From the NCBI GenBank assembly GCA_025362055.1, contig JANYIM010000183.1, positions 8,972-72,971 of the forward strand: a stretch of DNA of 64,000 nt. Direction: 5' to 3'. Below are positions 1-64,000 of the stretch, in pieces. Source of the stretch: Bacteroidota bacterium. GTDB taxonomy: Bacteria; Bacteroidota; Bacteroidia; Chitinophagales; Chitinophagaceae. Each line of letters starts with the position of its first letter. The stretch's first letter is position 1. The position numbers were made by a program, and so were the translations under genes. The notes beneath the pieces were generated by a model. That model was not told where the DNA came from. It did not search any database and saw only the letters and a program-made list of their open reading frames with translations.

Positions 1-2
1 AA

Positions 3-2338
3 CAAAATCTATATTTTGGAACCGGAGAAGCCTTTTTTAACGGAGATGCTGTAAGAGGAGTGGGTGTTTGGAAAAGTACAGATGGTGGAACAACATGGAA
101 TCAACTTGCTTCCACTACCACTTATTTAAGATGTGCAAAAATAGTTTGTGATGTATCGGGGAATATTTACCTGGCAGACAGGAATACTGGTATTCTCCGT
201 TCAATGAACGGAGGTACTTCCTGGACAAATATCACTCCTTCAAGTTCCGCGTCAGTGAGGGCCGCGGATATAGAGATCAGCAGCACCGGAAGAATGCATG
301 TGTCCATTGGCATCTTTGAAACAACCAGTTATTATTTTTACACTGATAATCCTTCAACAACCACTACTGCAGTATCTGCCGGAAACTGGCAAACAGCAAC
401 GACCGGATACCCTACTTCAAATGTGGACAGAACTGAGCTGGCCTGCTGGGGCACTACTCTTTATGCTTTACCTGTAACCAATACTTCTGATGATGTTCCC
501 ACAATTTATAAATCAATCAACGGAGGTGTTACCTGGGCCGCTACGGGCAGCACCCCTTCGTTTACAAGCAGCCAGGGATGGTATTGCCTCGCTATTGAAA
601 TTGACCCTGCCAATCCAAACGATGTGATTATAGGAAGTCTTGATTGTTATAGAACAGCAGATACCGGAAATACCTGGTCGCAAATTTCTACCTGGGTAGG
701 AACCACACCCGTAAATGAATATGTGCATGCCGACCAGCATATCATTAAATGGTATGATGGCGGCAATAAATTACTTATTGGTTGTGATGGCGGAATCCAT
801 TACTCCAGTGATGGCGGTTTCGCTATCAGTGACCGTAATAGTGGTTTACGCATTAAGCAATTTTATTCTTGTGCCATTCACCCTTCCACTACAAATTATT
901 TTTTAGCTGGTGCACAGGATAATGGCAGTCACCAGTTTTCAACTGCAGGCCTGGGTGCAACTGTTGAGGTAACGGGTGGTGATGGCGCTTTTGTAAAGAT
1001 CGATCAAAAAGCTCCGGCCAACCAATTCACATCTTATGTATATAATCAATACAGGCGAAGTACAAATAGTGGTGCTACATGGAGCACTACTAATTTGAGC
1101 AGTACTACGGGGCAGTTTATCAATCCTATCGATTTTGATACCGTGTCCACCATCATGTATTGTAGCAGCAGTGCCGGAACATACAGGAGATGGACCAATC
1201 CGCTTACTGGTACTACCAGTGTTGAAGTAGGCATTACCGCATTGAACAATAATTCCGTAACGGCTGTAACCGTGTCTCCTTATACAGGCAACCGGGTGTA
1301 TTTTGGGACTACTAACGATGTCGGAAGTACGAAGCTTTGTTATGTTGACAATGCCAATACTATTGCCAGTGGTTCTGCCGGTACCAATATCAATACAGGT
1401 TTACCTACCAATGTAACCACAGCCTGCGTTGCAGTAGGTACCGATGATCAGCATTTGATGGTATGCTATTCCAATTATGGGGTAGCAAGCGTATGGGTAT
1501 CCAGTGATGGGGGGAGTTCCTGGACATCACTGGATAATAATGGAGTTAATTTACCGGATATGCCTGTACGCTGGTGTATGTTTGTGCCAGGCAGTAATAC
1601 AAGCGCGATCATTGCTACAGAAGCAGGTGTATATGTTACCACATCTTTCTCCGGCACTACTACCCCTTGGTTTCCCAGTCCGTCTTCCCCACAGTGCGTA
1701 CCGACATGTTGCAATACAGAAGTTCGGATGGCTTAATTGCTGCGGCTACCCATGGCCGTGGTTTATGGACACAGCCTTATTATTCCGTTGTGCCTACCAA
1801 TAAATTTTTGTTACGCGGCAGGTGGCAGAACAATACAGCAGTTGAATTAGCCTGGGATTATGACGGGCTTGCACCAACAAGTACATTTGATATTGAAATG
1901 TCGGTTGATGCTTTACATTTTAACAAAGTTGGTACTGTTGCATATGGCGGGGCAAAGCCATATGATTTTATACATTCACCGGCACAAAAAAATATATTTT
2001 ACCGCATTAAAAGCAATGAACTAAATGGTGCCGGGCGATATTCCAACAGCATCAGGTTATCCAATGTACCCGGTAACAATAACCTGGTGATCCAACAGCT
2101 TTACCCAAACCCTGTTAAAAATGAATTGAATGTTTCTTTTACAATTGCAGAAAAAGGGCAAACGGTTTACCTTATCACTAACCTCGCAGGTCAAGCGATA
2201 TGGAGGAAGGAAGAAAATCTTTCCTTTACCGGTGCATATAATAAGAATTGGGATATGACGGGCATAAAACCCGGCGTGTATTTACTTACCATCCATTCGG
2301 GAGGAGAAAAAAGAACAATAAAATTTGTGAAGCAATAG
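3..2338 (+). CDS. Secreted BNR/Asp-box beta-propeller (VPS10/glycosyl hydrolase-like) protein with T9SS C-terminal sorting domain; 5'-truncated by the window, apparent frameshift at ~1685
   Basis: Frame is open from position 3 (QNLYFGTGEAFFNGDAVRGVGVWKSTDGG). Repeated S-x-D/N-G-G-x-T/S-W Asp-boxes, plus HADQH and GAQDNG. ORF 60..1736 joins ORF 1667..2338 (FPTVRTDML..AATHGRGLW..LYPNPVK..GVYLL..KFVKQ) if one base is added near 1685. Confidence 0.8.
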
Positions 2339-2456
2339 ATCCAGTAAGAAAGTGTAAAATTCAGGAGTTTGAGCATTCGGTACTAAAAAAAATGTAAAAC
2401 ATGAAAGCTATTCGGTTTTACATTTTACATTTATTATTCCTGCTCTTACATTTTGT

Positions 2457-2867
2457 TTACAGCCCTCTTCGCAATGGCCGCTGGTTAAGGCGCTGATTGC
2501 GTAACTTCTCCAGCAACCTGCTTTTAAATTCGCCATCCATTCTAAAAAAGCGTTCGCAACGATTAGGCCCCAATACCCGGTTAAAATTATCCTGGTATTT
2601 TTTCTTGATATTTAAGATCGCCTGTTGTTTCTCCAGTTCGGGCATGGTTTTATTAACCCCCTGCAGATCGGCTTCAAACTGTGTGTGTAAAGGCCAGAAT
2701 TTTTGAGCATCTTCAGGAGTCAACTTCAATTCCTGTGTGATATAAGCAACATAGAGTGCTTTAATTCTTTCCTGCTTTTTTGTTTCATCACCGGGCTGGT
2801 TATCCTGGGCCCTTAGTGCAGTAAAACTGCCTAAGAGTAGTGTGAATATGAGCAAATATTTTTTCAT
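2457..2867 (-). CDS. Exported helical protein associated with the ECF sigma operon (Spy/CpxP-like)
   Basis: Signal peptide; KALYVAYITQELKLTPEDAQKFWP motif; third gene of the sigma / anti-sigma cluster. Confidence 0.65.
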   Translation of the reverse strand: MKKYLLIFTLLLGSFTALRAQDNQPGDETKKQERIKALYVAYITQELKLTPEDAQKFWPLHTQFEADLQGVNKTMPELEKQQAILNIKKKYQDNFNRVLGPNRCERFFRMDGEFKSRLLEKLRNQRLNQRPLRRGL

Positions 2868-2877
2868 GATCGTGATC

Positions 2878-3771
2878 TTAATTTTTTGGGCTGTTTACAT
2901 TAATATTATCGAGGTATTTATCCAGCGCTTTTTCATCCATCATATAATCCGCCTGGCTGGGTAGATCATTTTCGTCAACACTATTATTAGCCGTATTAGC
3001 AACTAATGCTGCATTTACATCACTGCCGCTTGTCTCAAGATATTTTACAATATCAGCATCACTGACTTTTGCAAACTCTTCATCAAATCTATTTTCGTTG
3101 GCTATTTTTAACCCTTCTGCAACAGCCGGGTCAACATAGTTATTACTTGTATCTGTGAACTTAAAAACCCCCAATGCCATCATACCCGTAAACACGGCAG
3201 CCACAGCATATTTCATAAATGTGGTACTGCGCCTGCGCATCGTCACTACTTTCACGGGCTGAACCTTACTCAATATGGTATCGGAGAGGCCAGTAAAATA
3301 TCCTTTTGGTACTTCAAATACATTTTCGTTTTGAATGCTATATAACATCGGGGATAATTCCCTTAATTCTTCTGCAGCATTTTTATTTTGCTGCGCTTTA
3401 TTTAATATTGTGGCAGCCAGGCCAGCAAAATATCCTTTCGGTACTTCAAATACATTTTCATGTTGAATGCTGTATAACATCGGAGATAATCCCCTTAATT
3501 CATCTGCAGCATTTTCATGTTGCCCGGCTTTTATCTTCGCCATGATGGTATCCGCTAAACCATCAAAATAACCGGCAGGTACTTGAAAAGAACTTTGTTT
3601 GGAAAGATCAGTTAAAATGCCTGTTTCTTCTGCTTTAACTATCCTCATAACATATTCACCAAACCCTTCAAAATAACCGGGGGGAACAGTAAAAACATTT
3701 AGTTTTTCCATTCCGGCTATTAAAGGACTAAGTTCCTTCAGTTCGTTTAATATGTCGATCCTTGATTCCAT
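2878..3771 (-). CDS. Putative anti-sigma factor with repeated F-x-VP-x-GYF motifs and one TM helix
   Basis: Directly downstream of an ECF sigma. Four FxVPxGYF repeats followed by the TM segment YAVAAVFTGMMALGVF. Confidence 0.65.
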   Translation of the reverse strand: MESRIDILNELKELSPLIAGMEKLNVFTVPPGYFEGFGEYVMRIVKAEETGILTDLSKQSSFQVPAGYFDGLADTIMAKIKAGQHENAADELRGLSPMLYSIQHENVFEVPKGYFAGLAATILNKAQQNKNAAEELRELSPMLYSIQNENVFEVPKGYFTGLSDTILSKVQPVKVVTMRRRSTTFMKYAVAAVFTGMMALGVFKFTDTSNNYVDPAVAEGLKIANENRFDEEFAKVSDADIVKYLETSGSDVNAALVANTANNSVDENDLPSQADYMMDEKALDKYLDNINVNSPKN

Positions 3772-3804
3772 TATTGTACTAAGACCTGCTTATTTATTAA
3801 AAGT

Positions 3805-4356
3805 TTAATGATTCAGTATAAAATCCTCTATTTTTTTTACTGCATGATGATAGCTTGCTTTCAATGCTCCCTCACTGGTTTCCAACACCTTACTCATTTT
3901 TTCGTATGGCATTTCATCATAATAGCGCAGGTTGAATACAACTCTTTGTTTTTCAGGTAATTGCTGGATGGCTACCTGTAATTTCCATTCTAATTTATTG
4001 GCATCAAAGTGTTTATCTGCCTGCAGGCGGTTACTGAGGCCGGATTCTACATCACTCAGGGAGACCGAAGACCTTTTTTTCTGCTGCTCTAAAAAGCTCA
4101 GGCTTTCATTGGTAGCGATACGGTACAGCCAGGTGTACAACTGGCTATCTTCCCTGAAATTATCCAGGCCATTCCAAACCTTGATGAACATATTCTGCAA
4201 TACATCATTTGCATCTTCATGCTCTACTACCATTCTGCGGATATGCCAATATAGCTTCTCCTGGTATTTTTTTATGATGCGGGTGTAACCGGCTTCCTTT
4301 GTTGAAGGTTCCCGGAATTGGTCTAATAATTCTTTATCGTCTAAATGTTCGGCCAT
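3805..4356 (-). CDS. ECF-type RNA polymerase sigma-70 factor
   Basis: Region 2 DANDVLQNMFIKVW / FREDSQLYTWLYRIATN; region 4 LPEKQRVVFNLRYYDEMPY..LKASYHHA. Confidence 0.93.
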   Translation of the reverse strand: MAEHLDDKELLDQFREPSTKEAGYTRIIKKYQEKLYWHIRRMVVEHEDANDVLQNMFIKVWNGLDNFREDSQLYTWLYRIATNESLSFLEQQKKRSSVSLSDVESGLSNRLQADKHFDANKLEWKLQVAIQQLPEKQRVVFNLRYYDEMPYEKMSKVLETSEGALKASYHHAVKKIEDFILNH

Positions 4357-4482
4357 AGTAAGCGGATGAGCAGTAAAAATAAAAAAACCAATCGTAAGAT
4401 TAGTTTTTATGTGTAAAGTTTAATTAAAAGGTGGTAGTTTGTAGTACACCTTACCAACTTCGAACTACCAACTTATTCCCCT

Positions 4483-5436
4483 CTATTTCCTCGCCATCAC
4501 TCGTTCGGCTGCAGCAACAATATCAGGCGTATCCAATCCATATTTTTGTAAGAGGTCCATTGGCTTGCCACTTTCTCCAAATGTATCTTTTGTACCCACG
4601 TATTCTATCGGTATCGGGCAATGCCTGGCCGCAACCTGTGCAATGCTATCACCGAGTCCGCCAATGATATTATGCTCTTCTGCAGTAACGGCACATTTTG
4701 TTTTATTGATCGACGCGACGATCGCATCAACATCCAATGGTTTAATGGTATGAATGTTTATCACTTCAACACTAATACCTTTCTCCTGTAAGATCTTTCC
4801 TGCTTCAATGGCTTTCCAAACAAGGTGGCCGCAGGCAAAAATGCTGACATCGGTTCCTTCAGAAAGTTGTTGTGCCTCTCCTATCACAAAATCTGATTCA
4901 TTGGTAAAGATGGGCCAAACGGGGCGGCCAAAACGAAGGTAAACCGGGCCTTCATAATCAGCAATGGCCATAGTAGCAGCCTTGGTCTGGTTATAATCTG
5001 CAGGAACGATCACGGTCATGCCCGGTAACATTTTCATCAACCCGATATCTTCGAGTATCTGGTGTGTAGCACCATCTTCTCCCAAGGTTAGTCCTGCATG
5101 CGATGCGCAGATCTTTACATTCTTTCCGCTATAGGCAATGCTTTGCCTTATCTGGTCATACACTCTTCCCGTTGAAAAATTTGCAAATGTTGTTGTATAA
5201 GGGATCTTACCTCCAATTGTTAAGCCTGCGGCGATACCCATCATATTGGCTTCAGCGATACCGCATTGAATGAACCGTTCCGGGAATTCCTTGATAAAAC
5301 CATTCAATTTTAAAGAACCGGCAAGGTCTGCAGTAAGTGCAATTATATTTGAATTCCGGCGTGCTGCTTCCAGAATACCATCACCAAAACCGCTGCGTGT
5401 GTCTTTATTACCGGAAACCTGGATGTCGTTGAGCAT
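4483..5436 (-). CDS. Transketolase C-terminal subunit
   Basis: GIAEANMMG, GEDGATHQ, YLRFGR, TAEEHNIIGGLG motifs. Confidence 0.93.
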   Translation of the reverse strand: MLNDIQVSGNKDTRSGFGDGILEAARRNSNIIALTADLAGSLKLNGFIKEFPERFIQCGIAEANMMGIAAGLTIGGKIPYTTTFANFSTGRVYDQIRQSIAYSGKNVKICASHAGLTLGEDGATHQILEDIGLMKMLPGMTVIVPADYNQTKAATMAIADYEGPVYLRFGRPVWPIFTNESDFVIGEAQQLSEGTDVSIFACGHLVWKAIEAGKILQEKGISVEVINIHTIKPLDVDAIVASINKTKCAVTAEEHNIIGGLGDSIAQVAARHCPIPIEYVGTKDTFGESGKPMDLLQKYGLDTPDIVAAAERVMARK

Positions 5437-5554
5437 ATAATGAACCTGTTTTGTAAAAATATTTTAAGATGCCGCAAAGTAAAAGAAAGATTTGATTGAA
5501 TGCCTGCGCAGCTCAAAAAGTTGCTCACAAAGTTTTCAAACAGGCATGAAGGGC

Positions 5555-6313
5555 TTAATTGGAAATTTCGGAAGCGGTATAATATTTCATCCCCAGGCTT
5601 TTTATATAGGCAAACATTTTTAGTAAACGTTCCCTGGTAACACTGAGTGGTATGGCTGCATTTATATTATGTGCTACAAATACTGCACAGTCTTTGTTCT
5701 CAAATGCAGATTTTATGACCTGCATGATAACATCATCTGATCTTTTGCTGCTTTTATCGATCCCCAGGCCATAGAGCACATCATTTTTTTCTGTAGATGC
5801 AAGACTTTTGGTGAAGTCATTGGTACCATTCAATGCCCTAACGCTTTTAAAATAGCGTTGCAGCATTTTATCAGCAATTCCATTATGCGCTCCTGCAGGA
5901 TAGGCGAATGTAGTGGGATAAAATCCGTCGCGATTCATCAGTTTTAAGCCATCTTCTATTTCGCATTTCATGTACTCATCTAAACTATGCTTTTGCTTAT
6001 AAACATAGTCCATCATATTGTAATGGTTGGTGCTGTGATAGGCAATTTCGTGGCCATGGCTTTCAATGATCCTGATCTTATTTTTTTGATCAGCAGTAAG
6101 ACGGTTGTACCTACAGATATAAAAAGTAGCCCTAACGCCTGCAGAGTCGAGTAAGGGTAAATACTCTACCCAGTTATCAACATAATTATCGTCGAATGTA
6201 ATTGCTACGCCAGGGGCCTGAACAGCCCCGGCTTTTTCAAATTTTTTACAGCCCGCAAAAAATAATACCGTTAGCAGTAGGGTTATAAAAATCCCCGCAA
6301 ATCGTTTTGCCAT
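5555..6313 (-). CDS. Polysaccharide deacetylase (CE4/NodB) lipoprotein
   Basis: Lipobox FAGC; ITFDD, ATFY, GHEIAYHSTNH, FAYPAG motifs. Confidence 0.85.
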   Translation of the reverse strand: MAKRFAGIFITLLLTVLFFAGCKKFEKAGAVQAPGVAITFDDNYVDNWVEYLPLLDSAGVRATFYICRYNRLTADQKNKIRIIESHGHEIAYHSTNHYNMMDYVYKQKHSLDEYMKCEIEDGLKLMNRDGFYPTTFAYPAGAHNGIADKMLQRYFKSVRALNGTNDFTKSLASTEKNDVLYGLGIDKSSKRSDDVIMQVIKSAFENKDCAVFVAHNINAAIPLSVTRERLLKMFAYIKSLGMKYYTASEISN

Positions 6314-6398
6314 TGCAATAAATAAGTTAATTGAGCAAATTAAACAGGTAATTTATAGGAATTGAGCTTTGCGAGGATGGGCGAAGATAATGGAAATA

Positions 6399-7454
6399 TT
6401 AATTCAAATCGGGGTTTTGGGCCGGGAAAAAAATTTCGCCCTCTTTAAGCTTAAGTTCCCAGTTCCAGGCCGTACGCATCATGTCTTCCAGACTGTATCG
6501 CGGTGTCCAGCCCAGGAGCTGTTTTGCCTTGTCATTATTAGCATAAATGGCGATCACGTCGCCGGGACGTTTTGGCCCTGTACGGTAATTCAATTTCACC
6601 CCGCTTATTCTTTCAAATTCAGTGATCACTTCCAGCACACTAAAGCCGTTACCACTCCCCAAATTAAATACCGTGCATTTACTGTTATGCTGATCGCTAA
6701 GCAGGTAGTTGAGTGCGAGCGTATGAGCATGTGCGATATCACAAACATGAATATAATCTCTGATACAGCTACCATCTTTTGTAGGATAATCCGTACCCCA
6801 AACCTGCATGACCATCAGCTTGCCGATTGCCGTTTGGGTGATCGCAGGAACCAGGTTAGTTGGTTTGCCGAGGGGCATTTCACCGATGGCGGCAGACGGG
6901 TGTGCACCAACCGGGTTAAAATACCGAAGTAAAACAGATCGCATATCACTGCACTTAACGGCTTCCTGTACGATCTGTTCACCCATTTGTTTAGTGGCCC
7001 CATAGGGTGATTCAGCGGGCTTTTGCTGCGTTTCTTCCGTAACAGGGATATGATCCGGGTTGCCATATACTGTGCAGGAAGAAGAAAAAACGAAATGAGC
7101 TACATTGAACTCATCTGCACATTTTAAAATATTGATGAGCGAGTTAAGATTATTCTCAAAATATAGTAATGGTTTTTCAACCGACTCCCCTACGGATTTA
7201 AATGCTGCAAAATGAATAATGCCACTGATATCGGGGTTTTCCTGGAAAATGGCATAGGTATCATCATAGATACAAAGGTCTACCTTATAATTTTTTACTT
7301 TTTTGCCGGTTATCTTTTCAACACCATTTAAGATATGCTCATTGCTCCGCGAATTATTGTCAGCAGAGATCACTTCAAAGCCGTTTTCTATCAGGTCAAC
7401 AATGGTATGGCTTCCAATATAGCCGCAACCACCGGTAACTAATATCTTATTCAT
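6399..7454 (-). CDS. galE: UDP-glucose 4-epimerase
   Basis: ILVTGGCGYIGSH, IHFAAFKSVGES, YGATK, LRYFNPVGAH, RDYIHV. Start moved to MNKILVTGG (7454). Confidence 0.93.
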   Translation of the reverse strand: MNKILVTGGCGYIGSHTIVDLIENGFEVISADNNSRSNEHILNGVEKITGKKVKNYKVDLCIYDDTYAIFQENPDISGIIHFAAFKSVGESVEKPLLYFENNLNSLINILKCADEFNVAHFVFSSSCTVYGNPDHIPVTEETQQKPAESPYGATKQMGEQIVQEAVKCSDMRSVLLRYFNPVGAHPSAAIGEMPLGKPTNLVPAITQTAIGKLMVMQVWGTDYPTKDGSCIRDYIHVCDIAHAHTLALNYLLSDQHNSKCTVFNLGSGNGFSVLEVITEFERISGVKLNYRTGPKRPGDVIAIYANNDKAKQLLGWTPRYSLEDMMRTAWNWELKLKEGEIFFPAQNPDLN

Positions 7455-7554
7455 AGTACAAAGAAAACGAAAAATCACTCATCCTGATGAGTCATCTGAA
7501 AATGAGTAGTATCCCAGTTTAAAAAGCTCCGGGGTGGAGGAGCGAAAAATTTCT

Positions 7555-7646
7555 TGTCATCCTGAGTAACGAAGGGTATCAGTGAAAACATAAAGGTAAA
7601 TGAACCCAAATGATTGGGTTGAGATGCTTCGTTCCTTAGCATGACA
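7555..7646. repeat. REP-like inverted repeat pair
   Basis: TGTCATCCTGAGTAACGAAG (7555-7574) is an imperfect reverse complement of CTTCGTTCCTTAGCATGACA (7627-7646). Confidence 0.7.
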
Positions 7647-7715
7647 AACGCATTTTGATTGCCGAAATGACGAAGCTGGTGCACTACCTGTAAATGAAAT
7701 TATTCAGCACATCTA

Positions 7716-8924
7716 TCAAAAGAAAAAATGGACAACATAGTAAGTACCGGCAGCCAGTAAGCCGCTTACCGGTATTGTTAAAACCCATGCCCATAACAAG
7801 TTTACGGTAACGCCCCAGCGAACGGCAGATAAGCGCTTGGTAGCACCTACCCCAATGATGGAGCCGGTGATGGTATGGGTGGTACTCACGGGTATTTTCA
7901 AAGCCTCTGTCACAAATAAAGTGATGGCGCCGGCAGTCTCTGCAGCTACTCCTTCAAAGGGTGTTACTTTGGTTATGCGGGTACCCATTGTTTTCACAAT
8001 TTTCCAACCGCCGCTCATGGTGCCCAATGCAATGGCTGAGTAACAGGCGATGGGCACCCACCAAACCATATGATCTAATGTATATACTGCAGGGTTGTAG
8101 GCGATCAATGCCACCATGATGATACCCATTACTTTCTGGGCATCATTTCCACCATGGCCAATGCTGAAAGCTGCAGAAGAGACCAGCTGTAATCTTTTGA
8201 ACCAGGTGTTTGCACGGTTCGCATTCAAACTACTTAAGAATAATGTAAAAGCAGCCATGATCAAAAGAATGGATGATAATAATATCCATTTAAAATTTTT
8301 GGAAAAGAAAATAACTTTTAATGCGTATGAGTCGTAATGTGATTTTAATTTGGCGGGATCAAATTCGAGGTTGTAATATAAAAAGATCCCCACCAAAACA
8401 AAAACGGTGAACGCAATGATCCTGGGCATCCCTCCTTTTTTAAAAGAATGAATGAACCAGAGCGAGATAATAAATGCGATAATCATCCCAATGACCGGAG
8501 CCAGGAAGATAAAGGCAACTGTTTTGATGACGGGATCTGGATTGACTGTACTAAAGCCACCGTATGCGATGGCTGCACCGGAAAAACCACCGATCAATGC
8601 ATGCGATGAAGAAGAAGGTATACCAAACCACCAGGTAAAAAGATTCCAGAAAATGGCAGCTATTAGTCCGGAAAAGATCACTATCAACATATCATGACCG
8701 TGAACCACTTCCGTTTTTACAGTTTTGGCAATGGTATTGGCAACACCATGGTCCTTGAAAATAAAATAAGCAACAAAATTGAACAATGCGGCCCAGATAA
8801 CGGCCTGGCCCGGGGTTAGCACTTTTGTGGAAACCACTGTGGCTATTGAGTTTGCCGCATCATGAAAACCATTGATATAATCAAAGATCAGTGCCAGGCC
8901 TATGATAACTATCAGAAATGTCAT
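7716..8924 (-). CDS. pitA: Inorganic phosphate transporter, PiT family
   Basis: PiT signatures INGFHDAANS and HGGNDAQK; PSSSSHALIGG; PVSTTH. Confidence 0.93.
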   Translation of the reverse strand: MTFLIVIIGLALIFDYINGFHDAANSIATVVSTKVLTPGQAVIWAALFNFVAYFIFKDHGVANTIAKTVKTEVVHGHDMLIVIFSGLIAAIFWNLFTWWFGIPSSSSHALIGGFSGAAIAYGGFSTVNPDPVIKTVAFIFLAPVIGMIIAFIISLWFIHSFKKGGMPRIIAFTVFVLVGIFLYYNLEFDPAKLKSHYDSYALKVIFFSKNFKWILLSSILLIMAAFTLFLSSLNANRANTWFKRLQLVSSAAFSIGHGGNDAQKVMGIIMVALIAYNPAVYTLDHMVWWVPIACYSAIALGTMSGGWKIVKTMGTRITKVTPFEGVAAETAGAITLFVTEALKIPVSTTHTITGSIIGVGATKRLSAVRWGVTVNLLWAWVLTIPVSGLLAAGTYYVVHFFF

Positions 8925-8939
8925 ACAAAACTAATTTTG

Positions 8940-9010
8940 TGATTTGGTGATTTGATGATTTGATGATTTGGTGATTTGAATGCTCCTGAATCACCAAATC
9001 ATCAAATCAA
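8940..9010. repeat. Octamer tandem repeat (TGATTTGR)x5 with an inverted partner
   Basis: TGATTTGG/TGATTTGA at 8940-8979 followed by AATCACCAAATCATCAAATCAA. Related arrays at ~33347-33425, ~35590-35660 and ~36230-36320. Confidence 0.8.
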
Positions 9011-9026
9011 TTAATTTCCAAATCGT

Positions 9027-9674
9027 TTAAGCGTACTTTACAATTATAGATTCGATTACATTGGCGGCATCCTCGCACTTATCCGTAACAATCTCCATCA
9101 CCTGGTATATCTCTCTTTTCTTTATTACTTCTTTGGCGTCGGGTTCAGTAGCAAAAAGGCGTTCAATGCTCATGTCGAAAATATCATCGGCCTGGTTCTC
9201 AATACTGTTGATGGCAACCAGTGCATCTGTTATCTGGCGCATGTTCTTCATGTTCCGTAATTCCTTTACGGCGTTATCTACCTGTATGCAACCCAGTGCG
9301 ATCAGGTCGGCCATTTTATTAAAACCCATATCATTGGGATTCACCCTGTAAAAATTTATTTTTTTGGCAGAAGCATAAATATAATCAGCAATATCATCCA
9401 AAGCGGTAGCCAGGTAATGAATGTCTTCGCGATCGAAAGGAGTAATAAAATTCTTCCCCAATTCCGTAAATATCTTATGCGTGTAATCGTCATTTACATG
9501 TTCCATATCCTCCACTTCCTGGATAAGCTGCGCCCTTTTATCAAAGTCGGGTTCGTTCACTATGTCTTTTAATTTTTCGCCCATTGTTACCAATACACCG
9601 GATACGCTTTCAAATAATTGAAAGAATACCCTGTCTTTTGGTAAGAAGATCTTTAGAATTGAATTCAGTGCCAT
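9027..9674 (-). CDS. DUF47 family phosphate transport regulator (PhoU-like fold)
   Basis: FITPFDREDI, LDDIAD, IENQAD, DKCEDAANV motifs; upstream of pit on the same strand. Confidence 0.92.
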   Translation of the reverse strand: MALNSILKIFLPKDRVFFQLFESVSGVLVTMGEKLKDIVNEPDFDKRAQLIQEVEDMEHVNDDYTHKIFTELGKNFITPFDREDIHYLATALDDIADYIYASAKKINFYRVNPNDMGFNKMADLIALGCIQVDNAVKELRNMKNMRQITDALVAINSIENQADDIFDMSIERLFATEPDAKEVIKKREIYQVMEIVTDKCEDAANVIESIIVKYA

Positions 9675-9745
9675 GAGTATATATTTCCGGCAAAAATAGA
9701 ATTATTGATTTGGCGGTTATCAGTCAAAAAAATGATAATAATAAC

Positions 9746-9763
9746 TTAACATTGAGGTAACAA
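9746..9763 (+). promoter_or_regulatory. Putative Pho box (2 repeats) upstream of the porin
   Basis: TAACA at 9747 and 9758, 11 bp apart. Confidence 0.55.
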
Positions 9764-9795
9764 TTATTTCTTATTACATTGCTGAAAATTTTATC

Positions 9796-11097
9796 GTGCT
9801 GAAAAGATTTGCCTTTTTATTATTGCTGTTAATAGCCACGCATTCCCTTAAAGCCCAATTCCTGATGGATATGGTAGATACCAGTAAGGATATAGGAAAA
9901 GGCATGCTATCCATCTATAAAAAATTCGACCATATCCGCATCGGTGGCTATATTCAGCCACAGTTCCAAATGGCGCAGGACAAAGCCGCCAAAAGCTATA
10001 ACGGGGGTGATTTTGCAACGAATGTAAACAACAGGTTCATGATACGCCGGGGCCGTATCCGTTTTGATTATATTCATTTTGCTGAAAAAAAAGGGCCTTC
10101 TGTACAATTTGTCTTCCAGTTTGATGGCACCGAACGCGGCGTGTTCATTCGTGATTTCTGGGGAAGGGTCTTTGAGAATAAATACCAGCTGTTTGCCTTC
10201 TCAGTAGGGATGTTCGCAAGGCCATTTAGTTATGAGCTCAATCTTTCTTCCAGCGACAGGGAAAGCCCCGAACGCGGAAGAATGAGCCAGATCCTCATGA
10301 AAACAGAAAGAGACCTTGGCGCCATGATCTCCTTTGAACCAAGAAAAAAAGACAACCCCCTGCGATATTTAAAAATTGATGCAGGATTATTCAACGGCCC
10401 GGGTTTAGCTGCCACTGCAGATTTCGACAGTCATAAAGACCTTATTACCCGCATTGCATTAAAGCCATACCCCCTTACAAAAAACATTACAGTAAGTGCC
10501 GGTGCATCCTGCCTCGATGGTGGTTTTTTGCAAAACACAAAATATGTGTACACTATAAACAACAATGCTTCGGGCAAAACATTTACCATCGATTCAACAT
10601 CAACCAATAATGGCAAAATAGCTCCCCGCAAATATTATGGTGCCGACATACAGGTAAAAATCAGGAACAAAGCAGGCTACACCGAGCTAAGGGCAGAATT
10701 CATAGCCGGCACACAAACTGCCACATCAGGTACTTCCGAAACCCCGGCAGCACTGCTCACCGGCACTGATGGGTATTATGTCAGAAAATTCAACGGCGCT
10801 TATTTTTACCTGTTACAAAATATTTTTAATCCCCATCACCAACTCATTGTAAAATATGACTGGTACGACCCCAATACTAAAGTGAAAAGCGATGATATTG
10901 GCAAACCCGGAACGGCACTCACGGCAACGGATATAAAATTCGCCACTTTAGGTTTTGGATATATTCACTACGTAAACGAAAATCTAAAGCTGGTTTTATG
11001 GTACGAGAAAGTGACCAATGAAAAAACCCAACTCCCCGGCTTTACTAGCGATCTTAAGGATGATGTATTCACTTGCAGGCTGCAATTCAGGTTTTAA
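9796..11097 (+). CDS. Phosphate-selective porin (OprO/OprP-like)
   Basis: Signal peptide; GGYIQPQFQ, IRRGR, SSSDRESPERGR, RDLG; C-terminal LQFRF; divergent from DUF47-pit. Confidence 0.8.
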   Translation: MLKRFAFLLLLLIATHSLKAQFLMDMVDTSKDIGKGMLSIYKKFDHIRIGGYIQPQFQMAQDKAAKSYNGGDFATNVNNRFMIRRGRIRFDYIHFAEKKGPSVQFVFQFDGTERGVFIRDFWGRVFENKYQLFAFSVGMFARPFSYELNLSSSDRESPERGRMSQILMKTERDLGAMISFEPRKKDNPLRYLKIDAGLFNGPGLAATADFDSHKDLITRIALKPYPLTKNITVSAGASCLDGGFLQNTKYVYTINNNASGKTFTIDSTSTNNGKIAPRKYYGADIQVKIRNKAGYTELRAEFIAGTQTATSGTSETPAALLTGTDGYYVRKFNGAYFYLLQNIFNPHHQLIVKYDWYDPNTKVKSDDIGKPGTALTATDIKFATLGFGYIHYVNENLKLVLWYEKVTNEKTQLPGFTSDLKDDVFTCRLQFRF

Positions 11098-11108
11098 AGA
11101 ACGATCAC

Positions 11109-11186
11109 GTAACATTATGGTAACATTCCCATAACATTTACCTAACGGTAGGTTCATTTTGGGATAACATGTAAGTTGTCTTTTTG
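11109..11186 (+). promoter_or_regulatory. Putative Pho box array with a degenerate -7 element
   Basis: TAAC at 11110, 11121, 11132, 11143 and 11165; TCTTTTTG at 11179. Confidence 0.75.
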
Positions 11187-11202
11187 CATTAAAATTAACA
11201 GC

Positions 11203-14200
11203 ATGAAGACGAACAAATTACTATCTGCACTATTTGCATTTATCCTTTTCACAACAACCGCTTTTGCACAGGAAACAACCAGTACCCTCAACGGCACCAT
11301 TTCTGATGAAAAGGGGGTTGCGGTTTCAGGAGCAACCATTACCGCCATACATGAGCCAACAGGCAATGTAAGCACCACACAAACCAATAAGAAGGGGTTA
11401 TTCAGCATCCCCAATTTAAAACCCGGTGGCCCTTATACCGTAAAAGTTTCTTTTGTGGGTTATAGCGAGGAAAAAATAGACAACTTGAATTTTATACTGG
11501 GAAATAATCCCGATATGAATATTGGTTTGAAGATAAATACCAGGAGCATGAATGAGGTGGTGGTTACAACAAGTAAAAAAATTGCCGGAGCCGGGATCAA
11601 TGTCGGAAGAAATCAATTGAGTACTTTACCAACATTGGGAAGGAGTATCACTGATTTCACCCGGCTTACGCCACAGTCCAATAACAACTCTTTTGCGGGA
11701 AGTAATTTCCGGTATAATAATCTAACCATTGATGGCGCCATCAACAATGATGCGATCGGTTTCAGTAATTCCTTTGGCGGAACAAGTGGCGGAGGCCAGT
11801 CAGGCGCTGCGGGTGCAGGTACACGTACCAATCCTTATAGCATTGACGCCATACAGGAAGTGCAGGTGCAATTATCTCCATTTGATGTAAAGCAGGGAAA
11901 CTTTACCGGTGGTTCTGTGAACGCCGTTACCAAAAGCGGAACCAATACTGTTCATGGTTCAGCATATGTTTATATGCGGGGGCAATCATTGATGGGAAAA
12001 AGTGTTGACGGCCTTAAAACAAAGATCGGATCCGATTTTCATGAATACCAATATGGTGCAAGTGTTGGCGGCCCCATTGTAAAAAACAAGGCCTTCTTCT
12101 TCATAAATCTTGAACAAACACGCCGCCAGGAACCTACATTCTATAATATCGGCGATCCGGGCGCTGCCATCACTCAAACAGAAGCAGACCAGGTTTATAA
12201 TAAATTGAAGGGCTTAGGATATGATGCAGGTGATTATACCGGAGCATATAAACTTTTCACCAACAGTGATAAATTATTTGCACGTTTTGATTTTAAACTG
12301 AACTCAAAAAATAACCTCATGATCCGCGCTATCTATACCAGCGGTTCGGGTAATAACCTGGAACGTTCTTCTACCAACTTCCAGTTTGGATCAACAGATT
12401 TTACACAATACACGAAGAATCTGAACCTCGTTGGTGAACTGAAAACAAAGATCAGCAATAACCTGAACAACCAGTTCAACGTGAGTTATATAAAAGTACA
12501 TGAATACAGGACCTTCCCAGGCACATTGGCGCCTTTCATTGATATTGATAATGGCAGGATATGGGCCGGCACCTGGAGAGAGGCTTCTATCTATAATATG
12601 AAGCAGCAGACCATTGAGATCAGTGATAATGTTACTTATACAAAGGGTATTAACAAATTCACCTTCGGCACACACAATGAATTTTATGATCTTAGTTATG
12701 GATTCATCAATTCATGGAATGGCCGCTGGGAGTATTCGCGTGGTGTTAGCAGTTTCCTCAATAATAACCCAAGCCGTGTGCGTGGCGCTTTTTCCCGCAA
12801 TACCAGTAAGTTAGCAAACGACCGGGAAGCCATCTACAACGATCCGCCAAATCCTTATAAAGTTGCTTTAATCAGCGGTTATGCACAGGATGAAATTTCA
12901 GTGAACAAAAGATTCAAATTAACAGTGGGTGCAAGAATTGATTATTCGTCTGTTGGTAATCAGCCCGGCCTTGACTCTAATCTCAATGCAACCTTAAGGA
13001 CCACGCAAACCACCGCTCCTACTTATTCTAATACAGGATTCAGTGAATTGACCAATACTTACCTCGGCAAAGCAAGTGTTTCACCAAGATTGGGATTCAA
13101 TTTTGATGTGAATGGAAATGGTTCTCTGGTGATCCGTGGTGGTACCGGTATTTTTTTAGGAAGATTACCATTTGCGTGGATGGGTTACGGTTATACGCTT
13201 AATGGAAATACTTATGGAAATATCGACTGGAACAATATCAGTTCCTCTACAACTGTTCCTTTAGCAATAAATCCCTACGGTTTAAAAGATACGGTAACAA
13301 AATATGGTGGCGCTTCAAGAAGCAGCACAAGAGAAATAGATATCGTGGATAATAATTTTAAACTACCAAGGGTATGGCGTACAAACGTAGCCGTAGATTA
13401 TAAATTCGGCAAAGGATACAAAGCAACATTTGATGTGCTGTACACCAAAACTTTATACGATGTAAAATTCCAGCAGATCAATTTATTTGATTCTACACAG
13501 TATTTCACATCGGGCCCAACCCAGTCTCCTATTTATGTTGCAAGGGGTTCCGGTACAAACGGTAAATACAATTTAGCTTATTCAAATGTTTATTTTTTAA
13601 GTAATACCAAAGAAGGGTATCGTTATAATATCACCGGCAGCATCAGCAAGACAACCAATAATATCAAACTGGGGCAAAGTCATGTATTAGACATGAATTG
13701 GAGCCTTGCATATACTTATGGTGTGAGTAAGGATATCAGCAACGGTATCCGTAATTCATGGGAAAGTAATTTTAACCTGAACCCCGCCATCTCTCCTAAC
13801 TCACCGCAATTAGGTTACTCTAATTTTGACCTCCGCAACAGGATCGTTGGAACATTTGGTGGTAGTTTTCACTGGAATAAAATGAATACAACTTCGTTGA
13901 ACTTCTTTTATGCTGGACAATCCGGTAGCCCTTACACGCTCATCTATCAATCGCCTCCGGGAAGTGGTGGATCCAATGCCCCATTGCCTTATATACCAAA
14001 AGATCAATCAGATATTCGTTTAGCTGATTATACTTTGAACGGGACCTTATATACCGCTGCACAGCAATGGGCCGACCTGAATAGTTTTATTGATGGTGAT
14101 AAATACTTGAAAACGCGTCGTGGACAATACGCCGAAAGAAATGGCATGCGCACACCCTGGAACAATGAACTTGACATGAAACTGATGCACGAATTTAAAC

Positions 14201-14496
14201 TGAGCAAGACGAACAGTCAACATAGTTTACAAGTAAGCCTTGACATATTCAATGTGCTTAATTTATTAAGCAATAGTTGGGGGCACGTGAATTTTGTTAC
14301 CAACGTAAACCAATACGATGTGAATTTCCTGAAGTATGCAACCGATGCAAATGGTAAAGCCGCAGGAACGCCTGCAAGCGGTTATTTACCAACATACAAT
14401 TTTATTAAACCAGCCGGTGTTAGCGGACATTATTATACATTAGATCCCATTAATAGTCGCTGGCAGGGACAGTTTGGAGTAAAATATAATTTTTAA
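11203..14496 (+). CDS. TonB-dependent receptor (Oar/OmpA-like type with N-terminal carboxypeptidase regulatory-like domain)
   Basis: Signal peptide MKTNKLL..AFAQ; PGGPYTVKVSFVG; NNLTIDGA; SIDAIQE; GNFTGGSVNAVTKSGTN; VSPRLGFN; C-terminal GVKYNF. Confidence 0.9.
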   Translation: MKTNKLLSALFAFILFTTTAFAQETTSTLNGTISDEKGVAVSGATITAIHEPTGNVSTTQTNKKGLFSIPNLKPGGPYTVKVSFVGYSEEKIDNLNFILGNNPDMNIGLKINTRSMNEVVVTTSKKIAGAGINVGRNQLSTLPTLGRSITDFTRLTPQSNNNSFAGSNFRYNNLTIDGAINNDAIGFSNSFGGTSGGGQSGAAGAGTRTNPYSIDAIQEVQVQLSPFDVKQGNFTGGSVNAVTKSGTNTVHGSAYVYMRGQSLMGKSVDGLKTKIGSDFHEYQYGASVGGPIVKNKAFFFINLEQTRRQEPTFYNIGDPGAAITQTEADQVYNKLKGLGYDAGDYTGAYKLFTNSDKLFARFDFKLNSKNNLMIRAIYTSGSGNNLERSSTNFQFGSTDFTQYTKNLNLVGELKTKISNNLNNQFNVSYIKVHEYRTFPGTLAPFIDIDNGRIWAGTWREASIYNMKQQTIEISDNVTYTKGINKFTFGTHNEFYDLSYGFINSWNGRWEYSRGVSSFLNNNPSRVRGAFSRNTSKLANDREAIYNDPPNPYKVALISGYAQDEISVNKRFKLTVGARIDYSSVGNQPGLDSNLNATLRTTQTTAPTYSNTGFSELTNTYLGKASVSPRLGFNFDVNGNGSLVIRGGTGIFLGRLPFAWMGYGYTLNGNTYGNIDWNNISSSTTVPLAINPYGLKDTVTKYGGASRSSTREIDIVDNNFKLPRVWRTNVAVDYKFGKGYKATFDVLYTKTLYDVKFQQINLFDSTQYFTSGPTQSPIYVARGSGTNGKYNLAYSNVYFLSNTKEGYRYNITGSISKTTNNIKLGQSHVLDMNWSLAYTYGVSKDISNGIRNSWESNFNLNPAISPNSPQLGYSNFDLRNRIVGTFGGSFHWNKMNTTSLNFFYAGQSGSPYTLIYQSPPGSGGSNAPLPYIPKDQSDIRLADYTLNGTLYTAAQQWADLNSFIDGDKYLKTRRGQYAERNGMRTPWNNELDMKLMHEFKLSKTNSQHSLQVSLDIFNVLNLLSNSWGHVNFVTNVNQYDVNFLKYATDANGKAAGTPASGYLPTYNFIKPAGVSGHYYTLDPINSRWQGQFGVKYNF

Positions 14497-14545
14497 TCCT
14501 GGTTCAGTATAGGTTTTCTTAAGCAAGTATTATTATTATCATGTT

Positions 14546-14576
14546 AGCCACCGTTAGTCTTAACGGTGGTTTTTTT
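14546..14576 (+). terminator. Intrinsic terminator after the TonB-dependent receptor
   Basis: AGCCACCGTTA-gtct-TAACGGTGGTT followed by a T run. Confidence 0.85.
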
Positions 14577-14610
14577 ACACTTTGATAAAGTTGTGAGTAA
14601 CCGCGTTTTC

Positions 14611-14666
14611 ATAACATTCACATAATATTCCCCTAACCATCCCTTAACACCGGGATAAGATATTGT
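14611..14666 (+). promoter_or_regulatory. Putative Pho box array
   Basis: TAACA 14612, TAATA 14623, TAACC 14634, TAACA 14645, TAAGA 14656. Confidence 0.7.
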
Positions 14667-14671
14667 GCATG

Positions 14672-14763
14672 AGTTTAGTAAAAGGAATTGAATTAGATCT
14701 CCTTAAGCAAATAGCAAGTTTCTCATGCTTTAGTCACCGTTATTCTTATCGGTGGCTTTTTTT
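14672..14763 (+). ncRNA. Candidate Pho-regulated small RNA 1
   Basis: Lies between a 5-repeat array and an intrinsic terminator (14732-14763); paralogous to the upstream receptor 3' UTR. Ends are estimated. Confidence 0.45.
14732..14763 (+). terminator. Intrinsic terminator
   Basis: AGTCACCG...CGGTGGCT followed by a T run. Confidence 0.75.
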
Positions 14764-14780
14764 ATACCTTTAAATAAAAA

Positions 14781-15182
14781 ATGCCGCGTATCTGCTCCTT
14801 CCTGTTCGTTGTTATACTATTTTCTTCCTGCAATAAACCTACCGGCATCAAAGAACTCGTATCAACTGCCGATAGTGTTGCCATTAATTTTTATAAAGGA
14901 GATGGAAGTATGGACACCGTTGTGAAAGTAGTTATCCTAAAAGATAAAAAACAACTGGAAGATCTCTCTGGTTATATAGAATCGGGTACTACAAAAAATA
15001 CCAACTGCGGTTATGATGGTTCACTTCATTTATTCAAGAATGATGCAGTGACCAGGGATATCGACTTCAGGATGAATGATGCGGGTTGCATGCATTTTTC
15101 GTTTACAATGGATAGAAAAATCTTTTGTACAAAATTATCAGCAGCTGCGAAACAATTTTTAGTAGCTATTTCAAAGCAATAA
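14781..15182 (+). CDS. Hypothetical lipoprotein
   Basis: Lipobox FSSC; A-rich region before the ATG; CGYDGS motif. Confidence 0.7.
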   Translation: MPRICSFLFVVILFSSCNKPTGIKELVSTADSVAINFYKGDGSMDTVVKVVILKDKKQLEDLSGYIESGTTKNTNCGYDGSLHLFKNDAVTRDIDFRMNDAGCMHFSFTMDRKIFCTKLSAAAKQFLVAISKQ

Positions 15183-15293
15183 CGATACTACACCCATAAA
15201 AGGTTTGCAAAACGTTTTGTCGATGGTTGCTACACCCTATAGATTATACATTGCCCTTTGCAAATAGCTTTTGGATGCAGAAAATAAAATTCA

Positions 15294-15349
15294 TTAACGT
15301 TAAGCTAATCTTTCCTTTACAATTGGGTTACACCGGATACTGTTCTTTG
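15294..15349 (+). promoter_or_regulatory. Putative Pho box array with a degenerate -7 element
   Basis: TAACG 15295, TAATC 15306, TTACA 15317, TTACA 15328; GTTCTTTG at 15342. Confidence 0.65.
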
Positions 15350-15363
15350 CAAAACCTCTTCTA

Positions 15364-16452
15364 ATGAAACGACTCTTGATCGTATTTGCATTTTTTGCAA
15401 ATCCTGCATTTTCGCAGCAAGTCACCTGTCAAAACATCTTTATCATTACTACCGATGGATTCCGCTGGCAGGAATTATTTACCGGCGCCGATTCTGCCAT
15501 AATCTCCAATCCCGATTATGTAAAAGATTCCGCCGCATTGGCATATATGTATGGAGGCAAGACACCAGCTGAACGCAGAATGAAACTGATGCCTTTTCTA
15601 TGGAATTATATTGCCGCAAAGGGGCAAGTGTGGGGCAACCGCAATTATGGAAACAATGTTTCTGTAGCAAACCCTTATCATCTTTCATACCCTGGATACA
15701 ATGAATTACTCACTGGTTTTGCCGACCCGCAAATGATAAGCAACAGGAAAAGAAATAACCCTAATAGCAATTTGCTGGCCTATTTAAATTCCTTACCAAA
15801 ATATAAGAACAGTGTGGCGCTGTTTGGTTCCTGGAAATTGTTCTCTTATATCGTCAACGGTTCTGTAAATAAAATACCCCTTAATTGTGGTTACCAGGCG
15901 ATGGAAGAAGATTCGCTTTCACTGACAGAACAGGCAGTTAATTATCTTGAGCAAACCAGCGAAAATAACGGCGCCCCTACACGAAGTGACCTGCTAACTT
16001 TTGCATTGGCCACAGAATATATAAAGAAAAATCATCCGCATATTGTTTACATCGGTTTTGGCGAAACAGATGAATTTGCACACCATGGCCAGTATGATAA
16101 TTACCTGAACCAGGCCAACCAGTTTGATAAATTTTTAGCGCAGTTGTGGAGTTTGATACAACAGGATGACTTTTATAAGAACACTACCACTTTATTTATC
16201 ACTACAGATCATGGCAGGGGTAGAAGGCCCGCCAAATGGACAACACACGGCCCATTCATTGGAGGATCAGATGAAACATGGATGGCGCAGCTGGGCCCCA
16301 ATATCCCTGCATTGGGAGAAGTAAAACAAAAAATTGATTATACTACCGAGCAATTTGCACAAACAATTGCAGGGTATTTGGGCGAGACCTTTATTGCAGA
16401 GCACCCGATTGCAGAACCGGTATATTCCTTTTTTACAAAGAAGAAAAATTAA
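15364..16452 (+). CDS. Exported alkaline-phosphatase-superfamily metalloenzyme (phosphatase / phosphodiesterase)
   Basis: Signal peptide; IITTDGFRWQE, SYPGYNELLTG, GETDEFAH and TTDHGRG metal-ligand motifs. Confidence 0.85.
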   Translation: MKRLLIVFAFFANPAFSQQVTCQNIFIITTDGFRWQELFTGADSAIISNPDYVKDSAALAYMYGGKTPAERRMKLMPFLWNYIAAKGQVWGNRNYGNNVSVANPYHLSYPGYNELLTGFADPQMISNRKRNNPNSNLLAYLNSLPKYKNSVALFGSWKLFSYIVNGSVNKIPLNCGYQAMEEDSLSLTEQAVNYLEQTSENNGAPTRSDLLTFALATEYIKKNHPHIVYIGFGETDEFAHHGQYDNYLNQANQFDKFLAQLWSLIQQDDFYKNTTTLFITTDHGRGRRPAKWTTHGPFIGGSDETWMAQLGPNIPALGEVKQKIDYTTEQFAQTIAGYLGETFIAEHPIAEPVYSFFTKKKN

Positions 16453-17519
16453 CGGGTAGTTGCAGTACTTAACGTTGTAAAACGTATGAGTGGTTTTACA
16501 GGGCCCGCAATTTTCTTTTGCTTTTGGTTACCCGGCAAAACACTCTCCAATATCTTACTTATTATCGCGTCTGTTTCATCCCGAAAATCTACCTGCAGAT
16601 TTGGCTTTTGAACAAGCCAGTTCTCAATTTTGTGAAGATGTTTCTTTTTCAGGTTCCTGATCACAGGTACACCAAATGTTTCTAAAGCCGCTGCATTGCA
16701 ATATTGTTCATACTGTTGTTTCATGGGTATCACCAATAATTTTTTCCCCATAAAAAGCGCTTCTGCAGGAGTTTCAAAGCCGCTACCCGTGATGATTCCC
16801 TCACAATTGATAAAACTACTTGTGAAATCAAAATTGTTGACCGGTCGTACCCAGCAATTATTTTTTCCATAAGACCTTTTGCAATGCTGCGAAAAAATAT
16901 GCCATTGAATGTTTTTGAATGTAGAAAATATTTTCACCAGTTTATCTTCATGGTAAGCAGGAAGGTACACAGTATAGTGTCCCAGGTTACGGATATAAGC
17001 ATTGCGTATCTCCTTTCGTATCACAGGCGTAAAGATATTTTCATCATATTGTTTAAAATGAAAACCAATACCGGTTTTACAGGGAGCATAGTGCCTCAAT
17101 ACCAGCCATGCCATCGGGTCGAACCATTCGGGGCGTGGTGCATTTTTATTCAACATGGCATATTGGTGGCTCATCGCCACGCAGGGAATATCTTTTATTT
17201 TACTGGCCCATGCGCTGATGGGTTCAAAATCGTTGATCACAAGATCATATTCGTCAACTGGAAATGACCTGATCTCATTCAAAAAACGTTTTGATTGCAT
17301 TTTCTGGAGTGTTGCCAAAAAATCTATGCCTCCCTTTTTGCCTGTTTCAAAACTTAAGCCTTTGCGGCGGTATTTAATAAAATGATCCAGCTCAACATTT
17401 GATTTCGCGCCACTGACCAGGATATCCAGCTCGCACTTTTTTTCAAGATACGGGATGATCTCATTGGCTCTGCTGATATGCCCGTTGCCGTTAGCCTGTA
17501 TGGCGTATAATACTTTCAT
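16449..17519 (-). CDS. Glycosyltransferase, GT-B fold (MJ1255/VC2487-like), paralog 1
   Basis: MKVLYAIQANGNGHISRA, INDFEP, HYTVYLP, GFETPAEAL, PMKQQYEQYCNA. Start reassigned to 17519; perfect -7 element TAATTTTG at 17545-17538. Confidence 0.88.
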   Translation of the reverse strand: MKVLYAIQANGNGHISRANEIIPYLEKKCELDILVSGAKSNVELDHFIKYRRKGLSFETGKKGGIDFLATLQKMQSKRFLNEIRSFPVDEYDLVINDFEPISAWASKIKDIPCVAMSHQYAMLNKNAPRPEWFDPMAWLVLRHYAPCKTGIGFHFKQYDENIFTPVIRKEIRNAYIRNLGHYTVYLPAYHEDKLVKIFSTFKNIQWHIFSQHCKRSYGKNNCWVRPVNNFDFTSSFINCEGIITGSGFETPAEALFMGKKLLVIPMKQQYEQYCNAAALETFGVPVIRNLKKKHLHKIENWLVQKPNLQVDFRDETDAIISKILESVLPGNQKQKKIAGPVKPLIRFTTLSTATTR

Positions 17520-17590
17520 AATTAAAATGGAGTTATGCAAAATTAAGTTGAGGCTATTGTTCAACCGAAACCACACTGTTACTAAAATGA

Positions 17591-17657
17591 TAAACATTTT
17601 TTTAATGATTTGGTAACAGCATTTTTATAATGCGGTAAAATATTATCCCGATTTTTA
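17591..17657 (+). promoter_or_regulatory. Degenerate putative Pho box array
   Basis: AAACA 17592, TAATG 17603, TAACA 17614, TTATA 17625, TAAAA 17636. The region is AT-rich, so support is weaker. Confidence 0.4.
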
Positions 17658-17662
17658 TCTTC

Positions 17663-17763
17663 TTAATTACACATCCCCGTCCTGCGGGGTCTTCATAAAT
17701 CGGTTAGTATTTATCTCTGTGGTCTTGCAGGTAAGGGCGGAACAAAAATTCCGCTCTTTTTTT
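17663..17763 (+). ncRNA. Candidate small RNA 2
   Basis: No ATG on the + strand; 5' hairpin CCCCG-TCCTG-CGGGG (17675-17689); terminator at 17734-17763 with no upstream + strand gene to terminate. Confidence 0.45.
17734..17763 (+). terminator. Intrinsic terminator
   Basis: AGGGCGGAA-caaaaa-TTCCGCTCT followed by a T run. Confidence 0.8.
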
Positions 17764-17764
17764 G

Positions 17765-17820
17765 GTAACATTGCCTTAACATGAAGTTAATACCCTGGTA
17801 AACCGGCATCTATAGCTTGC
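17765..17820 (+). promoter_or_regulatory. Putative Pho box array upstream of the PAP2 gene
   Basis: TAACA 17766, TAACA 17777, TAATA 17788, TAAAC 17799; TAGCTTGC at 17813. Confidence 0.72.
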
Positions 17821-17850
17821 AGGTAATTAATAACCCGTTAAATACATTGC

Positions 17851-18546
17851 ATGAAAAGTTCAGTATCGCTTTTACGCAACAACCGTATCTACTTTTCAGG
17901 TTTATTTTTCTTTTTACTAACTAGCTTTTTATTGCTACTGGTAAATGGTAAAGCGGCTATATTCATTTCTTTAAATGCCTGGCATCCTTTTTGGCTGAAC
18001 GTTTTTTTTATCAACTATACTTTTGTAGGCGATGGGATTTTTGCAGTTGCCCTTATAGGAATTTTCTTATTCTATTTTAAAAAGAAACAAGAGGGGTTGG
18101 CATTATTGTATGCTTTTATAGTATCAGGTATCATTGTACAAATAATTAAGAATCTTGTTAGCTCACCAAGGCCGAAGCTATTTTTTGAACCGGGGCAATA
18201 TTTATTTTTTGTGGATAATATTTCATTGTCTAATAATTCCAGCTTCCCCTCCGGCCACACAGCCACAGCATTTGCGATTGCAACTGTCTTGATATTATTA
18301 ATGAAGGATAAAAAATGGCAATTACCTGTTTTGGTTGCAGCAGTATTGGTAGGTTATTCAAGGATATATCTTGCACAGCATTTTTTAGCAGATGTCCTGG
18401 TGGGTGCTGTTATCGGGAGTTTATCAGGTTTAGTGGCAGTTTATATTGCAAAGAACGTAAGGAACATAAAGATTTCTTTCTGGAAATTACACCGGCCCGG
18501 CAACAACAGAACAATATCTTCGCCAGTGGCAATTCAACCGGTATAA
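17851..18546 (+). CDS. PAP2 family membrane phosphatase
   Basis: KNLVSSPRP, SFPSGH, SRIYLAQHFLADV motifs; multiple TM segments. Confidence 0.92.
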   Translation: MKSSVSLLRNNRIYFSGLFFFLLTSFLLLLVNGKAAIFISLNAWHPFWLNVFFINYTFVGDGIFAVALIGIFLFYFKKKQEGLALLYAFIVSGIIVQIIKNLVSSPRPKLFFEPGQYLFFVDNISLSNNSSFPSGHTATAFAIATVLILLMKDKKWQLPVLVAAVLVGYSRIYLAQHFLADVLVGAVIGSLSGLVAVYIAKNVRNIKISFWKLHRPGNNRTISSPVAIQPV

Positions 18547-18595
18547 ATATTTTTACCATCGTATCAGTTAGTAATTGAGTGGGTAGGCATTTTAG

Positions 18596-19998
18596 TTATT
18601 TTGCCGATCCGCTGTTTTCACCTTCCTGTATTTCAATGGGGTCTGTTGCAGTACTCTTTAAAAATTGGCCATACCATTTCCCGGAATCCTTTATCACCCT
18701 TTGCTGTGTCGAAAAATCTACGTGCACTAAACCAAATCTTGGATAAAAACCTTCGGCCCATTCAAAATTATCCAGCAGGGTCCATACAAAATAACCATTT
18801 ACTTTTACACCTTCTTTTTTGCAAGTAAGACCTGTGCAATATGGTCATGCAAAAAATTTACCCGCTTGCTGTCATCTACGTTTTCGTTTTCACAACTATC
18901 TTTAAATGCAGCTCCGTTCTCGGTTACAATGATCTGTTTTATCGAACGGTAGCTATTGTATCGTTTTAATGCTTTATAAATAGCCGGCGGATGTATTTCC
19001 CAATCCATCAGTGTATGGGGTACATTTCTTTTGCTGGCCTTAACTATTTTAGCTTTTAAAAATGGCATGAGAGGAGCATGCATTACCAATTCTCTAGTAT
19101 AATTCTGCAGCCCGATGAAATCCATATCAAATACCAGTTTATTTTCATCATAGGGATATATAAAGCGTTCGATACGATCCATCATCTTCAGGTCCTTTGT
19201 TGGATAACCCATACCAAGCAGTGGTTCTATGAACATCCGGTTTAGCAATGCATCGGCTTTCGTTGCTGCCTTTATATCTTTTTCTTCATCGCTTCTATAA
19301 GGCTCTATATGAGAGTAGGAAAAAGTGGTGCCCACTTTGCAATCATTCCTTAAAGACCTGATAATTCTTCCACCTTCTGCCTGGCACATTGCAGCATGAT
19401 GTGCTGCAGCCAAAAAACTGCTCAGCCCTTTTTTACCCGGGGCATGCACTCCTAAAAAATATCCCGCACCTGTGAATACCATTGGTTCATTTAATACCAT
19501 CCAATGTTTTACCCTGTCACCAAAGTTTTTTATACAGCAATCTACATAACGCCCAAACCAATGAATGATCTCCCTGTTGGCCCAACCTCCCTTTTTTTGC
19601 AATGCTTCGGGCAAATCCCAGTGATACAGGGTTATCCATGGTTCAATGCCCAATTCAAGGCAGAGGTCAATGACCCGGTTATAAAACTCAATACCTTTGT
19701 AATTTATAGTGCCAACGCCCTGTGGGAATATACGGCTCCATGAAATGGAAAACCGGTAGTTAGGAATATTCAGTTTATAAATCAGAAAAATATCATCAGC
19801 ATAATTGTAGTAAAAGTCGCAGGCAATATTTCCGTTATCATTATTAGATATTTTTTTCTTTTTTTGAGAGAAGGTATCCCAGATCGATGGGCCTTTTCCA
19901 TCTGCATCATGAGCACCTTCTATCTGGTAGGCGGCAGTGGAAATACCCCATTTAAAGTCATCCCCAAAATCATTTTTACTATAAAGCATATCGATCAT
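18596..19998 (-). CDS. GH1 beta-glucosidase with a single-base frameshift at ~18815-18820
   Basis: FKWGISTAAYQIEGA, YRFSISWSRI, TLYHWDLP, NEP and TENG motifs. The missing C-terminus (GYFVWTLLDNFEWAEG..RFGLVHVDF..KDSGKWY) continues in the -1 frame to TAA at 18598-18596. Confidence 0.9.
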
Positions 19999-21083
19999 TC
20001 AGCCAATTTATTTAATATTTTCCCTAGGCTTTTATCTTTTAAATTTTTTACAGAATGGACGGCCTTACCTAATCCGGCTTTCTTTTTACTCACACCATTT
20101 CCATGATTCTTAATGATCATATCAATTATCTTTTCTGTGTTATTTGGAAAGTTCACAGGAATAAACTGCTTGTCTGCTACCCAGGTTTTTATCTTATCGA
20201 GGTGTTTCCTTTTTAAACTTTTTATGACCGGCACACCCATTGTCTTTAATGCAGCCGCGTTACATTGCTGCTCGTACTGCCCTTTCATGGGGATGGCCAT
20301 CAGTTTCTTTTTTAAATACAATGCTTCGGCCGGTGTTTCAAAACCGGTACCACATAAAATGCCGGTGCAATTGATAAGACTTTCAATAAAGTGATCGTTA
20401 CTGATGGGCTTTATGTGAATATTCCTTTCTTTGTATTCTTTTTTTGAATGCTTGCTGAATACCTGCCAATTGATATTTTTTATCTCTCCCAATACTTTTA
20501 TAATTCTCTCATCGCTGTAAGCCGGCAGGTAAACAGTATAATGGCCATTATCCAATGGCTTTGCATTACGTACCTGGCTTCTTATTACAGGGGTAAAGAT
20601 ATTTTTATCATAAGTGCCAAAATGAAATCCATAAGATATAGTAACCGGTGCATAATACCGTAACACTGCTTTGCCAACCAGGTCGTTCTTTTTGGGTTTG
20701 GGTGATCTTTTATTGATCACTGCTGCCTGGTGACTTAAATCGATACATTCTTTATGTTTCCTTTTACAAGCCCAGGTACTCACGGGTTCAAAATCACTGA
20801 TCACCAGGTCGTATGCTTCAATAGGAAAATCCTTTATCTCTTTAAAGAGTTGTTTTAAATTGCTTTTTTTATAGGTAGCGATCAGGTCAATACCCCCATT
20901 TTTCCCAAAAATAAAACTGAGGCCTTTGAATTTATATTTTACAGGATGGGGCAATTCCACATCAGCCTGTATACCGCTTACTAAAATATCGAGTTCACCT
21001 TTTTTTTGAAGGATAGGAATAATATCCCTTGCCCTGCTTAAATGCCCGTTGCCGGTGCCTTGTATGGCGTATAGTATTTTCAT
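19995..21083 (-). CDS. Glycosyltransferase, GT-B fold (MJ1255/VC2487-like), paralog 2
   Basis: MKILYAIQGTGNGHLSRA, ISDFEP, GFETPAEAL, PMKGQYEQQCNA; overlaps both neighbouring genes (TAATG and ATGA). Confidence 0.9.
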   Translation of the reverse strand: MKILYAIQGTGNGHLSRARDIIPILQKKGELDILVSGIQADVELPHPVKYKFKGLSFIFGKNGGIDLIATYKKSNLKQLFKEIKDFPIEAYDLVISDFEPVSTWACKRKHKECIDLSHQAAVINKRSPKPKKNDLVGKAVLRYYAPVTISYGFHFGTYDKNIFTPVIRSQVRNAKPLDNGHYTVYLPAYSDERIIKVLGEIKNINWQVFSKHSKKEYKERNIHIKPISNDHFIESLINCTGILCGTGFETPAEALYLKKKLMAIPMKGQYEQQCNAAALKTMGVPVIKSLKRKHLDKIKTWVADKQFIPVNFPNNTEKIIDMIIKNHGNGVSKKKAGLGKAVHSVKNLKDKSLGKILNKLAE

Positions 21084-21940
21084 TATTGTTTTAATAAGTT
21101 GAATTCGTCCACAAGATTATCAAACAGCTGATTATTGTTCAACTCTTCTTCCCCCGGTTCGTTTACGATCATGTTAAGCATTTCAGTATCATCAAAGTGA
21201 TACACCTTCCATTCATTTCCTGCATATTCCAGGGCAGTTAAATTTTCGATCCAGTCGCCGCTGTTGAGGTATATTATTTTGCCATGTTGATTTTGGATCT
21301 CTCTTATTTCCGGCTGATGAATATGACCACAAATAACATAATCGTAATGATTGCTGATACCTATATCTGCTGCCGTTTGTTCAAAATTATTTATGAATTT
21401 TACAGCGCCCTTTACACTGTTCTTTATTTTTTTTGATAAAGAGAGTTTTCCTTTCTTGAATATTTTTTCGGAAATAAAATTTGCAATACGGTTTATATGT
21501 ATCAGCGTATCATATCCAACAGCGCCCAGTTTAGCCAGCCACTTACCATGTTGCATCGTTACGTCAAACACATCGCCATGGAAGAACCAGGCAGTCTTGC
21601 CATTGTCCAGTTTCAGTATCACTTTGTTGACGATCTGGAATGATCCCATTTTAAAACCAACGAATTTCCTCAGCATTTCATCGTGGTTACCGGTAACATA
21701 ATAAATTTTAACGCCTTTACTAACCCAGTGCATAATATGCTTTACCACTTTCATGTGCGATTTTGGCCAGTAGCGCTTGCTGAACTGCCAGATGTCAATG
21801 ATATCGCCGTTTAATATTACAGTTTTGGGTTTCACAGACTTAAGGTAATGAAGCAGTTCTTTAGCATGGCATCCATAAGTACCAAGGTGTACATCAGACA
21901 GTACCAATATATCCAGCTTCCTCTTTTTTATTTTATCCAC
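21083..21940 (-). CDS. LpxH-family metallophosphoesterase, PlcP-like (phospholipase C of lipid remodelling)
   Basis: SDVHLG, GDIIDIW, GNHD, HGDVFD, CGHIH, NSGDWIE motifs; GTG start. Confidence 0.85.
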   Translation of the reverse strand: MDKIKKRKLDILVLSDVHLGTYGCHAKELLHYLKSVKPKTVILNGDIIDIWQFSKRYWPKSHMKVVKHIMHWVSKGVKIYYVTGNHDEMLRKFVGFKMGSFQIVNKVILKLDNGKTAWFFHGDVFDVTMQHGKWLAKLGAVGYDTLIHINRIANFISEKIFKKGKLSLSKKIKNSVKGAVKFINNFEQTAADIGISNHYDYVICGHIHQPEIREIQNQHGKIIYLNSGDWIENLTALEYAGNEWKVYHFDDTEMLNMIVNEPGEEELNNNQLFDNLVDEFNLLKQ

Positions 21941-22041
21941 TATTGGATCTTATAAAATTTCAGGGGCGTATAAAATGCTGAGAGCATTGGGAGGAAGATC
22001 CTGACAGAAAATTCCAGGAAAAAGAATTTGATATTTTTCAT
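21940..22041 (-). CDS. Unannotated 33-aa small protein or leader peptide (MKNIKFFFLEFSVRIFLPMLSAFYTPLKFYKIQ)
   Basis: ATG at 22041. Its TAG shares one base with the GTG of the next gene (TAGTG). It starts ~20 nt after the predicted transcription start. Confidence 0.5.
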   Translation of the reverse strand: MKNIKFFFLEFSVRIFLPMLSAFYTPLKFYKIQ

Positions 22042-22067
22042 AAAATGATGTTGGGTTAGTACAAAAG

Positions 22068-22123
22068 CAAAATGACATCATCGATATAAACAAATCATTA
22101 CGCCAATGTTACGGGACTGTTAA
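22068..22123 (-). promoter_or_regulatory. Putative Pho box array and -7 element for the phosphoesterase operon
   Basis: Plus-strand TGTTA 22118, TGTTA 22107, CATTA 22096 (TAACA, TAACA, TAATG on the minus strand); TCATTTTG at 22075-22068. Confidence 0.68.
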
Positions 22124-22170
22124 CTGTGGATATCATCTGTATAAACCCGGTGTTATCAACATGCAATGAA

Positions 22171-22270
22171 CAAAGTTAAATTGCAGCAAATCCATACTCA
22201 ATAAGGGTTACAACAGTTGTGTTAATTTAAAGTTACCTAATAGTTACCTGATGGTTACTTAAGCGTTATC
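22171..22270 (-). promoter_or_regulatory. Five-repeat putative Pho box array, orientation ambiguous
   Basis: GTTA at 22221, 22232, 22243, 22254, 22265; perfect minus-strand -7 element TAACTTTG at 22178-22171. Confidence 0.65.
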
Positions 22271-22347
22271 AAATCAACAACACTTACCAGCAATTATCCT
22301 TTATAAAAAAAAACTACAAGATTTGCATCTTCATAAATCTACCAAAC

Positions 22348-25125
22348 ATGACTGTTTTAATTACTCATTGCATCAGGCGATCTTTATTAGTATTTGCCCT
22401 TTTATTTTCAGTACTGACTTCATTTTCACAAACTATTAAAGGAAAGGTAACCGACAGTAAAACCGGTGAACCTTTGGTAGGGGCAACCGTAAAATTAGAA
22501 GGCACTCCCTACACTACACTTGTAAGACTGGATGGTAGTTTTAGTTTCACCAGAATACCGGCAGGCACTTATAAAGTGAACATTACTTTCCAGGGTTATA
22601 AAAACACTTCCAATGAAACCTCCGTTACCATAACAGGAAATGAGAACAAGGTCGCCAATTTTACACTGGAGCCTTCGGCGACCCAACTAGAGTCTGTTAC
22701 CATCACTTCAGGCGCTGCAACAGATAAAGATGTAAATGCAAGGAGGCTTGAAAAAATTGCTGACCCGGTGTTGAATGTATTGTCTGCAAGAACCCTGCAA
22801 CTACTACCCGACATTACTGTTGCAAATGCACTACAAAGGGTTAGTGGTGTAACCATAGAAAAAAGCAGCTCTGGAGAAGCGCGCTACCCTATCATCCGTG
22901 GTATGGAAAAAAGATATATCAACACTTTGGTCAATGGTATTAAGATACCAAGTCCCGATAATAAAAACCGTTTTATACCGCTCGACCTGTTTCCTTCTGA
23001 ATTGCTTGAAAGGCTGGAGGTAAGTAAAAGCCTCACGCCATCCATGGAAGGAGACGCTATCGGTGGCACCATTAACCTTGTAATGAAAGATGCACCCCGG
23101 GATAAATTACTACAGGCAAATTTTGCGATCGGGTACAATAATATTTTCGGGCAGCAAGCATACCAGAAATTTGATAAGAGTAGCATGAATAAGCAATCAC
23201 CCGCAGAGGTCAATGGCAGTACTTATGTTGCCACGCCAAAAGATTTTTCAGTTGCTCATCTTAATTATACTGAAAGAAAATCACCCATTAACACAACTTT
23301 TGGTTTAACTTTTGGTGATCGTTTTGGAAAGGATAAAAAATGGGGATTTATTGTCTCCGGTAGCTATCAAAATATCTTTCGGGGTACTACATCCAACTTT
23401 TTCCTGCCTAATCCGCAACCAGGTTTGAATAATATTCCTTTATTTTCGGACCTCCAGCTACGCAATTACTCTGTACAAAGCCAGCGCATTGGATTGAATG
23501 GTAAGCTCGACTACCAGTTAAACAAGAACAACAAAATTTCTTTCATTAGTACGTTTGTGCGGTTAAATGATTATCAAACACGTATCGTATATGATACCGT
23601 GGCTTTAAATTCACTTGTTGATAACTGGCAAAGGAGCACCTGGCAATACCAGTCAATTTACAATAACACTTTACAAGGTATTCATAAACTTACTCCCTCT
23701 TTAAAAATCGATTGGAGTTTAGTGTATTCCATTGCAAACAACCATGTACCCGATCAATCGCAATTTATTCATGAATATCCGATCGTAGCTACCAACCTTA
23801 CTGCAGATAAGCTTCAGAAAATGTCCCGCATCTGGCTACACAACAGTGATAAGGATTTCTCGGTTTATGGGAACATCACAAAAAATTTCAAACTTTTACA
23901 TAAAGGAATGGAGTTGAAGTTTGGCGGTTTATTAAGGAACAAGACCAGGGATAATTTTTACAATTCCTATAGTTTAGATCCGCAGTTAGGCGCATTGTAT
24001 ACGAACATCAATAATGCAGCATTCATTTTCAATCCAACCAGTTCTGGTACGCCAAGCCTGAATGGTAATAATTATACTTTTAAAGAAAACATATCTGCCG
24101 GTTATATTCAGGGCAAATGGCAATTGACCAATAAATTAGAAGCCCTGGGGGGTGTAAGAATTGAATATACTCACCAGGATTATGAAACCCAATTGAGTAA
24201 GGACGTAGATGCAAAATCCGGCACCATCACCTACACTGATGTGTTACCAAGTATACAATTCAAGTATGCCCTAAAGAAAAATCAAAACATAAGATTAGTT
24301 TATTACAAAGCGCTGGCAAGACCGGGTTTTTCTGAATTAATTCCTGACGGGACAGATGGTGAATTTTTTAAAGAAATAGGAGACCCTGTAAATCTTAATC
24401 ATTCGCTTGCAGATAATTTAGATCTGCGCTATGAGTTATTCCCTTCCGGCGCAGACCAGTTGTTATTAGGCATATTTTATAAGAAAATACAAGACCCTAT
24501 CGAGATCTCAGCCGTAAAGCCTTTGAACATCAATAACCTGTATTTGCAACCGGTGAACATTGGTAAGGCGACCAATTACGGTTTTGAAGCTGTTTATACA
24601 AAATATTTTGGCGTGTTCGGTATCTCGGCAAACTATACTTATACAAAATCCAGTATCACAAATGATAGCATGATCTATTCTTACAGAAACACTTCCGGAG
24701 CGATCGTTTCGAAAAGAGTATCAGAAACACGTCCATTACAGGGACAATCCAATCATATCGGCAACCTGTCACTAATATACAAGAATCCTAAAATTGGTTT
24801 AGATATTCAAACGGCCTTGGTCTATACCGGTGAAAGAGTATCCTTTATCAGCCCATACCTGGGGTTAAATTATTGGCAGGCACCTACTACACAGCTGGAT
24901 CTTTCTTTTGAAAAAAGGATTGTAAAGAAGTTCACGGTTTATGGTAAAGTAAACAATATTACCAATGCCCCTTTCGAGATATCGTTACATCAATCTTACA
25001 ATGTTTATTTAGCCTCCAGCGGTTCAAGGGCACTGGCATTGCAATCTGATCCGGATAACAAGATCATCATTCAAAAAGACTATTACAAAACTTCTTACTT
25101 ATTTGGGCTACGTTATAAATTTTAA
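22348..25125 (+). CDS. TonB-dependent receptor
   Basis: Signal peptide; GKVTDSKTGEPLVGATV; plug LQRVSGV..IIRG..PLDLFPSELLERLEVSK..GGTINLV; C-terminal GLRYKF. Confidence 0.92.
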   Translation: MTVLITHCIRRSLLVFALLFSVLTSFSQTIKGKVTDSKTGEPLVGATVKLEGTPYTTLVRLDGSFSFTRIPAGTYKVNITFQGYKNTSNETSVTITGNENKVANFTLEPSATQLESVTITSGAATDKDVNARRLEKIADPVLNVLSARTLQLLPDITVANALQRVSGVTIEKSSSGEARYPIIRGMEKRYINTLVNGIKIPSPDNKNRFIPLDLFPSELLERLEVSKSLTPSMEGDAIGGTINLVMKDAPRDKLLQANFAIGYNNIFGQQAYQKFDKSSMNKQSPAEVNGSTYVATPKDFSVAHLNYTERKSPINTTFGLTFGDRFGKDKKWGFIVSGSYQNIFRGTTSNFFLPNPQPGLNNIPLFSDLQLRNYSVQSQRIGLNGKLDYQLNKNNKISFISTFVRLNDYQTRIVYDTVALNSLVDNWQRSTWQYQSIYNNTLQGIHKLTPSLKIDWSLVYSIANNHVPDQSQFIHEYPIVATNLTADKLQKMSRIWLHNSDKDFSVYGNITKNFKLLHKGMELKFGGLLRNKTRDNFYNSYSLDPQLGALYTNINNAAFIFNPTSSGTPSLNGNNYTFKENISAGYIQGKWQLTNKLEALGGVRIEYTHQDYETQLSKDVDAKSGTITYTDVLPSIQFKYALKKNQNIRLVYYKALARPGFSELIPDGTDGEFFKEIGDPVNLNHSLADNLDLRYELFPSGADQLLLGIFYKKIQDPIEISAVKPLNINNLYLQPVNIGKATNYGFEAVYTKYFGVFGISANYTYTKSSITNDSMIYSYRNTSGAIVSKRVSETRPLQGQSNHIGNLSLIYKNPKIGLDIQTALVYTGERVSFISPYLGLNYWQAPTTQLDLSFEKRIVKKFTVYGKVNNITNAPFEISLHQSYNVYLASSGSRALALQSDPDNKIIIQKDYYKTSYLFGLRYKF

Positions 25126-25146
25126 TTATCCTGTTAATTTAATAAT

Positions 25147-26559
25147 ATGAAAAAGAATACCTTACTCCTTAGCATCATTTCAACGATTCTCCTGTTTACT
25201 TCCTGCAAAAAACAGGCAGATAACAAAGATCTGTGGAAGGCGGTAGTGACCCCTGCATCTCCTATTAGCGATGCCACCTGTTTAAAAGGTACGATCAAAG
25301 GCACTATGCTTACCGGCAAAACATACACGGTATGCGGTGATATCTTTGTAAATGATGGTGATACCCTTGTCATCCAGGAAGGGGTTACCCTGAATTTTGG
25401 TTTGGACGCAGTCACCAATGCCCCGGTTGGCTTAGGTGTTAAGGGTACATTATTATGTTTAGGTTCAAAAGATAAGCCTGTGGTGATCACTTATCCCGGG
25501 GTTACAAAAACAGACCAGCTTGGCGCAAATCCTAATACCGATCCTGCATTACAAGGAAGGTGGACAGGTATCATCGGCGCTCCTAATTGTCCGCTGATGG
25601 TCATTAAATGGACACATATTGAATTTGGCGGCGCTACGATCAGCTTATCCATGAAAAATTTTACCAGTGGTTCCAGTCCATATCCTTTGTATTTCGCAAA
25701 TCCTGCCGGTGTTTTTGTATTGGAAGATTCCTGGGTATATGGCAGTGTAGATGACCCGTTCCGTATCAATGGTGGCAAGATCTCTGTAATGAGAAATACT
25801 TTTGAAAAATGCGGCTACACAGGTGGTGAGGCAATGAATGCAAAAGCAGGCACCATCGGTGATTTTGCTTATAATCTTTGTATTGGGATGGCTACTAACG
25901 GGCCTAAGCTATCAAATATAAATGTTGGCGTTGGTGTACCGGGTTCAAATGTAAGAATGTATAACAATACCATTGTTAACTGTGGTTATCGCAGGTCTGC
26001 GGCGGGCCGTGGGGGCTCTATCAATTTTGAACAAGGTGCCGGTGGTATGGCTTATAATAATTTAATTGTGAATTGTAAATTTGGATTACGTGTAGTTCAA
26101 AATCCAATAGCGGATACTGCTAACCTGCGGTATGGGTACAATTGGTATTATGCCGATTCTGTTGCAGTGGCAAGCCAGTTCATTCCTTCCCTTTCAGTTA
26201 GTACAGCTATCAGTCAGCCACAGGAAACGGATATTCCAAAACCTTCCACTTATTTACCAACAGGTTGGACGGTTGGTAGTGTATACACTGCACCTGCTTA
26301 CGTTATTGGTATTAATAATCCACAGTTCATAAATGCCCCGCTACCATTACCTGCAGGGTTAAAACTTGCAGACATAGTTGTAGTAGGTAGTTTTAATTTT
26401 GCTTTAAAACCTTCGTCACCTTGTATTGGTGCAGGATTCACGGGTTTTACTCCTCGTGCAGACGTACCCGTTGATCTGAAATACGGCGCCACAGAAATAA
26501 CAGCACCGGGTAAAGATATTGGCGCTTACCAGAGTAATGGCAGGGGAAATCAACATTAA
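25147..26559 (+). CDS. Surface lipoprotein with a predicted right-handed beta-helix; probable partner of the upstream receptor
   Basis: Lipobox FTSC; TLVIQEGVTLNF, G-x-W-x-G-I, YNNTIVN / YNNLIVN repeats, SPCIGAG..DIGAYQ tail; 21 bp after the receptor gene. Confidence 0.75.
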   Translation: MKKNTLLLSIISTILLFTSCKKQADNKDLWKAVVTPASPISDATCLKGTIKGTMLTGKTYTVCGDIFVNDGDTLVIQEGVTLNFGLDAVTNAPVGLGVKGTLLCLGSKDKPVVITYPGVTKTDQLGANPNTDPALQGRWTGIIGAPNCPLMVIKWTHIEFGGATISLSMKNFTSGSSPYPLYFANPAGVFVLEDSWVYGSVDDPFRINGGKISVMRNTFEKCGYTGGEAMNAKAGTIGDFAYNLCIGMATNGPKLSNINVGVGVPGSNVRMYNNTIVNCGYRRSAAGRGGSINFEQGAGGMAYNNLIVNCKFGLRVVQNPIADTANLRYGYNWYYADSVAVASQFIPSLSVSTAISQPQETDIPKPSTYLPTGWTVGSVYTAPAYVIGINNPQFINAPLPLPAGLKLADIVVVGSFNFALKPSSPCIGAGFTGFTPRADVPVDLKYGATEITAPGKDIGAYQSNGRGNQH

Positions 26560-26619
26560 AAGTATATTCGTATTTAAAGCGTATCGTTCAAAACCCTTTT
26601 GACTTAAATAAATAATTGT

Positions 26620-27168
26620 ATGAAATTTTTGGGTATCACTTTTCTTTGCCTGTTCTTTTTTACCAATATCACCTACTCCCAAACTACAAAAAATCCGCTG
26701 AAAGTAGTTATTATAAGGCATGGTGAAAAACCAAAGATCGGTGACAATCTCAATTGCCAGGGACTTAACAGGTCACAATTAATCCCGGCAATGATCGTTT
26801 CAAAATTTGGAGTACCTACATTCAGCTATATCCCTTCCATAGGTGCAGATTCATCTACAAAACATGCCAGGATGTTTCAAACCATTACGCCACTAGCGGT
26901 AAAGTATGGCCTTACCATCAATAGTAAATTTGTTGGTAAAGATTCAACGGGCCTTGTTACAGATATTCTAAAAAAGAACGGGATAGTATTGGTAGTATGG
27001 GATCATAAAAGCATTGTCCCCATCATACACGCATTTGGTATAAACGATCCGCTATTGAAATGGGCTGATGATGATTTTGATAGTATTTGGATAATAACTT
27101 TCAATAATGGAATGGCCCTGCTCACAAAAGATAAGGAAAACCTGAAGCCAGCAGTTGATTGTAATTAA
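26620..27168 (+). CDS. Exported histidine phosphatase superfamily protein
   Basis: Signal peptide; IIRHGEKP (RHG motif); R-x-x-QT; VWDH. Confidence 0.8.
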   Translation: MKFLGITFLCLFFFTNITYSQTTKNPLKVVIIRHGEKPKIGDNLNCQGLNRSQLIPAMIVSKFGVPTFSYIPSIGADSSTKHARMFQTITPLAVKYGLTINSKFVGKDSTGLVTDILKKNGIVLVVWDHKSIVPIIHAFGINDPLLKWADDDFDSIWIITFNNGMALLTKDKENLKPAVDCN

Positions 27169-27173
27169 TAAAC

Positions 27174-28223
27174 TTAATCTTTCCTGCTCTGCAGCGTGAA
27201 TCCAAAGGTACTCCCCACATCTATCTTACTCCTTACATGGATCGTTTGTCCGTGCGCTTCAATAATATGTTTGCAGATAGATAAGCCTAAGCCACTGCCG
27301 CCCACTTTCCGGCTGCGTGCCAGGTCGGTTCTGTAAAAGCGTTCGAATATGCGGTGCAAATGTTCTTCAGCGATCCCGGCGCCATCATCGCTTATTTCAA
27401 TCAATATCCTTGCACCATCCACTTTATAGAAACTTGATTCAATGGTGCCATTTTGTTTTCCGTATTTAATGGCATTGTCCACGAGGTTGATCAATACCTG
27501 CCGTATCTTTTCCTTATCAGCAAAAACGGTCAGGGGCAATTCACATCCTTTTTTGATGATACATTTGATCTCTTTTTCATCAGCCTTGATGGATAAAGAA
27601 TCGTACACTTCTTTCAACAGGTCTTGTATCACGAAGCCGTCTTTCAGCAACAACTGTTCGCCCATCTCCAGCCGGGTGATCTCATCCAGGTCATCCACGA
27701 GGTTCACCAAACGGTCAACATTACGCGAAGCGCTTTGCAGAAATTTTTTATTCACCTCTGCTTTATCCAAAGCACCATTAAGCAAGGTATCTACATAACC
27801 CTGTATGGCAAAGATGGGTGTCTTCAGTTCATGACTCAGGTTCTGCAGGAATTCTTTCCGGTAAGCTTCATTTTGCTGCAACATTTCAATCTCTGCTTTT
27901 CGTTGTTCAGCCCAATTTTCCACATCTTCCCTTACCTCATCAATGCTTTTTTGCGGTAAGATATTCTTATAATAGAATTCCTCCCTTTTACTGGCCTTGG
28001 TTTGATAAATGAATTTATAAATGAGTTTTATTTTCCGGTAGATGAAAGTTTGCAAAGTGTACAAGATCAAACCATAACTACCCAGGTAAGTGATCACAAA
28101 AGACAACAACGCGATCCACCATACCGGTTTAATAAAATAAATACCCAATGCGATCGGTATGGATACAGCCAATGCCGTTAGTGCGGATAATTGCTGTGGC
28201 GAAAGATTTTTTGAAGAAGGCAT
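27174..28223 (-). CDS. phoR: Sensor histidine kinase, PhoR-like
   Basis: Two N-terminal TM helices; SHELKTP H-box, NLVDNAIKY, DDGAGI, IFERFYR, GGSGLGL; phosphate-gene context. Confidence 0.8.
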   Translation of the reverse strand: MPSSKNLSPQQLSALTALAVSIPIALGIYFIKPVWWIALLSFVITYLGSYGLILYTLQTFIYRKIKLIYKFIYQTKASKREEFYYKNILPQKSIDEVREDVENWAEQRKAEIEMLQQNEAYRKEFLQNLSHELKTPIFAIQGYVDTLLNGALDKAEVNKKFLQSASRNVDRLVNLVDDLDEITRLEMGEQLLLKDGFVIQDLLKEVYDSLSIKADEKEIKCIIKKGCELPLTVFADKEKIRQVLINLVDNAIKYGKQNGTIESSFYKVDGARILIEISDDGAGIAEEHLHRIFERFYRTDLARSRKVGGSGLGLSICKHIIEAHGQTIHVRSKIDVGSTFGFTLQSRKD

Positions 28224-28355
28224 TTTTTATTGCTGGTTGATAGTCCCTGGAGAAATCAATGCGAAAGTAAATAACTATTAGGTTCATGTGCGTGCCAATT
28301 TCTCCCCTTAGGGAACGTACCCTTTTAGGGATGGCGGCAAGGGCAAAAACCTGGG

Positions 28356-29039
28356 TTACATTTCAAACTTATAACCCACTCCCTTTACCGTAGTGATACA
28401 ATCCATATTCAATTTCTGGCGGATCTTACGGATGTGCACATCAATGGTACGGTCGCCTACAATTACTTCGGTACCCCATACCTGGTTTAATATTTCGTTG
28501 CGGAGAAAAACCTTGCCGGGTTTACCGGCCAATAATGCCAGCAGTTCAAATTCTTTGCGTGCCAGTATAATGTCTTTACCCTGGTAATTGATAATGTATT
28601 TCTCCCGGTCGATCTGCAGGTCACCGATCTGCAATAAGCCGGTATCTTCCTTGCTAACACGGCGGAACAATGCATTTACCTTGCTTACCAAAACCTTTGG
28701 ACTTACGGGTTTTGTGATAAAATCATCTGCGCCCGTCTCTAAACCTTTTACTTCAGTCCCTTCATCACTGAGGGCCGTAAGAAAAATGATCAGGGTATCA
28801 TTAAAGGCCGGTTGTAAGCGAAGGATATTGCATACTTCAATGCCATTCTTGCCGGGCATCATGATATCGAGGATAATAAGATCTGGTTGAAATTTTTTCG
28901 CAAGGTCTATTGCCTCATTACCGTTTTTAGCAGTGATCACTTCGTAGCCCTCGGTTTGCAGATTATATTGGATAATTTCAAGTATATCCGGCTCATCATC
29001 TGCAATTAATACTTTCTTAACATTGTTAGATACACTCAT
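28356..29039 (-). CDS. phoB: OmpR-family response regulator, PhoB/PhoP-like
   Basis: IADDE, LDIMMP, FLTA, GADDFITKP, EFELL, RTIDVHIRKIR, TVKGVGY motifs. Confidence 0.82.
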   Translation of the reverse strand: MSVSNNVKKVLIADDEPDILEIIQYNLQTEGYEVITAKNGNEAIDLAKKFQPDLIILDIMMPGKNGIEVCNILRLQPAFNDTLIIFLTALSDEGTEVKGLETGADDFITKPVSPKVLVSKVNALFRRVSKEDTGLLQIGDLQIDREKYIINYQGKDIILARKEFELLALLAGKPGKVFLRNEILNQVWGTEVIVGDRTIDVHIRKIRQKLNMDCITTVKGVGYKFEM

Positions 29040-29045
29040 ACATTG

Positions 29046-29112
29046 CAAAAATAGTCTTTACCTTCAATCAGAGCGGCGGTATGGCCCCCCTTTTGTATTA
29101 TCAAATTGTTAA
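29046..29112 (-). promoter_or_regulatory. Promoter of the regulator gene: -7 element plus a 2-repeat box
   Basis: TATTTTTG at 29053-29046; minus-strand TAACA (29111-29107) and TAATA (29100-29096). Confidence 0.5.
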
Positions 29113-29207
29113 GGGGGGGGTGCAGCATTTTGCATTAAAATGCATCTTAAAACGGGGATATTCAACCCGTCGCCTATTTTTTGCATCTTTGCAGTTGAAC
29201 AGTTTCT

Positions 29208-31424
29208 ATGAAACAAAAAATATTTCTCTTCTTTTTACTATTATCTGCTTCCCGTGTTTTTGCGGGCATCGACTCTGTGATCGTACCCATCGAGCGGCGT
29301 TTTTTTCATGACCGCATCAGTGAAGAACAAAAATTACTGGACAGGGCTGATGGTAAAATGGACGGGATCATGAAAGTATCGGCGAATGAAGAGATCAATC
29401 TTTCGGTAACAGATATCATGACAAGGAAGATCAATGAACTTGCAGATACCATAGAACTTAACACCAGGATAACCAGGAATCAGGAAAAAGTGAGGTACCT
29501 GAGATATATCGAAACACTTTTAAAAACATTCAGGGCCCAAACCAGGTCAAAACAATTCAACCCGGCTTATGCATCAATACTTGTAAGTGGTTTTGAAAAT
29601 GTAATGAATGCAAGCATTGGTGGTTACAGTATAGGTCCATATATTGAACAACTGCCGTATGATGCTGCCAATATGATCACCGGTATATTCACTGAATTCA
29701 GTGGCAATAAAGAAATTAAAAAGATCCTTTTTTTAAAATTCGCAGCGCTTTACCCCGACAAGATATTACAGAACATAGAGCCTTATGCAGACGAAACATT
29801 CGCCGACAGCCTCATAGCGGTCTGTTGTCAACGTAACCCTACTGCCGTGTATTCTGCATCACAGGCACCCAATACAGTGATCGGCAAACTGATCCATCGC
29901 AATACCAATAATATTGTAACAACCGTTGTTTCTATAAGCAAGACCCCGAACGCACTTTATTATTTTCCTTTTTTAGATGATATTTTAAAAGGCAAAAAAA
30001 CCATCGACGATATAAAAAAATATATAGGTGATGGCGAAGCAGGTTATGACAGTGTTGGCTACTTTAAACTATTGGTGCAAACAGAAATTGATTATTTTAA
30101 ACGCATGGCTCCCCCCGGGAGAGATACGCCCATTGCCATGTTTGGCCCCAATGGGTTAAGGGAGGTATTGCAGCATAAAGCAATCCAACATTTTATAACG
30201 CCCATCAATACACTACACGATCAAAGCAATCTCAATATCCGTATGAGAGCTACGGACCCTTTGTCGGCCATTGACCTGTACTACATGATCGTTATGGGTG
30301 AGAATGAGATCTATACTTCAAGCTACAAACATAGTTTTAACCGCTTGTTGCAACGTCTTGGCAAAAATGCAAAAACAGATTCCCTGTTATTGAGCGTACA
30401 CTTCGATTACTTTAAGAAGTTCATCAAGATGGCGGCCAATTTTAATCAGTTAGACACGTTCTTAAAAGGGATGCCTACAGCAAAAGCACAAATGCTGATG
30501 AGGGCCTTTGTTGGCAACCTCGACCAGGGCAATAGCCTGGAAGATGCAGTGGATGTAGCAGATTCGTACAGCAGCATCAATGATAAAAAATTACTGAAGA
30601 CCATTCTCGGGCATGTCATTGAATATGAGAACAATGCTATTCAAAATAATAATGAACGGGGAAAGATGATCTACGGTTTATTGAAAACTATTTTTCTTTC
30701 TGCCGACAGCAGCAATCATATCGACCTTACAAAACAGATCGGCATCCCTTCGATCTATAGCATCAATAATAATGAGCTTGCAGATGATAGCGGACGGATC
30801 GTACAACAGGTTTTCTTTTATGGTGATAAAGATGGACAGGGAATTTTCAATGGTTTTGTCAATTCCTTTTCTGCTGCAAACTGGAAGGTGAGCATGAAAC
30901 CGGAATGGGCCGAGATCAAATCGATCAAGGGCCCTAAAATATGGGTCTATGCCAATCGCCCATTAGACAATGATTCCAACCTTGATGATACTGCTCAAAT
31001 TCACCTTAATAAATATCTTGGACAAAACGGCCTGCTGCCATCGATCGTCATTCATCGTGGCCATAGTTATTGGTTGCCCCATACATTAGACATGATGCTG
31101 GGCAATGCAAAAATTGTTGTATTGGGTTCCTGCGGCGGCTATAAAAATTTAAGCGAGATACTTGACATCAACCCTGATGCGCATATCATTTCAACAAAAG
31201 AGATCGGTAAAGGAGATATTAATAAACCCGTTATCAATTATATCAATCAAACCCTGGTTACCGGGAAGCCCCTGGTCTGGAAAAATATGTGGGCCACACT
31301 TACAAAGCAGTTCGCCAATGCTGATGCATCAACAAGAGATTCCTGGGATGATTATGTTCCTCCTTACAAGAACCTGGGCGTTATTTTTCTAAAGGCATAT
31401 GGTACAAAAATGGAAGGGAAGTGA
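29208..31424 (+). CDS. Large exported hypothetical protein
   Basis: 738-aa ORF with a signal peptide; C-terminal HRGHSY and LGSCGG motifs. Confidence 0.8.
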   Translation: MKQKIFLFFLLLSASRVFAGIDSVIVPIERRFFHDRISEEQKLLDRADGKMDGIMKVSANEEINLSVTDIMTRKINELADTIELNTRITRNQEKVRYLRYIETLLKTFRAQTRSKQFNPAYASILVSGFENVMNASIGGYSIGPYIEQLPYDAANMITGIFTEFSGNKEIKKILFLKFAALYPDKILQNIEPYADETFADSLIAVCCQRNPTAVYSASQAPNTVIGKLIHRNTNNIVTTVVSISKTPNALYYFPFLDDILKGKKTIDDIKKYIGDGEAGYDSVGYFKLLVQTEIDYFKRMAPPGRDTPIAMFGPNGLREVLQHKAIQHFITPINTLHDQSNLNIRMRATDPLSAIDLYYMIVMGENEIYTSSYKHSFNRLLQRLGKNAKTDSLLLSVHFDYFKKFIKMAANFNQLDTFLKGMPTAKAQMLMRAFVGNLDQGNSLEDAVDVADSYSSINDKKLLKTILGHVIEYENNAIQNNNERGKMIYGLLKTIFLSADSSNHIDLTKQIGIPSIYSINNNELADDSGRIVQQVFFYGDKDGQGIFNGFVNSFSAANWKVSMKPEWAEIKSIKGPKIWVYANRPLDNDSNLDDTAQIHLNKYLGQNGLLPSIVIHRGHSYWLPHTLDMMLGNAKIVVLGSCGGYKNLSEILDINPDAHIISTKEIGKGDINKPVINYINQTLVTGKPLVWKNMWATLTKQFANADASTRDSWDDYVPPYKNLGVIFLKAYGTKMEGK

Positions 31425-31549
31425 GGTTAATTGTACTGTTGCATTAACTATGAACTATGCGTTATGAACCATAGGCGATGAACAATCCGCAATATCAATT
31501 TTTCTTTAAACGGCATTCCCGTAAAACCCCAAACAACTAACTTTGCTTC

Positions 31550-33355
31550 ATGAGTGACGCTACCGGTGCAAAAAAAAAGATCTTTAATTTTTCATTACTG
31601 AAAAGGGTTTTTCATTTTGCCGCTCCTTATAAAAATAAATTTTATGGGTCCTTACTGCTTTCCGTTATACTGGCAGTAATTGCACCTATCCGGCCTTTTT
31701 TAATTCAGATGACCATTAATGACGGTATCAAAGGAAATCTAAAACCCTTTTTTTTGAATACTCCCGGCGCTTTTATCATTGAGGTCACGGTGATACAGAT
31801 CGTATTATTATTGATTGAAACGGGTGGCCGTTTCTTCTTCACTTTCCTTACGGCATCGCTGGGACAAAGCGTGGTAAAGGACCTGCGGGTAAGTACCTAT
31901 GATAAAATCCTTCACCTTAATTTATCACAATACGATACAACGCCCATTGGCACACTCACTACAAGAACTATCAATGACATTGAATCCATCAATGACATTT
32001 TTAGTGACGGCCTGATCCCTATCATTGCAGACCTGCTCTCCATTTTTTCTATTTTAACCTATATGTTCTTTGTGGATTGGCAATTAACACTTGTGTGCCT
32101 GGCACCCTTTCCTTTACTCATCATCGCTACTTATTTTTTTAAAGAAAGCGTTAACAAATCATTTATACGTGTCCGTAATGCAGTGGCCAATCTCAATGCA
32201 TTTGTACAGGAGCATATCACGGGCATGAGCGTGGTGCAGGTATTTGCTGCAGAAAAAAGGGAATTCAAAAAATTCAACAGTATTAACAAGGAACACCGCA
32301 ATGCCAATATCAAGGCTATTTTCGCATACTCTATTTTTTTTCCGATAGTAGAGTTGGTAATGGCATTGTCCATTGGCTTATTGGTTTGGTGGGCTGCCAA
32401 GGATGTGGTAAAACCAGGGCAGGCAGAAAAAATCGCGGGAGTCATCACTTCATTCATCATGTGCCTCAATCTCCTGTTCAGGCCGCTAAGGGTGATCGCA
32501 GATAAATTCAATGTACTGCAAATGGGCATGATAGCGAGTGAACGGGTTTTTAAAGTATTGGATAATGAAGACACCACCATAAACGATGGCACTTATACAC
32601 CACAAGCAATGAAAGGAAGTGTTGAATTTAAAAATGTTTGGTTTGCATACAGCAATGACAATTATGTTTTAAAAGATATCTCCTTTTCCATCAATGCAGG
32701 TGAAACCCTGGCCATTGTAGGGCATACCGGCAGCGGTAAAACTTCCATCATCAGCTTGTTGAACCGGCTCTACCATATTCAAAAAGGCAGCATCACCATT
32801 GATGATAAGGATATTGAAACTTATCGCCTCGAAGCATTGCGGAGTAAAATAGCCGTAGTGCTGCAGGATGTATTTTTATTCAGCGGTTCTGTGATGGACA
32901 ATGTAACATTGCGCAACCCCGATATAAAAAAAGAAGAAGTGATAAGGGCCGCCAAACTGATCGGCATCCATGATTTTATCATGCAATTGCCTGGCGACTA
33001 TGATTACAATGTAATGGAACGGGGCGCTACACTTTCCCTGGGCCAGCGTCAATTGCTTTCTTTTGTAAGGGCATTATTATATAACCCGGCGATACTGATA
33101 TTGGATGAAGCCACTTCATCGGTAGATACCGAAAGCGAAGGGCTCATCCAGCATGCCATTGAGCAATTGATCGCTGGCCGTACCTCTATCGTTATTGCAC
33201 ATCGCCTCAGCACCATCCGCAAGGCTGGTAAAATAATGGTGCTTGACAAAGGAGAAATAAAGGAAATGGGAACCCACGAAGAGTTACTGATAAAGCAGGG
33301 TTTTTATTTCCAGTTGCATAAGATGCAGTTTGAAAAACAGGAAAAAGTGATTTGA
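31550..33355 (+). CDS. ABC exporter, fused permease / ATP-binding (MsbA-like)
   Basis: GHTGSGKT, LSLGQRQ, ILDEATS, IAHRLST motifs; N-terminal TM domain; -7 element TAACTTTG at 31538. Confidence 0.93.
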   Translation: MSDATGAKKKIFNFSLLKRVFHFAAPYKNKFYGSLLLSVILAVIAPIRPFLIQMTINDGIKGNLKPFFLNTPGAFIIEVTVIQIVLLLIETGGRFFFTFLTASLGQSVVKDLRVSTYDKILHLNLSQYDTTPIGTLTTRTINDIESINDIFSDGLIPIIADLLSIFSILTYMFFVDWQLTLVCLAPFPLLIIATYFFKESVNKSFIRVRNAVANLNAFVQEHITGMSVVQVFAAEKREFKKFNSINKEHRNANIKAIFAYSIFFPIVELVMALSIGLLVWWAAKDVVKPGQAEKIAGVITSFIMCLNLLFRPLRVIADKFNVLQMGMIASERVFKVLDNEDTTINDGTYTPQAMKGSVEFKNVWFAYSNDNYVLKDISFSINAGETLAIVGHTGSGKTSIISLLNRLYHIQKGSITIDDKDIETYRLEALRSKIAVVLQDVFLFSGSVMDNVTLRNPDIKKEEVIRAAKLIGIHDFIMQLPGDYDYNVMERGATLSLGQRQLLSFVRALLYNPAILILDEATSSVDTESEGLIQHAIEQLIAGRTSIVIAHRLSTIRKAGKIMVLDKGEIKEMGTHEELLIKQGFYFQLHKMQFEKQEKVI

Positions 33356-33496
33356 TGATTTGATAATTGGCTGATTTGATGATAATAGCGGATTTATTCA
33401 CCTTCATCGCCAAATCACCAAATTTTCATATTTCTAGCCTCCGATTTTTAAAATCGCCCCCCCATCCTTATCTTTGCGGCAAATTTAAGGTACGAC

Positions 33497-34651
33497 ATGG
33501 TCATAAAGAGCATCAAATCATTGCTGGTAGCGGTTTTTAGCCTGGGGTTACTGATTTTTTCTACTCCCACAATTGCCCAAACCGACGGGCCAAAGGAGCC
33601 AGCTAAAGAAAAGAAGATATTTGATGCCAACGAAGTGATCTTTGGCCATATCATGGATGCCCATGAATTTCATTTTCTCTCTTATAAAGATGCCGAAGGA
33701 AAAGAACATCACGCTACCATTCCGTTGCCGGTCATTGTTTATGCAAAAGGAAAAGGGGTTTCCTGCTTCATGTCATCCCAATTTCATCATGGTGAAGAAA
33801 ATTATAAGGGGTATGGATTGATCACGAATGAAAAAATTGATGAATTAAAACTAGACCGTTCAAAATATACCGCCGGGCAGATCGTAGCAGTGAATGATGC
33901 AGGCGAAATTGATCCAACCGTTACCGTCTACGATTTTTCATTAAGCCGCAACGTGGTGCAAATGTTACTGGCACTAACCTTGCTGGTTGTTATCTTGATT
34001 AGGGTGGCCAGGCGTTATGGAACAGGACAAGGCATCACCTCTGCTCCAAAAGGAATGCAAAACACCATGGAAACCATCGTGAACTTTGTGAATGACGAAG
34101 TTGCGAAACCAAATTTAGGTGCTAAAAGCAATAAGTACCTGCCTTATTTGTTAACCGTATTTTTATTTATCCTTATCAATAATATCGTTGGCCTGATACC
34201 CGGCACAGCAAACGTTACCGGTAATATTGCTTTTACATTTGTGTTGGCGATCATTTCATTTATTGTGATATTGTTCAGCACCAACAAACATTACTGGATG
34301 CATATCATTAATCCTCCCGGTGTACCGGGTTGGGTGAAAGTGATTTTGGTACCGGTAGAAATTTTGGGGATATTCACCAAGCCTTTTGCATTAATGATCA
34401 GGTTGTTTGCGAACATGGTAGCAGGGCATATCCTGATCATTTGTTTGATCTCTTTGATCTTTATCATGGCAGCGTTGAACCAATACATCGGTTGGGGTTT
34501 TGCACCGTTCTCTATCGCCTTTACCATTTTCATTTATTTCATTGAAGTGCTGGTAGCATTTTTACAGGCATTCATTTTTACTATTTTAACAGCTGTATTT
34601 ATCGGGCAGGCATTTGAAGGCGGGCATGACGCAGAACATGCACATGCATAA
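33497..34651 (+). CDS. atpB: F0F1 ATP synthase subunit a
   Basis: KPFALMIRLFANMVAGH, LVAFLQAFIF; -7 element TATCTTTG at 33469. Confidence 0.96.
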   Translation: MVIKSIKSLLVAVFSLGLLIFSTPTIAQTDGPKEPAKEKKIFDANEVIFGHIMDAHEFHFLSYKDAEGKEHHATIPLPVIVYAKGKGVSCFMSSQFHHGEENYKGYGLITNEKIDELKLDRSKYTAGQIVAVNDAGEIDPTVTVYDFSLSRNVVQMLLALTLLVVILIRVARRYGTGQGITSAPKGMQNTMETIVNFVNDEVAKPNLGAKSNKYLPYLLTVFLFILINNIVGLIPGTANVTGNIAFTFVLAIISFIVILFSTNKHYWMHIINPPGVPGWVKVILVPVEILGIFTKPFALMIRLFANMVAGHILIICLISLIFIMAALNQYIGWGFAPFSIAFTIFIYFIEVLVAFLQAFIFTILTAVFIGQAFEGGHDAEHAHA

Positions 34652-34665
34652 TTAAATTGACTTAA

Positions 34666-34941
<276 letters not shown>

Positions 34942-34947
34942 GAACCT

Positions 34948-34987
34948 TACTGCATCCGAAGTACAGGACGGAGGATGCAGTATTTTT
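34948..34987 (+). terminator. Stem-loop between atpE and atpF
   Basis: TACTGCATCC (34948-34957) pairs with GGATGCAGTA (34973-34982), followed by a T run. Confidence 0.65.
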
Positions 34988-35093
34988 AAATTTTTTGAAC
35001 CCGGCATTAGTGCTGCTATTAAACTTCATTGGCGTCGCACTCTTGTACAGTGGCTCAATATTGAACTGTTAGATTTTATTTAAAATAGATCGT

Positions 35094-35588
35094 ATGCAAT
35101 TACTTACACCGGCTCTTGGCCTCATATTATGGACCCTGTTAGCCTTCCTCATCGTTTTTTTCTTACTGAAAAAATTCGCATGGCCTGCTATCATTGGTGG
35201 CTTGGCTAAAAGGGAAAAGACCATTGCCGATTCCCTGGCAACAGCCGAAAAAATAAAACTGGAAATGGCCCAGATGAAAAACGACAATGAGGCCATCCTT
35301 GCGCAGGCGCGTGAAGAAAGAGCTACGATGTTGAAAGAAGCCAAAGAAACAAAAGACAAAATGATCGCTGATGCAAAAGAAGAAGCAAAGACGCAGGCAG
35401 CCAAGATCATTACCGATGCACAGGCTTCCATCAATCACCAGAAAATGGCAGCATTGACAGAAATAAAGAACCAGGTAGGAAATTTAGTGATAGAAGTAAG
35501 TGAAAAAGTATTACGCAGGGAATTAAGCAATAAAGCTACACAGGAAGAATATATTAAACAACTGGCGCAGGAAGTAAAACTAAATTAA
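35094..35588 (+). CDS. atpF: F0F1 ATP synthase subunit b
   Basis: N-terminal TM, LKKFAWP..RE, coiled coil; operon position. Confidence 0.95.
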   Translation: MQLLTPALGLILWTLLAFLIVFFLLKKFAWPAIIGGLAKREKTIADSLATAEKIKLEMAQMKNDNEAILAQAREERATMLKEAKETKDKMIADAKEEAKTQAAKIITDAQASINHQKMAALTEIKNQVGNLVIEVSEKVLRRELSNKATQEEYIKQLAQEVKLN

Positions 35589-35661
35589 TTTGACAATTTG
35601 AAGATGGGTCAATTATAAAACATCTTCAATTTTCAAATCACCAAATTTTCAAATTGAAGAA

Positions 35662-36228
35662 ATGAAGAATCCACGTTTAGCAGGCAGGTACGCAAAAAGT
35701 TTACTGGATCTTGCGATCGAGCAAAACCAGGTAGATGCTGTATGCACCGATATGAAATGGCTGCATAGCATCTGCAAAAGCAATCCCGATTTTGTTGCCG
35801 TATTGCGCAGCCCCATCATTAAGCCAACCGCCAAAGAAAAGATCATTGAATCCATTTCAAAAGAAAGGGTGAGTAAGTTAACCACTGCATTCATACAATT
35901 ACTGGTACGTAAGGCCAGGGAAATTAATTTACCCGAGATCGTTACAGCTTATATCGACCAGTTCAATAAACTAAGGAATATCTATAAAGTAAAGATCACT
36001 ACAGCAGAACCAATGACCGATGAGATCAGGGAAACCATTATGGCAAATGTGAGGGCTGCCGTAAAAACGGGTCAGACCTTTGAGATCGAAACACAGGTAA
36101 GGAGTGAATTGATCGGTGGTTTTTTACTGGAAACAGAAGGTACATTGGTAGACGCCAGTATTTTAAGAGACCTGAAAGATATTCAAAAGCAGTTCATGAA
36201 TAATGATTACCTGCATAGGATAAGATAA
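35662..36228 (+). CDS. atpH: F0F1 ATP synthase subunit delta
   Basis: RYAKSL, LRSPII, LIGGF..VDAS motifs. Confidence 0.95.
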   Translation: MKNPRLAGRYAKSLLDLAIEQNQVDAVCTDMKWLHSICKSNPDFVAVLRSPIIKPTAKEKIIESISKERVSKLTTAFIQLLVRKAREINLPEIVTAYIDQFNKLRNIYKVKITTAEPMTDEIRETIMANVRAAVKTGQTFEIETQVRSELIGGFLLETEGTLVDASILRDLKDIQKQFMNNDYLHRIR

Positions 36229-36299
36229 TTTAAGGATTTGGTGATGCTCCAATTTGAAGAGGTGATGATGTAACTCAATTTTGGACCGTATTTAATCAA

Positions 36300-37049
36300 C
36301 TAATCACCAAATCGAAAAATTGGGGCCTTGATATCATGATAAAATAAAAACGTCCACTTTTCTTCTCTCCCCTGCTCCCACCATTGCCTGCGTAGCTCCA
36401 TGCATTTTCTTCCATCAAAATCATACTTGGCGATGAATTTACTTTTCATCTGCTGTAATTGCGGGGCAACGTCTCCGCCAAAGAATATCTTTTCTCCATT
36501 TTCTTCTATCCAAAATACCTGGTGAAAGGGGCAATGGGCACCGGTTACATGATAGCTGATATAATTATCGATCATCCCGTCTCCCTGCAAATAATGTACT
36601 TTATCCGAGTTTGACAGAACATTAAAATCATCTGTCATGTAGGAGGGCTTGCCTTTCTGCAAAGCATAATCCGGTTCATCTTTGTTCACGAAATAAGTTG
36701 CATTGGGAAAGCTGAAAAAATGTTGTTGCAGCATGGTATCTTCTATACTAATACCGCCCGCATGATCTTTGTGCAGATGACTCAGCAAAACCTTGTTAAC
36801 ATCCATCGGGTTAATCCCGTTATCCAATAAATTCTGATGTATCTGCAAAGTGCCCGATGCATTGGTAAAACCCAAACCCGTATCAATTACAATAATATCT
36901 TTTGAAGTAATGATGGCAAAGGGCTGTATCTCTACCAGTAAACTTCCGGTTGACCGATGCTGTAAATTATCTTTTACAAGATCGAAAGGAAGAAATTTTT
37001 TTGTCCCGTCTATTGTGAATGCTCCTTCACTTAATGGAATTATTTTCAT
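36300..37049 (-). CDS. MBL-fold metallo-hydrolase
   Basis: IDTG, SHLHKDHAGG, GAHCPFH, GGD motifs; start reassigned to MKIIPL. Confidence 0.88.
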   Translation of the reverse strand: MKIIPLSEGAFTIDGTKKFLPFDLVKDNLQHRSTGSLLVEIQPFAIITSKDIIVIDTGLGFTNASGTLQIHQNLLDNGINPMDVNKVLLSHLHKDHAGGISIEDTMLQQHFFSFPNATYFVNKDEPDYALQKGKPSYMTDDFNVLSNSDKVHYLQGDGMIDNYISYHVTGAHCPFHQVFWIEENGEKIFFGGDVAPQLQQMKSKFIAKYDFDGRKCMELRRQWWEQGREEKWTFLFYHDIKAPIFRFGD

Positions 37050-37129
37050 TGCCAGGTTATTTTTTCTCCACAAAGTCGCTAAGGGCACAGGAAAATACTT
37101 TCCGGCCTTGTACTTTTGTGGGATATTTT

Positions 37130-38482
37130 TTATCTTAACACCATCTGCCTGTCGGCATCCAGTTTAATTAAAATAAAAAGCAGTACGGTAAAAGTTAACA
37201 AAGAAGAGCCTCCATAACTCATCAGCGGTAAGGTTATACCGATCACCGGCGCAAGTCCAATGGTAACACAAATATTTACCGCCACATGAAAAAAGACAAT
37301 GCCTGCTACCGAATACGCATACACCCTGCTGAATGTACTTCGCTGTCGCTCCGCAATTTTAATGATACGTAATAACAGACCAAGGTACAGGAACATCAAC
37401 AAAGCGCTGCCCCAGAATCCAAAATTCTCACCAACGGATGTAAAAATAAAATCGGTATGCTGTTCAGGTACAAAATCACCCTGCGTTTGAGTACCCTTTA
37501 AAAAACCTTTTCCAAAAAAGCCGCCAGACCCGATGGCGATCTTGGATTGCTTCACATTATAATTCTGTTGCTCATTCTTTCGCTGCTTTGATTTTGCTTC
37601 TTCAGAATTATTGAGATCAGCAGTAGTTTCATTGGTAAAGGGATTATCAACACCTACCATGCTGAATATCCTATCGGCCTGGTATTTTTTAAAAACATGT
37701 TTAAACATAAAGGGAACTCCCACTCCAACAAATCCAGAACAGAATGCCCAGCAACAGGCGATCATTAACAATAAACGGCTGTTACGTTTTATTCTTCTGC
37801 GGAAATAATAAATAAGTACAACAGCAAGTGCCGTAAATGCGATCAACAGGGTCTTTGTGTGAAACAATAGGGAGATCACCAGCAGAATGGAGATTGCAAT
37901 GCCACCAACGAGATAACCCGGTGGCAACCCTTCCCGGTACATCGGAATTAAAAAAGCAAAATATACAAGTGCAAGCCCGGTTTCTCCCTGCAAAACAGAC
38001 AACACTGCAGGGGCAAATGCAATAGCCGCTGCGATCAGCTGCGATTGGGGCCTTCGAAAATCCATTTCGGGCATCGACAAATATTTTGCTACTGCCAACG
38101 CGGTGAATATTTTACACAATTCTACGGGCTGAAGGTTCATGAACCCCAATGGTATCCAGCTTTTGGAACCCTTGATCTCTTTTCCCACTACAAAAGTGGC
38201 AAGGATCAGTACAATGCCAACGAGGTAAGAAAGATTTGCAGTTGCCGTAAATAATTTACTATCCGTTAATAAAATAAAAATAGCCAGCAGGCAACAGGCG
38301 CCGAAATAAAATAATTGCTTGCTGTAATTCTTCTTGAATCCCAGGAGGTTCTGTACCACATTATCATTGGCCCTGTATTCCACCGAAAAAATGCAAAGCA
38401 ATCCTATCACTCCAATAAGTGCATAGAGGGCGATCATTACCCAATCGATCCCTTTTGATATAGATGCTTTTTTTTGATACAT
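37130..38482 (-). CDS. rodA: Rod shape-determining protein RodA
   Basis: QPVELCK, QSKIAIGSGG, PEQHTDFIF, LPLMSYGGSS; follows PBP2. Confidence 0.95.
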   Translation of the reverse strand: MYQKKASISKGIDWVMIALYALIGVIGLLCIFSVEYRANDNVVQNLLGFKKNYSKQLFYFGACCLLAIFILLTDSKLFTATANLSYLVGIVLILATFVVGKEIKGSKSWIPLGFMNLQPVELCKIFTALAVAKYLSMPEMDFRRPQSQLIAAAIAFAPAVLSVLQGETGLALVYFAFLIPMYREGLPPGYLVGGIAISILLVISLLFHTKTLLIAFTALAVVLIYYFRRRIKRNSRLLLMIACCWAFCSGFVGVGVPFMFKHVFKKYQADRIFSMVGVDNPFTNETTADLNNSEEAKSKQRKNEQQNYNVKQSKIAIGSGGFFGKGFLKGTQTQGDFVPEQHTDFIFTSVGENFGFWGSALLMFLYLGLLLRIIKIAERQRSTFSRVYAYSVAGIVFFHVAVNICVTIGLAPVIGITLPLMSYGGSSLLTFTVLLFILIKLDADRQMVLR

Positions 38483-38493
38483 GGTGCCGGTTA

Positions 38494-40638
38494 CTATTGG
38501 TGCTCTTTTAATGAATCCCTTATTCCCCCTTTCTTTTTTTCTTCAGGCAATATGGCCTGTTGCTTATCTTTTAAGTTGGTATTACTGCTGTCTTTTTTAG
38601 GCTGTTTATTTGTTTCCTTATCTTTTTTGATCTTATCCAATGCATCTTCTTCATCCTGGTCATCCAGTCCTATCGTATCCTTTATGACATGTATATAGCC
38701 TTTTTCAATTAAGTACGCCGAATCTTTTGAGTGCATCAGCGAGTCCTGCCGGTTCAGCTCCCTGAATATCCGCGGTGGTATTAAATTCAATTTCGAAAGC
38801 TGCTCGATCTTTGCCAAACGCCTTTCGTCTGTGATCGAGTCCTTTAAATATTTTTCGATCATCAATCCAACTATCGGTGCCGCATAAGTGCCACCAAAAC
38901 GTCCGCTGTTCTCCACTACGCACATGATCGCAATCTTTGGATTTTCCCTTGGAGCAAAGCCACAGAAAAATGCGTGGTTGGGTTGCTTAACACCCCTGTA
39001 ATAATTTTCAACCGTACCCGTTTTGCCACAGATGGTGATCCCCGCAACTTTTGCCGCACCGCCTGTTCCCCTATCAACCACATTCTGCATGCCATCATGC
39101 ACTACTTCAAATACACTATCAGGAATATCAATGGTACTGTTCTTCTCTTTGAATTTCGACAACATATCATATTTATCGCCGCCTTCAATGGAATCTATTA
39201 AATGCGGGATCTTATACCAGCCCTTATTGGCAATGTAGGCCATTTCATTCGCAACCTGGATGGGCGTAACATCCACTTCCCCCTGTCCGATACTTACAGA
39301 ACGGAAATTGCAATAACCCCATTTACCCGGACCATAGACCTTTGGATTATTGAAGTATGCGGGCGTTGGTATCGTCCCTCTTTTTTCTGAAGGCACATCA
39401 ACCCCTAATTTATGCCCCAGCCCAAATGCATACATGTACCGGTCCCAGGCTGCCAGGCTACTGTCTACATTCGGGTATTTTGGATTATTAATGACCCTTT
39501 GCATAACCGTAGCGAAATAAGTATTATCCGATACCGTTATGGCACCTCGCAGATCAAAGGTTCCACGGTCAAGGCATTTCATTGGATTACCGCCACCGCA
39601 ACCATAAAAAGCACCTGAGCATGAAACGGTGAAATGGGTATTGATCACTCCTTCATGTAATGCTACCAATGCCTGTAATGTTTTAAAGGTAGAACCCGGC
39701 GAATAACTTGCACCAACCGATCTGTTCAATAATGGCAAAGCAGGATTCAATAATAATTCTGCAATATGCTTTTTTCTTTCTGCACCCGTTAATAGTTTAG
39801 GTTTAAAAGTTGGACTGCTCACCATGGCCAGTATACCCCCCGTTTTTGGATCTATAGCTACGATGGATCCCAGTTTATTCTCCATTAATTTTTCTCCCAG
39901 CGCCTGCAATTCAATATCAATGGAGGAATGCATGTTTTGGCCTGCAATGGCGATCGTATCATATTTTCCATTCTCAATGCGTTCTGTAAGGCGGTTCTTA
40001 TTATCTCTTTTCCATAATTCAATACCCCGTTGGCCCATCAATACTTTTTCATAACTCTTTTCTAATCCTACTTTACCAATATAATCACCAATAAGGTATC
40101 CTTCATATTTTGGATTCTTTAAAACATTGGAATCTACTTCCCCCAGGTAACCAAGGATATTACCGCCGGCATCAAAAGGATAATCCCTGATGGAACGTTC
40201 CTGCAGGTAATAACCGGGCGCAAATTTGAACATGTTCTCCTGGAACTTTGCCATTTTTTCATTGCTCAGCAAGGCTTCAAAAACAGAAGGGCGAAAGCTT
40301 TTATTTTTTACAATCGCATTGACGATACGTTTTTTGAATTCCGCAGTATCGATATTCAGGATATTACACAAAGCCGTGGTGTCGGTACCTTTTATCTTCC
40401 CGGGAATCACCATCAGGTCATAAATGGTGGTATTTTGTAAGATGGCTTTTCCTTTACGATCGTATACAATACCCCGATCAGGATAGATCACTTTCCGGAA
40501 TGTACCCTGGTCATCTGCCTGTATCCTGTATTTAGAGGAAAATAGCTGTAGATTGGCCAGTTGTATAATAATAACGAGAAACATGCCAATGAAGACAAGC
40601 ATGATCACATTTTTTCTAGACTGGTTAAATACGGACAC
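38494..40638 (-). CDS. mrdA: Penicillin-binding protein 2
   Basis: PDRGIVYDR, STFK (SxxK), SDN (SxN), KTGT; mre operon context. Confidence 0.95.
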   Translation of the reverse strand: MSVFNQSRKNVIMLVFIGMFLVIIIQLANLQLFSSKYRIQADDQGTFRKVIYPDRGIVYDRKGKAILQNTTIYDLMVIPGKIKGTDTTALCNILNIDTAEFKKRIVNAIVKNKSFRPSVFEALLSNEKMAKFQENMFKFAPGYYLQERSIRDYPFDAGGNILGYLGEVDSNVLKNPKYEGYLIGDYIGKVGLEKSYEKVLMGQRGIELWKRDNKNRLTERIENGKYDTIAIAGQNMHSSIDIELQALGEKLMENKLGSIVAIDPKTGGILAMVSSPTFKPKLLTGAERKKHIAELLLNPALPLLNRSVGASYSPGSTFKTLQALVALHEGVINTHFTVSCSGAFYGCGGGNPMKCLDRGTFDLRGAITVSDNTYFATVMQRVINNPKYPNVDSSLAAWDRYMYAFGLGHKLGVDVPSEKRGTIPTPAYFNNPKVYGPGKWGYCNFRSVSIGQGEVDVTPIQVANEMAYIANKGWYKIPHLIDSIEGGDKYDMLSKFKEKNSTIDIPDSVFEVVHDGMQNVVDRGTGGAAKVAGITICGKTGTVENYYRGVKQPNHAFFCGFAPRENPKIAIMCVVENSGRFGGTYAAPIVGLMIEKYLKDSITDERRLAKIEQLSKLNLIPPRIFRELNRQDSLMHSKDSAYLIEKGYIHVIKDTIGLDDQDEEDALDKIKKDKETNKQPKKDSSNTNLKDKQQAILPEEKKKGGIRDSLKEHQ

Positions 40639-40682
40639 TGGTTAGTTGAGCGTTAAAAGTTATGAGTTTATAGTTGTTCGCA

Positions 40683-41216
40683 CTAGATGGTATTCGTTTT
40701 AAATTTTTGTTTTCGCACAAATAATAATTCCGTGATAATGATCAATACCATGCTCACTGCTGTTGACAATAACGTTTTCACCAAAAAATACCAGATGTTC
40801 CCGAACTGCCAGGCTTCCAGTAAGAACAACCAGGCATGATGAACAAAGGTAAGCACGCCACTGAAGACAAGATAGGGGATCATGCCGCCCATACTTTTAA
40901 TAGATGGTTCTTCATAATTGGTATCAGCACCTTCCTGTGGAATTAAAAGATTGATCAGGAAAGGTCGCAGGTAAGCGATCAGCACACAAGCTGCAGTATG
41001 AAAGCCCGGATGATGCCTGAAACTGTCCATCGCAAATCCCAACATAAATGCGATCAGCATTTGCCAGGTGCGCCCCATCCGGAAGGGTAGCCATAAAATA
41101 AAAAGGAAATAAATATAGGGTGTTATCATCTGGTGCAGGTGTATCCTGTCCAGTACAAAAACCTGTACCAGGATGAAGAATGCAAAGCGGATGATATTTT
41201 TAACTAAGGTGCTCAT
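40683..41216 (-). CDS. mreD: Rod shape-determining protein MreD
   Basis: Hydrophobic multi-TM protein between mreC and mrdA. Confidence 0.9.
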   Translation of the reverse strand: MSTLVKNIIRFAFFILVQVFVLDRIHLHQMITPYIYFLFILWLPFRMGRTWQMLIAFMLGFAMDSFRHHPGFHTAACVLIAYLRPFLINLLIPQEGADTNYEEPSIKSMGGMIPYLVFSGVLTFVHHAWLFLLEAWQFGNIWYFLVKTLLSTAVSMVLIIITELLFVRKQKFKTNTI

Positions 41217-41230
41217 TCAAAAAATTACGC

Positions 41231-42088
41231 TTACTGGGTTTGTTTTTTTGCTTTGTCCAGTAATTTATTGATGTCTTCTGCTTGTTTATTTTCGATAGCA
41301 TATACAAATTCAAGACTATAAAAATTTGCTGCCGACCTTAACTTCAGTAAATAATTATTGGTACTTTTTTCAGCGATGATCTCGTCTACGTAACCGATCA
41401 GCATCCCTTTAGGAAAGCTGGTACTGAACCCACTTGTAATGATGGTATCGCCCCTGGCCACTTTGGCGCTTTTGGGTATGCCTGAGAGTGTGACAATATT
41501 GGGTGTTTTACCATCCCAACTGAGTGTACCGGTTTCGCCGCCATGCATTAGTTTGCCGCTGATATGACTGTCTTTGTGCAAAAGGCTCATCACTACTGCA
41601 TAGTCTTTGCTAACATCTGTAATGATGCCCACTACGCCGGTATTGGGATCAATGATACCCATTCCTTCTGTAAGGTTTTGTGCGGTGCCCCTTCCCAATA
41701 CAATGAAATTATTTTGTGCAACAACAGAATTTGCCACCACTTTGGCATTGAAATAATTATACTTCCTGAAATGTTCAAGTGAATCAACCCGGATGGAGTC
41801 GATCAATGTTTTAGTGGTGGTATCCGGCAATTCAAAATCTGCTTTTAGTTTATTGTACAGGTTCTCATTTGCCTTAACAAGTGAGTCGTTTGTTTTTTTT
41901 AACTGGAAATAATATTCCACCTTATTGTATTGTGCATTTATTTTACCCGTTAACTGGTTAACTGTTGAGCTAAACATTGCTTTATGGTACAAACTGTAAT
42001 GAACAATTAAATAAATACTGAATCCCTGCAGCAACAGGAAAAAGAGAAAGTTGAAATAGCGGCGGATGAAGAGAAAGATATTACGCAC
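41231..42088 (-). CDS. mreC: Rod shape-determining protein MreC
   Basis: AKVVANS, GVVG, GDTIITSG..FPKG motifs. Confidence 0.95.
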   Translation of the reverse strand: MRNIFLFIRRYFNFLFFLLLQGFSIYLIVHYSLYHKAMFSSTVNQLTGKINAQYNKVEYYFQLKKTNDSLVKANENLYNKLKADFELPDTTTKTLIDSIRVDSLEHFRKYNYFNAKVVANSVVAQNNFIVLGRGTAQNLTEGMGIIDPNTGVVGIITDVSKDYAVVMSLLHKDSHISGKLMHGGETGTLSWDGKTPNIVTLSGIPKSAKVARGDTIITSGFSTSFPKGMLIGYVDEIIAEKSTNNYLLKLRSAANFYSLEFVYAIENKQAEDINKLLDKAKKQTQ

Positions 42089-42188
42089 CGGGGGAAGAGT
42101 TAATAGTTATTAGTTGGTAGTTGATAGCCATTTGTCAACTCCCGACCTGCCTATTGGACAGGCTGGCTACCGACTTGCGACTATCTGA

Positions 42189-43214
42189 TTAGCGCATTAC
42201 AAATGGATACCTGTCATAATGCTTCAGTGCAATACCGGTACCGCGAACCACGCTTTTAAGCGGATCATCTGCAACATGCACCGGTAATTTGATCTTTGCA
42301 TTGAGTCTTTTATCCAAACCCCTCAACAATGCACCACCACCGGTAATGTATAAACCACGGCGATAAATATCGGAAGCCAGTTCGGGTGGAGTAGTTTCAA
42401 GCGCTTTTAAAATGGCCTCTTCAATTTTAAAGATACTTTTATCCAGTGCTTCGGCCACTTCCTGGTAGCTTACCATTACCTGTTTTGGAATGCCGGTTAC
42501 CAGGTCACGTCCGTTTACCGGGATATCATCGGGTGGATTATCAAGGTCTTTCATTGCGGCTCCTACCTGGATCTTTATTTGTTCGGCAGTTCTTTCGCCG
42601 ATCAGTAAACTGTGATAACGACGCAAAGCTTCCATGATGTCGGCTGTGAATTCATCACCCGCAATACGAATACTTTGATCGCAAACGATACCTGCAAGGG
42701 CAATTACGGTGATGCCCGTGGTACCGCCTCCGATATCAATGATCATATTTCCCACCGGCTCTTCCACGTCGATACCTATACCCAAGGCTGCTGCCATGGG
42801 TTCATGGATCAGGTAAACCTCTTTGGCACCGGCCTGTTCGGCGCTATCCCTTACGGCACGTTTCTCTACTTCGGTAATGCTGCTGGGAATGCAGATCATC
42901 ATCCGCCAACTTGGGGCAAAGAGTGGCTTTTTGGGATAGATCATTTTTATCATCTCCCGTATCATCAGCTCTGCAGCATTGAAATCGGCTATCACGCCAT
43001 CTTTTAGCGGCCGAACGGTTCTGATGCTTTCGTGGGTTTTTTCATGCATCATCAATGCCTTTTTGCCCACGGCTAAAATATTTTTTGGATTATTCCGGTC
43101 GAGCGCTACGATCGACGGTTCATTGACCACTACTTCATCGTTATGTATAATGAGGGTATTTGCAGTACCGAGGTCTATCGCGATTTCCTGTGTAAAAAAG
43201 TTAAAAAGGCCCAT
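42189..43214 (-). CDS. mreB: Rod shape-determining protein MreB
   Basis: IDLGTANT, RPLKDGVIADF, EPMAAA, DIGGGTT, TGGGALL motifs; start MGLFNF. Confidence 0.97.
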   Translation of the reverse strand: MGLFNFFTQEIAIDLGTANTLIIHNDEVVVNEPSIVALDRNNPKNILAVGKKALMMHEKTHESIRTVRPLKDGVIADFNAAELMIREMIKMIYPKKPLFAPSWRMMICIPSSITEVEKRAVRDSAEQAGAKEVYLIHEPMAAALGIGIDVEEPVGNMIIDIGGGTTGITVIALAGIVCDQSIRIAGDEFTADIMEALRRYHSLLIGERTAEQIKIQVGAAMKDLDNPPDDIPVNGRDLVTGIPKQVMVSYQEVAEALDKSIFKIEEAILKALETTPPELASDIYRRGLYITGGGALLRGLDKRLNAKIKLPVHVADDPLKSVVRGTGIALKHYDRYPFVMR

Positions 43215-43504
43215 ATTTAAAAGTGTAACGGCATTGTAATTAATGTGAGCAAAGTTGGTGGAAATTATTTGAATTAACAACGGCAAACTCTTTATTTTTC
43301 AACATTTTATGGAAAATTTATCAATGCCTGGATTTGGGAAAAGAGGGGCTTTTACAGGGTTTTACTAAATTTATTAGTTCCGGTATTACGCATTATGCAG
43401 CGGTGCGAATAAATTTCGTATACCCGGTAATGTTAGTTATACCATCGTGAATGGAAGGTTGGGCGTAAAAGAAAATTATCACAACTGTAAAAAGTGGCGT
43501 TCAC

Positions 43505-44785
43505 TTACCTGAACTCATACCCGATATCGGTCCTGAAATATATGTCGTCGAAATACAGTTGTTCCAGCATGTAATTAGATTGTTCTGCAGCTTCTGCAAT
43601 GGTGTTGCCAAAAGAAGTTACTGTTAATACCCTGCCTCCGTTTGTTACAATGTGTTCTTCTTCGTGTTTTGTACCACACTGGAAAACAATACTGTCTTCC
43701 AAAATATTCCCTCCAAGGCCAAGGATCACTTTTCCTTTTTCATAGTCACCCGGATAACCACCGCTAACTGCCACCACGGTAGCCACCGACCGTTCATCAG
43801 TTTCTATTACAATTTCGTTTAACCGTTGCTGTGATGTTGCGATCAGTAATTGCACCAGGTCGTTTTTGATGCGGGGCATCACCGCTTCTGTTTCCGGGTC
43901 GCCCATCCGGCAATTGTATTCGATCACGCCGGGCTCTCCTTCATTGTTCATCAATCCAAAGAAAATAAAGCCTTTGTAAACGAGTTTGTCTTTTTTTAAT
44001 CCTGCAAGGGTTGGTTCAATGATCCTTTCTTTTACTTTCTGCAAAAAGGCATCGTCTGCAAAAGGAACAGGGCTTACTGCTCCCATACCACCGGTATTGA
44101 GCCCTGTGTCACCAATCCCGATCCGTTTATAATCTTTCGCTTCAGGAAGTAATACATAATTCTCACCATCGGTCAGTACAAAAACGCTTAGTTCTATGCC
44201 AGTTAAAAATTCCTCTACAACTACCCTCTTCCCGGCTTCGCCGAATTTGGCACGATGTATCATCAATTCATATTCAGATAATGCTTCCAGGTGATTCTGA
44301 CAAATGATCACGCCTTTTCCTGCAGCAAGGCCATCCGCTTTTAATACTATCGGTAACGCGTGCCCTTTTATGTAATCAATGCCTTTTGCATAATTATCAA
44401 CAGTAAATTCCTGGTAAGCAGCCGTTGGTACCTGGTGCCGGTGCATAAAGGCCTTTGCAAATGCCTTGCTGCCTTCCAGTTGTGCCGCTGCTTGTGACGG
44501 GCCGATCACTCCGATTTTTTGTGTGTCCTTTCGATTCTTAAAAAAATCATAGATACCTTTCACAAGTGGTTCTTCTGGCCCAACCAAAACAATACCGATG
44601 TTTTGTTCAACACAGAGTGCTGCCAATGATTCAAAATCTGTTGTTGCAATTGCCACATTCGTACCAAGGGAGGAAGTGCCTGCATTACCCGGCGCAATAA
44701 ATAACTGGCTGCAAAGATCACTTTGTTTTATCTTCCAGGCGAATGCATGTTCTCTTCCGCCCGAGCCAATTAAAAGTATGTTCAT
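43505..44785 (-). CDS. purD: Phosphoribosylamine--glycine ligase
   Basis: GSGGREHA, LEGSKAFAK, KADGLAAGKGV, NTGGMG, EYNCRMGDPE motifs. Confidence 0.97.
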   Translation of the reverse strand: MNILLIGSGGREHAFAWKIKQSDLCSQLFIAPGNAGTSSLGTNVAIATTDFESLAALCVEQNIGIVLVGPEEPLVKGIYDFFKNRKDTQKIGVIGPSQAAAQLEGSKAFAKAFMHRHQVPTAAYQEFTVDNYAKGIDYIKGHALPIVLKADGLAAGKGVIICQNHLEALSEYELMIHRAKFGEAGKRVVVEEFLTGIELSVFVLTDGENYVLLPEAKDYKRIGIGDTGLNTGGMGAVSPVPFADDAFLQKVKERIIEPTLAGLKKDKLVYKGFIFFGLMNNEGEPGVIEYNCRMGDPETEAVMPRIKNDLVQLLIATSQQRLNEIVIETDERSVATVVAVSGGYPGDYEKGKVILGLGGNILEDSIVFQCGTKHEEEHIVTNGGRVLTVTSFGNTIAEAAEQSNYMLEQLYFDDIYFRTDIGYEFR

Positions 44786-44998
44786 CTGTAAATGGGGTTA
44801 GAAATTAGTAAGCTCCGGTCCACGAATTTAAAGTTCTCCCCGTTTATTTTCCACATTATTTTTACAAACGGCGTTTACATATACCTTTTTCTTAACGTAT
44901 CTTTTTAAAATTGGTCTGCCGATTTTGGCATTACTAAAGAGAATTTCACTATTTTGAGATATTAAAACCAAACAAACAAGCACTTAAAACTATTACAC

Positions 44999-46531
44999 AT
45001 GAGTGATCAAGTAATCAAAAAAGGGCATCCAAAAGGATTATACGTACTATTTGCCACAGAATTCTGGGAAAGATTCAGCTACTATGGCATGAGAGCCATC
45101 TTTGTACTTTTTATGACAGACAAGCTCTTGTTTGACAAGGCTTACGCCTCCAATATTTATGGTAGTTATACAGGCCTGGTTTACTTAACACCATTGATCG
45201 GGGGGTATGTAGCAGACCGTTATTGGGGTAACCGTAAATCTATTTTTGTTGGTGGAATATTAATGGCTGCAGGCCAGTTCTTACTTTTTAGTTGCGCTTC
45301 GCTTGCATCAGGATCTGCAATGGCTACTACTTTATTGTGGACAGGGTTGGGTTTCCTGATCTTCGGAAACGGTTTTTTTAAACCCAATATTTCAACAATG
45401 GTGGGACAATTGTACCCAGAGGGTGATAACAGCAAAAAAGATTCTGCTTATACTATATTTTACATGGGTATTAATGCTGGTGCTTTTCTAGCACCGCTGG
45501 TTTGCGGATACCTTGGAGAAAACGTGGATTTCAAATGGGGTTTCTTTTCTGCAGGTGTGGGTATGCTCATCAGCCTTGTTATCTTTTATTTTACCAAAGA
45601 CAAATATGTAGTTTCTGCCACAGGTGTTCCATTAGGTGTTGAACCTAATAAACTCAAGGACGTTGCTGTTTCGGAAACAGGTAAATCCGGCTTCAGCGCT
45701 ACGCAGATCATTACCTTGTTATGTTGCATTGCAGGTGCTTTTTCATTGATACACTTTGTTCTTAAAGTTGATTTCTGGGGTTCTGCCATCTATGGAATGA
45801 CTTTATGTTTGCCCTTTGCGATCCTTACAGACCGCTCCCTTACAAAAATTGAAAAAGACAGGTTATGGGTAGTGGTTATTATCATGCTCTTCGTTATTTT
45901 CTTCTGGATGTGTTTTGAACAGGCCGGAGCCTCCTTAACATTTTTTGCAGATGAACAAACTAACCGTACTGTTTTCGGGTGGCAAATGCCCGCCAGTTAT
46001 TTTCAGAGTTTTAATGCCGGCTTTATTGTTATACTTGCTCCTGTCTTTGCGATGTTATGGGGCAAGCTTGCGAAAAAAGGATTTGAACCACCAGCACCAA
46101 TGAAACAAGCTATGGGCCTGGGTTTCCTTGCCCTTGGTTTCCTATTCATTGGATTTGGCACTACAGGCGATCCATTGGTAAAAGTGAGTATCCTATGGCT
46201 CACTGGCCTTTATTTTTTACACACGGTGGGTGAATTATTTTTAAGCCCAATTGGTTTATCAATGGTAAATAAGCTGGCGCCCGGGCGATTTACATCCTTA
46301 ATGATGGGAATATGGTTCATGGCTATCGCTACCGGTAATAAACTGGCAGGAACCATGAGTTCTCTTTATCCCGATCCTAAATCTACAGCGCCGCACCCGG
46401 TATTCCTGGGTATTACTATTGATAACCTTCATACTTATTTTATGATATTTGTAGGTTTCTCCGGCGTTGCCGCAGTAATACTTTTTATCCTCTCTTTTAA
46501 ATTAAGGAAAATGATGCACGGCATCAAGTAG
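44999..46531 (+). CDS. Proton-dependent oligopeptide transporter (POT family, MFS)
   Basis: EFWERFSYYGMR, GGYVADR, FKPNIS, FYMGINAG, GELFLSP motifs. Confidence 0.94.
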   Translation: MSDQVIKKGHPKGLYVLFATEFWERFSYYGMRAIFVLFMTDKLLFDKAYASNIYGSYTGLVYLTPLIGGYVADRYWGNRKSIFVGGILMAAGQFLLFSCASLASGSAMATTLLWTGLGFLIFGNGFFKPNISTMVGQLYPEGDNSKKDSAYTIFYMGINAGAFLAPLVCGYLGENVDFKWGFFSAGVGMLISLVIFYFTKDKYVVSATGVPLGVEPNKLKDVAVSETGKSGFSATQIITLLCCIAGAFSLIHFVLKVDFWGSAIYGMTLCLPFAILTDRSLTKIEKDRLWVVVIIMLFVIFFWMCFEQAGASLTFFADEQTNRTVFGWQMPASYFQSFNAGFIVILAPVFAMLWGKLAKKGFEPPAPMKQAMGLGFLALGFLFIGFGTTGDPLVKVSILWLTGLYFLHTVGELFLSPIGLSMVNKLAPGRFTSLMMGIWFMAIATGNKLAGTMSSLYPDPKSTAPHPVFLGITIDNLHTYFMIFVGFSGVAAVILFILSFKLRKMMHGIK

Positions 46532-46549
46532 TTGTATTATAAGTGAATT

Positions 46550-46584
46550 ATAAAAGGGCTGTTCTTACCGAACAGCCCTTTTAT
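46550..46584. terminator. Bidirectional intrinsic terminator
   Basis: ATAAAAGGGCTGTT / AACAGCCCTTTTAT between convergent genes. Confidence 0.9.
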
Positions 46585-46616
46585 TTTATAAAGGCCACCG
46601 TGGTTTTAAAATCATT

Positions 46617-47810
46617 CTATATAAAATTCAAATGATCAAATTGTTTACCCAGTATCGTTTTATCATCTGCACCCAGCCATTTGTTTAACACCGTGGCATA
46701 CACGCTTTTAAAATCTACCTTGTATTTCAGGTCACCATCGCCCAGGTCGGCAAGGTCGGGCATGGCATTTAACACCCCCTTTTCTTTCAGCCCTCCGCTG
46801 ATGAAGAACATATTGTTGGCCGTGCCATGATCGGTTCCGCCACTTGCATTTTGTGAAACCCGTCTGCCAAATTCGGAGAAGGTCATCATCATCACATCCT
46901 GGAAACGGTTGTTCTTTTTCAGATCGGCAGTAAAAGCTTTTACCGCATCATTCAGTTCAGTGAACAGGCGTTTCTGCTGGTTGTCCTGGTTCACGTGTGT
47001 ATCAAAACTTCCCAGGCTTACATAATATACCTTGGTATTGATATCAGAAAAGATCAGTGATGCGATCGTCTTCAGGTCTTTTCCCAATTCGGTACCGGGA
47101 TAAGTTTCAGCGGAAGGATGCGCCTTGCTTTGTTGGTAAATATATTCAGCACTGCTGAGTGTTTCACTCATGGTCTTGTATAAATAATCAATGGTCTCCT
47201 CTCCTTTCTGGTGATCACTGTCAATGTCCTTAAAATATTTTCCGGTTGCGCTGTTGAATAAACGCTTGGGATCTTTAAAAGCTAGGCCTTTGCTCTCTTC
47301 TCCTTTCAACGCCATACTCAGCACATCATCCATTTCCATTGCCTGCGTTGGCTTATCACATCCCTTGCATTGCGCATCCAGGTAGCGGCCCAGCCAGCCC
47401 GTGTACACGTACTCGTTACTTGCACTGGCGCTTTGCCAGATATCCATGCTGCGAAAATGAGAACGATCGGGATTGGGATAACCAACACTGTTCATGATAG
47501 CAAGGCTTCCGTCGTCGTACAAACCCTTAAAAGCTTCCAATGCGGGGTTCAATCCTACCTCATCTGTTATCAGTAATGATTTATCCTTTTCAATTCCCAA
47601 CTTGGGCCGTTCCCTGTAATAAATATCATTTCGTACCGGGATCACGGTATTCAATCCATCATTGCCTCCACTGAATTGAATGACCACTACCACTTTATTG
47701 CCCGGTGGCACCATCATTGGTTTTTCAAACGCCTTTAAGAACTTAGGCAGCATGAAGGAGGCTGTGGCAAGTGAGCCCACTTGTAGAAATTCTCTTCTTT
47801 TAATAACCAT
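46617..47810 (-). CDS. DUF1501 domain protein with a Tat signal
   Basis: KRREFLQ; GGNDGLN, RSHF, FDTH, SEFGR, GTDHG motifs. Confidence 0.9.
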   Translation of the reverse strand: MVIKRREFLQVGSLATASFMLPKFLKAFEKPMMVPPGNKVVVVIQFSGGNDGLNTVIPVRNDIYYRERPKLGIEKDKSLLITDEVGLNPALEAFKGLYDDGSLAIMNSVGYPNPDRSHFRSMDIWQSASASNEYVYTGWLGRYLDAQCKGCDKPTQAMEMDDVLSMALKGEESKGLAFKDPKRLFNSATGKYFKDIDSDHQKGEETIDYLYKTMSETLSSAEYIYQQSKAHPSAETYPGTELGKDLKTIASLIFSDINTKVYYVSLGSFDTHVNQDNQQKRLFTELNDAVKAFTADLKKNNRFQDVMMMTFSEFGRRVSQNASGGTDHGTANNMFFISGGLKEKGVLNAMPDLADLGDGDLKYKVDFKSVYATVLNKWLGADDKTILGKQFDHLNFI

Positions 47811-47897
47811 AAAATAAATTTTGAATTTGAATTATGAATTATGAATGAAGGCAGTCTTGTTTTACCTGGTTCATAATCCTTAATTCATCATTTATAA

Positions 47898-49358
47898 TTA
47901 ACATAACTGGTATTCGGGTGTACTCATTAAATTTACGACAGCGCTCTTAATATAGTTTTCCCTGCTTTCGTTATTCAGGTATTTATCCAGTATTTTATTG
48001 CTCACCTGGCTTTTTGTTTGTAGCACAGTGGCGGAGATCTTTTGCAGTAAATTTTCTCTCGGCACTTTTTCAAATATTTTATTTACTGCGGTCCAGTCTA
48101 CCGTGGCGGTGCCGCCTTTAACTGTATCCTGCAATTTTTTCATATTGGCATCCATCATTTGTCCCATCGCTGCATCATCATCCGTTTTGGGGCGGATATC
48201 CAATGCTTCATTTGCGGTAATGATCTGTGGAATACGTAGCCGCAGCATCAAAGAGCTGCTATCGATCCAGTTCTTGCCGCCTGGCCATCCTGCCACATTG
48301 GGCGGGTAAAATAATATTTGCCCTAATGTGCGTTGAAATAATAATTGTGCCTGGTCATTTTGCATTTCCATTGGTAACAGCCTTCTGATACCAGCCAGCA
48401 ATTCAATGGGAGATTTTATCCTGGTACCGATATTTTTTTCATCATAAAACCAATCACTGGTATAAATATCTTCCAGTAATTTTTTAATGTCGTAATCATT
48501 TTTATAAAAGCGGTCACTTAGCCATTCTACTTTTGCATCATCCACCGTATCATTCACAAAATACCTATATATCTTTTTAGTGATGAACCTAGCGGTTTGT
48601 TTTTGTTGAAGCAGCAGGTTAATAATATCATCTCCTTCAAAATTCCCTGATTTGCCCAGCACCGTTTTGCTGCCGTCATCATGCAGGTTTCTCCTGAAAA
48701 CAAAATCACCCTGCAGGTTAAAACCCCAGCCTGTAAATGCTCTTGCGGCTTCCTTCACATCATTTTCGGTATAGTTTCCCCTGCCCATGGTAAAGAGTTC
48801 CATCACTTCACGGGCAAAGTTTTCATTGGGGTGTTGTTTTTTATTTTGCTGGTTATTTAAGAACTGCAGCATGGAAGGGCTTTTGCTTACTTCTTTTAAA
48901 AGGTCTTTAAAATTACCTAATGCATTCTCCCTTATCACCTGCAATAATTCCTGCTGGTAATAACTATTGATGACACGACAGGCAAAATGCCCATGCCAGA
49001 AGAGGCTCATTTTCTCTCTCAGTTGTGCTTCGCTATTGATCAATTCGCCCAGCCAGCGAAGGTTGAGGTTCTTAAGGTCTTCTCTTGATTGTTGCTGTAT
49101 CTGCTTTTTCTGATCGGCACTCAATTCCCTTTTTTGAAGGTTGGCCATATCGCTCACGTCTTTTATCCCTTTGAAGAAACCATCTACTAAATTCTGGGCC
49201 ACTTCAATTTTATCTGGCTTTTTAGCGGAGGTATTCAGCAAAAGCTCCCATAGTTTTTTTTGAGAGATATTATCAAGATCGGCAGCATTTTCGGCCATTG
49301 GGCCAAAAGCGGAGCGCCACAACAGGTGTTGATTTTTTAAACGATTGGATACAGCCAT
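47898..49358 (-). CDS. DUF1800 domain protein
   Basis: LREKMSLFWHGHF, PNENFAREVMELFT, PPNVAGW, PEYQL; paired with DUF1501. Confidence 0.9.
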   Translation of the reverse strand: MAVSNRLKNQHLLWRSAFGPMAENAADLDNISQKKLWELLLNTSAKKPDKIEVAQNLVDGFFKGIKDVSDMANLQKRELSADQKKQIQQQSREDLKNLNLRWLGELINSEAQLREKMSLFWHGHFACRVINSYYQQELLQVIRENALGNFKDLLKEVSKSPSMLQFLNNQQNKKQHPNENFAREVMELFTMGRGNYTENDVKEAARAFTGWGFNLQGDFVFRRNLHDDGSKTVLGKSGNFEGDDIINLLLQQKQTARFITKKIYRYFVNDTVDDAKVEWLSDRFYKNDYDIKKLLEDIYTSDWFYDEKNIGTRIKSPIELLAGIRRLLPMEMQNDQAQLLFQRTLGQILFYPPNVAGWPGGKNWIDSSSLMLRLRIPQIITANEALDIRPKTDDDAAMGQMMDANMKKLQDTVKGGTATVDWTAVNKIFEKVPRENLLQKISATVLQTKSQVSNKILDKYLNNESRENYIKSAVVNLMSTPEYQLC

Positions 49359-49638
49359 GGTGTATAGAAGATTTATAGATTGACCAATAGAACCGATGTA
49401 AGACCGGTTTTATAACGCAAAGTTTAATGTATTATTGATGAAAGGCCGGGCGGGTTATGCACAATGTAAAAATTTAACGTGATTTTGGCCTCTCCCCAAC
49501 CCTCTCCTGATGAGAGCGAGCACTTTACGTTTTTAATTATTGAAAGATCCCGTATTAAAGACATACTTGTCTGATGCGAATTACAGGCCATGGAACATCA
49601 ACTCCTTAACTTCTTCCCTTATTTAGTAATTTGCATAC

Positions 49639-50688
49639 ATGAGCATCAAAGCCTTTAAATACCTGTGCCCGGTAATAATATATGTGCTGGCCTGGCTGGC
49701 ATTTACCCAACGGGGCTGGCTTACCTGGAGCCCGATGCTTTTTGCCTGGATAGTATTGCCACTGGCCGAACTTTTTATCAAACCCAATGCAAAAAATATT
49801 CCTACGGCAGAAGAAGAAATGATAAAAAAAGACCGGGTATATGATTACCTGCTATATATTATTGTAATACTGCAATTCATTGCTTTGTACACGTTCTTAA
49901 GTTCAATGAGAACAGGCGGACTGTACTGGTGGGAAATTGTTGGCAGGATCTGGAGCATGGGATTACTATGCGGCACTTTTGGTATCAACGTGGCACATGA
50001 ATTGGGGCACCGGGTAAATAAATTTGAACAGTTCCTGGCGAAAATATTATTGATGACCTCTTTATACATTCATTTTTTTATTGAACACAATAAAGGCCAT
50101 CATAAAAATGTGGCTACGCCCAAAGATCCCAGCAGTGCGCATCTCAATGAACCGGTGTATGCTTTTTATTTCCGTACGGTTATTTTTTCCTATTTGTCTG
50201 CATGGAAAATATCCAATGAAGAAATGAGCAAACGGGGGCTGGTTATTTTGAATTGGAGAAATGAAATGTTGCAGGCACATATCATCCAATTTTTATTTAC
50301 GGCTGGTATCTTCTTTATGTTTGGCTGGCTGGTAACCCTTTACTTTTTAGGTGCCGCAGCCATTGGTATTGCACTTTTGGAAACCGTAAACTACATTGAA
50401 CATTACGGATTACAACGCAAAGAAATTAGTGAAGGGAAATATGAAAGAGCAATGCCCTCGCACAGCTGGAACAGCAATCATATTTTAGGCAGGGTAATGC
50501 TTTTTGAGTTGAGCCGCCACAGTGATCATCATTACCTGGCCAGCCGAAAATACCAGGTATTGCAACACCATGATGATGCCCCGCAATTACCCACGGGTTA
50601 TCCCGGCAGTATGATGCTGGCATTAATTCCTCCTGCCTGGTTCTATGTGATGAATAAGCGGATCAGGAAATTAGAAGATCAAAGTTGA
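49639..50688 (+). CDS. alkB: Alkane 1-monooxygenase family membrane di-iron enzyme
   Basis: His boxes HELGH, EHNKGHH, NYIEHYG, LSRHSDHH; PQLPTGY. Confidence 0.88.
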   Translation: MSIKAFKYLCPVIIYVLAWLAFTQRGWLTWSPMLFAWIVLPLAELFIKPNAKNIPTAEEEMIKKDRVYDYLLYIIVILQFIALYTFLSSMRTGGLYWWEIVGRIWSMGLLCGTFGINVAHELGHRVNKFEQFLAKILLMTSLYIHFFIEHNKGHHKNVATPKDPSSAHLNEPVYAFYFRTVIFSYLSAWKISNEEMSKRGLVILNWRNEMLQAHIIQFLFTAGIFFMFGWLVTLYFLGAAAIGIALLETVNYIEHYGLQRKEISEGKYERAMPSHSWNSNHILGRVMLFELSRHSDHHYLASRKYQVLQHHDDAPQLPTGYPGSMMLALIPPAWFYVMNKRIRKLEDQS

Positions 50689-50692
50689 AATG

Positions 50693-51112
50693 TTATTTCT
50701 TGGCATTCGTTGTAACATAAGCAAGCACATTTTGCTTTTCCGGATCGCTGAGGTTGGCCTTCGTCGCCATTACCTGCATAATGCTTATCCAGCGATCGGC
50801 AGTATAATCAGCAACAACTTTTAAACCATGGCAACGGCCGCATTTTGCATTATAGGTTGATTGGCCCGCTATTGCTGCCGCATCTGTTCCTGTAGCCGTT
50901 CTTTCGGCGGTTTTTGTACCGGCAGTAGTAGTGCTTGCTGCACTAGCGGTAGTTGTTGTAGAAGGCGTTGATGTTGTTGTAGTTGATTTATCACTTACAG
51001 GTGTGTTCATGCCAGTATTAGTCGCCGGTGTTTCTGTTTTTGCAGGAGTTGTTTTGTGAGAGCAACTCCAAAAAAACAAGGTTAAGGCTACGATCGGGAA
51101 TACTTTTTTCAT
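50693..51112 (-). CDS. Small c-type cytochrome lipoprotein
   Basis: Lipobox FWSC, Thr-rich linker, CGRCH heme motif. Confidence 0.8.
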   Translation of the reverse strand: MKKVFPIVALTLFFWSCSHKTTPAKTETPATNTGMNTPVSDKSTTTTSTPSTTTTASAASTTTAGTKTAERTATGTDAAAIAGQSTYNAKCGRCHGLKVVADYTADRWISIMQVMATKANLSDPEKQNVLAYVTTNAKK

Positions 51113-51197
51113 CCTGGGATTTTTAAATTATTGTTATTAAGAAATATAAATATAGGAAGTTTACCTAAACCAATGTTTCAACATCGGGAAAATTTTG

Positions 51198-52490
51198 TTA
51201 ATCAATGGTTGCGGCACCAAAATAAGTATGCAATATGTTTGGCAACGCTATCCCTTTTGTGGTTTGATTATTTTCGAGCAGGCAGGCTACAATACGTGGC
51301 AATGCCAGGGAAGAACCGTTCAGTGAATGTAGCAACTGTGTTTTATTATCCCCGTCCCTGTCTGCCGGCGAGGCAGGCTTAAACCTGATCTTCATCCTGT
51401 TAGTCTGAAAAGTTTCAAAATTACTAACAGAACTTACCTCCAGCCATTTTTGTTGTGCTGCGCTGTACACTTCAAAATCATAAGTAAGTGCAGAAGCAAA
51501 GCTCATATCGCCACCGCATAAGCGCAAAATTCGATAGGGCAGTTCCAGTGACTGCAACAATTTTTCAACGTGTACCACCATCTCTTCAAGCACCTGGTAA
51601 CTATTATCGGGATGCACGATCTGTACAATCTCCACCTTATCGAACTGGTGTACCCGGTTCAGCCCACGCACATCAGCACCAAAACTTCCTGCTTCTCTTC
51701 TGAAGCAGGGTGTATAAGCCGTCATCTTCAATGGCAGGTCCGTTTCTTTGATGATCTCATCGCGGTAAATATTTGTCAAAGGAACTTCGGATGTAGGTAT
51801 CAGGTAAAAATTATCCGCAGTAGCGTGATACATCTGCCCCTCTTTATCCGGCAACTGCCCGGTACCGTAAGCCGAGGATTCATTCACCAGCAGGGGCGGT
51901 AAATATTCTGTATATCCTGCTTCGATATTATAATCTAAAAAATATTGTATCAATGCCCGTTGCAATTTGGCACCCTTGCCTTTGTAAAGGGGGAATCCGC
52001 TGCCGGTTAATTTGGCGCCCGTTTCAAAATCAACGATGTCATATTGTTTTATGATATCCCAGTGTGGGACTGCAGTTGCAGGTAGTATTGGTTTTATACC
52101 GCCTTCTCTCACCACTTCATTATCCTCCGGTGTTTTGCCTTTTGGTACAGAACTATGCGGAAGGTTGGGTAAGATAACCAGTTCATCATGCAATGATCTT
52201 TCTGCGTCAGCCAATTGCTGGCTTAGGTCCTGCAAAGTATTTTTACGCTGCGCAACTTCTTGTTTTTTTATTTCAGCAGCATCTTTTTCACCCTTGCCCA
52301 TCAACATACCAATTTCTTTACTGGCGGCATTGATGGATGCCTGTAAAGTTTCCGTTGCTGTTTTAAGTTTGCGAACCTGCTCGTCTGTTTCCAGTAACCT
52401 GTCGATCGCCGACAGGTCAGCAAAATGTTTAAGTGCCAATCGCTCTTTTACCGCTGCAGAATTTTGCCGTATGTAATTTATCTGTAACAT
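51198..52490 (-). CDS. serS: Serine--tRNA ligase
   Basis: LIPTSEVP, CFRREAG, RVHQFDKVE, EVSSVSN, LNGSSLALPR motifs. Confidence 0.97.
   Translation of the reverse strand: MLQINYIRQNSAAVKERLALKHFADLSAIDRLLETDEQVRKLKTATETLQASINAASKEIGMLMGKGEKDAAEIKKQEVAQRKNTLQDLSQQLADAERSLHDELVILPNLPHSSVPKGKTPEDNEVVREGGIKPILPATAVPHWDIIKQYDIVDFETGAKLTGSGFPLYKGKGAKLQRALIQYFLDYNIEAGYTEYLPPLLVNESSAYGTGQLPDKEGQMYHATADNFYLIPTSEVPLTNIYRDEIIKETDLPLKMTAYTPCFRREAGSFGADVRGLNRVHQFDKVEIVQIVHPDNSYQVLEEMVVHVEKLLQSLELPYRILRLCGGDMSFASALTYDFEVYSAAQQKWLEVSSVSNFETFQTNRMKIRFKPASPADRDGDNKTQLLHSLNGSSLALPRIVACLLENNQTTKGIALPNILHTYFGAATID
51357..51377. repeat. Palindromic CCTGYC..GCAGG repeat inserted in frame in serS
   Basis: CCTGTCTGCCGGCGAGGCAGG, 21 nt, encoding PASPADR. 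Related intergenic copies at 55505-55523 and 42146-42162. Confidence 0.75.
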
Positions 52491-52666
52491 TTACCCGAAT
52501 ATTTTTGCGAAGATACAAATTTGGTGTTGAGCATAAGAGACCGGCTAAGAGGCCGAAGGGGAAAAGGAGGGAAAGGAGTAGAAACAAGTGCCTTTTTACA
52601 CGCTCTTTATTACTCATTTTCTCTTTTTTACTCTTAGCTATTCGCTTTTGCCCTTAGCTTTGCACG

Positions 52667-53020
52667 ATGCAACAGGCGAAAGACGATCTGCAAGTGAGGT
52701 GGCTTAAGTTACGCATTAAGCTCAAGGAACAATTCAACATCAAGCCTGATATGGACGGCATTCTTTTTTTAATAGGCATACAGGAACTGGGGAGCGGTAA
52801 ACAGGATTTTACCAAGGAACAAAAGCAGGACCTCATGCATATTGCCGTTTGTACTGTACTTTCGCCGAGCGGTTATTATGCATCAGAGGGTAATGACGAG
52901 GACGGCTGGCCGCATTTTAAACAACTAAAGGTGTTGCCGGGTTTTATCATGACCGAGCAGGAAAATTTTTTAAAAGATCATATTTTACTATATTTCCAAA
53001 ATCAAAATTTCATTGACTAA
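52667..53020 (+). CDS. Conserved Bacteroidota hypothetical protein
   Basis: LFLIGIQELG, KEQKQDLMHIAVC, DEDGWPH motifs. Confidence 0.85.
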   Translation: MQQAKDDLQVRWLKLRIKLKEQFNIKPDMDGILFLIGIQELGSGKQDFTKEQKQDLMHIAVCTVLSPSGYYASEGNDEDGWPHFKQLKVLPGFIMTEQENFLKDHILLYFQNQNFID

Positions 53021-53030
53021 TTATTTTTTT

Positions 53031-53762
53031 ATGAACAAAGTCAGAATTGCAATTGCTGCTGTATTAATGCTGGTGCTTGTCATGAACGCAGGCGCACAGG
53101 TAAAAAAACAACCCGTTAAAAAAGTGCCCGTTAAGAAAACAACTACGGTTACTGCCAATGCTCCCAAACAAATACGCGTACCGGGCACAAGGATAAAATT
53201 AACCACCGATTCGGGCGTGATCGTTATTCGTTTGTACGACAAAACACCTAAGCACCGTGATAATTTTATAAAACTTGCAAACACTCATTTTTTTGACAGC
53301 CTGTTATTTCACCGTGTGATAAACGGTTTTATGATACAAGGCGGCGATCCCCAAAGTAAGAACGCTCCTGCCGGTGCCATGTTAGGTAATGGAGACGTGG
53401 GTTATACCATACCCGCAGAATTTGATACCAGCTTATTTCATAAAAAAGGCGCACTGTGTGCAGCCCGTACCAATAACCCCGAGAAGGCAAGTAGTGGTTG
53501 CCAGTTCTATATAGTGCAGGGGAAAAAATATATGGACGAAGAATTGAATGGCATAGAAATGCAGATAGGAATGAAATTCTCGCCGCTTAAGCGTAAGATC
53601 TATAAAACGATCGGCGGTACCCCATTCCTCGACACCAACTACACTGTATTTGGTGAAGTGGAAAGCGGCATGGAAGTAATAGATAAAATAGCTGCTGTGC
53701 CCGGTGACGCACAAAACAGGCCACTGGTGGATATTCGCATGAAGGCAGAAGTGATGAAATAG
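53031..53762 (+). CDS. Cyclophilin-type peptidyl-prolyl cis-trans isomerase, exported
   Basis: TPKHRDNF, FHRVINGFMIQGGD, SGCQFYI, YTVFGEV motifs; signal peptide. Confidence 0.93.
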   Translation: MNKVRIAIAAVLMLVLVMNAGAQVKKQPVKKVPVKKTTTVTANAPKQIRVPGTRIKLTTDSGVIVIRLYDKTPKHRDNFIKLANTHFFDSLLFHRVINGFMIQGGDPQSKNAPAGAMLGNGDVGYTIPAEFDTSLFHKKGALCAARTNNPEKASSGCQFYIVQGKKYMDEELNGIEMQIGMKFSPLKRKIYKTIGGTPFLDTNYTVFGEVESGMEVIDKIAAVPGDAQNRPLVDIRMKAEVMK

Positions 53763-53836
53763 AGGTCAAAATAAACTGCTGCCAATTAATAAAAACTTTA
53801 TTTTGCATTCAATTAAAAATTTCAACCGATAATAAA

Positions 53837-54214
53837 ATGAATTTTCCAGCCAACCTGCAGTACACCAAAGATCATGAATGGATCTCTTTAGAAGGCAATA
53901 TTGCCACCATTGGCATTACTGATTTTGCACAGCGCGAGTTGGGCGATATCGTATATGTTGATATCAGCACAAAAGGGAAGCAACTGGGCGCCGAAGAAGT
54001 GTTTGGAACTGTAGAAGCTGTTAAGACTGTTAGCGATCTTTTTTTACCGGTTGCAGGTACCATCACCGAAATAAACCCCTTATTGGATACACAGCCCGAA
54101 TTGGTGAACAATGATCCCTACGGACAAGGCTGGATGGTAAAAATGACTGTAGACAATGTTGCTGATGTTGCTGCACTCATGAATGCCGAAGCCTACAGTA
54201 CAAGCGTAGGATAA
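53837..54214 (+). CDS. gcvH: Glycine cleavage system H protein
   Basis: YTKDHEW, GITDFAQ, EAVKTV lipoyl site, NNDPYGQGW. Confidence 0.97.
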   Translation: MNFPANLQYTKDHEWISLEGNIATIGITDFAQRELGDIVYVDISTKGKQLGAEEVFGTVEAVKTVSDLFLPVAGTITEINPLLDTQPELVNNDPYGQGWMVKMTVDNVADVAALMNAEAYSTSVG

Positions 54215-54224
54215 AAAAAATTAC

Positions 54225-54638
54225 ATGAACAATCTTAATTCGCCCACAGGGGGAATAGGTGCCAGGAAATTCATACCGGGTATTGCCTGGTTTTTTTTCG
54301 TTACATTTTTATTATGCCTGCCGGGTTCCGACCTGCCTACTGTAGAAGATTGGTTCAATAAGATCTATTTCGACAAATGGGTACACATTGGCTTATTTAC
54401 GGTGCTGGCTTTTTTATTCATGCTCCCTTTTTTAAAAGCTACGTTAGACCTAAAAGAAAAATGGCATTGGCTGATCAGGATAGCGATCGCAGCTTCCCTT
54501 TGGGGGCTGACCAGCGAGTTCATCCAAAAATATTTCATACCCGGAAGAAGTTTTGATCTTTTTGACTGGGCAGCAGACAGTTTAGGGGCTTTGATCGCCT
54601 TACTATTCGCGAAATTTCGCTTTTTAAAACAGAAATAG
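54225..54638 (+). CDS. VanZ family membrane protein
   Basis: DKWVH, EFIQ..GRSFDLFDWAAD motifs. Confidence 0.88.
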   Translation: MNNLNSPTGGIGARKFIPGIAWFFFVTFLLCLPGSDLPTVEDWFNKIYFDKWVHIGLFTVLAFLFMLPFLKATLDLKEKWHWLIRIAIAASLWGLTSEFIQKYFIPGRSFDLFDWAADSLGALIALLFAKFRFLKQK

Positions 54639-54737
54639 ACCTATACAAAGTCTTGCTGCAAGGCCACTTGAGCCAGTACAGCGCTTGTTTCATCCATTTT
54701 AACCCCGTATATTTGTATTATGCTGAATGTAGAAAAC

Positions 54738-55481
54738 ATGGAGTACAACACCACCAGGAATCATTTAATTATGAAGGAATATGGCAGACATATTCAAAAA
54801 ATGGTGGAATACCTGTTGTCAATAAAAGATAAAGAAGAAAGGCAACGTAATGCCTATGCTGTAATAGAATTGATGGGTTTTTTAAATCCGCATTTAAAGA
54901 ATGTAGAAGATTTTCGCCATAAATTATGGGACCATCTTTTCCTTATCAGCGACTTTACGCTGGATGTGGAAAGCCCCTATCCTATTCCTACCCGCGAAAC
55001 TTTAAAAGCAAGGCCCGAACGCCTGACCTATCCGAAAAGATATCCCCGCTTTAATCATTTGGGAAAGAATATTGAAGTGGTGATCGACAAGGCATTAAAA
55101 GAAGAGAATCCTGAAAAGAAACAAGGCTTTGCCAATGCCATTGCATATTATATGAAGCTTACCTATAGTAACTGGCACAAAGAGCTGGTGCATGATGATG
55201 CGATACAAAGCGAATTATCATCCATTACAAAAGGCGAACTGGAATTCAATAACCGGCCCTTCGTTAAACATAGAACAGATAACCGCGAAGACAGGGATGA
55301 TTATGGCGGCGGACGCAGTGGCGGCTACCGCAAAAATTTTGGTGGCAGAAGCAATTCCGGCGGTGGGCGTGATAACCGTGGTGGTGGACGCGATAACCGT
55401 GGCGGCGGCGGAAGAGATAATCGTGGTGGTGGCGGAGATAATCGTAACAGTAATAATCGTAATTTTAAGAAGAGATATTAA
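54738..55481 (+). CDS. DUF4290 family protein with an RGG-rich tail
   Basis: MEYNTTR, EYGRHIQ, HKLWDHL motifs; directly upstream of murA. Confidence 0.88.
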   Translation: MEYNTTRNHLIMKEYGRHIQKMVEYLLSIKDKEERQRNAYAVIELMGFLNPHLKNVEDFRHKLWDHLFLISDFTLDVESPYPIPTRETLKARPERLTYPKRYPRFNHLGKNIEVVIDKALKEENPEKKQGFANAIAYYMKLTYSNWHKELVHDDAIQSELSSITKGELEFNNRPFVKHRTDNREDRDDYGGGRSGGYRKNFGGRSNSGGGRDNRGGGRDNRGGGGRDNRGGGGDNRNSNNRNFKKRY

Positions 55482-55502
55482 TCGACAACACAAATTAAAT
55501 CG

Positions 55503-55525
55503 AACCTGCCTGCAGCAGGCAGGTT
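55503..55525. repeat. Palindromic REP-like element
   Basis: AACCTGCCTGC-A-GCAGGCAGGTT. Confidence 0.8.
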
Positions 55526-55545
55526 AAACGAATCAAGAAATATTG

Positions 55546-55574
55546 ACCTGGTGTTTTATACATCAGGTTTTTTT
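55546..55574 (+). terminator. Intrinsic terminator
   Basis: ACCTGGTGT / ACATCAGGT followed by a T run. Confidence 0.65.
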
Positions 55575-55632
55575 ATTTACGTTTGCTTAATTCGTGTAAC
55601 CAGTACTAATTAGTGTATTAAAAATATAGAGA

Positions 55633-56937
55633 ATGGGCTCATTTGAAGTAAGAGGTGGCAAAAAACTTTCCGGGGAGATCACCCCGCAGGGCGCCAAGAA
55701 TGAGGCCTTGCAGGTTATTTCTGCGGTGTTACTAACAGCAGAAAAGGTTACGATCAGCAATATTCCTGATATAGTAGATGTAAACCTGTTGATCGAATTA
55801 CTGGGAGAGATGAATGTGAAGATTAACAGGGCCGGCAGGGATACCTGCACTTTCCAGGCGGATGATGTGCAGGTTGATTATTTAAAGAGTGATGCTTATC
55901 ATAAAAAAAGCGGTAAACTCAGGGGGGCCGTAATGTTGGCGGGGCCGATGCTGGCAAGGTTTAAAAAAGCCTATATCCCAAAACCCGGCGGCGATATGAT
56001 CGGGCGGCGCAGGCTGGATACGCATATCATTGGCTTTGAAAAATTAGGTGCCGGTTTTTCTTATCATGAAGATGGATTTTTTTATTTGACAGCTGATGAA
56101 CTGAAAGGCACAGCCATGCAAATGGATGAACCCAGTTTAACAGGTACTGCCAATATCCTCATGGCAGCAGTAATGGCAAAGGGAACCACTACCATTTATA
56201 ATGCTGCCTGCGAGCCCTACATACAACAGCTTTGTAAAATGCTGAACCGGATGGGAGCAAAGATCAGCGGCATTGCCAGTAATATGCTCACTATTGATGG
56301 TGTAGATAAACTGAATGGTACTGATCACAGAATGTTACCCGATATGATCGAGGTTGGTTCATTCATTGGCCTCGCAGCAATGACGCAAAGTGAGGTCACC
56401 ATAAAAAATGCAGGCGTTGAACACCTTGGCATCATTCCCGAAAAATTCCGGCAATTGGGTATTGAATTAAATTTCAAGGGAGACGATATTCATGTGCCTG
56501 CACAGGAATTATATGAGATACAAAAGTACATGGATGGTGGTGTACTCACTATTTATGATCATCCGTGGCCCGGCTTTACACCCGATCTTTTAAGCATCAT
56601 TTTAGTAACAGCCATCCAGGCAAAGGGAAGCGTATTGGTACACCAGAAAATGTTTGAGAGCCGATTGTTCTTTGTAGATAAACTGATCGACATGGGTGCA
56701 CAGATCATCCTCTGCGATCCGCACCGGGCAGTAGTGATCGGGCTGGAACGCGAAAAGCAATTACGCGGCATCGTTATGAGCAGCCCGGATATCCGCGCCG
56801 GTGTTGCCTTGCTCATTGCTGCACTGAGTGCGCAGGGAAAAAGCGTTATACAGAATATTGAACAGATAGACAGGGGTTACCAGAATATTGATGAGCGGCT
56901 GAAGAATTTAGGGGCTGATATTAAAAGAGTGAATTAA
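55633..56937 (+). CDS. murA: UDP-N-acetylglucosamine 1-carboxyvinyltransferase
   Basis: GAKN, PGGDMIGRR, NAACEP, PWPGFTPD, FESR, DIRAG, IDRGY motifs. Confidence 0.96.
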   Translation: MGSFEVRGGKKLSGEITPQGAKNEALQVISAVLLTAEKVTISNIPDIVDVNLLIELLGEMNVKINRAGRDTCTFQADDVQVDYLKSDAYHKKSGKLRGAVMLAGPMLARFKKAYIPKPGGDMIGRRRLDTHIIGFEKLGAGFSYHEDGFFYLTADELKGTAMQMDEPSLTGTANILMAAVMAKGTTTIYNAACEPYIQQLCKMLNRMGAKISGIASNMLTIDGVDKLNGTDHRMLPDMIEVGSFIGLAAMTQSEVTIKNAGVEHLGIIPEKFRQLGIELNFKGDDIHVPAQELYEIQKYMDGGVLTIYDHPWPGFTPDLLSIILVTAIQAKGSVLVHQKMFESRLFFVDKLIDMGAQIILCDPHRAVVIGLEREKQLRGIVMSSPDIRAGVALLIAALSAQGKSVIQNIEQIDRGYQNIDERLKNLGADIKRVN

Positions 56938-56946
56938 TATTAAAAA

Positions 56947-57363
56947 ATGAAATTCTTTTGCCTAACTACGCTCATAATACTTACGCTAAACTCCTGTCAC
57001 AATAAAACCCTGCAATTACTCAATAAAAAATGGGATTGTGTAAAGATAGAAAACCTTGATCCTGTTAAAAACAAACCCTTTGATACTCCCCAGGATTCTG
57101 CAATAGCTGTTAAATTAGAAACTTCGCTGACTGAGTTGAACTGGATATTTAACAATAACCATAGCTATGAATGCGGTATAGGTGATAAAACCACCATTCG
57201 TGGAACATACACCCTTTCTGAGAATGAAAAGACCCTGGTCTGTACTCCCGATTCAAAGAACACCATTAACCAGTACAACATCACCCGTTTAACGGAAGAT
57301 GAACTCATTTTAAACAGCCGGGTCAATAATACCAATATTGTTCTTCATTTTAGGTCTCATTAG
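56947..57363 (+). CDS. Lipocalin-like lipoprotein
   Basis: Lipobox LNSC; early KKW motif; GTYTL, LTEDELIL. Confidence 0.65.
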   Translation: MKFFCLTTLIILTLNSCHNKTLQLLNKKWDCVKIENLDPVKNKPFDTPQDSAIAVKLETSLTELNWIFNNNHSYECGIGDKTTIRGTYTLSENEKTLVCTPDSKNTINQYNITRLTEDELILNSRVNNTNIVLHFRSH

Positions 57364-57442
57364 GCTTCAATCAGCTGGTGAGCAAAATGATTTGGGTTCA
57401 TTAGCAGGGTTATTTATTCGGCAGTTTTTCTTTTCTTTGCAC

Positions 57443-58018
57443 ATGGCAGGTACAAACCATAAGATCATCATCATCACAGCACCTTCCGGTGCCGGCAAAA
57501 CATCCATCACCAGGTACCTGATGCAACATTTTTCACAACTGGCATTTTCGGTATCAGCCGCTACACGTAAACCAAGGGGCAAGGAAAAAGATGGGGTGGA
57601 TTATCATTTTATCTCCGAAGAAGATTTTAAACAAAAGATACAGCACAATGAATTCGTGGAATGGGAAATGGTGTATGAGGGAAAATATTATGGCACTTTA
57701 AAAGCAGAACTGGAACGCATCTGGGCCCTGTCAAAAATACCCGTGCTTGATATTGACGTGAAGGGGGCCATTCATGTACAGCAGCTTTATCCCGGATCTG
57801 CGCTCAGTCTTTTCATTGAACCACCCACTGTCGAAGAATTAAAAAAAAGACTGGAGACCCGCGGTACCGAAACAGCAGAATCGATCACTGCAAGGGTAAA
57901 TAAAGCGGCTTATGAATTATCCTTTAAGGAACATTTCAACAATACCATTGTAAATGATGACCTGCAGCGCGCCTGTGGTGAGGCGGAAAAGATAGTTAGT
58001 GATTTTATTCAAAGCTGA
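57443..58018 (+). CDS. gmk: Guanylate kinase
   Basis: APSGAGKT, SATTR-like SAATRKPR, DGVDYHF, YYGT, DIDVKG motifs; start reassigned to 57443. Confidence 0.95.
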   Translation: MAGTNHKIIIITAPSGAGKTSITRYLMQHFSQLAFSVSAATRKPRGKEKDGVDYHFISEEDFKQKIQHNEFVEWEMVYEGKYYGTLKAELERIWALSKIPVLDIDVKGAIHVQQLYPGSALSLFIEPPTVEELKKRLETRGTETAESITARVNKAAYELSFKEHFNNTIVNDDLQRACGEAEKIVSDFIQS

Positions 58019-58061
58019 CAGGTTTTAAAGACCTGTTACGCTTAACACTTAATTTTATACC

Positions 58062-59348
58062 ATGGATTGGATGGCCCTTATTGCAATTGCCGCTTCCCTG
58101 TTGTTCATCGGTTTTTTTGCCGGTATAGAGATCGCTTTTGTTTCTGCCAATAAACTTTCTATTGAACTCAACCGAAAACAGGGAACCCGCAGTGGGCAGA
58201 TCTGGGGCAAATTTTCGGATAACCCTGCCCGTTTTATCGGAACTACCCTGGTTGGGATCAATATTGTTTTTGTTGTTTACGGCCTGCTTATCGGCGACAT
58301 GCTATTTCCCATCTGGCACTGGATAGAAAAAAAATTACCGGTTTCTTTTGCTGACTACTTAAAGTATATAAAACTTTTTGCTGAAACCATTCTTTCCACG
58401 CTCATTATACTTTTTGTGGAATTCATGTCAAAAGCATTTTTTCGTGCCCGCAATAATGATATACTCAGTTCGGGTATCATAAGTTATGTTGTTCAGTTTT
58501 TTTACTCGCTTTTTTCTTCTATCGCTGCTTTTTTTGTAGGTATAGCAGAGTGGATACTGAAATATATCTTTAATGTAAAGCTGAATAATAAGAAGGATAT
58601 GTTCACCAAGATTGACCTGGAACATTTTATTCAGCAAAGCAAAAGTCACGAAGAAGAAGACACCAGTGAGATAAACAAAGAGCTATTTGAAAATGCTTTA
58701 TCGCTCAGTGAAATAAAATTAAGGGAGTGCCTGATACCCCGCAGAGAGATTGAAGGTGTTGACAGCAAAATGGCCATCGGGGAAGTAAAAGAAAAATTCA
58801 TTCAAACACAACTGAGTAAATTAGTGGTATATGAAGGAAATATTGACTCTGTCATCGGTTATATTCACCAGCTTGACCTTTTTAAAAGTCCGGCTACCAT
58901 CAAAGAAGTACTGCTGCCGATACCCACCGTTCCCGAAAGTATGAGCGCAACCGACCTGATGAATAAATTCAGTAAGGAAAGGAAAAGCATTGCCTGGGTG
59001 GTGGATGAATTTGGTGGCACGGCTGGTATCGTAACCATGGAAGACTTGCTGGAAGAGATCTTTGGCGATATCAGGGACGAATACGATACCGAGGAGTTCG
59101 TGGAAAAACAACTGGCTAATAATGAGTTCATCTTCAGCGGAAGGCTGGAGCTGGATTATATCACAGAAAAATACAAGCTCTATTTTCCCGATGATAAAGA
59201 AACGGAAACACTCTCGGGTTATATCATCCAGAACAATGAATCGATCCCTAAATTAAAAGACCGCATCATCATTGCCCATTACGAAATTGATATTTTAAAC
59301 GTAAGTGATACCAGGATAGAAATGGTAAAGCTTAAAGTGCTGAAGTGA
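58062..59348 (+). CDS. HlyC/CorC (CNNM-CBS-CorC) family membrane protein
   Basis: FFAGIEIAF, LVGIN, CBS pair, VVDEFGGTAGIVTMEDLLEEIFG. Confidence 0.92.
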   Translation: MDWMALIAIAASLLFIGFFAGIEIAFVSANKLSIELNRKQGTRSGQIWGKFSDNPARFIGTTLVGINIVFVVYGLLIGDMLFPIWHWIEKKLPVSFADYLKYIKLFAETILSTLIILFVEFMSKAFFRARNNDILSSGIISYVVQFFYSLFSSIAAFFVGIAEWILKYIFNVKLNNKKDMFTKIDLEHFIQQSKSHEEEDTSEINKELFENALSLSEIKLRECLIPRREIEGVDSKMAIGEVKEKFIQTQLSKLVVYEGNIDSVIGYIHQLDLFKSPATIKEVLLPIPTVPESMSATDLMNKFSKERKSIAWVVDEFGGTAGIVTMEDLLEEIFGDIRDEYDTEEFVEKQLANNEFIFSGRLELDYITEKYKLYFPDDKETETLSGYIIQNNESIPKLKDRIIIAHYEIDILNVSDTRIEMVKLKVLK

Positions 59349-59385
59349 TCTTCAGTTTGCATACGCTCTCTTATTTTTATTTTAC

Positions 59386-60510
59386 ATGATCATTGCAGTT
59401 AATACCAGACATTTATCAGACAATGACCCCGATGGCAGGGGTGAATTTATTTTTGAGTGTTTTTCACGCCTGGCCATACAGTACACGCAGCACCAGTTCA
59501 TTTATATTTTTGATAAGCCGTATGACAAAAAATTCATCACGTCAAAAAATATCCTGCCAGTTGTAACCGGCCCCAAAACAAGATCGCCCTTACGCTGGCA
59601 GTATTGGTACAATTATAAAGTACCTGCGATCCTTAAAAAATATAAGGCCGATGTTTTTGTAAGCACAGATGGTATCTGTTCCCTGCGCACGAAAGTTGCA
59701 CAGTGCCTGCTTTTACATGATATGGGTTTTTTACTCCATCCCCAATTCTTTATCAAAAGTCATCTTCGTTTTTATAAAAAATTCACGCCCAAATTTTTGA
59801 TCAGGGCAAAGAGCGTTGCAATAGTCTCGGAACTTTTACAAAAAGATATCATTAACGGGTATACAACCGATCCCGGGAAGATCAACCTGGTATACAAAGC
59901 TGCAAACGATCTTTTTCAGCCAGCCAGTGAGAAAGAGAAAGTATCCATCAAAGAAAAATATACCGAAGGAAAAGAATATTTTTTATACAGTGGCCCCATC
60001 GCGCCCGGCAAGAACCTGCTGAATCTCCTTAAAGCGTTTTCTTTCTTTAAAAAAAGGCAGAAAAGTAATATGCAATTACTGATAGCCGGTAAAGCAGCTC
60101 CAGGTTATCATCAGTTTATGGATGACCTGGGAACATTTAAATTCCGCAATGAAGTAAAAGTATTGAGTGATCTTTCAAAAAATGAACTGGCAAAAATTAC
60201 TGCAGCCGCCTATGCATTGGTTGATGCTGTTTTGTTGGAAGGTTTTACTACCCCGGCCATGGAAGCAATGCAATGTGATGTCCCGGTAATTGTAGGTAGG
60301 GCAGCAACACTACCCCGATCAATTCTTGCTGCAACATTGCAAACCGATCCAGGAGATTTTAAAGATATCGCAGATAAGATGATGTTATTGTTCAAAGACG
60401 AGCATAAACGCAATGAGCTCATACAGGTAGGAAAGGGGGCAGTACAGCAATACGACTGGGATAGAACAGCGGCCCAGCTATGGCAAGCTATCTCCGAAGC
60501 GATTAAATAA
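59386..60510 (+). CDS. Glycosyltransferase family 4
   Basis: IAVNTR, LHD, KNL, EGF..P..EAM..VPVI, YDW..TA motifs. Confidence 0.85.
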   Translation: MIIAVNTRHLSDNDPDGRGEFIFECFSRLAIQYTQHQFIYIFDKPYDKKFITSKNILPVVTGPKTRSPLRWQYWYNYKVPAILKKYKADVFVSTDGICSLRTKVAQCLLLHDMGFLLHPQFFIKSHLRFYKKFTPKFLIRAKSVAIVSELLQKDIINGYTTDPGKINLVYKAANDLFQPASEKEKVSIKEKYTEGKEYFLYSGPIAPGKNLLNLLKAFSFFKKRQKSNMQLLIAGKAAPGYHQFMDDLGTFKFRNEVKVLSDLSKNELAKITAAAYALVDAVLLEGFTTPAMEAMQCDVPVIVGRAATLPRSILAATLQTDPGDFKDIADKMMLLFKDEHKRNELIQVGKGAVQQYDWDRTAAQLWQAISEAIK

Positions 60511-60554
60511 GAAAGAGCTTAACTTTGCAGCCGCCCATCTGCTAAACAAAATAT

Positions 60555-60899
60555 ATGAATCAATCAACAATAAAGATCGACGTACTGCTGGATCCCAATA
60601 AAGTTCCCGAACAGATCAACTGGGTAGCCAGCGACAGTACCGCCGAAATGGTACAAAAAGCCAAAGCCATGTGTATCGCTTTTTGGGATGGTGCCGATAA
60701 AACAGCCATGCGTATTGACCTGTGGACAAAAGATATGATGGTAGATGAAATGGCCGACTTTTATTACCAGATGCTGATGAGTATGGCAGATACTTTTAAG
60801 AGAGCAACGCAACAGGAAGGAATGAGTGATGACATGAAAAAATTTGCCAGGGAGTTTTTTGATAAATTCAGGGCGATACAGTTGAAGGAGCAGGCTTAG
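60555..60899 (+). CDS. gldC: Gliding motility protein GldC
   Basis: LDPNKVPEQINW, RIDLWTKDM, MADTFKRAT; -7 element TAACTTTG at 60520. Confidence 0.93.
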   Translation: MNQSTIKIDVLLDPNKVPEQINWVASDSTAEMVQKAKAMCIAFWDGADKTAMRIDLWTKDMMVDEMADFYYQMLMSMADTFKRATQQEGMSDDMKKFAREFFDKFRAIQLKEQA

Positions 60900-61034
60900 C
60901 CGCAAAAATACAAGCTGTAAGGGGCAAGTCTGATGACCCGGATCCCTTTGTTTTAAGAGAAGCTTTGAGTTTGTATGCTTCTCCCTTGTAGCTGATAGCT
61001 ATTTAAACCCGTATAAATTTAAAAACATAATACC

Positions 61035-61487
61035 ATGAGTTTAGAACAACAAATAATGACCGAAATGAAAGATGCAATGAAAGCCAGGGATGAAGGGCTG
61101 CTGCGTGCGTTACGTGCTATTAAAGCAGAAATAATAAAAGCGAAGACAGAACCCGGTGCCGGCGGTGAAATTGATGAAGCTACTGAACAGAAATTTTTAC
61201 AAAAGATGATGAAGCAACGCAGGGATTCGCTGGAGATATTTGAAAAGCAAGGCCGTACAGACCTTGCTGCTAAAGAAAAAGAAGAGATGGCTGTGATAGA
61301 AAAGTTTCTTCCCAAACAATTAGATGCCGGAGAATTGAAAGGTATCATTGAAAGGATCATTTCCGAAACGGGCGCTTCTTCCCCTGCCGATATGGGCAAA
61401 GTAATGGGCGTTGCCAGCAAACAATTAGCCGGACTGGCAGATGGAAAAACTATCAGCAATTTGGTAAAAGAATTACTGAGTAAATAA
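61035..61487 (+). CDS. GatB/YqeY domain protein
   Basis: MKDAMKA, KQRRDS, GRTDLA, FLPKQL, DMGKVMG motifs. Confidence 0.94.
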   Translation: MSLEQQIMTEMKDAMKARDEGLLRALRAIKAEIIKAKTEPGAGGEIDEATEQKFLQKMMKQRRDSLEIFEKQGRTDLAAKEKEEMAVIEKFLPKQLDAGELKGIIERIISETGASSPADMGKVMGVASKQLAGLADGKTISNLVKELLSK

Positions 61488-61575
61488 TAACAACTACCTT
61501 TTTGAAAAAATATTCCTCACCAATTAATTATACTCTTTAAGGCCTTCCTTTGGGGGGAGGTTTGGAGAAGGCTTT

Positions 61576-62115
61576 ATGCTAATCGACTTCATCTTCGCTG
61601 TTATCATTGTCATCGCCTGCATCAAAGGTTATCAACGGGGTTTGATCCTGGCCGTTTTTTCCATCATTGCATTTATCATTGGACTTGCTGCTGCTTTAAA
61701 ATTATCAACCGTTGTGGCAGACCATATGAAAGATAGCATCAGCGTCTCTGCCAAATGGTTACCATTTATTTCTTTTGTGGTGGTATTTTTTGTGGTGATA
61801 TTATTGGTGCGTTGGGGTGGAAAACTCATCGAGAAAACATTCCAGGTGGTATTACTGGGCTGGCTGAACCGTATTGGCGGAATAGTTTTCTTTGCAACCC
61901 TTTATATCATCATTTTCAGCATATTTTTATTTTATGCCGAAAAGTTACAGTTACTGAAACCTTCGGTAATTGATTCTTCCTTAACCTATCATTTTGTGCA
62001 GCCCTGGGGTCCCAAGGTGATCGATGGATTTGGAAATATTATCCCCGTTTTTAAAGATATGTTTGCCCAATTGGAGGATTTTTTCAGCGGCCTGTCCAAC
62101 AAAATACCTCATTAA
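61576..62115 (+). CDS. CvpA family protein
   Basis: IDFI..GYQRGLI, LNRIGG; four TM segments. Confidence 0.9.
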   Translation: MLIDFIFAVIIVIACIKGYQRGLILAVFSIIAFIIGLAAALKLSTVVADHMKDSISVSAKWLPFISFVVVFFVVILLVRWGGKLIEKTFQVVLLGWLNRIGGIVFFATLYIIIFSIFLFYAEKLQLLKPSVIDSSLTYHFVQPWGPKVIDGFGNIIPVFKDMFAQLEDFFSGLSNKIPH

Positions 62116-62206
62116 TTTCAGGCATTCTCTTATTTAACGTAATTTTAGCCTGATTCGTTATTTTAGCATATTACTTTGAGGGTTAATAAAACAACAGCTT
62201 CCCGGG

Positions 62207-62983
62207 ATGAGTTACGAAATAAAACTAGACGGAAAATTTAAATTCATAGAAGAAGGCGAGGGTGAGCCATTGCTGCTGTTACATGGATTATTTGGGGCTC
62301 TGAGTAATTTCAGGTTCATTATAGAACATTTTCGCAAGACAAATAAGGTTATTGTCCCCTTCCTGCCACTACTTGAACTGGACCTGCTGCATACATCTGT
62401 TGGCGGACTGCAAAAATTTGTACAGCGTTTTATTGAGCACCGTGATTACAACGATATCCATTTGCTGGGTAATTCACTGGGTGGCCATGTGGCGCTGGTA
62501 CATGTTTTAAAAAATCCTGAACGCATTAAATCGATCACACTTACCGGCAGCTCGGGTTTATTCGAGAATGGCATGGGTGATACTTATCCAAAAAGGGGTG
62601 ATAAAGAATATATCCGTAAAAAAACGGAGCTTACTTTTTACGACCCTGCCATGGCAACAGAAGACCTGGTGAATGAAGTGTTTGAGATCACCAACAACCG
62701 GATGAAAGTAATCAAGATCATCGCATTGGCAAAAAGCGCCATACGTAATAATTTGGGAGAAGAGCTGAACCAGATACAACAACCAACCTGTCTTATTTGG
62801 GGTAATAACGATACCATCACACCACCCTTTGTTGGTAAAGAATTTAACCGGCTGATCCCGAACAGCGAATTACATTTTGTTGATAAATGCGGCCATGCGC
62901 CAATGATGGAAGTGCCGGAAGAGTTTAACAGGATATTATCCGGTTTTTTGGCTAACTTAAGATATCCTGCTGCAACGGTTTGA
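62207..62983 (+). CDS. Alpha/beta fold hydrolase
   Basis: LHGLFG, GNSLGG, WGNND, CGHAP motifs. Confidence 0.93.
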   Translation: MSYEIKLDGKFKFIEEGEGEPLLLLHGLFGALSNFRFIIEHFRKTNKVIVPFLPLLELDLLHTSVGGLQKFVQRFIEHRDYNDIHLLGNSLGGHVALVHVLKNPERIKSITLTGSSGLFENGMGDTYPKRGDKEYIRKKTELTFYDPAMATEDLVNEVFEITNNRMKVIKIIALAKSAIRNNLGEELNQIQQPTCLIWGNNDTITPPFVGKEFNRLIPNSELHFVDKCGHAPMMEVPEEFNRILSGFLANLRYPAATV

Positions 62984-63061
62984 TAAAAATATTTGTCCTT
63001 ATACTATACACTGGTATTTCCCGTTATTGTTTTTAGTTACAGATTAAAGTAAACACACTTT

Positions 63062-63724
63062 ATGTTAACAATAGAATTGATCAATAACAATATTCCCCGT
63101 TTACAGCTACAGGACACCGTAAGCAAGGCACTGCAACTGATGAACGACTTCAGGGTAACTCACCTGCCCGTGGTAACTGAAGATAAATACCTTGGCCTGA
63201 TCAGTGAAGAAGACCTCCTGGATACCGAGATCGAAAAAATGCCTATCGAATTAATGCAAGAAACTTTTATTGATGCTGCCGTTTACGAAAATGAACATTT
63301 TCTGAACGCCGTTAAATGCAGTAACCAGTTTGATACTACAGTGGTCCCGGTCATCAACGAAGAAAAAGAATTACAAGGTGTAATTACCACCAATGAATTA
63401 CTGAAAGCCCTGGGTAATTTTGCAGGCACCAATGAAATAGGCGGTATAATCGTGTTAGAGATGGAACGCAGCCAGTTTGCCATATCAGAGATCAGCCGCA
63501 TAGTGGAGAGCAATGATGCAACGATACTTCATTTGAATACCACCGTTCATGCAGATACGGGTATGCTCACAGTTACCATTCACATTAATAAAAAAGAGAT
63601 CTCTGCAATAGTGGCAACCTTTGAGCGGTACGACTTCGATGTCATCTATTATTTTGGTAACGAGAATTTCGAGAACGAGATACACAGCAACTACCGCCAC
63701 CTGATGAATTACCTTGATATTTAA
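63062..63724 (+). CDS. CBS domain protein
   Basis: CBS pair (HLPVV..YLGLISEEDL), ISRIVESN, ATFERYDF. Confidence 0.9.
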   Translation: MLTIELINNNIPRLQLQDTVSKALQLMNDFRVTHLPVVTEDKYLGLISEEDLLDTEIEKMPIELMQETFIDAAVYENEHFLNAVKCSNQFDTTVVPVINEEKELQGVITTNELLKALGNFAGTNEIGGIIVLEMERSQFAISEISRIVESNDATILHLNTTVHADTGMLTVTIHINKKEISAIVATFERYDFDVIYYFGNENFENEIHSNYRHLMNYLDI

Positions 63725-63785
63725 TGGCCGCTTTATCTTCTACGGCAGATCATATTAATTACCGTTGAAGCAAAGTGATAAAGTA

Positions 63786-64000
63786 ATGACCAAACTTAAA
63801 AAAATATTTTGCTGTAATCTTTTACTCCTTAGCTCTTTATTTTCCCTTGCTCAAAAAAATGTTCGCCTGGATATTATCATCACTGGCATTTCATCCCCTT
63901 TAAAAGATTCATCACAGAAAGCCTGCGTAAAAGAGATCATCGTAAAAGGTGCTAAAAAAACAAAGCCCTATATCATATTGCGTGAAATACAATTCAAAAA
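63786..64000 (+). CDS. Partial CDS: exported POTRA-domain (BamA/TamA-like) protein, 3'-truncated by the window
   Basis: Open from ATG 63786 to the window end: MTKLKKIFCCNLLLLSSLFSLAQ...EIIVKGAKKTKPYIILREIQFK. Confidence 0.65.
   Translation, partial: MTKLKKIFCCNLLLLSSLFSLAQKNVRLDIIITGISSPLKDSSQKACVKEIIVKGAKKTKPYIILREIQFK

Follow-up and report, generated by a model that had tools for sequence, protein, structure and literature searches.

Genes and repeat arrays of the island

The window, a stretch of 64,000 nucleotides from a Chitinophagaceae genome (Bacteroidota; assembly GCA_025362055.1, contig JANYIM010000183.1), contains an island of genes encoding Pit, DUF47, OprP, alkaline-phosphatase-superfamily, PAP2 and PlcP-like proteins, glycosyltransferases, PhoR and PhoB. 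The genes of the Pit/PHO4 phosphate transporter (7716-8924; Pfam PF01384) and of the DUF47 (PhoU-like) protein (9027-9674; PF01865) lie on the minus strand, divergent from array A (9733..9765, plus strand; cores 9736, 9747 and 9758, scored with a leave-one-out position weight matrix [PWM]). Array A is positioned before a gene for an OprO/OprP-like phosphate-selective porin (9796..11097, plus strand; PF07396, E value of 3.9e-5). Array B (11107..11186, plus strand; PWM; cores 11110-11165, one of them degenerate, with a -7 element at 11179-11186) precedes TBDR1, which encodes a TonB-dependent-receptor-like outer-membrane protein (11203..14496, plus strand; PF25183 and PF13620). Array C (14609..14667, plus strand; PWM and -7 spacing; cores 14612-14656, -7-like element 14660-14667) is followed by a candidate Pho-driven small RNA, sRNA1 (14674..14763, plus strand; 5' end inferred), with a conserved single-stranded core (14700-14727) and then a terminator hairpin. 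A degenerate second copy of sRNA1, recognized by an RNA model whose training set includes this copy, occupies the TBDR1 3' UTR and ends in a terminator (14508..14576, plus strand). The 133-aa lipoprotein-like ORF behind the sRNA1 terminator (14781..15182, plus strand; no Pfam match) possibly lies outside the regulon.

Array D (15292..15349, plus strand; PWM and -7 spacing; -7 element 15342-15349) precedes the gene of an alkaline-phosphatase-superfamily enzyme (15364..16452, plus strand; PF01676 and PF01663). An MJ1255/VC2487-like glycosyltransferase, assigned by profile matches, is encoded on the minus strand (16449..17519) and has no same-strand array. Array E (17589..17657, plus strand) is weak and doubtful; its -7-like element is of the TTTA type and stands in phase with it (21 bp). 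Array F (17763..17819, plus strand; PWM and -7 spacing; -7-like element 17812-17819) precedes a PAP2-family phosphatase gene (17851..18546, plus strand; PF01569).

Array G (22068..22125, minus strand; PWM; -7 element 22075-22068) lies before a likely minus-strand operon (18805..22041) comprising a 33-aa leader ORF (21940-22041), a PlcP-like metallophosphoesterase, a glycosyltransferase and a GH1 glycosidase. This operon would serve lipid remodelling, a reading based on PMC4796936 and PMC8115612. Array H (22217..22271; PWM), made of five minus-strand units, is inverted: it points away from the TBDR2 gene (22348), whose -7 element (G at 22325) follows 57 bp downstream of the array. The TBDR2 cluster (22348..27168, plus strand) encodes the TonB-dependent receptor, a 470-aa lipoprotein (weakly FII-like, 23% identical to the lipoprotein of a Flavobacterium phoBR locus) and a 182-aa ORF. 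Both regulatory genes are on the minus strand: a PhoR-like histidine kinase of 349 aa (27174..28223; Pfam matches to HisKA and HATPase_c only) and an OmpR/PhoB-family response regulator (28356..29039; domain matches), the predicted binder. Array I (29093..29114, minus strand; conservation and -7 phase) consists of two units before phoB and is predicted to be an autoregulatory site.

Periodicity, promoter phase and conservation of the arrays

The first-pass annotation had described nine sites with TAAC-core direct repeats. Every coordinate that it gave carries a TAAC or one-mismatch core in exact 11-bp steps, with two corrections: the array at 9747 has three units, the first core being 9736, and the repeats at 22221-22265, listed there with no strand, read GTTA on the plus strand, i.e., they form a minus-strand array. 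The unit consensus is nS(G/T)TAAYATTn, and the arrays contain at least two direct-repeat units with an 11-bp period. In a training-free test, same-strand TAAC pairs 11, 22 and 33 bp apart numbered 11, 7 and 6 in 9.7-29.2 kb, and each of 27 other distances gave 0 to 2 pairs in the same region. The remaining 2.9-Mb assembly revealed no excess at these three distances (83, 93 and 94 pairs versus a range of 62-174).

A leave-one-array-out PWM was scored over 5.8 million positions, a genome-wide check suggested with the annotation, and seven of the nine arrays stood out far beyond chance. At the best unit number, no position outside the island equaled or exceeded the arrays at 9747, 11110, 14612, 17766, 22096 and 22221, and one position did so for the array at 15295. 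Taken alone, the arrays at 17592 (matched or exceeded at 530-6481 positions) and 29096 (127-1187 positions) were not significant. The seven top scores genome-wide (25-40 bits, training sites) all fall inside the island and the best score outside was 20.5 bits; the claim that 9.7-29.1 kb has no comparable arrays around it is valid for the whole assembly (88% complete).

The annotation had also placed the -7 element of several arrays in helical phase with the repeats. The distance from the core T to the G of the TTTG-like element is 21 bp at 11110 and 15295, 32 bp at 22096 and 54 bp (21 + 33 bp) at 29096; it is 20 bp at 17766, 22 bp at 14612 and 23 bp at 9747. The last is 2 bp off the usual phase, and the distance is 23 bp in close relatives too. 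A TTTG with its G at 21+11n bp from the core T was detected in 55 of 88 distinct arrays, and 56 of 70 TTTG occurrences share this phase. The spacing between the arrays and this weak -7 element is usually fixed, array H being inverted. The -7 octamer opens with TA in 9/55 array promoters versus 144/430 upstream TTTGC elements in the genome. A sigma-70 promoter scan is uninformative for Bacteroidota and overlooked the sRNA1 terminator.

Array B is conserved before orthologous genes in 52 of 54 Chitinophagaceae-type loci. With a threshold of at least 15 bits, 52 of 58 TBDR1 loci scored at period 11 and only 2 at either control period (10 or 12), these conservation counts coming from relatives, which are not independent samples. 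The array is on the coding strand in all 52 positive TBDR1 loci; the same scan found none at four non-Bacteroidota TBDR1 loci. Arrays also precede phosphate-acquisition genes including pst: among 30 pstS loci across Bacteroidota, 7 have an upstream array of at least 18 bits on the pstS strand (controls, 0 and 0). The other 23 have no array of at least 18 bits within 1.5 kb, for which an operon-internal pstS position may account. The PstS-like gene of the source genome has no array (7.5 bits), and no pstC turned up in the assembly (88% complete). In the Flavobacterium phoBR locus, arrays stand upstream of oprP, of the TBDT gene and of the lipoprotein gene. In the same genome, the plcP and AP orthologues have no upstream array of at least 12 bits, a search for PhoX found none, and a strict array-plus-TTG pattern gave one uninformative match. 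Counterparts of array G precede plcP orthologues in four loci (L011, L028, L029 and L037). Array E has a single supporting homologue. The same two units as in array I were found in 15 of the 25 listed loci, all 15 among the 17 closest, and array I was kept as a real site because it is conserved before phoB.

An origin of the arrays by chance in AT-rich intergenic DNA would fit arrays E and I, which alone are not significant. It is contradicted by the TAAC-pair periodicity, the leave-one-out PWM, the TBDR1 and pstS loci, the -7 phase and the period-10 and period-12 controls. As an explanation of the arrays it has a negligible probability; chance is refuted for seven of the nine sites, and site I is supported through conservation.

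The regulator and the link to phosphate

The best NCBIfam match of the regulator is PhoB, below the cut-off (226.6 versus 296.2 bits), and the kinase is likewise below the PhoR cut-off (220.5 versus 334.2 bits). The regulator is 55% identical to its counterpart in a Flavobacterium locus with oprP/phoR/TBDT synteny. In Flavobacterium johnsoniae, counterparts of the island genes, paired by domain or locus, are Pi induced with log2 fold changes of 8.0 (TBDT), 9.9 (FII), 5.4 (glycosyltransferase), 8.6 (PlcP), 3.1 (PhoB), 4.3 (PF01676 enzyme) and 7.7 (PF13620 TBDT) (PMC8115612, Table 1); the Pi-induced set of that species comprises 95 genes. F. johnsoniae oprP is not induced (-1.3, not significant; PMC8115612), although oprP of a related Flavobacterium has a canonical array. 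The genome of the island encodes five other OmpR-family proteins, whose recognition-helix sequences differ from that of the regulator.

Direct repeats with an 11-bp period are common to the OmpR/PhoB family. The arrays could be true operators of another family member that answers a different signal, such as envelope stress or another nutrient, with the island regulator a bystander or a sensor of something else. The shared period, the five further members, the score below the PhoB cut-off and the uninduced oprP of F. johnsoniae (PMC8115612) speak for such a regulator. It is nevertheless improbable in view of the restriction of the arrays to the phosphate island genome-wide, their position before pstS in other families and before the regulator's own gene, and the Pi induction of the F. 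johnsoniae phoBR locus (PMC8115612).

The earlier proposal of a candidate Pho box is supported by the phosphate-starvation gene set, by a motif that tracks orthologues and pstS, and by the conserved site before phoB. We consider it highly probable from the sequence comparisons that the arrays are conserved promoter elements, likely Pho boxes of the PhoB-type regulator (28356-29039), which would switch on phosphate-scavenging genes and a predicted sRNA under phosphate shortage; the 11-bp TAAC motif very likely represents the Pho box of Bacteroidota. By analogy with PhoB biology, the PhoR-like kinase would phosphorylate the regulator at low phosphate, and the winged-helix domains of the regulator would bind head to tail, one per unit, covering the -33 region. 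The bound regulator would then bring in RNA polymerase at promoters in which the -7 element mostly lacks the consensus TA. There are two variants: the array before TBDR2 is inverted and more distal, and phoB is preceded by a two-unit, likely autoregulatory site. That the island is one regulon, as the annotation had it, can be retained with qualifications: array C serves a noncoding unit and not the next ORF, no array on its own strand accompanies the glycosyltransferase gene (16449-17519), pit and the DUF47 gene face away from array A, and array H is inverted relative to the gene that it likely serves.

Bacteroidota play a major part in the cycling of phosphorus in soil, the rhizosphere and fresh water. 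Expression studies have mapped their PhoB regulon, but no published binding motif was found in the literature searched (the supplementary tables of PMC8115612 may bear on the novelty of both motif and sRNA). Pho box units are CTGTCAT in E. coli and GTTCACC in S. coelicolor (PMC4415409). The arrays resemble this PhoB Pho box in their 11-nt direct-repeat units, at least two in tandem, with a constant spacing to the downstream core promoter of phosphate-acquisition genes, but differ in the TAAYA core, the usual three to five units, the phasing to the Bacteroidota -7 TTTG, the one inverted array and an assembly in which pstC was not found. The cyanobacterial SphR box, CTTAACCT, with at least three tandem units of 8+3 bp (PMC1906773), has the 11-bp period, a coding-strand TAAC core and the minimum of three units in common with the arrays; it belongs to another phylum and promoter type, and the unit described here ends in CATT, often with a G before TAAC. 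The F. johnsoniae PhoBR operon/PUSIV shares phoB, phoR, oprP, a TBDT with lipoprotein, a glycosyltransferase, PlcP and a PF01676 enzyme, whereas here the genes form one island with pit and DUF47; the main text of that paper gives no binding motif (PMC8115612). Bacteroides fragilis PhoB, also a Bacteroidota protein, binds the pst promoter directly in an EMSA with a 512-bp fragment, and the available part of that report contains no site sequence, consensus or motif (PMC3547664). With a motif in fixed -7 phase, phosphate regulons could be recognized in the genomes of uncultured bacteria, and exact probes could be designed for binding assays; the motif would also reveal noncoding regulon members overlooked by gene-based studies. 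The PhoB-type switch itself is conventional, and the new part is that array C points at a predicted sRNA.

A candidate small RNA behind array C

Array C points at an ORF-free unit of about 90 nt that ends in a terminator. Of 149 genus genomes, 85 contain this unit, which either follows a Pho array of its own or occupies the 3' UTR of a Pho-island gene. Ferruginibacter paludis (locus L073), a cultured relative, has the RNA together with arrays B and C. The unit combines its own promoter, no conserved ORF and an intrinsic terminator with a covarying stem, in which two positions are paired in 47/47 distinct hairpins with CG/GC/AT exchanges. The core contains an anti-AUG stretch. A tiny antisense ORF in the core was rejected because its reading frame differs between copies. 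The 5' lengths of the RNA were left out, as the automatic -7 picks at sRNA loci were often wrong.

The unit might instead be a cis element, namely, an attenuator or leader acting on the gene that follows, or else a terminator module that is conserved and carries a protein-binding tail. The 133-aa ORF is its neighbor in 24 loci, 10 copies lie in ordinary 3' UTRs, and the target searches found none, all of which suits a cis element. Several features make it rather unlikely, however: the genes 3' of sRNA1 vary (133-aa ORF, AP enzyme, PAP2, TBDR and plcP, with a convergent phoR in several loci), a separate Pho promoter precedes 38 of 69 copies by a few tens of bases with no intervening ORF and the frame is unconserved, conservation covers about 28 nt before the hairpin but not the 5' part, and the 133-aa gene in locus L011 has its own TAnnTTTG element.

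The unit is predicted to be a PhoB-driven small RNA of phosphate starvation, transcribed from array C and probably acting by base pairing through its conserved single-stranded core. A fuller model, to which we give an even chance on sequence grounds, is that in Ferruginibacter-like Chitinophagaceae PhoB would activate a single-copy sRNA that has moved between two modes of expression, from a Pho-box promoter of its own or within the 3' UTR of outer-membrane operons induced by the Pho system. This sRNA would repress translation of envelope-protein mRNAs under phosphate starvation, and inverted arrays would mark a second class of PhoB promoter. If true, this would be a phosphate-regulon sRNA in Bacteroidota, none such having been found in print. 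The conserved unit lends itself to testing whether this phylum controls phosphate starvation post-transcriptionally. We know of no classical sRNA chaperones in Bacteroidota.

In a genome-wide target search over 2218 start regions, which were called crudely, 69 predicted duplexes had energies at or below -20 kcal/mol; 12 shuffled cores gave 24-111 such duplexes, so nothing stood out from these controls. AUG-anchored seeds revealed no gene class beyond the M-K/M-R start effect, and pairing to phoB 5' regions gave no signal across orthologues. Only oprP and TBDR2 beat 30/30 shuffles across orthologues but, with weak energies and 19 genes tested, were not accepted as targets. The 4227 covariance models of Rfam 15 yielded no family match over 9-30 kb, only a chance snoRNA at an E value of 0.68. 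A sequence-only RNA model gave just seven weak matches in 149 family genomes (E values of 1e-4 to 8e-4), none with an array of at least 15 bits and two of them mislocated. A first RNA pattern gave five matches in 400 family genomes versus three control matches, and a loose genus pattern was dropped as too unspecific.

Bacillus PhoS is described, in the part of the report available, as a short sRNA induced by the phosphate regulator, located in a Pho locus 3' UTR and targeting phoP mRNA (PMC11522486). Compared by this description, sRNA1 is likewise short, Pho-locus-encoded and found in 3' UTRs, with predicted induction; it differs in phylum and in giving no pairing signal with phoB 5' regions. 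The FopS family of Bacteroides thetaiotaomicron, with 12-15 copies per genome and canonical promoters, represses susC mRNAs (PMC11697453). Unlike FopS, sRNA1 is nearly always single copy and lies behind a Pho array; it has no Rfam match and is a candidate with no accepted target. Both consist of a conserved single-stranded stretch followed by an intrinsic terminator, with stand-alone and 3' UTR members.

A strict pattern for the ORF-free unit behind array E matched 1 of 300 other genus genomes and no metagenome, and a further search gave 15 genome matches, one of them homologous. This was counted as one homologue because the homologous matches carry identical letters. The unit (17663..17764, plus strand; terminator 17733-17758, z score of -3.3) is a possible second small RNA, sRNA2.

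Arrays of 11-bp-period repeats in the phosphate island

The window is located on contig C114 of a 2.9-Mb assembly, and close homologues of its genes were found in records titled Chitinophagaceae, many of them Ferruginibacter. Pfam analysis of 7.7 to 29 kb revealed a Pit transporter, a DUF47 (PhoU-like) protein, an OprO/P porin, two TonB-receptor-like proteins, an alkaline-phosphatase-superfamily enzyme, a PAP2 phosphatase, a metallophosphoesterase, a GH1 enzyme, two glycosyltransferases, a histidine kinase, and an OmpR/PhoB regulator. The top NCBIfam model for the regulator (28356 to 29039, minus strand) was PhoB (226.6 bits; cut-off, 296.2), and the kinase matched PnpS and PhoR, both below the cut-offs. 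The recognition-helix region of the regulator differs from those of five further OmpR-family proteins encoded in the genome. No pstC was found in the assembly, which is 88% complete, and the sole PstS-like gene of the genome, surrounded by unrelated ORFs, has no array. The 349-aa PhoR-like kinase may sense phosphate without Pst, with the adjacent Pit/DUF47 pair as a candidate partner.

The first-pass annotation had described nine arrays of TAAC-core repeats, here lettered A to I (9747, 11110, 14612, 15295, 17592, 17766, 22096, 22221, and 29096), and the cores were present at these positions. In a training-free count, same-strand TAAC pairs in the island (9.7 to 29.2 kb) occurred 11, 7, and 6 times at distances of 11, 22, and 33 bp, compared to 0 to 2 times at 27 other distances; the rest of the genome revealed no such excess. 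A leave-one-out scan was performed with a matrix from seven arrays against 5.8 million background positions outside the island. Six of the seven were matched by no outside position and one was matched once, so that rarity genome-wide was borne out for seven of the nine sites, whereas E (17592) and I (29096) were not significant alone. The proposed absence of comparable arrays elsewhere was confirmed, as the seven top scores of the genome all belonged to the training arrays (25 to 40 bits) and the best outside score was 20.5 bits. Array I was nevertheless retained because its two units before phoB, frequently extended to four, are kept in 15/25 loci and stand in phase with the -7 element; it is likely to be an autoregulatory site.

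Conservation and promoter phase of the arrays

The surroundings of regulator orthologues (20 stretches, 370,608 bases) contained 18 arrays of at least 15 bits at period 11, compared to 4 and 4 with the matrix at periods 10 and 12, positioned before oprP, TonB receptor, phosphatase, plcP, glycosyltransferase, and phoB genes. The search for TBDR1 (TonB receptor gene, 11203 to 14496, plus strand) yielded 67 loci, of which 58 had upstream regions that were scored. Arrays of at least 15 bits were detected in 52, all on the coding strand, compared to 2 and 2 for the controls, although such counts overstate independence because the genomes compared are related. Four non-Bacteroidota TBDR1 loci carried no array of this score.

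The unit consensus from 315 units was nS(G/T)TAAYATTn. TTTG with its G at 21+11n bp from the core T was found in 55 of 88 distinct arrays, and this phase holds for 56 of 70 TTTG occurrences. The -7 octamer began with TA in 9 of 55 array promoters, compared to 144 of 430 upstream TTTGC elements of the source genome. Bacteroidota promoters carry TAnnTTTG at -7 and TTTG at -33, a geometry that places the last array units over the -33 region. This overlap is as expected for an activator that would rescue a weak promoter.

Two arrays depart from this layout. Array A is 23 bp from its -7 element, in the window and in close relatives, and is oriented away from DUF47-pit. Within 9027 to 9781, the DUF47-pit promoter has a perfect TAnnTTTG on the minus strand at about 9690 to 9697, just past array A. 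Array A may activate oprP, may affect pit, or possibly represses this low-affinity transporter. The repeats reported for array H are present, but they sit on the minus strand, inverted relative to TBDR2 (from 22348, plus strand). At most TBDR2 orthologues, the higher-scoring of the upstream arrays is minus-strand too, though usually weak. Among 16 loci including the window, 12 had a TTTG, and in 11 of these at least one lay 1 to 3 bp mod 11 from the array. This orientation and spacing suggest a second, distal promoter class, although in at least two TBDR2 loci the minus-strand array plausibly serves a divergent gene instead. The array at L028:5755 (minus strand), upstream of a TBDR2 orthologue, aims at a different OmpR-family two-component pair, which suggests that another regulator is under Pho control in that genome.

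Link to phosphate limitation and known Pho boxes

In Flavobacterium johnsoniae, phosphate depletion induces a phoBR-linked TBDT, lipoprotein, glycosyltransferase, and PhoB, likewise PlcP, a PF01676 enzyme, and a PF13620 TBDT, but not oprP (PMC8115612); these genes were matched to window genes by domain and synteny. PlcP together with a glycosyltransferase is an established lipid-remodelling unit (PMC4796936). In the phoBR locus of a related Flavobacterium, upstream regions scored 24.6 (oprP), 29.1 (TBDT), and 19.0 (lipoprotein) bits, and that of the TBDR1 orthologue scored 18.0 bits; those of plcP and the phosphatase had no array of at least 12 bits. Among 30 pstS loci sampled across Bacteroidota, 7 (one from the window's own family) had an upstream array of at least 18 bits on the pstS strand, compared to 0 and 0 for the controls.

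Pho boxes consist of direct repeats of 11 nt, with a consensus that differs between taxa (PMC4415409). The window arrays are closest in letters to the cyanobacterial Pho box CTTAACCT (PMC1906773). PhoB of Bacteroides fragilis binds the pst promoter, and the accessible part of that report gives no site sequence (PMC3547664). Our search, which covered mainly listings in a library poor in subscription papers, found neither a published Bacteroidota Pho-box sequence nor a published Pho sRNA in this phylum. The arrays would work like Pho boxes and qualify as such by the features examined, with regulator binding predicted. It is highly probable that they represent a genuine regulon signature, well supported but of a conventional kind. 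The less ordinary part of the regulon is a conserved candidate sRNA.

A conserved candidate sRNA behind array C

Downstream of array C come a -7-like element, some 90 bases free of ORFs, a hairpin with a U tract, and then a 133-aa ORF; the candidate sRNA of this unit (sRNA1, 14674 to 14763, plus strand) includes the hairpin. All species genomes were scanned with the RNA core alone, without promoter information in the query, which yielded 103 matches, 69 with Bacteroidota titles. A terminator followed the core in 62/69 of these and in 1/34 of the others; an array of at least 15 bits within 200 bp upstream was found in 38/69 and 0/34, respectively, and another 11/69 had an array of 10 to 15 bits. 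Alignment of 47 distinct hairpins, anchored on the loop, revealed two central stem positions that are paired in all 47, with CG/GC/AT exchanges. A sequence-only model built from 11 copies detected the element in 85/149 other genus genomes, nearly always single-copy, with weak matches in 7/149 family genomes. At the 29 best genus loci, which overlap the 69-match set and include one mis-located locus, an array was present in 20, compared to 0 and 0 for the controls.

Some copies lie in 3' UTRs: 10/69 behind a protein that ends in W..WTxF (at L007 this is a lipoprotein encoded after an oprP-TBDR pair), 3 of the 29 genus copies (one behind a TBDR1-like gene), and, in the source genome, a degenerate second copy behind TBDR1. 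The genes downstream of sRNA1 copies vary, and several copies face convergent phoR; the comparison therefore favours a putative trans-acting RNA over an attenuator. sRNA1 had no Rfam match, and mRNA-target searches revealed nothing convincing. Its layout is similar to that of FopS (PMC11697453) and its predicted regulation to that of PhoS (PMC11522486), likenesses that do not imply family membership.

Other possible small RNAs and a small ORF

For sRNA2 (17663 to 17764, plus strand), which follows the weak array E, one homologue of matching layout was found (L040:10438-10545; array, 18.5 bits), too little to call it more than a possible second Pho-linked small RNA. At L070:8354, L070:13081, L086:8447, L051:5724, and L087:11968, in other Chitinophagaceae, Pho arrays precede short units that lack ORFs and mostly have a terminator. 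Because these loosely resemble sRNA1, relatives of this candidate Pho sRNA may also occur outside the genus.

Outside the island, a distinct non-coding repeat (G000:C143:4914 and G000:C117:22619, plus strand; L071:1702, minus strand) combines a terminator with an anti-start-codon stretch. Several SusC-like genes of about 1000 aa are among its best duplex partners, and 8 of the top 50 exceed 750 aa, compared to a 6% background; the repeat is a FopS-like candidate.

A 33-aa hydrophobic ORF (21940 to 22041, minus strand), without a Pfam match, shares one base with the start of plcP and possibly encodes a small membrane protein whose translation is coupled to that of plcP. In L028, L029, and L037, plcP is likewise preceded by a similar 33-aa ORF with this stop-start overlap.
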